54,705 bases of DNA, taken from the NCBI GenBank assembly GCA_018398765.1, contig JAHBMJ010000148.1, positions 1 through 54,705 of the forward strand. Reading direction: 5' to 3'. This document shows positions 1 through 54,705 of this stretch, one piece after another (the first letter of the stretch is position 1; each line of letters begins with the position of its first letter). Made by a program: the position numbers and the translations under genes. The notes below the pieces were generated by a model. That model made no database searches. It saw only the letters and a list, made by a program, of their open reading frames with translations, and was not told the origin of the DNA. Source of the DNA: Chromera velia (taxonomy: Eukaryota).

Positions 1-478
1 TAGCTGATCAATAATTTAATTCATCTATATTTACTAAACTAATTTAATAATTTCTTTACTTTTAAACTAAGACCATTAGCGATTTCCTCTGTATATTTCT
101 AAGAGTCTAAAGTGCAACGGAACAACACCTACACCAACATACATACATGTACACACACTAAGATACACACCTGCAGAGATGCAGAAAGACTCAAAACGGA
201 AAGGAATGGAAAAGGCTGAAAAGAAACAGAGCTTTGAGAGCCTGGCAAACCAAGAACAAGCCGCTGACGCAAATGCCGCACGATGGACCCACCTTCTACA
301 TGGGTACTCAGAGATGGTGCTTCCCTCAGGTGGATTTACTTGAACACACATTCAAAAGACATACATATAGAAAAGAGTCAAAGACAACAGCAAGAACAGG
401 GAGAGAAAAAAAAAAAGAAAATTCAAAACGTTTCAAAACGATCTAGAAACTAGCCTCTGAGGATTTGTCTCTTCACAT

Positions 479-509
479 ATACACACACACACATACACAC
501 ACACACACA

Positions 510-552
<43 letters not shown>

Positions 553-598
553 AGACATACACACATACGTGCATGCATACACCCTCACATACACATAC
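479..598. repeat. (CA)n microsatellite
   Basis: Long acacacac run, read directly. Confidence 0.95.
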
Positions 599-623
599 AA
601 GGAACCTGGATGGGATGCGGATG

Positions 624-2183
624 GGGGAGAACGGTGAGGAGTTGGGACATGAAAAGTGGATTGGCTGGCGTCCTGAAGGGTGCCGGTGGTGGCTACACTG
701 CTCCTTTGGCCTCATTCCACTCTCTGTCCTACCCCAATTTTCCGGTAGTGCCGTGACCCCCCCTCCTAGTTGTTACCGGAAAAAACAGGTCTGATTCTTT
801 CGGTAAAGGGGGGGGTTCACCGATTTTTTTTGTCAGAAAAAAATTAAAAGTGGTTGTTTTGACATTAGTGATCGATTGGGACCACTTCTTTTTTTTTTTT
901 GACAAAAAAAGTTTTTGACCCCCCCCCCTTACTGGAAGAATCAGACCTGTTTTTTCCGGTAACTCTCAGGAGGGGGGAGTCACGGCACTACCGGAAATTT
1001 AGGGCAGGAAAGAGAGTGGAATGAGGCCAAAAGAGCAGTGCAGCCGCCACTGGCACCCTTCGGAACACAAGCTAGGGTATGATACCTAAAAAAAAAATAT
1101 ATATAATTTAATTACAAACTCTAGGGGTATGTGTCACTCTGATTAGCTATAACTCTAAAAAGTGGTTTTTTAAGGTTTTAAGGATGAACTGACCTTATTT
1201 CTACGATAACACAACTTTTTAAATTAAATCTCATAACCTTTTATATATAGGAAAATCAAGTCGCCCTCTGAGGTTCGCAAACGCTCATGACGTCGGTTTG
1301 CAAACCTAATCCCCCAATCTGACCAAACCTGTCTAAACCTGGTTCTAAATGGCTTTTGCATGAATACAGAGAAGATATAAAGCAAACACAACCTGGCATT
1401 TTACCAGGAAACATCAGATAAACCGATCATTCAACGAATGTAGAATAAAGTCAAGAACATAAAAGCTGTCTTCATTCTTTCATACTTCAACAGACTTATC
1501 CAGAGGTGCAATTTCCTTTTTAAACGCCCGGTCAACTTGCTCTAATTCTCTATCTTCAATTCGTAAGCCGCCATCAATGTTTAGTAGAGTAGGTTTCCAA
1601 ATTTCTCAATCATGTGTGTGGTTTCTACGGAGAAGCAATCAAGCAAACAAAGATCGTGCCGGGAAAGAAGAGAGGGGAAAAGGGGCGGGGGCAGGACAAG
1701 GAGAATGCACCGGCTACTGTGAATGCTGATGCGAGTGAGGCTGTATCCCCTTATTGAAACGCTCATACACAAAGTGTCACAGACGTGGTCCTACCAGCAA
1801 AAACGTACAAAATGTGCTTTTAACAGATCATTCACATACAGATTTCAGAAGTTTGACCAGGTTTGGACGGGTTTGAAGAGGTTTGGAAGGTTTAAGTCTG
1901 GTGCGACCATGGTTTCCAAACCAATTCTAAACCTGACGTAGTGAATGGGTTTTATACTCATCTAAACCTACCCTAACCTACCCTAACCTTAGCCATTCGA
2001 CCTATTTTAGCGTTTTTTAAGCTTTTCTAGCAAATTGAGCTCCAAAAATCTCTTTTAAAACATCAAAAATTTAAGTTTTTATTGAAAAACCTAACTTCAA
2101 ACCTAGGGTACCCTCACAAAGTGTCAGACCCTAGGACATAAGCCAATCCACTTTTCTTGTCCCAACTCCTCACCGTTCTCCCC
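624..2183. repeat. Outer inverted repeat pair bracketing ~1.5 kb (possible TIRs)
   Basis: 624-666 (ggggagaacggtgaggagttgggacatgaaaagtggattggct) matches the reverse complement of 2141-2183 at 42/43 positions. Weaker similarity extends to ~601/2205. Confidence 0.8.
675..1061. mobile_element. Foldback/MITE-like long inverted repeat (~180-bp arms, 26-bp spacer)
   Basis: 675-854 is the imperfect reverse complement of 881-1061. Examples: gttaccggaaaaaacaggtctgattct / agaatcagacctgttttttccggtaac and tttggcctcattccactctct / agagagtggaatgaggccaaa. Confidence 0.8.
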
Positions 2184-4204
2184 TACCAGCCTCCCAGCAG
2201 ATTCTCTGCTCCTTTGCCGCCCACCCTGGCCCACTTGTGATGCCGCTGGCCCCGGCCCATTTATGACGCCGCCGGCCCCGGCTTCGGGCCCCGCCCTGCC
2301 CCTTTATGGCGCCGCCGGCCTCGGCCCCGACCCCAGCAGTCGTGGCCTTTACTCAGTACAAAGTCTCTGCTCGCTCTAGTTCGCTTTAGGCTCTCCATGG
2401 TCGCTTGGACCTCTCTCTATGATACCGCCAGGCCCGGCCCCGGGCTGGGCCCCCTGCCTCGGCCTAGCTACCATGGGTTGCCGCCCTTGCCTCCGTCCTT
2501 GCACCGGCCTCCATGGATGAACGTTGCTCCGGCCCAGCGCTCCGGCCTGCTCACTACCTTGATCGGATTTCACCCGCTCTTCTTTGTTCTTTCACCTTTT
2601 TGTTCTATGGAGACTCACGCGTTGGGGCTAGACAGAGCCGGGGATGGTGCTGGGACAGGGGCCAGAGTGCCTCAAACACAAAAAAAAGACCCGAATAAAG
2701 ACAGGCAAGCAGTGAAAGGGAGATAAACGGCAAGCGGAGGCAGGCGACCCCCCCCCTCCTTCCTTTTGCTCTCTCCAGGTTGGCATACTCTCTCTCTTCT
2801 CTTTTCAAACCATACTTACTAGATGCATATCACTGACTTTGATAGACAGGCATGAATGCAAAATGGAACGACTGACACAGACCCTATAAAAACAAACCAT
2901 TCACTCAGAAAGATAGTCGTCACGTGGAGCCTCAAATGCTGTTCTGCAGCACGATCAAAGGCACCGACACCTGTATCCATTCACATCCGCAAGAGGCAAC
3001 AAAGCCAAAAAAGACGGTTCAAAGCAAACATCTGCTCAACAGTGCATCATGGACTAACTCATACAGAGAAACGGAAATGAACACTCACCAGAAAAAAGGT
3101 GAAAGCAACCCCAGTTCTTCAGTAGAGGCAAGAAGGCGTCCCAGATCTTGCATACAGTCACAGAGCAAGAAAAGAATGAAGTTCCAGGCGAAAGTCTGAG
3201 GTGCATCATGTTTCAACGTGTTGGAACGGCTTGCAAGCTTTGAGGAAGATAAATGGATGAACCCACTGAAGAGCACGTGAAAGCCGATTTGGCTCCCTCA
3301 AACAGCCTAGTGGGAGTCCTAAATCCTGCCTACAGATACATACCAAGAAGATAAGGAAGTATCAAAGTCTGGGTAAAGGTGGGCCAATGCCTGATATAAT
3401 GCAACGAGGGTCATGGATAGCTCACGTCTGAGAGGAGACGGAACCTCAAACTCACTAGAAGGAAGACAAAGAGGACGAAGAGAGCCCCAGTTTCCCCAGT
3501 GAGGCAAGCAAGAGCTTGAAAGCTTGCATCGGGGCATGAAGCAGAATAAGACAGCGACCAAAGATTAGGAGTAAAACGACCCTCTCCAATTTTACCTACA
3601 AAACCTACTTGACAGAACGAGACGTGGAAATAAACCCATGCCCAATAGAAAAGAAACGGCTGAGGTTCCACCCAAAATCTGCTCCCAAGGCGAAGCCTGG
3701 AGCAGCCTTGACTTCGACAAAAGCGATCTGATCTGAAAATATGAGGAAACATGAGCGGTGAACAGTAAACAGTTTATGGGCAGTGTGAAGAGAAATATGC
3801 AGTGTGACTAGCTTACCTTTGTCAAATTAGAGCTCATGCTGCATAGCCCTTCAATTCTACCATACGCGTGTATCAAAATCGGATTCCGATCCAATTTTAA
3901 ATTCTTTTGAAAGCTTTGCAAGGCCTAGGCGGCGTGCGCGGCCGCCGCAGACTATCTAGTGTTTTGGGGGGGCACGCGCAGACGCGACCACGCGGTCATA
4001 CGCCGCTTAGGCGCAATAAATTTTTTTCTAGCACTCACTAACTATAATTCATAAACGCAAAAATGCACTCGCAGAATGCTGAAAACTCTTTGTTTTTCTT
4101 TTTTAACAACTGTTTGGTGCCCTAAAATGCTTGCGGGATACGGTTGTTTTGGAGACCGTTTTGGTGTTGGAGACCGTTTTGAAAAATTTTTCCTTCTTCT
4201 CTCT

Positions 4205-5115
4205 GGGAGGCGGAATGAATCTGAAAATGGATACAGAGAGGGATCTCTGTCTTATCTTATCTGCAAGACGGAATGAATGCAGAGAGAGGGATCTGTGAGC
4301 TTCTTTCTGGGAGGCGGAATGAATCTGCAAATAGATATAGAGAGGGGTCTCTGTCCTATCCTATCTGCAAGATGGAATGAATGCAGAGAGAAAGATCTGT
4401 GAGCTTCCCTTTCTGCGAGGCAGAATAAACCTTGAATGACTGCAGAGAGGGATCTCTGTCCTCGGCCATCTGCAAGAAGGAATGAATGTAAAGAGAGGGA
4501 ATTGTGCGCTTCATTGTCTGCAACAGTTAAGGAATGTGTGTAGAGAGAGAGAGATCTGCACCCTTACCTGTTTGTAAGCTAGAATGCATGCAGAGGATGG
4601 TTCGTAGCCTTCAGAATTATCCCTGTCCGCAAAAAGGAGTAGATGTAGAGGGATTGATTCTTACCCTTCACTGTCTGCAAGAAAGAGTGAATGCAGAGAG
4701 ACGTATCTATGCCCTTCGCTTTCTGCAAGAAAGGAATGAATACTGAGAGAGAGATCTGGGTTCCCCTTGTCTGAAAGAAAGAATAAATGCAGATAGCGAC
4801 CTTTGCCCTTGTCTGGCTACAAGCAAGCAGGAATGCAGAGAGGGATCTTGCCCTTCACTGTGTGCAGGAAAAAAGGAATACAGATGGATCTGTGTCTGCA
4901 AGGAAGAATGCATGCAGAGAGAGGGATCTTCATCCTTCGTTGCCTCCACGAAAGGAACGAATGGTCAGAGGGGGATCGGTGTGCTCCTTATCTGTAAGAA
5001 GGAATGATTGCAGAGAGGGATCTTTGCCCTCATCTGGGTACAAGCGAGAAGGGATGCAGATAAGGATTTTTACCCGTCATCGTGTGCAAGAAGAAACTTA
5101 AGGAATGCAGAGGGA
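4205..5115. repeat. Degenerate minisatellite, ~45-58-bp units with a 104-bp dimer at the start
   Basis: Recurring ggaatgaatgcagagagggatct...tctgcaag. The motif ggaatgaatct recurs at 4212 and 4316. Confidence 0.9.
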
Positions 5116-5624
5116 TGAAGCGCGAGGGTTTTTGCCATGGGTACGTTGGCCTGAGTTCTTTACTTTAATCCTAAAAATTCTTCAACGATTCATGTAGCCA
5201 AAGACTACAAAATGCGTTTACAAGGACGGCTTGGATGTTGATGGACAAAACAAGGTGCACGCGATAGAAGGAAAAATGTGTGTGGAGGAACCCGAGAACA
5301 GAATGCGTTCAGGTGAAGCAGCATTAATGTGAACATGTAAAAAGAGACACGAAGACCGAAGATGCTCTGGGGCACAAGGGTTCTCACTCAGACTGTTTGG
5401 CTCGGTAATAATCATATGCGCAATGGCATGTAAACAGAGTATGCTCATTCACGGGGGTAAGAAGAGTGTGGTGCGCGGTGACAGGAGAGGAGAATATGCT
5501 TAGGGGCAAGCAAAATGCGTATAGTCAGGGGAGCACAAGGATTGAATGCTCAGGAACAAGAAAAACGCGATGTGCAGGGGACTGAGGAATGAGTGTGTGA
5601 CTCGGTGATGATCTGGTGTGATCG

Positions 5625-6115
5625 TATTTGCATGGGCAGGAAGCAGAGAGAATGTGCGCAGGAGCACAAGTCAGAGAGAACGTGCGCACAGGCACAAGTC
5701 AGAGAGAATGTATGCAGAGGCACAAGTCAAACAGAATATGTGCATGGGCACTAGTTAGAGAGAATGTGCACATGGGCACGAGTCAGAGAGAATGTACGCA
5801 GAGGTACGAGTCAGAGAGAATGTGTGCATGGGTACCAGTCAGAGAGGATGTGCGCAGGGATACGAGTCAGAGAGAATGTACGCAGGGGTACGAGGAATGG
5901 GTACGAATATGTACAAATGTGTGTGACCGGGCGATGATCTGGTGTTATGGTATGTACGGAGCATGAGTCAGATAGAATGTGCGTAGGGGCATAAGTTAGA
6001 GAGGGGTACGAGTCAGAGATGCGAATGTGTGTGACCGGGCGATGATCTGGTGTCATCGTATGTGTGGGGTACGAGTTAGACAGAATGCGGCAGGGGCATG
6101 AAGAATACGTGTTCA
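5625..6115. repeat. 28-bp degenerate minisatellite
   Basis: Unit approximates agtcagagagaatgtgcgcaggggtacg, with copies at 5669, 5697 and onward. Confidence 0.9.
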
Positions 6116-6619
6116 CGGAACACCGATTGAAACAGAGCTCCCAGTTGACTTAAGGTACGAAGAATGGGCAGGGGTAAAAAGGAGAGTTCACACTTAACTT
6201 AAGGCTGTCACGAAAAATCTTTGTGCGCAGGGGTACACGACGGAGTTTACGCTCGACTCAATGTACGAACAAGAAGAGAGTTCACCACTCAGCTCACAGT
6301 CAAGGGCACAAAACGTGTGGTGTGATAAAAGACGTGAGCATGAACCACAGTCGAACCAATCTCCCCTGAAATGAAGGAGGCTGGTTGCTGGGTGCTCACA
6401 GAGCCAGGTTAAACGAAGCGGACTCTTCCACACGAGGGGGTGTCCGTTCACTTTCACCGACTGTTTCACAGACGGTCTTTCAGATTCTCTTCTCTCACTG
6501 CTCTTGCTGTTGCTTCTGTTGGAATGTATCTTTCTTGCTGAAATAAGATGGTGAGTGGCGGCGACATGCGGCGACGACGCTCAAACGCTCGGCTAAAGGC
6601 TCTGCAGGCGCCGCCACGC

Positions 6620-6700
6620 CTTCCATGCATGCATCACTTGCGCGCGCGCACGCAAGATCAGTTCGCGCGCATTGCGCGCGGAAGTCACTGCATGAGTTAG
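6620..6700. promoter_or_regulatory. Putative promoter cluster: TGCATGCA plus CGCG repeats upstream of the 7055 gene
   Basis: ccatgcatgcatcacttgcgcgcgcgcacgc...cgcgcgcattgcgcgcgg. The same composition occurs at 19660-19730. TGCATGCA is a known ApiAP2-bound motif in apicomplexans. Function here is inferred. Confidence 0.4.
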
Positions 6701-7054
6701 ATATACCCATGCAGCCCGCTCAATCTCGGCCGGCCGCGGGGTGTTGCTGGATCGAAATTGCAAATTGGCAAAAACCAACCGTGTCAAAGCAAAGCACGCT
6801 TTTGACAAGCTTCTGCTTCAATGATATCTGACTTGCATGTGCTTCGCTTCGTTCAAGTTCGTTGAATCCCGTCTGCTTGTGCTTTCATCAGGAGACAAGT
6901 AGGCTGTTGAAAAAATCTTCTTCAAGCGTCAACAACACCTGTTGCTTGATCCTTTTCGCACTTCGGACTCTGCTCGTTTGTTTTCGATTGGGCTCTCTTC
7001 TCCTTTCTAAATCTGTTCGTGAGAAGGCAAGCAATTCGCAGACAAGAAGGAGTC

Positions 7055-8896
7055 ATGAGGCGTCAGGAAATTCGAATGCACTCCTCGAACTCCAACCCTG
7101 TCCCTTCGGACTTTTCTATCCTGAAGGACAGCCTCAAAGATACCTTCCAGAGCATTCGCGATCGAGTGAAGGGAAACCTCCCCACCACAATCGATGCACC
7201 ATTGGCCAGTGCTAACGATGCGGTGAAGCCATTGACGGGCCTCGGGCCCGGCCTCAGAGACAACTCTGCCATTGTTCATAGAGCAACGTTGACAGGGGAC
7301 AACACTAGTGCGAAGGTCCTTTCAGAACTCCAGATGCAGCCCCCTCTTCTGACAGACTCCCTCAGTGCCTCCGAAGAGGATTCTGATGATGGTGCATCCG
7401 ATGAGGTCTCCCCTGTGATCCTCACAGGGGACTCCCTCCGTGCACCCCACATGAGGGTCTCCTCCCTCTTCCCGACAGAGGCCGAGCTAAGGGAGTTGGG
7501 GGGGGGCACTGTGCGCAACCCAACCTCCACCGAGGGGGCCGGGTCCATGGTTGGATCCACCGTTTCGACTTCTGCCTCTCGTGCTGGCCGTATGGGCAGG
7601 TCAGCCTGGGAGAACATTGCCGAAATCCAAACAGGGGTCCATACAGAGAGGGAAGCACAGCAGGAGCAGCAGCAGGACGATGGAGGCGTTCCCCCCCCTC
7701 CAGAGAACATCCAGGTTCCGGGTGGGGGAGACGGGGGAGATGAATTTGACAGACGTACCGCGGCCCTTTTCGGTACCACCGACATAAGCCGTCTTTTCCC
7801 CGATCTCCCCCGTCAGGGTGCCGTTGCCTCCCAGCTTCAGTCCTCTGTACCGACCTTCAACACCATCCTGCTCTCCCACAACATAGACCCAGATGATCCC
7901 ATACACGGCCCCATGGTGACACCCGACAATCCATCCCTTCGAAATTCCATTTCCGCCCTTAAGGAGCGTCTAGACCAGGATGCCGACTTCGCCTCCACCC
8001 ACGACAATCTTCACATCCAGTCAAGGATGAGAAAGAACAAGGCGGCCCGAAAGGCAAACCGTAACAACCGTCCCCAGGCTTCACTCAACCAGATGCTGAA
8101 GGGAGGCAAGGGGGGTGAGCACATTTCGTCTGTGTCCGCTCTTGTGGGCCTAGACTTTGCACTCGACTTCGAAGAGGACGACTCGAACAGCAACAACACA
8201 AACAACAAAGCACAACCCAGAGGATCCCGCTCCCCCCCTCCCCCCGCTGATGATCCCCCCCATGTCATGCCATCTCTCGATGAGACGGCAGTTGGGTGGA
8301 AGGAAGAGGAGGAAGAGGGAGAGGGGGAGGAGAATGAGGAGGCAGAGAGCGAAGGGCACCCGACCGTGACTCACAAGAACGTGAGTCAGAGGGGAAGGAT
8401 GAATTTGTCTGGGAAGGAAGAGGAGGAGGAGGGAGAGGAGGAGATGCCGTCCCTCTTCCGTGCCTCCCTCCTGAGGGCTGCAGAGGAGACCGAAGATCCC
8501 CGTCTCCAGGCCCTCAGAGATGAGCAGGAGCAGGAGGAGAGGCTGCGTCCTGCCTCTGATGCTCCTCTGACTGTCTTTGGTTTCTACAAAGGCAAGAAGG
8601 TGAAGGTGGCGGTAGGGGGTCCTCTCTGGCAGGACATGGAGAGAGAGAAGGCAAGGGGGGGGCGGGAGCCAAGTGGAGGTGAGACGAGGAGGAAGAGAGA
8701 CCTGCTGACTGAGGTTCAGTCGAGCATCTCCTCATCGAATGAGGGCGAGGATTCCTCGGAGGACGATGAGATGACTCAGGACTGGGGGAGAATGCGCAGA
8801 GATGCCAAGAAGACAAATGAGGAATTGATCAGAGGAGGAGCAGGAAAGGGAAGAGCAGGAGGTGCAGTCAGCTCAGCAAGCTCGAAGAAAAATTGA
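7055..8896 (+). CDS. Hypothetical low-complexity, acidic/Ser/Gly-rich protein (~613 aa, apparently single coding exon)
   Basis: 1.85-kb uninterrupted ORF, open from 7019 with the first ATG at 7055 and TGA at 8894-8896. No domain recognised. Confidence 0.75.
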   Translation: MRRQEIRMHSSNSNPVPSDFSILKDSLKDTFQSIRDRVKGNLPTTIDAPLASANDAVKPLTGLGPGLRDNSAIVHRATLTGDNTSAKVLSELQMQPPLLTDSLSASEEDSDDGASDEVSPVILTGDSLRAPHMRVSSLFPTEAELRELGGGTVRNPTSTEGAGSMVGSTVSTSASRAGRMGRSAWENIAEIQTGVHTEREAQQEQQQDDGGVPPPPENIQVPGGGDGGDEFDRRTAALFGTTDISRLFPDLPRQGAVASQLQSSVPTFNTILLSHNIDPDDPIHGPMVTPDNPSLRNSISALKERLDQDADFASTHDNLHIQSRMRKNKAARKANRNNRPQASLNQMLKGGKGGEHISSVSALVGLDFALDFEEDDSNSNNTNNKAQPRGSRSPPPPADDPPHVMPSLDETAVGWKEEEEEGEGEENEEAESEGHPTVTHKNVSQRGRMNLSGKEEEEEGEEEMPSLFRASLLRAAEETEDPRLQALRDEQEQEERLRPASDAPLTVFGFYKGKKVKVAVGGPLWQDMEREKARGGREPSGGETRRKRDLLTEVQSSISSSNEGEDSSEDDEMTQDWGRMRRDAKKTNEELIRGGAGKGRAGGAVSSASSKKN

Positions 8897-8951
8897 AAAC
8901 AGAGAAGAAGAATATTGGAGTGAGGGTGCTTGACAGCGAGAGAGAGAAAGG

Positions 8952-8990
<39 letters not shown>

Positions 8991-9916
8991 AGAGGGATTG
9001 GGGAGGCACCAGCTATACACCAAATGAAAACAAGAGACCCTCAGGTTCGCAAGCAAAACATGCCTCCCTGAACGGGCACGTTGAGAGATGCGTGGAGGGT
9101 TTGCGCTCTTCATCTCTCTCATCCACCGTCTCTTTCTCCCTCTCACGTTATTGTTCGCTCTCTCCCTCCTTAGATCTCTTCATTTGCTGTCTGTGCTCTT
9201 GCTGTGATCTGCCTCGTTTTCTCTTCCTCCCTCACTGCTTGCCCGTCTGCGTACACAGGTTTTCTTTTTTCTTTCATGCCTGTGCTCCATTCGTCGGAGT
9301 CTGTTCGCCCGAACGGAAGGGGGAAGTTGAAAGCGCCGGATGCGGCTGTGGACGAAAGAGGGGGCATGCCCTCAGCGAGAAAGGCAATTAATCTCTCTCC
9401 TTCTATGCTTCTGTCTCTCCACTTCGCTTTTGTTCAAGTTCCCTAAGATGAGTTCACTCACATGCCGAAGAAGAGAATCAGAAGAGTCAGTGGCGGGGAG
9501 CGAGCAGAAGAGATACATGGAGTCACGGAGGGGCACAGAAAGTGCATGGAGGCACTAATCCCCCAAATTCGTTGCCTCAATCCTTCTTTTGGACGGGTTT
9601 TTCCCTTCCGCAAGCGGCGCCACCGTTTTTCCTGGTAGTCCATCTTTGTGTATGCTCTGAGTCACAAACTAGATCACAAACTGAGGGTGTGACTCTCTGA
9701 TACAGAGCAACGAAGAGCAGCTATATTCAAAGGTTGCTAAAAAGTTTGCTTTTCGGAGCCTTTTCCCCCCTCAAATTCTAGGTCCTACACTGTAAAGCTC
9801 TAAACGACAAAAACTCAGGCCAACTTTCTTTCTTTCTTTCTTTTTTTAGACTTTCCCCCTAAAATCCCATAAAATATTCGCTAATGTAACGAGTTACTAT
9901 TCATCTAGAGGGTTGG

Positions 9917-10457
9917 GTTGGTGGTGGCGCAGAGGAAGAGAATGGGTCTCTAGCTGGGAGACGGACTCCGAGTTCGTTTCCCAAATCAACATGAATCGAT
10001 CTACTATTAAAGAAGTCTATAAACGCAGTTTGTCAATGCACGAGCCTATTTCTTGGTCTCAAATCAATTTATCAACATTACGACTCTGATCAACGTTCGA
10101 ACTTCTCTATTATAACTGCCATCCACTATCTAGAATAATTAAACGATCATCTGTGTCCTAACGTTGCTACAATTAAGTCGCTCTGCAACGCTTTACATAA
10201 ATTCAAATACCGAATCGGCTGACGCATGCAAACCGTGGGTCAGGGCTTAGACCCCGGCAGATCTTGACACCGCAAAGCCCGCGCCCGTTCCGATGCCTGT
10301 GGAATGCCTAGGTCCGCACTGGCGTCGCCGCCCGACCTGAGCCGTCCTGGCACCGCCAGGCAGTCCAGGACATTTTTATATATGCTCTATCCTAGGGCAC
10401 CAATAAATCACTTATCACTTATCTGTTCTAATCTGTTCCATCAATCAATCAATCAAA
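9917..10457 (+). mobile_element. Possible tRNA-derived SINE (Pol III A/B-box head, GC-rich hairpin body, (TCAA)n tail)
   Basis: A-box-like tggcgcagagg at 9925-9935 and B-box-like gagttcgtttcc at 9970-9981. gttggt/atcaac could pair as an acceptor stem, and gtctc-tagctgg-gagac forms a stem-loop. tcaatcaatcaatcaa occurs at ~10441-10456. The D and T stems are broken, so this is not a functional tRNA. Confidence 0.4.
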
Positions 10458-11173
10458 CATATAATTTGAAAATAACACCTCGAACTAACTTCTAAAAAAA
10501 CCTTTAATTAAATTAAATTAGCGTTTCAGAAGCTATACTAATTTTAAGGGCTAGCAGCGTATTTTTTCTGTCTGTGTAAATATCGCTGTAACATCTTACC
10601 GTAAAAGTGCACATTTTATTGAAATCATACCATCAATGAATGTCTGCCACTGTCAGTAAGTTAAACACTCTTTCCAGCACTCTTTGTTTCTCCGCCGATT
10701 TGCATGCATTAATTAGCATTCATCGATCTGCATACGTATGCTAAATTTTGTTCTCTCCAGTATTAAATGTGACAACCGAAAAGACGGATTAATTAATTTT
10801 GTGATTTGTCTCGACGGAGAGAGGGGCGATGTGACACGCCACGGCAAAACACATCAAATCCACATGGAAAGAAGGAAAAAACCAACCAAACCCCCCCTCT
10901 CCTACAGCGTTGGACCATCTGCACAAGTTTCGAATCCACCTTTGATGGATCGACACTTTCCCTCCCGCCCCCTCATGAATTGGAAGACAAAAAACCGATC
11001 GTCCTTCCCTCATGCAGGTCGACCACGTGTTCGCATCCTCTTTAGAAAATACAGCGGCCGTACTCGTTCACCATCATGGTTTTCCTCTTTCCTTTCTCTT
11101 GCACCCATTCCGAATTCCTCTGCACATCATGCCCCCTCCCCTTCATGCAAACCCGATCAATCAACCACCCCCG

Positions 11174-13558
11174 TCATCCTCCTGAGCCCAACAGACCTAC
11201 AGTCGAAGGCGCAGCAGCGGCAGAGGCCCGGTGATGGGCCGGGATGTGCAGCATGCCACGGGGGGCTCCCGGTCGTGTGGAGTCGGGGGGGTTCGTTCCT
11301 CCTCCCCCTCCTCCCTGCATTCCCCCCATCCCCCCGACTGCCTGCTGTGTCTGTTGCTGCTGTACCCGTGGGGGCTGGGAGATGGAGGGGGCGAAGGACT
11401 GAGAGAACGGAATTCCCAGCTGCCCCCTCGCAGCAGTGGCGGCGGACGGCTGCAAGACCGACATTGAGGTCTGTGCTTGCTGCTGCTGCCGTTGTGGCTG
11501 GTGCGTGTGTTGCATGGGCACCCTGTCCTGCAGCGGATGCGGGTAGTGGTGCGGGTAGTGGTGGAGGGCGGGCACAAAAGCATCGGGTTGCTGCTGCTGG
11601 TGGGGATACTGCATCTGCTGCTGCTGTTGTTGTTGGGCGAATTGGGATTGTTGGTGCGGCTGGTGCTGCTGAGGGTGCTGTGGGGGCATTTGTGCATAAG
11701 CAGTGGGAGGATGTTGTCTCGGGTCGGCAGCTGTCGTGGGGGCACGGGAGGAGAGACCCCATGCTCCTCCTCCTCCTGTGGCTGTGGCGGCAGCATTGGG
11801 TGGGTGGAAGGCGGAACCTGGGAGTTGCTGTTGCTCCTGTAAGGTTTGAGAGCGGCCGTTGGGGGCGTGAGGGGGGAAGCCGGCAGAGGGTTGAGGTGGC
11901 TGCATGCGGGTCTGGGCGTACTGCGCTTGCTGCTGGTTTTGGTACATGTGGGGATGCGGGTATACGTTCCCGTATTGGTCTTGGTAGTATTGGTGGTATG
12001 GGTAAGCTGCACCACTATAATTTGCACTATTGTAGGCTGGAAAGACTGGCTGCCCGTGTCTGTAGACGGCACCGCCCACCTGGATGTACTGCCCCCCAGA
12101 GTAGTGCACAATGTGCTGCTGCTGCTGCTGTGTTTTTGGCTCTGGAGAAAGACAGGTTTTCGTTCCGTAGGGACACACTACAGACATGTTCGTGCTGCAA
12201 GCAGCAAGAAAGAAGGGGAAGCGGGGGGGGAAAGGAAGGTATTGCGTACACCCAAAAAGACGCAATATAAATGGGCACGCTGTGCAGACGCGGAGGAAGA
12301 ATAAGCAGGAACAACAGGAGACGTACAGCAGTACAGAAGAAGAGAGCGAACTCAACAAAACAAGAGAAGGAAATCATTTCACGAAAATCAACAAAGACAA
12401 AGAAGACCAGAGGTGGAATAAACTGAACAGTAGAAAACAATCGGGAGGGAAAAGAGAGATCACGGGCTATCCCTTTTCTCGTTGCACCTGCACATCCGTG
12501 CGCTTCTCTGATTGTGTCTCTTCGCCTTGTTTTGTTTGTGTGCTTGTTTCTGACTCAGCTTTCTTTCTTTCTTTCTTTCTTCCTTCGATAGGCATGCAAC
12601 CGACCGATTCAGGAGGATCTTTGCTGTAATCGCCAGACCAACGCTCTGTGGAAAGTCCACAATCCTCCTGCCCTCCATGGCGGCCTCTAGAGAGGCTCGG
12701 TCATGGTACTGCATCAGAGTGTCCGTTTCTGGAACTCCCTCTGTCGTCGCCAGAAGCTGTCTTCTCCTCATCTCCCGCTTCATCGGCGAGGCTTCGTTGA
12801 ACGACCAATCGATGGACGTGGGAATCAGATCCCTGTTGACGGGCAGCTGCTTCAACCAGGAGGGAAGGAGATCCAGCTCCACGAATCTCTCACCTTCTTT
12901 TCGCTCCTTCCGTTTCGGTGGAAGCTGGGCTGCTGAAGGCAGGCAGGAAGACACGCAGTGCAAAAACTTTCAAAAACGTATAATTCTATCAATTGTTGAA
13001 CGCAGGCGATGTGAAACACACCACATATACCACGAACAGCGTTTCTATCGAGCGATGGTTGCATGGAGACTCGAGTGCAGAGACAAACTTTGTGCAGAAG
13101 AGTGCCAAATTTGCATGGACGGGACATAATTAGATGAGGCACTGTCGAAACAGGCAGGCATAGAAAACGAGGGAGACTGTAAATTACACGCACACACACA
13201 GAAAAAAGGCGGCTACTCTCTTCCTGCGGCATTGGTTGGTTTTGTCTTTCTTCCGCAGACTGACCCGACTGCTCAGGGACGGTCTGTATGTGGAACCCTA
13301 TGGATCCCACGGGGTCGATCTGCTCCCTCTCCCCTTGCTGCTGCTGCTGCTTCTGGGCAGAAGACGACGAAGCAGCAGTTGCAGAAGCCCCAGCAGAGGA
13401 GGAGGAAGAGCGATTTTCAGTGGGCAAACAGACGGAGGAGAAGATGTGACTCTTCCAACCTCCAGGGGGAGTGGGGGGGGGAGGGCGTTCGATCAGGTCC
13501 ATTTGCTTCAGAAGGGACAGAACCAGGGGACCTCGCTCTGCACGCAAAAATGCACACA

Positions 13559-13616
<58 letters not shown>

Positions 13617-16600
13617 TGCAGCCACACACGCGATAATGCACGCACGCACACACACATACATGCTGCGGACACACTCACATACCAACCTACACAGATTGTA
13701 AGCCTTCAAATTCCCTTCATTCACAGACAAGCAGAACAAAGAAAAGAAAGAGAGATCCAGTACAGATGCATGGACAGGCAAATAGAAAACTGTCCCGTGA
13801 AGATTGTAAAAAGGGCTGTCACAAGCCCTCGCCACAGACCCCCCCCCTTCCAAGTCACTGACCCTTAGCGATTCTTTTCACCTCCTCCAACGGACGGAAG
13901 ATGAACGCAGCGTGCAGATCATCAGGCGTCCCCCCGTGCAAGAATTCTTCCAACAAGGGCACCCCGGTGTCGTACTTGTACTGCAGAGGCACCCTCTCAT
14001 TCGGGAACAGACGTGCCGTCTGTGCCCGTACAGTGGGAGCTGCCGCTGGAGTTGCTGCTGTACCTTTCTTTGGGGTGCTCGCAGATTCTGCCCTCCTCTT
14101 GTCCTTGTCTTCCTTTTCCCCTGCAGCGAGGGAGTGCAGTTGCACATAGAAAAAACATAAGATGAGAGATGGGAACGGCCAGAAGATATGCATAATAAAT
14201 GCTTGCTCGAGGGCAGACAGAAAACGCAAACGAAGGGCTTCCGACAGAGACCCACAAAGATACCGGATGAGAAGTGCAGAGGTAGCAAAAAGGCTGGACG
14301 CAAGAAAACCACGACTACAATAGCTGAATGAGTCGATGCAAAGAGTTGCAAAGGGAGAAACAGACGAACATAAAAGGAAAAACGGTTGACACGTCAGTAT
14401 AGTGTGACGCTCGCACACACCTCCTGTCTGTGCCTGTGCCTTCGAAGGAGTCCCACTCGGTGTCCCTCCCGATCGCCCCGTCTGTAGATCCGCCCCTTTT
14501 CCCGCGGTCGTCCTCATAGGAGGGGCGAAGGAGTGCATGCTCGCGGAGGGCTGCACATGCAACCACATTCATGAAAAAGTACACACACCTAAACACACAC
14601 ACGCACACACACACACACAGAGCAACCGACAGTGAAAAGACACAAGGGCACTTTTGAGTCTCAGATTACACTGAGAGAAGCACACACTGACAAGCGTACA
14701 CACGTTCTCCACACACACTGACTCAAAATGCACCGAAAGAAGAGCAGAGACAATTTGAGTTGAGGAGAATGGCAGAAGGAAGAGGTTCTTCTCGCTGCTC
14801 TCATGGCTGTCGACGGGCTTTGTTTCTTTCTTCTTTCCAGTTTGCGCGTGTTCAGCCACCTCCCTTCTCTCTATCCTTCAATTTTCCGCTCTCTGTGCCC
14901 CCCCTTTTTTCTGAGGCTCTTACCCACCCTCTTTTTGTCCTCTTGAGGATCTCTGCGCCTCTCCGTTGCTGCCACCAGCTGATGCGCTGCGGGGGGGCTC
15001 GCCTTCTTGCGGTTCGGGTCCATCAACGACGGCGAGGCAGGCTGCAAAGAGAGAGGGAAAGAGAGAAGCAAACCAACAAATACATACGCCGTCTTTACGT
15101 TCTTGCATGCATGTTCTTGGTCTTGATTCGCACAGATAGACAGAATTTAGAGACGGATATGAAATGAGAAAAGGCAGGCCATCTTCGGAAGGAAGCCAAG
15201 GGAAGGGAGCAAATGAATGAAAAGGACGGACGACTCGATCATCATCCAGGGAGGGAGGGGCGCTTGAGTCAAATCATGCATGCAATCTTCCCCCCCCCCT
15301 TCGATTACTCTTTACTTTCCTCTCACAGGCACACCATTCACATCCCTTCCACAACTCTTCACTGACCGACACACAAAGAGCAACAACAGACGAAAAGGCA
15401 AACCAAGAAAGTCTGCAGCAACCATGCAACCCAGCAAAGAAAAAGGTGGCAGAAAGGAAGGAATGAGGGACACAGACAGACCCTCTGTTGCTGTTGCTGC
15501 TGTGCCTGCTGGAAGTGCTGCACGGGGACTGGCACCGGAAGGGCCCCGCTGTGGAGAAGAGGAAACGGAATGGGGGCCCCTTTCCCCGAGAGTTCTAAAG
15601 GGAGAGGCAGGGGGGTCCTCAAGACTGACGACGACGCGTGGTCGCTCCCCCTCGGCCTCTCCGAGATGGCAGGAGCGATCCGTGGAGGCGAGGTCGTGTG
15701 TCTCTCCTTCGGATGCAGGTACGAGGGAGTACCTCTCTCTGTGGGTGATTTGGACATTCCAGCCTGCAAGAGGGATGAAAAAAGACAAAGAACAGGAAGG
15801 AAAAGGAAGGCTGGTAAGCTTTTTGTGTGTTGATTGGGGCTCGAGCAAGCAAAGCATCTTCAGGGCTTTCTTGGAAGAGCCTTTTCTCTCTTTGTATCCT
15901 CCAGCCTCGATACATCCATCTTCACAATTTGAGGAATGTGTCCGAGTGGCAACATCCAGGGAGAGAGATGGATACAGGCGGAAAAAGGCTTTCTGGTTGT
16001 CTTTTTCTTTCACAAACAATTGCACAAACAGACACACGCAGGCAGACTTTTGTTTTTTTTTTTGCAGGCTCATCAACCGACCGCATGGGAAGAAGCAGAG
16101 TGTCTCTGTTTGCTCTGCGGGTCAACTGGGGGGCTGGAGGTGCCCATCGCAGTCTTCTTCTTCTCCTTCTGCCTCTCTGATGCCTCCTCCTCTGCTGTAC
16201 CTGCACCTGCTGCTGCTGCACGGGCAGACGACGAGGCTGGCGTCGGAGCGGGGGCACCCTGAGGGGGGGAGGCACGGACAGGGTGGGGGAAGGGAGAGCC
16301 AGGGCGCGTGGGGTGGAGTACGTGCGCGTAGGGAGGGGGCTGCGTTTGCGCTTGCTTTGCTTGTTGGGCAGGGCCAGTCCTGGAGGGAAGCACGGGAGCA
16401 GAGGGGTTCTTTGAGGCGGTCCTGTGGACGTCAGCAGAAAAGGCGGTCACGGGGTTGGGGGTGGAATCCACAACAGCCTTTGAGGGATTGGAATGGGGGG
16501 GGCTCTGGCTTGACTGAATTTTGAATGAGGAAGGAGGGGAGGAACGATTGATGACCTCTCTTTCTCTTTCCTCCTTTTCCTTCAGCCTGTGCTTTTCCTT

Positions 16601-19206
16601 TTCCCTTTCTTTTTCCTTCTTGGGCTTTGTGAAACCGTCCGCTTGAGGCTGAGCGTCATGAGAGGGAGAGGATTCTTTGTGGAGACTGAGCGATATCTCT
16701 TTTTTGGATCCCTTTTGCTTCATGGCCGAGGAGCCTTTTTCTCTTTGGTCGGATTCCTTCTCTTTCTCTCTCCCCCCCTTTTCAACGTTGGTGATCGAAA
16801 TGGAAGCGCCCGGCTCCTCGCCTCCCGAGGAGGGGGTGGGGAGGACTTTGGGTGTCGTGTCGGCAGCAGTGGCTGTGGCAGTCACGGTTTCATCAGAGGA
16901 GGAGCCTGGGTCTTCCTTCTCTTTCTGTCTGTCTCTCTCCTTTTCTTTCTCAGCAGGGAGGCCAGGCTGAGTCTGGTTCTTGGACACAGCGTTGGAACTT
17001 CCATTGGAAGGGGGAGGCTCTGCAGAGAGATGATCGATGTGATCAGGAAAGAAAGAATGTTCGAAGGGGAGTTGGTGATGTGGGAGACGTGGAAGGAAAG
17101 TATTTTGCCTGGGACGAAGGAAGGGGAAGGGGCCAATTTGCACATTCCAGACGGGAAACAGGACAATGGAAGACAGGAGAAGCCTTTCAGGTACGGGCAC
17201 TTGTCGGCATGCGTGGAGTGTTCATAGAAAGCGAAAGTGGCATGCATGGCGTTTCACCGACTGCGCAAAGCCATGCAAAGGTCGTCAAACATATAAGAGA
17301 GGCAGAGAGAGCGAGAGAGAGGCAGAGAGAGCGAGAGAGAGGCAGAGAGCCGTGATGCCAGAAGTACCAACCTTGTGGGCGGCCTTTTTGTTTTTCGGCT
17401 TGACTCTCCCCCTTGTCCTTTTCCTTTTCCTGGCTGCTGCTGAGGAGATTCAACGAAACGTTGGCGCCGGCCGGCAGCTTTCTGGTGCTGGACGCTCCTC
17501 CCGCCATGATCAAATTTCTCCGCGAGACCCCGTCTCTGCCAAGTGGCCCCCCTCTCCTATCCCTCTCTCTCTGGTCGCTCAGAACGGGAGTGAGGGGCTT
17601 TGCAGAGGGACCCATGGTTGGTGCACCGCTAACAGAAGAAACAGCAGCAGCCACAGAAGACCTCTCTCTGTCCTTTGTTCCAGACTGGTGTTTCTGTCCC
17701 GCCCCCCCGCTTCTCGGAAGATGGTCGTCTCGTACCGATGCCGTTCCTTGAGTCGAAGCCTGCAGAAAGAAAGAAAAAAAGAAAAGAAAGAAAGAAAGAA
17801 AGAAAGAAAGGAAGGCACGTGGGCAGAAAGTGTGTGCGGGAAAGAGGAGGGTAGACGGGTGGAGACGAAGTGTGAGGCCAATCGCGGTTGCATGCTACCA
17901 ACATGTGTTACGATGTGTGTCGTGCTTCGTCATTCGCAAAAGATGCGGGCTCGTAATCGAAACCAGAAAGGGCGACGAGCAATCACAGGAAAGAGTGAAC
18001 GGGCAAGGATAACAGAAAGGAAGGAACGCAAGGCGCAGCAAGAAAAGAGGGAACGATGCAAAAGGAGGGAAGGAGAGAAGGAATAAAGGAGGCGAGGACA
18101 CGGAAAGAAAGCACAAAAAAAAAGAGAAAAGCCGTCTGATCACTCACCCGGAGAGGCTTGCCGCTCCGTCCCCCTCGCTCTCCTTCTTCGACTTCTGCCT
18201 TTTCCCTCTCCTGGACCCCCCTTCTCCCCGCTCCCCCCGCCTCAGAACCGGAGGACCTCGGCAGTCTGTCTCTTTCCTTCTGACTGTTATGAGACGTCCT
18301 CCCTCCCCCCTCTCTGTGTCCTTGGGAGCCCGACCGCAGAGGAGCACTGGGAGAAGCAGACTCTGCTATCAAAGAGGACCTCTCTCCTCGAAGGCCCGAA
18401 ACCCCTGTCTGCCCCACCACCTTCCTCTCCCTTTCCTTCCCGACGCCTGTTGCTGCCGGCTTCAGAGTGATGTGGGACGCCGCCCCTCTTGCCCCAGGTC
18501 CCCTTGAGGTCATTAAGGAATGTCCACCACCCGAGAGACCTCCAGAAAGACCATGCATGCCCCCAGAACCTCTGCTAGACACCAACCCCCCCGTCTCCTT
18601 CCCATGTCTGAGGGGCACTGGCATCACGGGCCCCCCAGCAGACGATTCCTTGATAGGAGGACTGCGCGCTCGAAGGGCCGCAGACCCCAGAGCGAGCTTA
18701 CGTGTTCCGGTCGCCGGCCCCTGCAGAGAGAGAGAGGGTGAGGAGAAAATGACGCACAAATGAATCCTGTGGATTCAAACAACTTCCTTCAGACCGTGCA
18801 CGACTGAATCCCCAAGTCCGCATTCACTCTCAGTCAGGTAGACGTATACACCAAAGGCACCATACAGGTAGAGGTAGTGCACTTTTCGGCACACGGACCT
18901 TTCCTTCTTTCCCTTCCTTCTCTCCTTTTGCTCCCGACAAGTGATACGCCGACGCTGCGCCTGAGGGTGCCGAGGCCCTGGCAGTCCCCGAAGATTTCAG
19001 GAGAGGCCGCGGCCCGGCATTGGCCCCCCGCTGCAACAAGGCATAAGCACACCACCAGACAAAGCACACGAGTTGGATGAACTCCTCAAAAAAAGGAAAA
19101 AGGCACGAGCAAACAACAGTCTCTATTTGTTGTCTCCAAAGCTGTTGTTGCGCACAGATTTAGGAGAGCAACTTACAGCTTCCGGTTTCTTGGCAAAGGA
19201 TGCCAT
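11174..19206 (-). CDS. Multi-exon hypothetical protein (~1498 aa, 13 exons): long disordered N-terminus, small putatively folded core, Q/P/Y-rich C-terminus
   Basis: Phase-consistent GT-AG chain: 19206-19177 (MASFAKKPEA), 19030-18899, 18720-18148, 17759-17372, 17019-16082, 15763-15482, 15041-14928, 14550-14421, 14120-13863, 13537-13265, 12932-12605, 12279-12250, 12194-11174. Total 4497 nt with no internal stop. Confidence 0.8.
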
Positions 19207-19654
19207 TCTATCCACAACCAAGAAAGCAGCTCCTCCACTTGTGCTTGCTTATGCAATCTTTGAGCGATGTTGATGGTCCAAAAAAGAGGAAAGCACACAG
19301 GAGCTGACACAAAATCACACCTTCAGAACCGTGCTGCTCAGTCTGATACGAACATCTCAAACAGCAAAAATTGACAGGGTTGTGGTCGCATGAATGGAAA
19401 GACGGCACACCACGCATTTAAACATATAGGAGCTGCAGGACGTCACAAGAGATGCAACCCGTTACATCCCGTAACTGCCACCACTTGCCATGCACCTCGA
19501 TCGAGCTGAACATCGATGATCATCGATGCATGACAGAACATCGATCTCAGTGTGGCAACTGGCGGGGTTCATGCAGTGCAATCATTGCATGTGGCGGCGC
19601 GCAAGATTTTGTCCCCATATGCACGTAAACGTATAGGCGTCGCCATGCGTCGCC

Positions 19655-19735
19655 CCATCGCGCCACATGCATGCATCGATCGATCGCGCGATATCGCGCG
19701 CCCCTCGCATGCATATATCGCGATATAGCTCGGGG
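19655..19735. promoter_or_regulatory. Putative bidirectional promoter core of stacked palindromes
   Basis: catgcatgcatcgatcgatcgcgcgatatcgcgcg...gcatgcatatatcgcgatatag, lying between the divergent ATGs at 19206 and 20403. Confidence 0.5.
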
Positions 19736-20402
19736 AGGTCGGAGACGCCGTCTCCTCTGACGCGTGACTTCCAAATCGAATTGTGTGGCAGTCTGATCAT
19801 GTCACAGGCCCAAAGAGGGCACCAAAATTCAACCTCCAGACTCGCAGCACGAGCGAAGCTGTATGTACAGTGTCGATCCTTGCACTGACTTTCTTTTTCA
19901 CTCACCTTTGAGAATCGCGTCAGGTGGTCGAATGCAAGCCTCACTTTGATCAGGCCTTTTTTGTGCGTGCCGACAGATCATCATATCGTCTTCGGTTTGG
20001 ACCTTCGTGGTCTTTCGTAGCGCTCACACAGTGCGCTATTAATACTCTTTGTCTGGCCTGCATCACCCGTCGAGTCACGTTTTTCCTAGCTAGTGTCAGT
20101 CAAACGATCCGGGCGAAATGGTTTGCTTCCCCTTTCTCGTGGGTGCGTTTGGGGCTGTCAAACAGAGATAGGGAGGGGAGGGGGGTGCTTCATTCATGCT
20201 CAAGTGCCAGCTCTTCTGTCTGCTATGCCACATAGTTCTTCTGTCTCCTGGTCGTCCACAGCTGGTCTTCTTGTGTCCCTGCTTGACTGCAGAGATTAGG
20301 AGTAAAAGCCAATGAGAACCGCGAGCCTTGACCAGTGTCAAGCAGACTGAGTGAGTGCTCTGAGTAGTGAAGAAGGAAAGATCGAAAGAAGACAGCAGCA
20401 CC

Positions 20403-20925
20403 ATGGATCTGCGGGCGGAGCCTGGACAGGTTTTGGGGGATTTGGGGGACGAGGAGGAGATGCAGGAAGCCTTCGATCAGCAGTCTGACGGTCAGAGCGT
20501 GGACTCACAAGACGAGGAAGGGGACGATAGGGGAGAGAGAGAAAGAAGGTTGCAGAATGGCAGAGAACGGGTTCGGGTTGTGGCAGGCCAGGATGGGGAG
20601 CCTGGTGGTCCTGTGCGTCATCCATATCAGCCGTATATGAAGGAAGAGGAGTGTGAAAAACTGGTCGCACACTCACGAAAACTGAGTTTTCCCATGCCGT
20701 TTCCCCCCCCTGGTGCTGGGGGCTCTTCGTCTTCTGCCTCTGCTGCCTTCATAACTCCCACAAAGGAGCTGGAGGGTTTGATCGAGGGAATGAACAAACT
20801 CCTGGTGGGCGCCGTTTGCCGGGGCCCCCTGAAGGTGGTCTCTTCCTCGGACAGCGAATTTCGAGTAGCAAAGGTCAGTCAGACTTGGAGAGACAGACAG
20901 ACGGACAGATAGATACAGGTAGACC

Positions 20926-20980
<55 letters not shown>

Positions 20981-21021
20981 CGACCGACCGACCGACCGAC
21001 CGACCGACCGACCGACCGACC

Positions 21022-21052
<31 letters not shown>

Positions 21053-21973
21053 CGACAGACAGACACAGACAGACAGACCGACAGACAGACGCACCGACCG
21101 GCTGCGCGACCCACGAACCCACTGACGGACTTGTTCATACACCCCTCCACACACACTCACACACAGGGGGAGAGAGAGAACAAGAGAGGGAAACTTCTAT
21201 GCCTTGCAAGGGTCTCGCTTGGATTCCGATTCCCATCCATCATGCCCGCTCCCACTCAGTCTTCTTTCCTCTATGACGTTCACTCAACGAGAAACGTTTC
21301 TCGCCCGTCCAACTTCACTGGATGAAGAGACAGATGATCTATGGATGACCCTTGGTGGCACTGGACCCGACTTTCTTTGCATTTTATGGGATAACGAAGG
21401 TGAGTGCCTGCCTGCCTGCAGTCGTTTGTGACTGTGACTGAAGGACCGGAGTTTCTCCTGAATCGCCACATTTCAGTTTTGGGGCTCCCTGACAGGAATA
21501 GAGCGTGGCCGGGAGATATCGTGGTGGTCTCGGTGAGTCAATTTTCCTCCTCCTACTCTTGTTCTTCGCTTACTTGTCCTTGTGCTTCTGCCTCCTGTCT
21601 CTCCTCTGCTGTGATTCCACTTGAAAAAGCTTTAGGTTTATATTTCTCCTATGGCTTGCCAAGAGAGCCGAGAAAGGACAGCAATGAAAGAAGGAAGCGA
21701 ACAAGAAATGACAGTCGGACAGAAAGGGTGAACGCTAGAGCTTGAGAAACAGGGTGATCTCTATTCTTTCCTGTCCTTTTTTCGAATGTGCTTCCACTCA
21801 GATTTTGGCTGTGGAGGTGTCCCGCTCTTTCCTTGACAAGCGGAGGGCGGCGTCCGATGGACAAAGGGGTCAGTCTGTCTGTCTGTCTGTCTGCATGCGC
21901 CTCCCTCTTCGACTTTAATTTCCTCCCTCTTTCCCTTCCTCCTCTTCCTCTCTCCCCCCGGTCCCCCCCTTTG

Positions 21974-22005
<32 letters not shown>

Positions 22006-25000
22006 TTCTTTCTTTCTTTTCTTTCTTTCTTTCTTTTCTTTCTTTCTTTCTTTCTTTCTTTCTTACTCTATCTCTCTTCGGGCGTCTTTGTGTGTCGGTG
22101 ACGGTCTCATTCTCTCTTCGTCTCTCTGTTCGCTATGGCTTAGTGAGCCCATTTGACATACTGTCACTTACACCTCTTGTTCTCCTCTCCGTCTTCCTGC
22201 CGTCTTCTCTTTTCTTCGCCTTCCGTTGTTTCGTCTCCCTCACCGTGAGTGAGAGCGTTTCCTGATTTCCTTTTGCATCTGTTTGTTTGTTTGTTTATTC
22301 AGGTGCAAGTTCCTCGTGCTCTCCCGAATTCTCTTTTGACCTCCTCAACTGCTGCACCATATACGGATCGGTCCTGAGATCCGACCCGCTGGAGGAAGAT
22401 CTTCGGCCTCTGCAGTTCGTGTGCAGGTTCGTTTGTTCGTTCGTTCAATCGGTTGTTCGTTGTTCGGTTGTGTAGTTGTGTAGAGGGACAGTCGGGGTCC
22501 TTCGCTTTGTTTCTGGCAGTCGAGTTCTTTCGCATTTACGGACTCTGTCCCCTTTCGTTGTGCCTCACAAGATCCTCACTCGTATGGCTCTCCATGTCTG
22601 TGTCTCGGCTCCACTTCTGTACATTCTTCTCGGCCCCCATTTTCCTAGTGATTCAGACGGCACTCTCCCCGTCGTTTGTCTGCCCGTAAGATACAGAGAG
22701 AAACTTCTGTCTGCGAGTCAGCCATTCTTCGCACTTCGGCAGCTGGGGATCTGTTGGCGCGCAAAAGGGACATCTTCTGCAGTCGCAACGGAAGTCAAGA
22801 CTGTAAATGCAGACAAGGGAGCAACAATTTGTTTCGGCTGTGCTACAACGGACCTTGCTCCAGCATATGCTTAAGGTTTTTCTCATTTCCTCTTTGCTCT
22901 CTCTCCTGTGTGATGGCATGGGTTTCATTCTTTTTGTCTCTGCTGCAGAGTGAACAGAATGCAGGGCCAGGACTCCGATTGGCTCTTCATCCCGCTGCAA
23001 GTCGGTGGCTGTATTTATCTCGTTTTTTGCCTCCCCAAAGAAGGAAGAAGAAAGAAGCAATCTGGAGTCTCTCTCTGTCTTTGCTTTTCCCTCTTGCGGG
23101 TCCATGCTGCCCGTCCTCTTTCTGTCGTGTCTCTCCGAGCTGTAGGGAGACAGTTCTCTTCTCTTCACTTTTCTCCACGGACTTTTCCTCCTGCCTCTTT
23201 CTGCATTCAAGCTTGAGTGCCACAAAGGCCGAATGCTCTCGCTCCACCCCCTCACGCTCCTCACTCGGTTTGCCGCCTTCCAGACGGAGTTTCCTTCCAT
23301 TCGGGCGAAGGTCTCTGGGACCCCCCTTGCGAGACGGCCAGACAGGGGAGAGAGACATCAGAAGAGGACAGTCGAAAAGTGGAGAAGCCTGCTGGCTGCC
23401 TTCCCCACACACCATCTGTATGTGATCAGGTGAGTTAGTCTCCTCCCTCTCTTCTTTGTACTGGGTCTTCTTGTCCCCTCTTACCCATCTGATTTTTATC
23501 TCTCTGTCTGGCAAGGTAAAAGCTCCGGTCGGCCCATGTGTTCATCAATCAAACCTGCTTCGGTTCCCACCCAGAAGATCGCGTAAATATCTTCTGCAGT
23601 TACTGCTGTTGGTGCAATGTTCGGTCCGTTTGTGTTGGTATGGTTCATTCGTCTGTGCCTGCTTGCGTACCTGTCTGCTTGTGCGTTTCCTCCCAGGATC
23701 ATCAAATGGTCTCGGAGGCACGTCCGTCCGCTTGGTCGGATCATCGGTCGTTTTCGTCAGCCCCTGGCGTCGTTTTCTCTCGACAGGATCCTCTCGATCA
23801 AACACACGGTAGAGCTCGATGCCGTCACAGACGCACCAGCGCTTGTTGTGCAGAAACAGAAAGAGAGGGAGAAAGAGGGAGCGGGGAGAGGAAATGGAAC
23901 TAGAAGGGGAAGAGGTGGGGCTCTTTCAGGAGGGTGGGTGAGGGGACGGAGACGTCTTTCGGGAGACTCCGGAGATGCGGAGGAGGAGCACGACGCATTC
24001 GCTATGATCTCTGATGGCGACGAGAGTGCCCGGTCGGAATCGTCAGAAAGCGCTGAGGAGTCCTCTGAAGAAGAAATGGATTCAGATTCAGAAAATGGGG
24101 GAGGCAGATCGAGATCGATTTCGGTTTCTTCCTCTTTCTCCGTTGAGTCGTGCGATGGCGACGCGAATGCAAATGGGAAGGTGGAAGGAGACAAGAGAGG
24201 CAGCGGGGCTTGGGCCGCACACGCGAAAACTCTCCTTATCGAGGGGCTGAGAGAAGACACCGACTGCCGAAAGGACTTCCGTGAGCTCCGGACTTTCTCT
24301 ATCGATCCCCCAGGGTGCAAGATTCCTGAGGACGCGCTGTCTGTGGGTGGTTTGGACCCGAAAACTGGAATTCGGTCAGGGGGGAATGGACTGGGAGGGC
24401 AGGCGGGAGGACAGACTGACGGCTGCCGAGACGAAGAAGAAAAGAACAAAGTGTCGGGAAAATACTTTCTGTGTTTGTTTTGAGACATTCAGTCTGAAAA
24501 TGATATGAACGAAAAAGACTTTCCTGCACATGGTCATTGGAGAATCTTTCTTCGTCTGCTTATGCACAGCTTTTTTCATGCGTTGCTTTTGGTTTTGTTG
24601 GATCAACAGGGTCTCTCTCTCTCTGTGTGTGGGGGGGGGGGGGGGGGNGGGGGGGGTCTGAATCACTGGTCTGTCTGACATGGGTATGTACTCACTGCAT
24701 GCAGGTCCGTGTACGTGCACATTTCGGACGCCGTTCACATGGTGCCCCCTGGATCCTCTTCGGAGACGGCAGCAAGGAGACGGGGGAGCGATGTGTTCCT
24801 ACACGACCACCACGGGAGGGAGAAGAAACACGTGCAAATGCTGCCAGGGGCTCTGGTGCATCAGGCTGTTTTTGTGAAGGGTCAAGATCGGCTGGGAATA
24901 ACTTTCAGGTTCTTCGAATGTTCTTTTTTTCCTGCCCCTCCCTCCCTTTCTTCCTGCCTTCCCTTCTTTCTTTCTTTCTTTCTTTCTTTCGTTCGTTCGT

Positions 25001-28000
25001 TCGTTCGTTCGTTCGCTCGTTCGTTCGTTCGTTCGTTCTTTCTTTCTTTCTTTCTTTCTTTTCTTTCTTTCTTTCTTCCTTCCTTTCTTTCTTTCTTTCT
25101 TTCTTCCTTCCTTCCTTCCTTCCTTCGGGGAACGAAGGACGTTTGGAGGTCTGTTATGTATTTGGTGCAGTCAGGGGTCATCGTTGTGTCGATGTTTCTT
25201 TCTCCCCTCTCGCTACTGCAGTTGCGCTTTGTTTTGACGAACAGAACAGAGAGGCACCTAAATGTTCCCCTCTCACACTCTCACAGAGGTACCAAATAAG
25301 GCAGGCCCTTCTATTTCTGCGGCCATTCTGCACAGGATTGGCACTGGTCCTCTTGCTTCAAAAGGACGTCTCCCCCATCCTGTTTGTCTTTGGTCTTCTT
25401 TCCCCTGCCTGTGCTAGCACGGCTGTCTGCAAAGCTCTACGAGATGTCCATACAATTTCGTGCGCTCCGTTTCTTCCGCCCTTGCAGGTTCGATGTGCAG
25501 GTGGGGGACTCGAGTGGGAGACAGTTGGAGGTCCTTTCATGTCGCGTGTTCCGTTCGAAGCTGAGATCCCAGGCCACGCTCTCGTACAGTCAGGCTGCAG
25601 AGCTCCTGCAGACGGGGCGAGTCGGGGTGAAACAGAGAGGAGCAGAGAATGTGAATGTAGGGGCAGGGAGGACGGAGGTGGAAGAGGAACTGATGGAGAC
25701 CGTACAGCTGCAGAGAGAGGTCGGTTTGTTCGCCTATCGTTTGTCTCTTTGCTTTCGTGCAGAGGGGGGGGAGTGTGAAGAGAAAAGGAGGGGAGGGCAT
25801 CCAGTGATGTGAAGAGACGTTTGAGTGAAAGAAAGAAAAAAGGATTGATGGGTCTTGCTTCACATTCGTGCGTTCCAAGAAAGTGAATTAAACGAGCCAC
25901 ATAAGTCTGTCTGTCTCTCCATCTTTCTGTGTGTCTCCGCGTGTGTGTGTGCAGATTTGCGAAAGTCTCCGTTTCCTCTCTCTGCTCGCTGAGGGCCTCC
26001 GTGAGAGGCGAATGGAGAGAGAGGGGACGCTTGGGATCGTGTATCAGGAAGATGACTTCCCTCCAGAGGTAGGGTCGCCTTGTTTGCCTTTGCTTCTATT
26101 CTGGTGGTTGTCCACTTGCCCCTTCTTCTCGACAGTTTACTTTTTGTGCGCATGGAGTAAGGAGGGTACCTGATGCCGCCCTTGTCTTTTCATGACGGAA
26201 GCGCAATGTAGGCTGACATGGTGTGTGTGTGTGTGTGTGTGTGCGTGTGTGTGTGTGGATCTGCAGGAGAAGATTTCCAGGCAGTTGGTGTCCGAGCTAA
26301 TGATCTGTGTGAACTCGTGGGCAGGTGCACGTCTGATGGAGAAGTTGGGGGGGGACGGTCCGAGGTGGGTGGGTCCTTGTTGACTTTTCTTTTCTTTGCC
26401 TTTCTTCCTTTTTTCTTTGCTCTTTTTTTCCGGCTTTCAGTTTTTCTATCCTGGGAGACCGACTTGAGGATTTCTTCCCATACTTCTTCTGTGTCTTTTT
26501 CTTGTAACTAGGCTCTCACAGGTCCTCTCGTTGCTGGCAGACAAGAACTGCCTCTGAGATGAATGAAGTAACTGAGCAGACAGAGATCATACACAGTCTG
26601 TCACCAGGGCTGTGGTTGGATGCTCGATCATCTTCCGTCCCTTCACGAAGAAGACGCAGATGCTCGTTCTGACACACGTTCACCGTGTTCAAAAAGGAGA
26701 TAAGGAAAAACGCTCCACATCCAATAAATGGATGTACACTCACTTTGACTTCTCCGCTGATCCCTATGAATGAGCATGCATGCATGCAGACGGGTCCATC
26801 CCTGCCCCGACCTCCAGTGGACAGAGGCGGCGGCTTCTCTCTCTCTGGCTGCCGTCCCAATGTCTAACGTCAGTTGTTTGTTTGCTCCCTTGTTTTGCAA
26901 CGTTCCCTGTGAACTGAAAATACAGAAAGCAACAGTGAAAGTCAGACAGACGGAGAGAAATGAGGCATCCATCCAGCGACCCTTTTGCTTCCACTATCGA
27001 TCCCTGATTAATCCGGCCTGCAGGAGGAGCGTGCCCGCCTCGCCCCAAAGCTCGACTTCTCCTCCTCCGTCACTGCATGTCACGACACAATGATCAGAAT
27101 CGCAGAGCAGATCAAGGTGGCAGTCAAGGACGCTCAAGAAAACGCAGAAGACGATGAGGACGAAGAGGATCGACCCCACAAAGTAGATGAAATGGTCCGC
27201 TCGTTCGCTTTGCTTGCTTGTTTGCTTGCTCGGTTGTTTGTGGGAAGGAACAGCGGGCAGCAGGGAAGGGAGCGTTTGCTCCTCAAATCCTGCCTGCCTG
27301 TCCTCCTTTCTGTCGAGGTGAAAAAAGCGGCTCTGTTTATTTTTGTTTTGTTGAGGTCGTTTTGCTATTTGCCTCTGCATGTTTTCTTGGTGCGCTGCTT
27401 TTAGAAGGAACCAGACAAACAGCCAGCAGGAATGCAAACGTCGTGAAGTGCGTGCACCTGTCTCTCAATCCTCTCCTTGAGCTTTTTTTGTGTTCACTTC
27501 TTCCTTGCTCTTGTTGGGCCTGCAGATTCGAAGTTTTCTGTTTGCAATTCGAGGCCGCCTGTCTTCCCCTGAATACTTCTACATCCCCGTGGATGCCCCA
27601 AAGGAAAAAGAGACCGTGAAAGGACACTCCAAGCCTGACGACCTGTTCAAGGCCCTTAGCCAGAACGCAATCGCACACAGCAACATCCAGCAGCAGAAAC
27701 AGAAGGCGATGATGCAAACGAGAGAGTTAGTCGGTCAGGCAGGCAGGCAGCTCTCTGATGAATCCACGACAGAAGCGAAAAAGAGAGACGTCTGAGGAGG
27801 ACGTTTTTTTTGCTTTCATTGGTGTCGTTTTTCTTTTGGTTGATGTGGGAATGGCTGTGCGCAATCCACAAGTATGTCGACTCGCAAACTGAACGCTCGT
27901 TGTTATTTCGGCATCAAGACGAACACTGTGCACGTGTTTGCATGCAGGAACATCGAAAATCTGGAGAGGGACGCAGAGGAGTATCTGGCACTTGAGGAAA

Positions 28001-31000
28001 AGGAGGCCCGCTCTGTCTATCTGAAGAGTGTGCCTTTGGGAGAGGTCAGTCTGCTCAATCCTCTTTTTGAGCTGTCTGTCTTTCTGTCTGTTTGTCAGAA
28101 CTTTGCCTGCAACGACAAAGATGGCCCACATATTTTCTTGCCATCGGACATTCGTTTGGAGGGTGTGAAAGTGATCTGAGGTCACGGTGGCGTGCTGCAC
28201 TCAGGGTCGCAAGGCGGTTCTCTGAACGAGACCAGAGAGCCCGATTTGCATTGATCTTTCTTCTCCTTTTTTGCCCTCTATCTCTTTTGTTTTCTTCACT
28301 CGATCCAACAGAAGTTGCATTTTTTCCTGTCTATTTGACTCTCTACCTATCTGCATGCATGCACTCAATCAATGATGCAGGGCGAGGAAGACTCTCTGAG
28401 GGACATTTTGGGTTCTGTGGGGGACCTAGAGTCCTTCTGTCTCTTTCCTCCTGGAGAGTGAGTGAGTGAGTGAGTCAGGGAGGCAGGCAGCTACGGAGGG
28501 GTTCGGTCATGAGGGACTCAGCGGGAGGGAGGAAGGGAGGTTGTGTGTGTGTGTGTGTGTGGGTGGCTTGGGNNNNNNNNNNNGGGGGGGGGGGGGTGAG
28601 TAGGCGAGTGGCTGGGTGGTTAAGCATGCAGCCCGACCAGCCGGGAGACATGCAGTTTTCGGACTTCTCTTTTTCTCTCAAAACTTCTTACTGACTGACC
28701 CACTTACTCACTCTCCGTTTCCTTCTGTCTCTCTGTGTCTGTCCTCCGCTTCGGTCTCGTGATTCATCCAGCCTCTTCTCTCTAGCTAGGGATGATCACT
28801 CCATGGACAAATCCCTGATTCCTCTCTCTCTGAATCCTTCATCATTTCTTCCGTCCTGCCTCCTGCCTGTCTGCAGAGGTTGGAATGCCCGGTGCGGTAT
28901 TGCAACATTCAGAGAGCCTTCAGCAGCTGCACGTTGCCTTAGCGAAAGGAGAATGAACGGTCTGTCACTGTGCTTTCGTGTGTCGTCATGTTCTGCTTTT
29001 TTTCGGATTCCTCCGTCCATTTTCCTCCTTCCGTCATTCCTTTCTGATTCCTTTCCTCCTCTCTTCATTCTGTCTTAATTTATGAATCCATTCATTCATT
29101 CATTCTTTTCTCCATTCCATTCCTCTTTCGCTTCTGTTCTAAGCCTTCTCCCGCGAAGGTTCTTTTGGATTCTTTTTTTCGTTCTTTCTCCTCCTGTGAT
29201 TCTCCGGTACAGGTCCCTTCAGCGCCTGTCTCGGGAACATTCAAATTCTTGAGTGGAGGGATAAGACAAGGGAAAGCCTCGAGCAGAGGCGCGAGGTCAG
29301 TAGCTCCTCTTGGCTCGGTCTTGATGTTTGGTTTCCTTCCTCCGGCTCGGTCTTGCTTCTCTTTTCAGAGTGGAGGAAAGCTTTGGTGATTGGCTCGAGG
29401 TGAATCAAAAATGCTCGCTGTCCTTTCTCGGCTCATGTTTCTGCTGTGCTCTCCTGCGGTTGATGGCTGTAAGACATTTTCCTTCGACCTACAGCTCGGA
29501 GAGGCATTGAGAGGAACGAGAGAGAGGGATCATCCGTTCAATTACTTTTTTCTTTCGGTATTGTTGATAATTCTCTTCTTGCCTGTGCTTTCATGAATGA
29601 TTCCCTTTGCTCCTTTCCCCTCCTACCATGCCTTCCTTCACTCCAAGTATGCTATGCTGCCTGCCTGCAGGTACGGGACATGGCGGCGCGCATTAAGTGC
29701 AGACGGCAGGGCATCCCCGAACCCCCTCCCCTTCCACCTCCCCCTCCACCACAGGCACAGCAGAGGGCTTTCCCGACTGACTACAGACTCGCGCCCCCTC
29801 CTCCAGAGCCCTCAGCAAATACAAGAAGCCCTGCAACTCTGTTTCCCCAAATTCCGGGGGTGATGCCGGGGCCCGTTGCCGTCTCCGGTCCCGTCTCGTC
29901 CTTCCCGCTCTTTGCAACAGACCCCTACTTCCAGGTCACATCTCCCATCAGGAGGTCAGTCGGTTCGTTTCTATGTTGCATGCTCACCACTCTCACTGAT
30001 TCGCTTAGCACGCTCGCATTCACAGACTGACTCATCCTCTCAAGAAGCAACGCATTCATTGGAGTCTCAAGTGCGAATGTGCGTTGATTTGCTTTCCGTC
30101 CCTGCGCCAAAAGACTGCCAAATGACTCTTGAAGCTTTGTGACACTTTGCGTCTCCTCTCCTCTTCTCTTCTCTTCTCTCCGTGCAGATACGTGGACCTA
30201 ATTGGCTTGAGACTGCTGCTTTTACCGTCCGCTTTCCTCCACTCACTGAGGGACTCCGCAGAGAAAGAGAATGAAGTCGAAACAGCGCAGGGAAACAAAA
30301 AGAAGAAAAAGAAGAAGAGGGGCGACGGCGAAGGCGGGGCTGGAGGATCCGAACCACCGCCGAGCGACGAGGGTCACATGTTGCTTCCCCTGGAGTTTCC
30401 CTCTTCCTCCAAGGGACACGCGCTCCGGAATGCGTACAGAGACTGGGTGAGGGAGCTGCCCTCAACGGTTCTCAGGTTCAATCTCTTGAACAAAAGGGTC
30501 GGTCGGTCAGTTCAGTCCTCTCTTGCTCCAATGATCTTGTGAGAAGAGAGGAGAATAGTCGAACGAACAGGCATGAAAGAAAGAAGGGCGGTTGAATGAC
30601 GGGGACAACGTTGGGGGCATCCGGAAGGTGGACTGACTGACGTGTTGATGTGTGTGTGTACTTCTGTGCAGTAGTTTTGCTTTTTGTTCTGCCTGCCGTG
30701 TTTTTCACACCGCTCTAAAGGAAGAAAGACGCCTTAGAAAAAGAAGAAGAATGACGCCGCAATTCCTCAAGAGAACCGGTGATCGCATCTTTGCTCGAGC
30801 CCTCCTGTACTGCAGCAAGGGGGAGGTAGTGGAAACCCCAGACTCTCACCATCTTTCTCAGAATGTGTTTGTATCGAGTAGTGAGTGCCTTGCCTGCTTT
30901 TTCTCATTGAGTGCATTCAGGTGCGGGAGGTCCAGAAGGAGTTTGCCCTTCTCTCCCTGTGCCGTTGGATTGCACACGCAACAATCCGGGTGAGGGCCCT

Positions 31001-32003
31001 GGTGGGACCCCTGAGACCCTCCTCTATACAGCTGATCTTCCCAGGGGACTTCTCCCACAAACTTCCTATCAGGACAATGAGACTCCCTCTCGGATCTCTC
31101 AGGTCTGTCGGTCGGGTCAAAGGCCTTCTTCCTCTCTTTTCTGCTTCCAGCCTTCCTTCCTTTCTCTCATCGATACATGGTGGTAAATTTCACTCAGCCT
31201 CCAAGAGCCTTCGCCGCTTCTTCTTTTCTGTCTGTCTGTCTGTCTGTCAGGTCGGAACGCATTGTCGCGGCCCTGGAGGAAGCGGTGGTTCGGAGGCTGA
31301 AGTCAGACAGAGTGGTGATCAAGCCAGACTTCGACGTGGCCAACCCGGGAGGGGGAGGGGGGACCCCCCCTCCTTTTGTGGAAGTCAGCTAGTTGAATCT
31401 GCATGGATTTGATTCGACTGTTTTGTACTCAGGGTCGGATATGTGAAAAAGTGATGAAGCACTGAATCGGTCAAATTCAATATAACTCTCTGTCAAGGAG
31501 TCTCGGGCTGACTCCCTTTGTGCCCCGACCAGATTCATCGGTCTTCAATTGGAAAAGAAAGAAGAACGGCAAAAAGCGGCCAGGAAACATGGTAAGAAAG
31601 TATGCTTCTGCATGAGGAGTGCAAATCAAGACTCAACCAGAGAGGGGGGGAGGCAGGAAAAGAAATACCGTTCTTCAACATCTGTGTGGGGCTGTCTCAA
31701 CAGACCAAGAGCCAGTATGAAGCCTGCATGTGTTTTTTCATCGGGTGTTTCATAAATGTGTCGATCCTCGTCGTCGACATACATGCAGGTCGCTCTAAGT
31801 GCGTTCAAGACTTCCGTTGACGTGGAACTTGGGCTGAACAAGACGCTGCCAGTTCCTTGGGGAGCGTTGTCGGTGATGGCGCTGCACCTGTGCGAGCTCT
31901 CTGACCCACCCCTTCCCCCTGTGCTCCTGCCGGACCCTGAGGGACCCCCCCCTCCTTTCGTCATTTTTGCCAAGAAGAGTCCCGATTGCTTCCGGTCAGT
32001 GTC

Positions 32004-32055
<52 letters not shown>

Positions 32056-32057
32056 GT

Positions 32058-32095
<38 letters not shown>

Positions 32096-35000
32096 ATGCG
32101 TGCGCCAGCGAGAGAGGGAGGGAAAGACAGGACAGCTTTCTGTCAGAAGGTCTCAGGCATGCAGTGGGCTGCGGAATGGGAGCTAGAAGAAAGCAAAGAG
32201 GAAAGGAAGCAGAGAAGGAAGGAAGGAAGGAAGGAAGGACGAAGACTCCATCTTTATTCATTGGATGAGGATGCATTCTCTCTCCCCCGGCATTCCTCCC
32301 TCCCTGCCCCCCTCTCTCTCTCTCTCTGCAGAGCATATCCCGATCTGAGGGGTTCGGGTCACTCAGCTGACTCTCTTCGGAACTACGCGTCGTTCTGGCA
32401 GGGAATTCGGGAGGTGCAGGTCCGTCCGTTTCTTTCTTTCTTGGTTGCGCTCGGTTGGGGGTTTCTTCGCTTGCTGGTGCGTTCTTTCGTTCTGCGTTCC
32501 CACAGACTAGAAAAGGCGATGCCAAAGAGCAACAGCTCGTTCGCGAACAGAAATTTGCAAACAAAGGACAAACCGGCGTCCTGGGTCTCCGCCTGCATGT
32601 TTTATGCTGATTTTCACCCGTGCCAGGGGCATAACGTTTTTTGACAGCCTTCGACTGAATTTGTTTTTCTCTTCCAACTAATGTCCTCTCTTTTTTCAAA
32701 CTGAAATTTTATGTTTGTGTGTATGGTCATGTCTGCTTGCAGGCCCACGCGTCTGCAGTGCAGATGGATTTGAACAGCGCCTGGCTGGTTCCTCGAGTGG
32801 CCGAATTCGTGAAGAGGGAGAGGGTTACCACCATGGGCGTCGCCATAGGAGGGGGACCGGAGGAAAGGGGACGAGGAAGGAAGAACAGAAAGGGCAAAGG
32901 AAGAGATAGGGCAAGGGCGTTCAGGTCAGTCAGTCACGTAGTCTGTCGGTCAATGAGTCAGTCAGCCAGCCAGTCAAGGATATGAAGAGAGAGAGAAACA
33001 TTGGCTTTGAACGACCTGCCAGACACGCGCAAGTTTTCAGCGTCGAAATTGACTACTGTTGGAGCGCTAAGGAAAATAAAGGAGTGTCTCGACTCATGAT
33101 CAGCTGAGGGAAAAGACCGGACATACCTGTGAAGCCATTTTTCCTGCGTCTCACTCAGTATCCTGAAGTGCACCAGCCCGTTTGATCAAGCCGGCGTCTC
33201 CTGCTATCAGGCCTTGGCACACGAGGCTGTGGCTATGATGTGCCCTTGATGTGTCTGGCTGGATGAAGAAAATAGAAGATCAGCCTAACGAAGCAGTATG
33301 TATGGGTTTGGCCTTTCTGTCTGTGCGTTCAGATGGGAGGTCCACTGTTCTCTGGAGGACTCCTTTGGAGGGAATTCTCTGAGAAAGCTTCGGATCTCTG
33401 ACCTCGTCACTCTGAGGAAGGAGATCGCACCAGGACGGTCGGTCGGTCGGTCAGATGCGTGGATTCATTGATATTAATATATGCGTCGACCGTTGTACAT
33501 TGATTCCCTTCACCCAAGTGCTCGTTCCCCGTCTCCGGCGATCGGGAGGTTGCCGCGGCGACTTCGGACCTGTGCGCGCTTCTGAAGTAGTTTGCTGCCT
33601 GCCTGCTTGCCTTCATGCCTGATGTGTTCGTTGGGGGATCAGCTAGGGAGGCGCTCGAACGTGTCTGTATGTGAAGAGGGTGTGGGGGGAAGGGCTGATG
33701 TTGTCCTGTACGGCATTCAATTGTTTCGATCGCTGTCTTGAATCTCTATGTCTGCGAGTCGTTGTATATTTTTTCTCTAAACCGGCGGATTCAATTCTTT
33801 CTTCTGCTTGGTGACGCTCTCTCATGCATGCAGTGTGTGGATGGCGTTCGGCACTGTCACGAGCAAGTCGGCCCCTCGGGATGTCCCCGCAGAGAACAAA
33901 AGGAACACGCAAATGTGCAAGTAAGCTGAGGAGAGAGAGAGCGCGCGCGAGCGAGAGAATCAGTGTGTGTGGGAGAAACTGTGCTTTTTCTTTTCTTTCT
34001 TTCTTTTTTTCTTTGTTTTCACCTTGTCTTCATTCTCTCTCTTTTTTCAGTCTGTTCGGCTGCACCCCTTTTTCTGACCGTCAAAAAAAGAAAGAAAATT
34101 CACCCAAGAGGTTCGCGACCTCGAAAACAGGATACCCTGTGGGAAGTCTTCAAGTTCGCCGAAGAGCGTAGAACGAACAAGGACTCTCTACAATTCTTTT
34201 TTTCTTCTGTCGCTCCGCGCGTACAAATGCAAATGCAGGTATTACCTTGAGGGCCTGGAGTGCGAACACAACAAGAAGTACGGCAACTGCGTCTTCGCTC
34301 ATGGAGAGGCCGAGCTAACGAGACTGGAAACAGACATCGTCGTCGAGATCTCTCCTTGTTCGTCGGGACTCTCTCTGGAGGCTGGGGTAAGTGCGTCCCT
34401 TCTTCTTTCTGTTTGTCTGTTGGTCTATTTGTTCGTCTCTCTCTCTCTCTCTCTCTCTCTCCAGATGATGCGCCAGTGGACCATGTTCTCTTTCTCTCCG
34501 CAGTTCCTTGATTTTTCTCGGCTTGTTTTGTGCAGTCCTCTTCTGATGTTCTTCTTCCTGCATGTTCAATTTCGTTTGCGTTTGGTTGCTTTCTTTACCC
34601 TGTCTGCGTCCCGCCTGCCTGCCTGCCTGAACGTGTGCCTGCAGGACAGCGGAATTCCCCTAGAGGTCACGGAGCAGAAGCAGAAGTCAAGGCTTGAAAT
34701 TCAGGTCTGTCTCTCCCTGTGTCTGGGTCGCATTAAGTCAGACTCTCTGTGTCTGTGTCTCTTTCTCTCATTGTCTGGCTTACTGCCGTCCTGTGTCTGA
34801 CAGTTGTAGTCCTCTTTGATCGTTGCAGCAGGGCGGATGAATTCATCGTCCATCCTGAATGTTTTCTTTTCTCTCCCTTTGCCCGCGAATCTTGCATTTT
34901 CTTTCTCTGCCCGTTTATCTGGGTGCGTCAGGCGAGGCTGTGGGAAGAGAAGAGCAGGAAACAGTAGACAGTCTGTCTCTCTGTCGTCTGTAAACGTCAG

Positions 35001-35610
35001 ATTGTTTCCACTTTTTCGATTAAGGCACAAGCATAATAAATCATGCAGCCACATCTCTCTGCTCGAAATTCTTGTCGATGCGCGCACGAATCCATCCATG
35101 TACGAGAGAAGCTGAACTACTGAATGTATTAACATGACCGAGACAACCATTTCTGGATGAACAAGAGAACGAACGATGATGGAATGAAATGCAGATCACG
35201 GCCCTCCAGTCCCACGACAGAGAGGTCTTGAAGGCGTTGCGGGCCCTCGGACGAAGAGGACAGGGGATGCAGAGCATGACGACTCTTCTTGCTGAGAAAA
35301 TGGTGCGTCGGTCGGTCGGTCGGTGGATGCAGACCGAAAGGGTCGTCGGGTTTGTTCTGTAAAGTCACTCGGTTGGTGCGCTTCTGTGTGGTGGGAGGGA
35401 AGGGCTTTGGTTGGCGTGATGAGTGGAGGGAAAGGGCATGCATGGGGGATCAAGCTGCTGCCCTCTCTGCATGCGTTGTCGAAGAATATGTATTTGTAGC
35501 AATTAATCTGCATCTTTCCTTCGTCATTCTGCCTCATTTCTTCAATTCGAAAGAGGACCAGCTTCTCTGCGCCGGCTCCTGCGGGGGAACGGAAATCGTC
35601 CAATGAACAG

Positions 35611-35641
<31 letters not shown>

Positions 35642-37129
35642 CTCCTGCCGGCCAACGCACGCACGTATGCGCAGGTTGTTCGAAGCCCCGAGACGACAGC
35701 GTGGCTCCGAACCCACCTGAAGAAGAAGGAGGGAGGGGGCTGGTGGAGGGATCTGCCCCCCACAGTGCTGTCTGCCGTCGGCATGCCCGAGGCCAACGAG
35801 TTCCAAACAAAGGCGGTCAAAATGGCTCTCGGACATTCAATCAGCTGTGTGCAGGGCCCGCCAGGCACAGGTAGGGGTGTACGACTGTTCGTTCCTTTTC
35901 TTCTTTCTGTCTGTCTCTGGGTCGACTTTTTTCTTTCAGGCGCACACACACACACAGCAACATGCACAGGTTGGCCCGGGACTACCTGATTGACGTCCCA
36001 TGCCTGCCTAATGCGATCTCGAGAGGACGCACTCTTGGACTTTTTTGACGTCAGGGGCAATCAATTCAACTCTGACTCTGATCGTTTCACATTCTTGGGC
36101 AATTCGGCACTCTCTCTTCAGGGAAGAGCGTGACGATCGTGCACATCGCCAACGCCCTCCTGGTGCACATGGATATTCTGAATAGAGAGTACAAGCTGCC
36201 CCGTCAGAGGGTGCTTCTCTGTGCTCCTTCAAACAAGGCTGCAGGTGGGCCGGGGGGGGAGGGCTGATAGTGGGCATGGCGTGGGCGTACCTAAAGAAAG
36301 TCTTTCTTGCGACATGCAATTTGCACACAGCAATTGTGTACTTAGATCTGCTCAACTGTAGACTCGCTTCGGCCGCTCTAAAGCCCCACGCGGCATCGTT
36401 CTTGAAAGAGGTGCAATTTTGCTATTGCGTAAGCGTCCTTTGACTCTTCTCGTTCCGTCCCCCCCCCCCCCCNCCCCCCCCTTTTGTCTGTCCGGGTGAC
36501 TGCAGATGCCCTCCTCCAATTGCTAGTCCAATTTCTCGAAATGCGAAAGAAGGAGGAGGAAAAAAACAGAGGAGGAGCATCAGCTGCATCCCAAAACAGC
36601 GCCATCGGAGAACTGGACCCGCAAAAACTCGTCACTCGAGTCTACGCGCGGTCGATTGAACAGAAATTCTGTCCCTCATGGAGAGTCGATGCAGCCATGC
36701 CGGTGGGTGGGGGGGTCCATCAAGTGGTCTCTCTGTTCATTTAACTGTGCATCAAGAATTCGCATAACCCAACTTGGTGAAAAATACTTTCTTTCTCTCT
36801 GGACCTTTTTCTTCTCCTCTTTTTGATGCATACAAAAAAACTTGGTGAATCCAAACGTCTTCCTCCGCTCCCACCATGTCTCTGCACCTTTCTCTTGCAG
36901 GTCCGAGAGGACTTCGACATCGCCCCTTCGCTTCGCCGATTTGCTCTCCACGAGAAGGTGCGCCTGTGTACTCTGCATCTCAGTGCGCCGCCTTCCTTCA
37001 GGGAAAAGAATTCTGTTTGCCGTTCCTTCCTCAAAGGAGAGCACCCAACTTCGGTCCCCCCCCCTCCTTCCTCCTCTCTCTCTCCCTCCCTTTCTCTCCT
37101 CTCTCTTTCTTCCTCTCTGTCTCTCTCTC

Positions 37130-37210
<81 letters not shown>

Positions 37211-40200
37211 GTGTGTGTGTGTGGAAGGAAATGTACGTGTGTGGAGTCTGCAGGTCCGAAAGCGGCACCCTGACATCGCGCAGTGGGAGGCGATGATGCG
37301 TCCGGAGTCACCTCAGGACAGGAAGAATTTTTTCTTTCTCAACCAGGTCTGTCCTGCATGTTGGTCGGGCCTGTCAGCTAAGGGAGACGACACAGAGAGA
37401 CAAAAGAACAGAAAAGAAAAGAAAAGAGGAGAAAAGAGAAGAAGTGTGATGGGGACTGCGGGTCAAAACGACATTTTGGTGCTTGGCAGCGAAATAAGTC
37501 CTTTTTGTGCGTCCGTTCAATCTGTTTGGGGGGCATGCGTGAGGAGGGCCGCCGGTATCGGAGAGTCGGGCCGAAGGCACGGGCTTAGACGTTGACCAAA
37601 ACTCTCTCGTTTCCTCATTTCTCCCTGCAGAACGAGATCAGAGCGCACGAAGACAGGATTACGGAGGTCGAGCAGGAGCTCATTGGCGAGACCAAGTTCG
37701 TCGTCGCCACCTGCGACTCTGCACATCTCCGCTCGTCTATGGCGGTACGTCTGCTTGTTGAGAGCAGGGAGTGACGTATGTTTAGTGCAAACATGAGGAG
37801 GCACATCGATTCTAGACCCGATTGAAACAACGTACAAAGTCCGAGATTCACTCAAAAGCACATAGACACACAGACAGATACAAAAAGAGAGAAAACAAGA
37901 GAGAAAGGGCGGGCGAGGGGCAGTGAAAACCTATTGGTGAAAAACTAACTGTGTAGAGTCTCTTCCCCCGTCCCGGTGGAAAACGCTCACATGCAAACCT
38001 GCCAGTCTCCTGAAGAGGCCTGCGGCTCGAGAAGTAGAAGAGTTTGAAAAGGAGAAGCAATTGATTTAGATTGGCTGACTGACAGATCCCTTTCCCCTTT
38101 TCCCTTCTCTAAGATTGAACGCGAACATTCCCTTACCTAACGCTAGAAGTATCCGCAACTGGATACGAATGGCGATCATGGCGCGTCATGGTCATAGTCA
38201 CCCCCCCTGAATCTCTCAGACCGAGTCCTTTGAAACTGTCATCGTCGACGAGGCCGCACAGGCAGCGGAGGTCGATGTGGTCCTGTGCTGTCTCAAGGCA
38301 ACAGAGCGCATTGTCTTGGTCAGTCTTATCTTTCTTTCTCTTGATCGTTGGCCTTCTTCCTCTTTCCAGTTTGTCTTTATTTCTCATCAATGTGTATCAA
38401 CGGAAGGGCTGGCGAGAACATGGAAGATTGGAGGGCAAAAATGGTGCTGTGTTTCGCTTCAACTTCACCCTCTCAAATCAGAAACGAGGAGAGGCTATGT
38501 TGACCCAATGTCCTTTGTGCCCTCTTCTTCGTTTTCCCCTCAGTCAACCGCTTTCGTTTCGTCACACTTCATCACTCTATGTCGGTAAGCAAGACCTGAC
38601 TGCAGGCACTTTCTTTCATCATGCATGTGGAAAGAATCTGACTGACTCCGTCCTTGCCTGCAGGTGGGAGATCACCAGCAGCTGGGTCCTGTGGTGACGG
38701 AGAGGAATCTTCTCCCAGGAGTCTACAGGGCGCTCTCCCAGTCTCTGTTCGAGAGGATTTTCGAGGACGGAGGGCAGGGGCAGCCGCCGAAGAAAGGGGA
38801 CAACAAACGGCACCTGCTTCATGCACCGGAAGAGGAGAGGGAAAAGAGAGTAGATGTCCACAAGAGCCTGGTTCCGCACATCACTCTGAGGAAGCAGTAC
38901 AGAATGCACCCTGCAATTCGGGAATTTCCTTCCAGAGAATTCTACGCAAAGCAACTGAAGGACTCGGAGGAAATTGAGACCATGAAGGTCGGTCAGGCTT
39001 GTAGAGAACTTCTTTCGAGACGACTGACTTATTGTGTTCCCTCTCTTCGCTTTTTGCACTTCTTTTTCTCTTCATGCCTCCGATCTATTCGCTTTCTTAC
39101 CGTTAATACATGTTTTCTTCGTGTCCTTTCTTCCGGCTCGCATTCCACCCACCTTTCTCTTTTTCCGATAAGCTGATTTTCGCTCTGCAATGTCTTTGCG
39201 GCAGCCCCCGGAAAGCTTCATCCTCCTCTAGGAATGATCGACATTTTGTTGTACCCTCCCTGTCCGCCTGCTTGCCTGCCTGCTCGTGTGCGTGTGCGTG
39301 TCTGTCTGTCTGCTCGCTGAACATTCGAATGATCTGTGTGTGTGCAGCTCCTGGGGGACGACTCGGAAGTCTTCCCCTGGCCTGCCGGTCCCGACTGCCC
39401 AATTTTGTTCTGTGACGTGCGCTGTGCCCACAAAACCTACCAGGTCGGTCTGTCTGACGGGTACTGTCCGCAGAACACTTTTTCTAACGGCGTTGTGTTT
39501 TGGGAAAGAGGGATCGAGTTTTTTGGCCCACAAAACAATTACACAAAGACAAATAGGAGCACACAGTGTGTTGCAATTTCCAGGAACAGCAGTATGCAAC
39601 ACTCCCAAACAGCAGAGATTGGGAATTAGTTTTCTTTGTGCAGAAGGAACGAAGAACAAATTTCTTTGTTGCCGCGATTTGCACTTTGGACCATTTGTTT
39701 GTTCTCAATCCCAACAGCCGCAGAGGTTGGATGTTCGCGATCAGGACTGTTTGTCTTCTCTCTCTCTCTCTCTCTCTCTCTCTGGTTCAGTCTTGCGTTT
39801 ACACCTCGTTTGGATGTTGATGGGTTGATTGGATCGCAGTGGGTGACTCTGTTTCTTTGGCCTCAGTTTATTCTGAATTCCCTTCGTTGGTTTTTGTGTT
39901 GACTTAATTCCCTCCCTTAATTCTGTTCCGTTCCATTCGATCTCGCATGCAGAGTGCGCGGGAGGGGGACACGGAGGGACAGGCGGGGGCGTCAACTGGT
40001 CTCTCCACGAAATGCGTTGCCTTCTCTCTGGTCAATCAAGGTTGGTCAGTTGATTGACTGTCAGGGCGGGGAGCGAGCAGAGCGGCAGGACGAACTCTGA
40101 GCAGGTACCCTCATGTAAAGGAATTTCATCGAGTGGAGCGCTCTGTGCCTTTATTTTCGTTTTGTCTGTGCTTGACGAGTGGTTAGGGGCTTCGCATAGG

Positions 40201-43200
40201 TTGGGGTATGACGCTTTTTGTCCAAAGATATGTCTGTCTGTCTATCTCGCTGTTTCGAAGGAGGTAGGATGCAATGCAACGAGACAGCACTCTTACTTTT
40301 GACATTTTCTCTCAGAATCTCCTTTGCATGTGAGGCTTCCCCTCGATGCTGACACTCTGCTTCAGTCGATGAGCCCTGATTCACTTTGATTTCTTTCATG
40401 TGGCTGTCTGGTTTTTTTTTTTTTACCCAATAACTCCCGTTGAACAATATGCTTGGGACCCTCCACTCGACTGCGTGCAGGGGAAATCCACATGGTTCTC
40501 AAGTCAGTAGTCTCTTTCTTGATCACGTTTTCTTTCTGCTTCTCTTCCTTCCTTCCCTGAGTCGATCGATCGATCGATCCGTTCTCTCTGTCCTGCCTTG
40601 ACCCTGTGCCTGCATGCCGTCTTTCTTGTGGTGTATGTGCCCTTCCCCCTCTCTATGCTCGTCCCTTGGAACGTCAACAAACCCTCCCCGTTTGATCTTC
40701 GACTCTGCCTCTCACATTCCTGCGACTCCTTTAGCTCGAGTTCCTTCCCCTCTCTTTCTTCTCTCCCTGCAGGTGCTACAAGTACCTCCTCGCCAAGGGG
40801 ATACTTCCCAGGCAAATGGCAATTTTGACGCCCTACAAGGCACAAGCGGTTCGGATCCGTTTTCTTCTGGAGCAACACGCAGAGCAGGCACGTCACGTCA
40901 GAATGGGGCAGGCAGGGGATCGTGCACGCAGCAGCCAATCCTGTCAGATTGATGCGGCCGATTTTGTTCAGCTGACACTTCGAGCTACGAACCAGAGGGG
41001 TGTGGTGCTGATTGGATAAAACCTCAAAACGCCCCGCCCCTGCATCCGCATGCCTTTGCCTCTTCTCCTTCAGATGTTCCATTCTTCCTGTATATTTTCT
41101 ATTTGTGTATGCTTGCAGAACGGCCTCGCTTTGAGTCTGTATTGTATTGTATTATTGTATTTTATTATTGTGTATGTTTGTTTACTCTTCCTGTGTTTTT
41201 GTGTGGGCATGCTTGCAGAACGGTCTCGGTTTGAGTCTGGGAGAGTCCGGAGAGGAGATTCTTCCCGTCGTGGGGACTGTTCACGCTTTGCAGGTACCTC
41301 GGTGTGAACGGGAGGGGACGGGGGAGAGGTTTTAGCGTTTTTTTGTGTTGGTGTCCTTCTGCTTGTCTCGCTTCTTGGTCTGTGAGTACGACTGCTCGAC
41401 TGAGTCACTTTGCTGTTTCTTCACCACAGGTGCTCGGTCGGAAAGCAAGATAGATCGTTTGGTACTTTCATGTCGGTGCATGTTTGGTTTGATGAGTTTG
41501 TTGCAGGGCATGGAAAGGGAGTACGTGTTGCTGTCGTTTGTACGGTCATTCTCGGAAGGAGAGCTTGCGTCGGGGTGCTACCATGAACTCGGGCTGCCGG
41601 CAGAGCTGCTGGCGTCGGGGGGGTCCGGGAGGGACGGGGTGGGGCTGCCTCGGCAGAAGGGGGGTGAGAGGGTGTTCAGGGAAGTTGTTCGGAGAATGAT
41701 GAAGACGTCTCTCGGGTTCCTGTCCAACCATAGGTCGGGGGGAGGGGGGTGCTTGTCTGTTGTTTTCTGTGTAAGCAGGAGCATGTATCTACCTTCTCAC
41801 GCACGCACGGGAGGCTCGGTATGTCTTCATCCGAGGGATTCGGAAGGAGGCATACTGATGGCTTGATCGAGCACATGTATGTTTGCGTCTGTGTGTGTGT
41901 CTGTATTTGGATGTGTGTGCAGGATTTTAAATGTGTGTCTGACGAGAGCCCGACGAGGCCTGATGTTGTTCGGGAACGCGACCGTTCTCTCTGCAGACTC
42001 TTCTCTGGAACGCTTGGTCTGTCGGTCTGTCGGTCGAAAGGACAAGAGTGCTTCCTGCAGGGTTGGAAAGGTCTTGTGTTTGGGAGGACTATTCTTCTGT
42101 CGAATATTCGGACGTGGGTGTCGCTGGGTCTGTGAGAAAAAAATCCCATTTGGGTGAATTTTGGGGAGTTTGAAATTTCCGATCCATCTGTACTCTTTCT
42201 GTCTCCAACTCCCTTTTTTTGTTTATCGGCGAGCCGGCGACAGACCGTCAGCACACGCTCACATGCCAAAATACGAGATGAGAGAGCCTTTTTTCTGCCT
42301 GATTCATTCACAAAATGAGTGCGAGGTGCTTGAACGACTGAATGAATGGGTGTGGGTGAGTGCAGGTTCAACACTTCAGGAAGAAAAAGGCGTTGATGCT
42401 GTCAAGTGCCCTGGAGAGAGAGTTGATCAGACAGGACAACGCGAGCGGACTCGGAAAGGCTACAGTAAAGCTGCAAAGGGAGAGGGAGAGACTCGAAGCA
42501 GAGAGGGCGGGCAGGGCAGTGGCAGGCAGCGGGGGGGGGTTCCCGATGGACCGGGACAGAGACCAGCTTGCGAGTTTGTTCTCTGCAGGGGCGTCTCTAT
42601 CTGTGTTTGCGTCTCCGGACGAAGTGAATGGGAATGTGAACGGGCAGGGGGGGAAGGAAGCCGGGGGCATAGAGGACATGTCGGATTTGGAGCGTGCGTG
42701 GGGGGATATTTGGGATGAGGCCGGGGGAGAGGGAGGGAACGACCCCGCATTCAGAGGAAGTCAAGTAAGTCGATGCACCCGGCCGCCGATACGCTGAAGA
42801 CGCGATTGAAAGACTTCTTCTGTCCTTTTTCCTTGCATTGAAACAGCTTTGCGAAGGGCATGGATGGGGGATGGTCTGCGGTACTCGCATCATCTTCTCC
42901 TCTGGTCTGACTCCCTTTTTCGTCGTCGCCGCTCTACACAAACCAAAGCGTCCCTTGCCATACACCGTCAGCGTCAATCACCAACATCATGTGCGTCTGT
43001 TTGCTCCCTCTCTCTCTCTGTGTGTGTGTGGGTGCACAGGGGGACCAGAGGACGGGAAGAGACGGGACCGGACTGGGGCCTCCATCCATCGCAGATGTGT
43101 CACAATCGCAATCGCAACTCATGTCGGGGCGTCAGAGCGAGGTCTGTCCGCCCTGTGTCTCTGTCTCTGATTTTCTCTTTTTGGTTCGTCCTGCTTTACC

Positions 43201-43724
43201 GACGAGAAAAATCAGAATCAGTAGTCTCTATTTGCATTTCTGCAAAATGGCAACACGATGGCATTTCTGTTGATTGCAGCGAGGGAGCTCGTTCCGCTCG
43301 CAAAAATCTCATTTTGAAATCTGCGCGTGTTCCTCTTTTTGTGTTTCGGTTCTTGCTGTTTTCTTTCTTTTAGGTGGACTCAGGCAGTGAGTTTGACTTT
43401 GAGTCTTCTGATGAGGAGGAGGACCCGCACGGAGCTGGGGGCAAGGGGAGAGGAAACGGGGGGTTCTCTGGGGGAGTCGTTGGGGGGTTGTCCTCGAATT
43501 TCGATAATTTCAGGTGGATGGGTGGGTGGGTGGGTGGGGATCGCACGTTTTCCTTCCTTTTCTCTTTGGTGGGGATGCACGAGACAGCGTCGGAGGGAAA
43601 CGAAGGGAGAGGGAGGCAAAAACTGTTTATGTCTATCACTATCACTTTCAAGTGCTCGGACTGCATTGGCTCACATTTGGTACTGTTCACTTCTGCTGAT
43701 GGAGGGATCCGTCTTTTCAAGTCA

Positions 43725-43763
<39 letters not shown>

Positions 43764-43800
43764 TCCCTCTCCCCCCCCCTCTCTCTCTGTCTGTCTGCCC

Positions 43801-43840
<40 letters not shown>

Positions 43841-46800
43841 ATCCGTCAATGTATCTTCCTCAAGCTGTATCTATTTGTCCGTATCTCTGCTTGTGCGTTT
43901 GTCCCACCGCCTTTCTCCCTGATTCACTCTCTCCTACCCTCTTCTGCTCCTCCCTCCCTCCCTCCCTCCCTCCCTCCCTCCCTCCCTCAGGGACCCGTTG
44001 GCAAACACCGCACAGGGGGAGGGGGAGTTCACATTCCAGAGAAAGAAGGGGAGGGGAAGAGGGAGGGGAGGAGGGGGGGGAAGAACAGGGGTTGTGGCTT
44101 CAGGGCTGCCTCCCCAGTCTCCGCCCTTCGCCCCGGTATCCCGCACGTCGGCGTCTGGAGAGGGAAGACGGAAGGCCCCTCAAGCCCCCACGCCCTCCCC
44201 ACCTGCACCAAGCAGAGTCAATCCAGGAGTTCCAAATCGCATACAAGAGGAGCGAGCAGGACTGCGTCGAAACGAGGAGGACTACGATGACTGGGCTCCT
44301 CCCGTACCTCCTTCTCGGAAGGATATGAGAAGCGAATTCAGTCCTTCTCCCCCTCCCCCCCAAAATCAACAGAACCACGGTGCTTACAGAGAAAGAAACG
44401 GAGGGGGGGGGAGGGGGCGAGGTGGGTTGCCTTCCCCTCCGGGATTTGAGCAAGCCCCCGGCATGGACTTTGTATCCTCCTCCCCTCTGGAGACGCCCAC
44501 TAGGGGCCCCTCCGGACCCCCTCGAGGCCCCACCGCCTCCACCTTCCCCTCCTCGAGTTCTCGCACAGACAGAGAAAGGGGGGGTATGTATCCACATGGA
44601 GGGAGAGACATACATGAGTACGGGCAGTACTCTGGCAGTCACAGTCCGTATGATCATGGTGGTAGAAGGGGGAGGGGAGACGGGGGGGAGTTCAGGGGGG
44701 GCATGCAGGGACCGGGTTCTCCCTTCTCAGGAGGAGGCGACGAGGAGCATCTCTGGAGAGGGACCGCACCGTCCCCACAGCCGCCGCCGCCTCCTCCCCC
44801 CCCTCCCCCACCGCCTGGACCCCCTCCCCGGCTACAGCAGCCGCCGCAGCAACAACAAGCGAATGGAGAGCCTCCACAGTCCTGCCACCTGTGCCCTCAG
44901 CCTCTGGGGCTCTCACGAGAGTCCCAGAAAGCCCAACTTTGCCTCAGTTGTCTGACGGAAATGAGAGACGAGTGGGAGTCAGTCAAGAGACAGGCAGGCA
45001 GGAAGGAAGGTGACTCAGAGAGAAGAGGTGTGCACCAATCAATTTACATGCGTACACATGCCTTCCGGTTTTCTTGAATGTTCTTTTTCTTTCGTCACAG
45101 TTCCCTCCAGGAGTACCAGATTCTTGCCTACTGTGTGAGACGCAGGCCGGCTCTTGAACCCACCGGCATGTGCTGCCGGGGGAATTGAGCGACAGACAGG
45201 GGAAACCTTAGGGAAGGGAAAAGGGACAGAAGAAGACCTGTGTGTCTTTTGGTCTGCACATGTGCTGTGACTGTAGCTGCACTTTGTCTCCCGTGTCAGT
45301 CCTCGCTTTCAAACGCAATGATATGAATGTCTACCGGCTTTCTGGCTGTTCTTTGCCGAACAGCGACAGAGTGACACTTGCTTCCTTTGTCTTCTGAATG
45401 CTTCCTGTTGCTTGCATGGCGCTTTTCACAGCTGGATGATAGAGCAACTGGCATCGGACGAGTGCTTGCCCTTCCTCGGAAATCCTCTTCTTCTCTTTTG
45501 CTCTAAGCTCTATCAGGGGGTCAGTCAGTCAGTCAGGGCTAGGGGGGGCTGTGTACTTGGGTGATTTCCCTCCCTCGTGAAACGATCGGCTGCACGATTC
45601 AGCCCTTTTGGCTGGCAGGAATGCCAACGTGGAAGTCTCCAGAGGACTTGAGGGACTTCTCAAGGACAGATGAAACATCATGTTTTTTTCTGTGAGATAC
45701 CTGAATTTTGCGTGGTGCTCCTTTCCTCTCTCCTCTCCTCTCCTCTCCTCTCCTCTCCTTTTACTCGTAGGCTTTTTCTCTACGTTTTATCAGACAAATA
45801 AATGAATGAAGCAATGCGTAAATGGACAAGAATGCATGATGCTGGCATGTATGGACAAGTGAAAACACTTGAACGTCAAATAACAACCGCAGCGGCTCTC
45901 CTTCTACTCCGACGCTCACGCGGGCGGAGACCCCAAAGGGAGGACGCGTTGGGCTGTGGCGATGGCTCGGTATCTCATCTTTGCGCAGGTCGGTTGGTGT
46001 CAGTCGAAATTCTTTTGTCTTTTCCTTTTCTCGCAAGCTGCGGTTGCTCGCAGATTGGCTGACCCCTCTGGCGCTCGCCTTTCTCCCTGCATGGAGGCTT
46101 GTTATCCCTCAGAGTGCTGCGGAAACAAACCCAGAGGGTCGCTGCCCAATTTCTTTTTTCGGAAGTTTTCTGAATGGCCCATTTCCCGTGGGCGCTTGTG
46201 GTCCTTCCACGACGGGGGCGCTTCTTCAATGTTTCCCTTTGTGTGCAATTGAGTACATCTGTCCGTCTGTCTGTCCTGTCTGCGTTGATACAGGAAGTGG
46301 ATTTGTTCGCAGAAGATGCAGAAGGAAATACCTGTGGTCAGTCTGCAGGCCTCTCTGCACGAAGCCATGAGTCGTCTGTGAGTCTGAATGACAGATCTTT
46401 CTTCTTCTGTATTCATGTTCCTTGTCTCGGCTCTTGTGTAAATGAAAAGAAGAACAAAATAGGAGAAAGGCGCACTGAGTGGCCCTGTCGTCGCTCTTGG
46501 AGAAATTCTTCGAATCCATCGCCTAGATAAAGAGAGGATAAAGAACTAAGATAGTCTGTGTCCTGCCATGCCTGCCGGCCTTGTTGGAAAGGGGCCTCGC
46601 GTCTCCGTCAGAGGTTCATCTCGTTTCGTTCTCTCCTTCTCGCTTTGTACAAGTGTCCGGGACAGCCCTACAGAGAAGACCGTCTACAGAGAGATGTTTG
46701 CCGGGTCCAAATGTCTGTCCCTTTTCGCCCAGGTTTCTGGTTCTTGTAAAAAAGTTCCGACTCTTCTTTTGACTCTTCGTTGTCATTCTAAGCTGCTTCT

Positions 46801-47507
46801 TTTTGCTTTTCTGCCCCTTACTCCTTTCCTGCTTGCATTTCTCGCTTGCTCGCTTACTTGCTTTGTTGTTTTATTGGTCGCTCTCTTGATGGATGCAGTG
46901 ACGCTCTGCGTGAGGGATCATTCACTCCTCGCAGCCCTTGCGCTGATCAAATGCGGTCAGTGGGCGTGACCTGTGTTCAATTCGTCGCAGCCAAGTTTTG
47001 TCTGGCTATCCCGAAATACCGAAACAGATGAGAATGAGCCGATACAGTTTTCTTTCTGAATGATGGAATGAATGCGGTGAGAGAGCCTCCTTGGAAGTGG
47101 GGGAGAAGGGAGTCAGCGGGCAGTCTGTGAATTGATGGGTGAGTCGGGGATACAGAGAGTGCTTTGATGGATGCAAAGAACAGTGAAGTAGCAGCCCGCC
47201 TTTGCATGGATGATTGCCTTTCCCCGTTTGCTCGCACACACGTCAGTCTTTTTTTATTTGGTGTCCGTTGACTTTGAGTGAGCCTGTTGTCAGAGCCTTG
47301 TCTGGCTCTGGCTGCTTGCTGGCCTGGCTGTTTCACGCCTTCTTCCTGCTTGATTCGCCCTCAAACGATATATTGTCCTTCCTTCTGTCCTCTCTTCCTG
47401 TCGGTTGTCCTTCCTTCCTTCCTATCTCCTGCATGGCTCGATCAATCCTCTCTGCAGACGTCCCATTCGACCACGAGAACATGAAAGCCCTTGGAGTTGC
47501 CAGCTGA
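20403..47507 (+). CDS. Giant RNB (RNase II/Dis3-like) plus UPF1-like SF1B RNA helicase fusion with CCCH zinc finger (HELZ2-like), ~3000 aa, >50 exons
   Basis: Exon chaining yields, in order: OB motifs [13 protein letters not shown] and FIPLQTEFPSI...[16 protein letters not shown] motifs [65 protein letters not shown] and [15 protein letters not shown]; helicase motifs [75 protein letters not shown] and [12 protein letters not shown]. Junctions near 21.2, 28.4-28.9 and 40.9 kb are unresolved. The 3' end is uncertain: alternative stops at 45077 or 45188 apply if the last exons are not joined. Confidence 0.85.
20890..21100. repeat. (GACA)n/(GACC)n compound tetranucleotide microsatellite in intron 1
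   Basis: acagacagacag...accgaccgaccg, read directly. Confidence 0.95.
21477..23760 (+). other. Dis3-type cold-shock/OB domains (CSD1-CSD2) of the fusion protein
   Basis: Exons 21477-21532 ([18 protein letters not shown], cf. Dis3-family NRAxxGDxVxV), 21802-21868, 22303-22426, 22949-23000, 23284-23429 and the start of 23697 ([13 protein letters not shown], cf. IxxWxxxSxYPxG). Confidence 0.75.
24262..30230 (+). other. RNB (RNase II catalytic-fold) domain exons
   Basis: Canonical motif order from RKDFR...IDPPGC (24268-24340) to TSPIRR|YVDLI (29938-29954/30188-). Exons 24705-24908, 25488-25719, 25955-26068, 26267-26364, 26790-26868 and 27024-27194 are all phase-consistent. Confidence 0.9.
33901..34317 (+). 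other. CCCH zinc finger (C-x8-C-x8-C-x3-H) split by an intron
   Basis: Exons 33834-33920 and 34239-34386 join to give [33 protein letters not shown], cf. the TIS11/TTP pattern KTELC...C...CxFAHGxxEL. Confidence 0.8.
35675..42016 (+). other. UPF1-like superfamily 1B helicase core (AAA_11/AAA_12-type)
   Basis: Walker A GPPGTG|KS across 35870/36122, DEAAQ at 38247, GDHQQL at 38667, QYRMHP, FPWP, micro-exon 40481-40502, and motif VI exon 41923-42016. Confidence 0.92.
45893..47507 (+). other. Ankyrin-like repeat exons at the probable C-terminus
   Basis: Phase-consistent exons 45893-45988, 46294-46336, 46899-46955 and 47458-47507 give [53 protein letters not shown], cf. ankyrin DxxGxTPLHLAxxxGxxxxVxxLLxxGADVN. 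Confidence 0.5.
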
Positions 47508-47587
47508 TCTCTCTCTCTCTCTCTCTCTCTCTGTTTGTCTCTCTGTCTCTGTCTCTCTCTCTGTTTGTCTCTCTGTCTCTCTCTCTG

Positions 47588-47627
<40 letters not shown>

Positions 47628-50600
47628 CCACTACGCGTCTGACTGCCTTCATTGCTCGTCTGTACGTCTGCATGAAAGTTTTTTTGGTGTGTAAGCTCCA
47701 CTTTTGGTTGTAGTGCCCGGGTGGTTCCTTCTTCTCTCAACTCTTCTCTTCTCTTTTGTCAGCGAACCTCAAGCTGGAAGTCCTTTCAAGCCTGTCTGCT
47801 GCAGGCCGTTGAACGCAAAAAGACAACATGGTTGTGTTCATATTCTGCCCATCTCTCTGTCTGGCTCCATCCCTCTCGTGCAACGTCCACTCGTTCTTGA
47901 AATTCACACCCATCGCTACCCGTCTGTTTCGTTTTGCTGCAAGATCACAAAAACTTTGGTGGCGACACAAAGCAATGCAAAGCGTAAGTTTTCGGGGAAG
48001 TGGGGGGATCTTAATGCAGAGTAGAGTGCTTTCATACTGTGTCTGGCGGCCGGCCCTCTGTCCATCTTAATCGAAGCGAGATGAATTAATGGATGGATTG
48101 TTGAGTGACTTGACCAATTTTGTGTATCATATCATTTGTAGTTGGAAAGGCCAAAATCCCTTTGCAAAGAGTGTCAGTGGTCTTGGCGGGAGATAGTCTG
48201 CCGAATGGCGGGGTGTTCACTTCACTACTGAGCAGGTTTCGGCTTCTAGTAGCCTGAACTTCTTGGTGGGTTTGAACCTAGACTTGAACGTATAGGTTGA
48301 CCAGCCGTATTAAATTTTTCAGCAACTATGCTACAACTGTTCAAGTTGTTGGGTCTTTTTTGAACGGTATAAACGACTACAAGCTTTAAACAGGTGATGG
48401 CCTAGTATAAAATAATCATCATCATATATCATATACGCCACAATCTCTCTTGGCATATTTCCAGGATAATTTCCTAGCCTATTTCCAGGCTTTTAACGTT
48501 TAATTAGCAGCAATGCATAAGACAGTTTTATTTTTCTAGCTAGTTCTATAACAGCGTTTAATAATAACTTTAATTTAATAACGAGATATCATAGCATAGC
48601 TTACCATGCAGTGCTTATATTTTTTTTTTCCGGGGGCATTGACTTAAAGTTTGTTCCTAGCGTCTGGCCTATACGTCTTTCATCTCTTCCTTCTGTCCTG
48701 GTTACTGCTCTCGCTGCTATCTCTCTCTCTCATACGACCTCATACTTGATGCTCCTCTATCCGAATGCCTTCTTCGGCTTTTGCTAAATACTTCCTACCC
48801 CTCAGTCATGACTAACACACTGCCTATTCCTCCTTCCTCCCAGCCCTCCCCCTGCACTCCTCTGGTCCCCCGAATGCACGCGCTTGCCGCTTTTAGGTGG
48901 GCAATCTGCAGTTGGGCTCGGATCTGACCGCACGTCTTACTCACGTGTTGCTCCCATTTCTCACTCAATCGTTCTGCCACCCTCTTCCAGAACATCTTTG
49001 CCTCCCCCTCAATCGTCCCGTCGACCGCACTCACGAGTGGGGTGAAGTCGCACCCTCTGTCCGCGCTTGCCTGCCCATGTTTCCTTTTCTTTTCTTCTGC
49101 TGCTGCTTTGAGGGCTTGAGTCCAGGTCACCTTCTCCCTCGAGGCGGCGTGTAGGTTTATCACCCTGGTATTGAAAATTGCTAGCCTTTGTGGAGCATAG
49201 GCCTCCCGGACTTGGAAGTCCCTCCTTAGCGCCGGATATCCCTACACCCCCCCTTCCTCTCTAATGATCGGCTCTTTTGCGTGGACCGCTCCTGCGGGGT
49301 ATACTTCCACTGCTAGACTCGCCCACGTACGGTTGACTTCGTCATGTTGCAGCGTAGGCAGTCCCCTGACTGGGTAGTTAAGGGCGTGTTGCAGACTCCA
49401 CCTTCCCCCACATCCCTCACATCTGCTCTTCTCCCCCCCTACCTTCCCCTGATATCGGATTGTCATCGCATCCCGGAATTCGTCTGGGCTGAGATTCATT
49501 CTGTGTTCCTTCAAGGGGGTGGCCGTCAGCCATCCTGACTGCCTCTTGTCTTTTGACTGCCTAACTTCCTCACACTGGTCCTCACTGGCTGCCTGCCCTG
49601 ACTGGCTGCCTAACCTCTCCCACTCCTTCTCTACTGCTTCTTTTACTGCTTTTTTGTGGGCTACCCTTACCTTCTGCCCCCTCTTCACGTGCTCGTCTGC
49701 GTCTATGTCCTCTCCTCGAAAGATGGTCTCTGTGATCGCTTCACTGGCTGCGGCTGACGTCCTGTAGTCCCTGTCCGCTGTTTCGGTGGGTTTAGGGATG
49801 CCTAGGCCTAGCAGTTGGACCGAGAGGGCGGCAACGTCTCTCAGCCATACGTCATATTAGGTGGGGGGCCCTCCGTTCCGTCGTCCTTTCATCAGGGCGG
49901 GGATGAGGCAGTCTCTGATCATGCCTTCCAGCTGCCCCATCTGTCTTCCTACCCCTGGCACTACCCGCGCCACAAACTTCTATTCATACTGCAGGGATTT
50001 TGAACAGGCTGCGTATGCTTCGTGTGGGGCAAATTCTACTGCTGTTGCGACTCTCTCCATGCTTCCGGCCCACTCCTTCACCTTCTCCTACACCCATTCC
50101 TCTCTGTGTGCATCCATGCCTACATGCCCCCCTAGGAGACGCGTCCCCTCTACTATCTGCAGGTCGGAGAACTCTGCAAAAATCTCCTTGGCTTTCTGCA
50201 GAAATTGCGGGAGCACTGCAAGGATCAACTTGTCCACCTCCACTACATATCCTGCCGTGGGCCTCCTCTTGACTAACTTGCGCAGCCATGCTCGCAGCTG
50301 GCGTAACCAGCCGGTATTGGATGCGTCATCCGCATACCAGAGCTGGTGCCAGTATCTCTGGGGGGGATCCGGCTCCTGCTGTTGTTGCTTTTTCTTCTCT
50401 GTTCCAGCTACCACCCCTGCACTCCATCTGTCTGCTGTAAAAAGCCAGTTGCTTCCGTTTCGGGTCGACGCGGAGGCGGCTGAAGAGGACGATGTTGTGC
50501 GGTGCGAATCGCCAAGGGGTGGGGCGGGTGGGCGAGCTAAGGGGTAGTACAAGTGGAGGGAGGAGGGGGAGGAGGAGGAGGATGAGGAGGAGGACGAGGA

Positions 50601-50794
50601 GGAAGAGGTATGGAGGGAGGAGGAGGAGGAGGAGGAGGAGGAGGAGGAGGAGGAGGAGGAGGAGGAGGATGATGAAAGGGCGGCTGCCTGTCTACCTGTC
50701 TTGTGTATCGGGTTATCTTCTCTTCCTGTCTGGTTTGGTATATGAGTGGTTGTGGCGGTGGGTATATGCTCTTCGGCTTCCTATCTTCTGTCTC

Positions 50795-51135
50795 TCGTCC
50801 CTGTCTGATTCTCTCTGTCCGGCTGGCTGCTCTCACTCGTTCCTGGCTGTGTCTTTCTATCCGCCTGTCTGCTCTCCCTCGCCCCTAACTGATTCTCTCT
50901 GTCCGGCTGGCTGCTCTCACTCGTTCCTGGCTGTGTCTTGCTGTCTGCCTGTCTGCTCTCCCTCGCCCCTGTCTGACTCTTTCTGTCCAGCTGGCTGCTC
51001 TCGCTCGATTCTGACTGTGTTTCTCTGTCTGCCTGTCTGCTCTCCCTTATCTTTGTCTGTTTCTCTCCGGCTGCCTGGCTGCTCCCGCTTGCTTCCGACT
51101 GTGTTTCGCTTTCTGTTTGCCTGCTCCCGCTGCTT
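50795..51135 (-). repeat. 84-bp (2x42) coding tandem repeat inside the RT
   Basis: gattctctctgtccggctggctgctctcactcgttcctggctgtgtctt at 50807 and 50891. Translates to RESRQADRKTQPGTSESSQPDRENQLGA-like units. Confidence 0.9.
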
Positions 51136-52639
51136 CGGAGAGCTCAGACGAGGGGAAGGATGGCGATAGCGTACCCTGCTACCGATATCGGGTCCCCTTG
51201 TGTCCATCCCTCTCTACTGCTGATGGTGGTAGTCCCATGGGTTCCTCTTAAGAAGAGCTCTGTATCCCCTCTATAACAGTTGAAGAGGAATGTGGAGGCT
51301 CTGGGCCAGAGTATGCGGGTATTCCACAGCCCCGCTGTGCGATTTGCTGCGTTAAAGGCGTTTTCGGCATCTATTAGGAAGGTTCTGAATGCCTAAGTTC
51401 TCGGGGTTGTCGCCAGCTTCCTGTGTGAGGGTCTCCCAGAGCTCTCTCACTGTATGAATCCCCCCTTCCAGGCCTCCCATGAGGCCATTGCACAGCTGAT
51501 TGGCTCTGCATGCCTCCTGCAGTTCCTCTCTAGTCTCCTTCATCACTGCTTTTCTGAGGAGGCGCCTGATCGCCTCCCCGATTCCTACCGGGCGCACCCC
51601 GGGGCATTTGTCTAGCGCGATCAGTCGGCATGCCATGAGTGCCTTCACCTGGTCCCACTCGAACACCCTCCTCCCCATTTCTGTTGCTAAGTTGGCGAGT
51701 TCTTCCCTTAACTCTCTACTCTCCCTCCCTAGGCTCAGGACTGCGGTGCGGAGCTGTGTGCTATCGAATTTAGACGGCCCTGCGCTGCCTTGGAGGCAGC
51801 GTGCTACTGCGGCGATGTCCTCCTCGGTGATTAGGAGGGGTGTGAGGGTGGGGAGGCCCTCTCTGGGCATCGCTTCTAGTGCTGCTGCTTGGGGTGTTTT
51901 TCCGGGGGGATGTTTGGCTTTCAGGGTCTCTACTATCTGGTAGTTTTATCCTCTCTTGGTGAAGGTATCTTCCCCATCCAGGACCTAGTCTAGGATTCCC
52001 CCTTTCTCTCAGCCTGTCAGTATCCGTATTCCCCTCCTCATCTCCCCTGCCTGGATGAAGTTTCGAAATTTCCTCATCTCGGGGAGGCCCGCTATCTTCT
52101 CGAGTTCTTCTCTTTTTGATTGGCTCTCGCTTTCCCCCCTTCTGCTGCTGCTGTGGGCTCTTCTGCTAATTTTGGTTGCCTCCTGAAGGAGGGTTTCTCT
52201 TTCCTTCTCCCCCTGCTCCCATAAATCTAGCCTGCTCTCGATGGTCTCCCATACCTTCTTTGCCTTTTTGATACGGGGGTCTCTCCGGAGGGTAAGGTTT
52301 AGCATCAGCAGGAGCGCTTCGCTTAGGTTGTCCCCGCTCCTAATCCCTGCAATTAAGGATTGCGTCAGCCGTACTAGCCTCCTCCCTGTGCCCCTTTTTG
52401 GGAATGCGTACTGCCCGCTGGGGTGTAGATGCTGTGCATGCCTCCACTCTCTCTTCCACCTTCCCTGAGCGAGGGAGGCTTCCCTCTTGGCTCCCTAGGG
52501 GCCCCGTAGGCTGCTTCTATGAGGCGGTCGGCCTCCTCTCTTGTCAGGGGGCGCTTTTCTTCCTCGGCCGCTCGTATGCTTGCATTCGCCTCGCTTTCCT
52601 TCTCTCTCAGTGGTCGATCGTGCGGGGCCTCGCGTGGGG

Positions 52640-52825
52640 GGCCCCTTTGGTCTTCTCCTGCTGCTGTTTGGCTGTGCGAGGGGCCTCGGCTGTCTTCTTC
52701 TGCTGCTGTTTGGCTGCGTGGGAAGCCTCTGCAGTCTTTTTTTGCTGCTGTTTGGCTGCGCGGGGAGCCGTGGCCGTCTTTGTCTGCTGCTGTTTGGCTG
52801 TGTGGGGGGCCTCGGCTGTCTTCAA
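52640..52825 (-). repeat. 42-bp coding tandem repeat at the 5' end of the retroelement
   Basis: About 4-5 copies of a KTAEAPHTAKQQQT-like 14-aa unit. Confidence 0.9.
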
Positions 52826-53373
52826 CTGACTGTACTGATAATTGAAACTTTTGTACTGGAAAGTGACTTTGAAAAATTTAGTTTTTAAAACATTAAAATA
52901 GATAGTTTAACCTTTAAACTAATTGATTTTCATAATTTATTTAAGACTATTTAAGCTTAGTAAGATGTTTAAAAAATGAAATAAAAAAATGTATATATAG
53001 AGTATATATTTTTTCAAAACCATAAATTGTCTCAGACTGGTACCTATCATCGTAAATTAACGCTAAGACGAAAACACAATAAAAAATGTATCTGAATGGC
53101 TCTGAATCGATCCGATTGAAGCATTTCTTCTCATGATCATAACTGTTTTGTTTTCAATTCATATGAGGCACTGCTCAACGGCGGGCGTGTCAGAGGCAGG
53201 GNGGGGGGGGGGAGGCATCTCAGTATATATCAAACATGCACACCCATGAACACCACCTGCAGAAATACGTGCACACAAACAGAAAGTCAGTCGAATCGCC
53301 AGAATACACATAAAAGCATATATGCAAATACAACTTATATCTTTAATTTACATCAGAATGATATAATATGAAA

Positions 53374-54108
53374 GCAGGAAGACCGAAATTGGGAAAGCAA
53401 TCGGACGGGCAGGAAGGCCGAAATCGGGAAGGCAATCAGGCGGCCAGGAAGGCCGAAATTGGAAGGCAGTCAGGCCGCCAAGAAGACTGAAATTGGAAGG
53501 TAGGAATGTAGGCAGAAAGAACGAACTCTGGGAGGCAGTCAGACACACAAGAAGGCCGAACTTGGGAAGACAGTCGGGCCAGCAGGAAGAACAAAATTGG
53601 GAAGGCTATCGGGCAAGCAGGATAACCGAAATTAGGAAGCGTTAGGAGGAAACTTGGGCAGGAAGGAAGGCCAAAATAGGGAAGGCAATTAGGCAGGCAG
53701 GAAAGCCGAAATTGGGAAGGCAACCAGATAGGCAGGAAGGCTGAAATTGCGAAGTCAGTCAGGCAGACAGAAAAGCCAAAATTTGGAAAGCATTGAGGCA
53801 GACAGAAAGACCCAAATTTGGAGGGCAGTCAGGCAGGCAAGAAGGCCGAAATGGGAAAGCAGTCAGCATGGCAGGAATACAAAACTCTGGAAGGCAGTCA
53901 GGCAGGCAAGAAGGCCGAAATTGGGAAGGCAATCGGGCAGGCAGGAAGACCAAAATTGGGAGCGCGGCGAAGGCCGAAATTAGGAAGGTAATAGGGCGGG
54001 CGGAAAAGCTAAAATTGGGAAGGCATTTAGCCAGACAGAAAGGCCGAAAGCTAGAGGGCAGTCAAGTAGGCAAGAAGGGCGAAATTTCGGAGGTAGTCAG
54101 GCAGGTAG
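53374..54108. repeat. 35-bp degenerate minisatellite (~21 copies)
   Basis: aggaaggccgaaattgggaaggcaatcgggcaggc-like unit at 53376, 53411, 53446 and onward. Confidence 0.92.
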
Positions 54109-54498
54109 AAAAAAACATAGGCTCGGCACGTAGGGGCGCTGCTCCTTTTTACAGTCTGAAGACTGCAGCCTTAACGAAAATGCAAAGACCTACCTCTGGA
54201 GGAGTTAAAGAAGGAGTGGGACACAAAACAAGCATCTCTTGGAGGAGACCCACGACCTGCAAAGAGCAGAGGAGGGGGGCAGGGGTGAACAATACATGCA
54301 AAGGGAGACGGCAGTTTTGTGCCTTGCCAAGGGCAGACCGGTCAGTCATTCAGAAACCATAATGGCCAGGTTGCAGCCATACAGGAACACTTACAGACAT
54401 CGTACAAAGCCTTCTGCATGCACCAAGAAGGCTCATCTCTGCAAACAAGATTTTTTCAATTCCCTCACTGGGAGAGGGGGGTGGACCCTCTTGTAGGG

Positions 54499-54705
54499 GT
54501 ACGAAACAACGCAATTTGGTACTCTTGGTGGAGGGTGGGGGTCCGACCTCCTCTGCAGGTTTGCGTCCAAAATATGTTTAGGACGCAAACCTGCAGAGCA
54601 GGTCGGACCCCCCCCCTCTACCAGGGGTACCAAATTGCGTCGTTTCGAACACTCTTAGACACATTTTGGATGCAAACCTGCAGAGCAGGTCGGACCCCCC
54701 CCCTC
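54499..54705. repeat. Palindromic repeat array (70-bp arms, 12-bp loop, plus a third copy running off the window)
   Basis: 54499-54568 is the reverse complement of 54581-54650. 54661-54705 repeats the core ggatgcaaacctgcagagcaggtcggacccc. Confidence 0.88.

What the first reader, a model, noticed from the sequence alone, without database searches (positions are those of the whole stretch)
20403..47507. HELZ2-like RNB exonuclease-fold / UPF1-helicase / zinc-finger mega-protein in a non-animal-looking genome
Seen in sequence: one largely phase-consistent exon chain encodes, in order, CSD1-CSD2, RNB, an S1-like segment, the helicase stalk ([22 protein letters not shown]), a 1B region with a CCCH finger, a full SF1B helicase, an RGG/Pro-rich tail, CxxC-CxxC and ankyrin-like repeats. 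Established: Dis3/Dis3L2/RNase II and UPF1-family helicases are normally separate proteins. The RNB-helicase fusion I know of is animal HELZ2, an interferon-inducible protein with two helicase units flanking the RNB. Inference: this is either a deep HELZ2 relative lacking the first helicase or an independent fusion. Either way it could be a self-contained RNA recognition, unwinding and decay machine, possibly for RNA surveillance or defence.
Basis: partly seen in the sequence, partly recalled or inferred. Interest (0 to 1): 0.9.

Follow-up and report, generated by a model that had tools for sequence, protein, structure and literature searches.

The report
Protist HELZ2-like helicase with disarmed nuclease
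One spliced gene joins an RNA-chewing enzyme body to an RNA-unwinding motor, a layout described from the animal antiviral protein HELZ2; it groups with similar proteins of dinoflagellate algae, and its cutting site has lost a key residue, so it likely grips and remodels RNA rather than destroying it.

Summary
A 55-exon chain (20403-47506, +) reads as one 2971-aa frame: CSD1-CSD2-RNB-S1, stalk, 1B barrel with a CCCH finger, one UPF1-like helicase, low-complexity tail. One spliced 5469-nt contig carries both RNB and helicase exons, so these are not two genes. The tail beyond about 41.6 kb is not transcript-checked; the ankyrin-like repeats did not beat shuffles. The architecture is not unique: the same fusion occurs in dinoflagellates, often named UPF1, with a helicase fragment in a gregarine. 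The window groups with them in helicase (100/99) and RNB (98) trees. It is not a HELZ2 member, but the RNB-to-helicase junction aligns with HELZ2's (HHalign 95%), not UPF1's (0.4%); shared ancestry is favoured but unproven (tree 84/57). Three relatives keep the catalytic signature; 14 others examined lost it, while helicase motifs persist. Best reading: an ATP-driven RNA-binding and remodelling protein with a probably dead nuclease, in surveillance or defence. No description found in nine literature searches. New variant of a known kind.

The parts
20403..47506 (+). Whole gene model, 55 exons, 2971 aa (exon list in full report)
   Evidence: spliced contigs for exons 9-33
20403..20777 (+). Acidic N-terminal leader (aa 1-125); no zinc fingers, no PIN, no first helicase
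   Evidence: sequence; no Pfam hit; relatives P0005 and P0090 also start with a short acidic leader
20778..23817 (+). Cold-shock domains CSD1-CSD2 (aa 126-364, exons 1-7)
   Evidence: blastp E 1e-19 to P0005; family profile 86 bits; fold of the relative; exon borders not transcript-checked
24262..30221 (+). RNB (RNase II) domain, aa 513-1135, with a ~250-aa insertion
   Evidence: Pfam RNB; alignment with E. coli RNase II; RNB tree
24301..24339 (+). RNB catalytic motif, altered: D527 kept, second position I533, third position E535 (codon GAG at 24328), D536 kept
   Evidence: genomic reading only, outside the stretch laid
28006..29256 (+). Possible RRM-like domain inserted in the RNB (aa 936-1016, exons 15-18), absent from relatives
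   Evidence: weak: best window of 117 for a home-made RRM profile, 4.8 bits vs shuffled maximum 4.3 of 585; only PDB hit of exon 17 is PARP10 2dhx, E 1.1 (that this entry is an RRM is recalled)
30477..31962 (+). S1-like domain (aa 1221-1390)
   Evidence: colinear with relatives; in the folded relative it completes the RNase II fold
31990..35212 (+). Linker, helicase stalk and 1B beta-barrel (aa 1400-1630)
   Evidence: relative's barrel matches UPF1 1B, Z 11.1, rmsd 2.4, 83 aligned; spliced joints
33916..34302 (+). CCCH zinc finger inserted in 1B (aa 1554-1576)
   Evidence: pattern in sequence; same position in relatives, Pfam zf-CCCH E 2e-4 in P0093; the window exon alone had no Pfam or PDB hit
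35792..42374 (+). SF1B UPF1-like helicase core with intact motifs I (35855-36129), Ia, II (38241-38261), III, IV, V, VI (41927-41959)
42375..44876 (+). Acidic, Gly/Arg- and Pro-rich low-complexity tail (4 RGG after aa 2300)
   Evidence: sequence; in frame but not transcript-checked
44883..44951 (+). CxxC-x15-CxxC putative zinc knuckle
   Evidence: sequence; a similar Cys/His spacing is visible by eye in P0005 and P0090 but the tail profile did not detect it
45101..47506 (+). Last six exons, helical and ankyrin-like; needs one GC donor at 45145
   Evidence: in frame; ankyrin score not above shuffles; least certain part

Best explanation
This is one spliced gene that fuses an RNase II-type body to a single UPF1-like helicase, it groups with a fusion family of dinoflagellates, and it likely works as an ATP-driven RNA-gripping and remodelling protein whose nuclease site is probably dead. 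Shown: one spliced molecule, domain order, intact helicase motifs, third catalytic Asp replaced by Glu, family membership. Inferred mechanism: the cold-shock, S1, CCCH and possible RRM parts select an RNA; the helicase moves 5' to 3' using ATP, opening structure and stripping proteins; the RNB channel (Arg equivalent to RNase II R500 kept) holds a single-stranded 3' end without cutting, as fungal Ssd1 binds RNA without cutting; the low-complexity tail would recruit granules or other decay enzymes. The ancestral form, still seen in three dinoflagellate proteins with the catalytic signature, would unwind and degrade like HELZ2. The family probably shares the RNB-helicase junction with the C-terminal half of animal HELZ2 by descent (about 60%). 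The likely job is surveillance or silencing of structured, mobile-element or viral RNA (about 50%; no direct evidence).
For: One molecule. Motifs. Family: 6 of 28 long hits carry RNB plus one helicase; named sources Prorocentrum, Cladocopium, Symbiodinium, Breviolum, Biecheleria, Effrenium, Abedinium, Selenidium. Window plus family is one side of a branch at 100/99 (helicase) and 98 (RNB). Nuclease signature is first, third and fourth Asp (PMC8097288, passages); the third is essential and the second dispensable in HELZ2 (PMC10516660, passages). Signature kept in 3 of 3 subfamily A proteins that have an RNB, in 0 of 14 subfamily B proteins printed, while 30 of 30 fusion proteins keep Walker B and motif III and 28 of 30 match Walker A: selection keeps the motor, not the blade. 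In human HELZ2, helicase 2 matters most against LINE-1 and the RNase-dead mutant changes retrotransposition less than 2-fold (PMC9839780, passages). HELZ2 link: junction HHalign 95.1%, E 3e-8, 331 columns, vs UPF1 0.4% and SEN1 0.5%; both halves also score best with HELZ2. Several paralogues per species and variable add-ons (Tudor/chromo, TPR, CCCH) fit a defence-type gene.
Against: Asp-to-Glu is conservative and I found no test of it (0 papers), so residual activity is possible; Dss1 tolerates Glu at the second position (PMC8097288). The Glu codon is read from the genome only; window and contigs differ at 10 of about 3700 exonic bases. Family plus HELZ2 helicase 2 gets only 84/57 and is not recovered under LG+G4. 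The junction halves are weak alone (58-68% without the window). No Dis3/Dis3L2, MOV10, HELZ, ZNFX1, DNA2 rows were available for trees, and no Dis3-type S1 control. The family profile scores UPF1 helicases (274-294 bits) a little above HELZ2 helicase 2 (230-280) and DIS3/DIS3L2 (99, 95) at or above HELZ2 RNB regions (46-97). Nothing here shows RNA targets, induction or a defence role.
Confidence: 0.55

Rival explanations
1. The window protein is still an active unwind-and-degrade exonuclease like HELZ2: Glu substitutes for the third Asp and the helicase opens duplexes ahead of the nuclease.
For: First and fourth Asp, the second Glu of the helix motif and the R500-equivalent Arg are kept, unlike subfamily B where the motif is erased. 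It sits next to subfamily A, which keeps the signature (90/71). Ile at the second position also occurs in P0005, P0090 (Ile/Val at neighbouring positions) and a fish HELZ2.
Against: The third Asp coordinates magnesium and its loss abolishes activity in tested members (PMC10516660, PMC8097288, passages; tested changes were to Asn). The adjacent position is Pro where relatives have a hydrophobic residue. The RNB carries a 250-aa insertion and has a long branch (1.59).
Confidence: 0.2
2. The fusion arose independently in an early myzozoan from a Dis3/Dis3L2-type nuclease and a UPF1-like helicase, and resembles HELZ2 by convergence. (This rival concerns origin and can hold with either mechanism.)
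For: Weak tree support for sisterhood; relative's fold is as near Dis3L2, Rrp44 and RNase R as can be told (Z 29-32); no OB_HELZ2 hit in relatives; no RNB-plus-helicase protein from other named eukaryote groups among 99 hits. RNB and helicase also fused separately in giant viruses according to unchecked earlier notes.
Against: Colinear junction match to HELZ2 and not to UPF1, SEN1, an IGHMBP2-like protein or bacterial S1; family plus UPF1 is marginally rejected (AU p 0.049) while family plus HELZ2 helicase 2 is not (p 0.49) (groups named after seeing the tree).
Confidence: 0.35
3. The RNB and helicase halves are two neighbouring genes, or the chain is a chance reading.
For: The runs are only guessed to be RNA, are contigs, and come from one study.
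Against: Spliced, in-frame contigs cross the junction; relatives have the same halves in one protein with colinear similarity across it.
Confidence: 0.02

Closest known systems
Animal HELZ2 (PRIC285/PDIP1), C-terminal half (PMC10516660, PMC9839780)
   Same: Order CSD1-CSD2-RNB-S1-stalk-1B-SF1B helicase; alignable junction of similar length (368-422 aa in most relatives, 547 in the window, 424-510 in HELZ2); helicase outside the UPF1/SEN1/IGHMBP2 side (90/88).
   Different: No N-terminal zinc-finger array, no first helicase, CCCH inserted in 1B, long C-terminal tail, third catalytic Asp lost, not nested in HELZ2 (AU p 1.4e-4). One mollusc HELZ2-like protein (P0110) also shows one helicase by Pfam, so single-helicase forms are not confined to protists.
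Unnamed dinoflagellate RNB-helicase proteins (e.g. CAK0863287.1, CAE7605028.1, CAL1129451.1), labelled UPF1, 'regulator of nonsense transcripts 1-like' or unnamed
   Same: Same architecture including the CCCH in 1B; same clade in both trees; best match colinear over aa 130-2306 at 28-39% identity.
   Different: Window has the RNB insertion with a possible RRM, Glu at the third catalytic position, and an ankyrin-like instead of TPR end.
Dis3L2 / Dis3 (Rrp44) / RNase R, and the pseudonuclease Ssd1 (PMC8097288)
   Same: Complete CSD-CSD-RNB-S1 fold in the relative (Foldseek E 1e-27 to Dis3L2); repeated loss of the catalytic signature as in the Ssd1 lineage.
   Different: These are stand-alone or PIN-fused, never fused to an SF1B helicase (recalled).
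UPF1
   Same: Helicase motifs and 1B barrel fold (Z 11); best PDB sequence match of the family profile.
   Different: No CH zinc domain; window plus UPF1 rejected (AU p 8e-6); stalk/1B sequence does not align.

Membership tests
HELZ2 | CSD-CSD-RNB-S1 directly followed by a UPF1-like SF1B helicase in one chain | tested here: met
HELZ2 | Second helicase unit N-terminal to the RNB | tested here: not met
   Model starts 125 aa before CSD1; tblastn of 10 HELZ2/family/UPF1 proteins gave 71 hits inside the gene and 3 chance-level hits (E 0.38-0.51) outside. The 5' end is not transcript-checked.
HELZ2 | N-terminal C2H2/CCCH zinc-finger array | tested here: not met
   No such pattern in aa 1-500; the only CCCH lies in 1B
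HELZ2 | Active RNB signature (first, third, fourth Asp) | tested here: not met
   D-I-E-D; 12 of 14 HELZ2 rows keep it
HELZ2 | Nested in the HELZ2 clade | tested here: not met
   AU p 1.4e-4; HELZ2 helicase 2 100/99 without the window
HELZ2 | Shared ancestry as sister group | tested here: inconclusive
   84/57, AU p 0.49, junction 95%; outgroups incomplete
HELZ2 | OB_HELZ2 (PF25049) domain | tested here: inconclusive
   No hit in short window exons or in whole relatives P0090, P0091, P0226 at E<=0.1
HELZ2 | Induction by interferon or infection; nuclease and ATPase activity | not testable with these tools
   contigs give no levels; no assay
Myzozoan RNB-helicase family (defined here) | RNB, S1, CCCH-bearing 1B and one helicase, grouping in both domain trees | tested here: met
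UPF1 | N-terminal CH domain (PF09416) and place in the UPF1 clade | tested here: not met
Dis3/Rrp44 | N-terminal PIN domain | tested here: not met
   No room and no hit before CSD1
Dis3L2 | RNB descends from Dis3L2 | not tested
   no Dis3/Dis3L2 sequence could be brought into the tree
RNase II-family pseudonucleases (Ssd1-like) | Loss of one of the three magnesium-binding Asp | tested here: met
   third Asp is Glu; criterion from PMC8097288; inactivity itself untested

The most novel reading that the evidence does not exclude
The core of the animal interferon-induced RNA destroyer HELZ2 (RNB fused to a UPF1-like helicase) is far older than animals, or crossed into alveolates early, and survives in dinoflagellates and their apicomplexan-side relatives as an expanded RNA-defence family in which the nuclease was disarmed more than once while the motor was kept.
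Probability: 0.35. Interest if true: 0.82.

Novelty: new variant of a known kind. Interest (0 to 1): 0.62.

Why it matters
HELZ2 is described as a metazoan factor (PMC10516660). A related one-chain RNB-helicase in alveolates would move the origin of this RNA-defence design deep into eukaryote history and give coral symbionts and bloom algae a candidate RNA-surveillance family that databases now hide under the name UPF1. The family also offers a natural series (signature intact, one residue changed, erased) to test whether the nuclease or the helicase carries the function, a question left open for HELZ2 and LINE-1.

Tried and rejected
No whole genome is held, so copy number and the presence of separate UPF1, Dis3 and Dis3L2 genes in this organism are unknown. 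No listed run is on record as RNA. Exon 7 found nothing among proteins of 395-2000 aa or in PDB. No near-identical protein among 81 hits of exon 38, so the organism could not be named from this gene. The shorter-protein search with the relative's RNB gave 3 RNase R-type proteins only. Scans for more members: genome contigs gave none and one UPF1; metagenome contigs gave 80 loci, 1 family-like helicase fragment (L048), 73 classed as UPF1-type, 0 of 80 with an RNB. First helicase tree missed 7 rows and mis-cut 3 HELZ2 helicase-1 rows; it is the only tree holding Selenidium P0017. Junction alignment dropped 4 of 14 family and 2 of 13 HELZ2 rows whose motif pattern failed. Home-made RRM (14 rows) and ankyrin (20 rows, one mis-cut) profiles are small. 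Tail homology to subfamily A was not detected. Single exon 23 against the family profile was weak, 3%; plasmid tblastn of exon 17 was uninformative. The window protein itself could not be folded; the fold is that of a relative. The atlas gave RNB+AAA clusters auto-named HELZ2-like without taxa; a second atlas query did not complete. One search was a script error. Literature searches; none lists a protist RNB-helicase family (most subscription papers are not covered; supplements, including HELZ2 alignments in PMC10516660, were not read and may bear on taxon range). No complex prediction was run.
Full report
Setting. The window is an intron-rich eukaryotic sequence (GC about 0.5, microsatellite-rich introns). 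No genome is held.

Gene model. Reading I built 55 exons on the + strand: 20403-20873, 21422-21532, 21802-21868, 22303-22426, 22949-23000, 23284-23429, 23697-24374, 24705-24908, 25488-25719, 25955-26068, 26267-26364, 26790-26868, 27024-27194, 27526-27725, 27948-28044, 28381-28457, 28877-28959, 29213-29295, 29671-29954, 30188-30497, 30921-31102, 31251-31383, 31789-31994, 32332-32419, 32743-32924, 33333-33437, 33834-33920, 34239-34386, 34645-34704, 35195-35302, 35675-35870, 36122-36244, 36506-36702, 36901-36957, 37254-37346, 37631-37744, 38220-38318, 38664-38987, 39348-39443, 39953-40040, 40481-40502, 40773-40896, 41219-41293, 41507-41733, 41923-42016, 42366-42764, 43040-43141, 43374-43513, 43991-44977, 45101-45145, 45432-45519, 45893-45988, 46294-46336, 46899-46955, 47458-47504 plus the stop to 47506/7. 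It has 53 GT and 1 GC donors, 54 YAG acceptors and 2971 codons without a stop.

One molecule. Four runs of one study, guessed to be RNA, hold about a fifth of the words of 29600-39500. Laid on 25130-37060, run X1 has one 5469-nt contig with pieces from 25485 (RNB) to 36701 (helicase, past motif Ia), and all four runs show the same GT-AG joints. The contig's spacing equals the model's at 8 of 8 anchors, and the 14 displayed joints common to all runs equal model introns (one further joint is a repeat artefact, 8 were not displayed). I used these spacings while choosing exons, so this is a consistent fit and not a blind prediction. By record length X3 record 10 and X4 record 14 also span the intron between S1 and the stalk. 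Window and contigs differ at 10 of about 3700 exonic bases, 4 silent and 6 changing a residue.

Domains. Exon-wise Pfam finds RNB, AAA_11 and AAA_12 in order. A profile of 12 relatives covers the model colinearly from aa 126 to 2325 (748 bits). The window protein could not be folded, so I folded residues 60-1027 of the nearest relative P0005 (pLDDT 75, pTM 0.77): model residues 12-724 superpose on whole RNase II-family enzymes (Dis3L2 Foldseek E 1e-27; Z about 31, rmsd 4-6, 450-610 aligned) and 796-931 on the UPF1 1B barrel (Z 11.1, rmsd 2.4, 83 aligned), with the CCCH finger looped out of the barrel. All helicase motifs are intact in the window. A 250-aa insertion splits the RNB and may hold an RRM (weak). 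The ankyrin-like end is the best window in the protein for an ankyrin profile but does not beat shuffles.

The catalytic site. Aligned to E. coli RNase II D201, D207, D209, D210, the window has D527, I533, E535, D536. PMC8097288 (passages) defines the active signature as the first, third and fourth Asp; PMC10516660 (passages, section 22) shows the second can change in active human HELZ2 and the third is essential. The window fails the signature by a conservative change, and has Pro beside it. No paper on Asp-to-Glu at this site turned up. The codon is outside the laid stretch, so it rests on the genome alone. I put inactivity or near inactivity at about 70%.

A family. Exon 38 against 1.84 billion representatives gave 81 hits, none near-identical. 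Of 28 long hits scanned, 6 carry RNB plus one helicase. With and cluster look-ups the named sources are Prorocentrum cordatum (P0005 also carries a Polarella label in one source), Symbiodinium spp., Cladocopium, Breviolum, Biecheleria, Effrenium, and helicase-side fragments from Abedinium folium, Polarella glacialis and the gregarine Selenidium pygospionis; fusion to an RNB is not shown for the Selenidium and Polarella fragments. Cladocopium goreaui has three distinct records, Breviolum two. Many are named UPF1 or 'regulator of nonsense transcripts 1-like'. Subfamily A (P0005, P0090, P0091) keeps the signature; 14 of 14 subfamily B rows printed have lost the motif (several are near-copies). 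Helicase motifs persist. In one search the only RNB-plus-helicase proteins with a named source were dinoflagellate or animal, but only the top 7984 word-sharing candidates were scored, so the range is not known.

Relation to HELZ2. Helicase tree, 46 rows, 407 columns, LG+C20 with bootstraps: window plus family 100/99; window plus subfamily A 90/71; HELZ2 helicase 2 100/99; family plus HELZ2 helicase 2 plus P0038 84/57; UPF1/SEN1/IGHMBP2 side 90/88. LG+G4 leaves the sisterhood unresolved. AU tests under LG+G4, groups named after seeing the tree: family+HELZ2 p 0.49, family+UPF1 p 0.049, window inside HELZ2 p 1.4e-4, window with UPF1 p 8e-6. The RNB tree puts window plus family at 98 but has no Dis3-type rows; agreement of both trees means the fusion predates the split of the window's lineage from dinoflagellates. 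The stretch from the end of RNB to the helicase core aligns family to HELZ2 over 331 columns (95.1%, E 3e-8), not to UPF1 or SEN1. Split in two and without the window, S1 gives 68% (bacterial S1 1%) and linker-stalk-1B 58% (UPF1 0.4-6%). Against this, HELZ2's own stalk-1B is closer to UPF1's (96%) than to the family's, whole-core profile scores slightly favour UPF1, and the Dis3-type S1 control is missing. I give shared descent about 60%.

Mechanism. For HELZ2, the helicases let the RNB degrade RNA protected by a duplex when the other strand has an overhang (PMC10516660, passages); helicase 2 is the stronger ATPase and matters most against LINE-1, whereas the RNase-dead mutant has under 2-fold effect (PMC10516660, PMC9839780, passages). 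The family keeps just the helicase-2-like unit and has lost the nuclease signature in most members seen. I infer that subfamily A unwinds and degrades, while the window protein binds RNA through CSD/S1/CCCH/(RRM) and the RNB channel, and uses ATP to unwind and strip it, handing it to granules or other nucleases through its tail. A defence or surveillance role is inferred from HELZ2, paralogue expansion and variable add-on domains; it is not shown.

Novelty. Nine searches listed no description of a protist RNB-SF1B family; I saw listings and abstract starts for all, and passages of PMC10516660 (plus section 22), PMC8097288 and PMC9839780. PMC10516660 calls HELZ2 a factor of many metazoan groups. 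Earlier scan notes hold no match; one search lists unchecked notes on giant-virus RNB-Ski2 fusions (a different helicase superfamily) and a sea-urchin HELZ2. Verdict: real gene, new variant of a known kind, member of an apparently undescribed myzozoan family, works probably like a HELZ2 without its blade. Interest 0.62; 0.82 if the deep HELZ2 defence link holds (probability 0.35).

Noticed in passing
window 48798-52877 (-): Several broken frames that look like a non-LTR retrotransposon reverse transcriptase and endonuclease (motifs recalled, e.g. a YADD-type motif in 50091-50780). Pfam gave no supporting hit. It lies about 1.3 kb past the gene's stop.
   Followed up: partly
window about 11177-19100 (-): Probable divergent, spliced gene or genes rich in Gln/Pro/Ser, with ordered-looking exons at 12463-12969 and 13858-14568; no meaningful Pfam hit.
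   Followed up: partly
window 19480-19760: Intergenic patch dense in short palindromes (TGCATGCA, ATCGAT, CGCG) between the divergent genes; TGCATGCA is recalled as an apicomplexan promoter motif.
   Followed up: no
window 6950-8893 (+): 648-codon open frame, low complexity, no Pfam hit.
   Followed up: partly
window 20874-47457: About 33 of 54 donors start GTC (counted by eye) and introns often open with 4-base microsatellites; this may help place the organism.
   Followed up: no
window 41095-41140 and 41195-41240: The acceptor and first bases of exon 43 are duplicated 100 nt upstream; the upstream copy runs into a stop, a possible decoy acceptor.
   Followed up: no
P0038 (Logan, organism unknown): Helicase with a RING finger inserted after motif Ia; groups with HELZ2 helicase 2 (99/98) and its upstream part matches the HELZ2 junction (98.8%). 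If non-animal it is a second, closer HELZ2 relative.
   Followed up: partly
P0151, P0181, P0111: Two oyster HELZ2-like proteins lack the catalytic motif and a cichlid one has Ile at the second position: nuclease loss also occurs among animal HELZ2 paralogues.
   Followed up: no
P0055: RNA-dependent RNA polymerase fused to a UPF1-like helicase.
   Followed up: no
L002 and genome G001: A genome titled as a Verrucomicrobiaceae MAG holds a UPF1 gene (62% identity) and many intron-interrupted RRM and ankyrin genes, i.e. apparent eukaryotic contamination.
   Followed up: no
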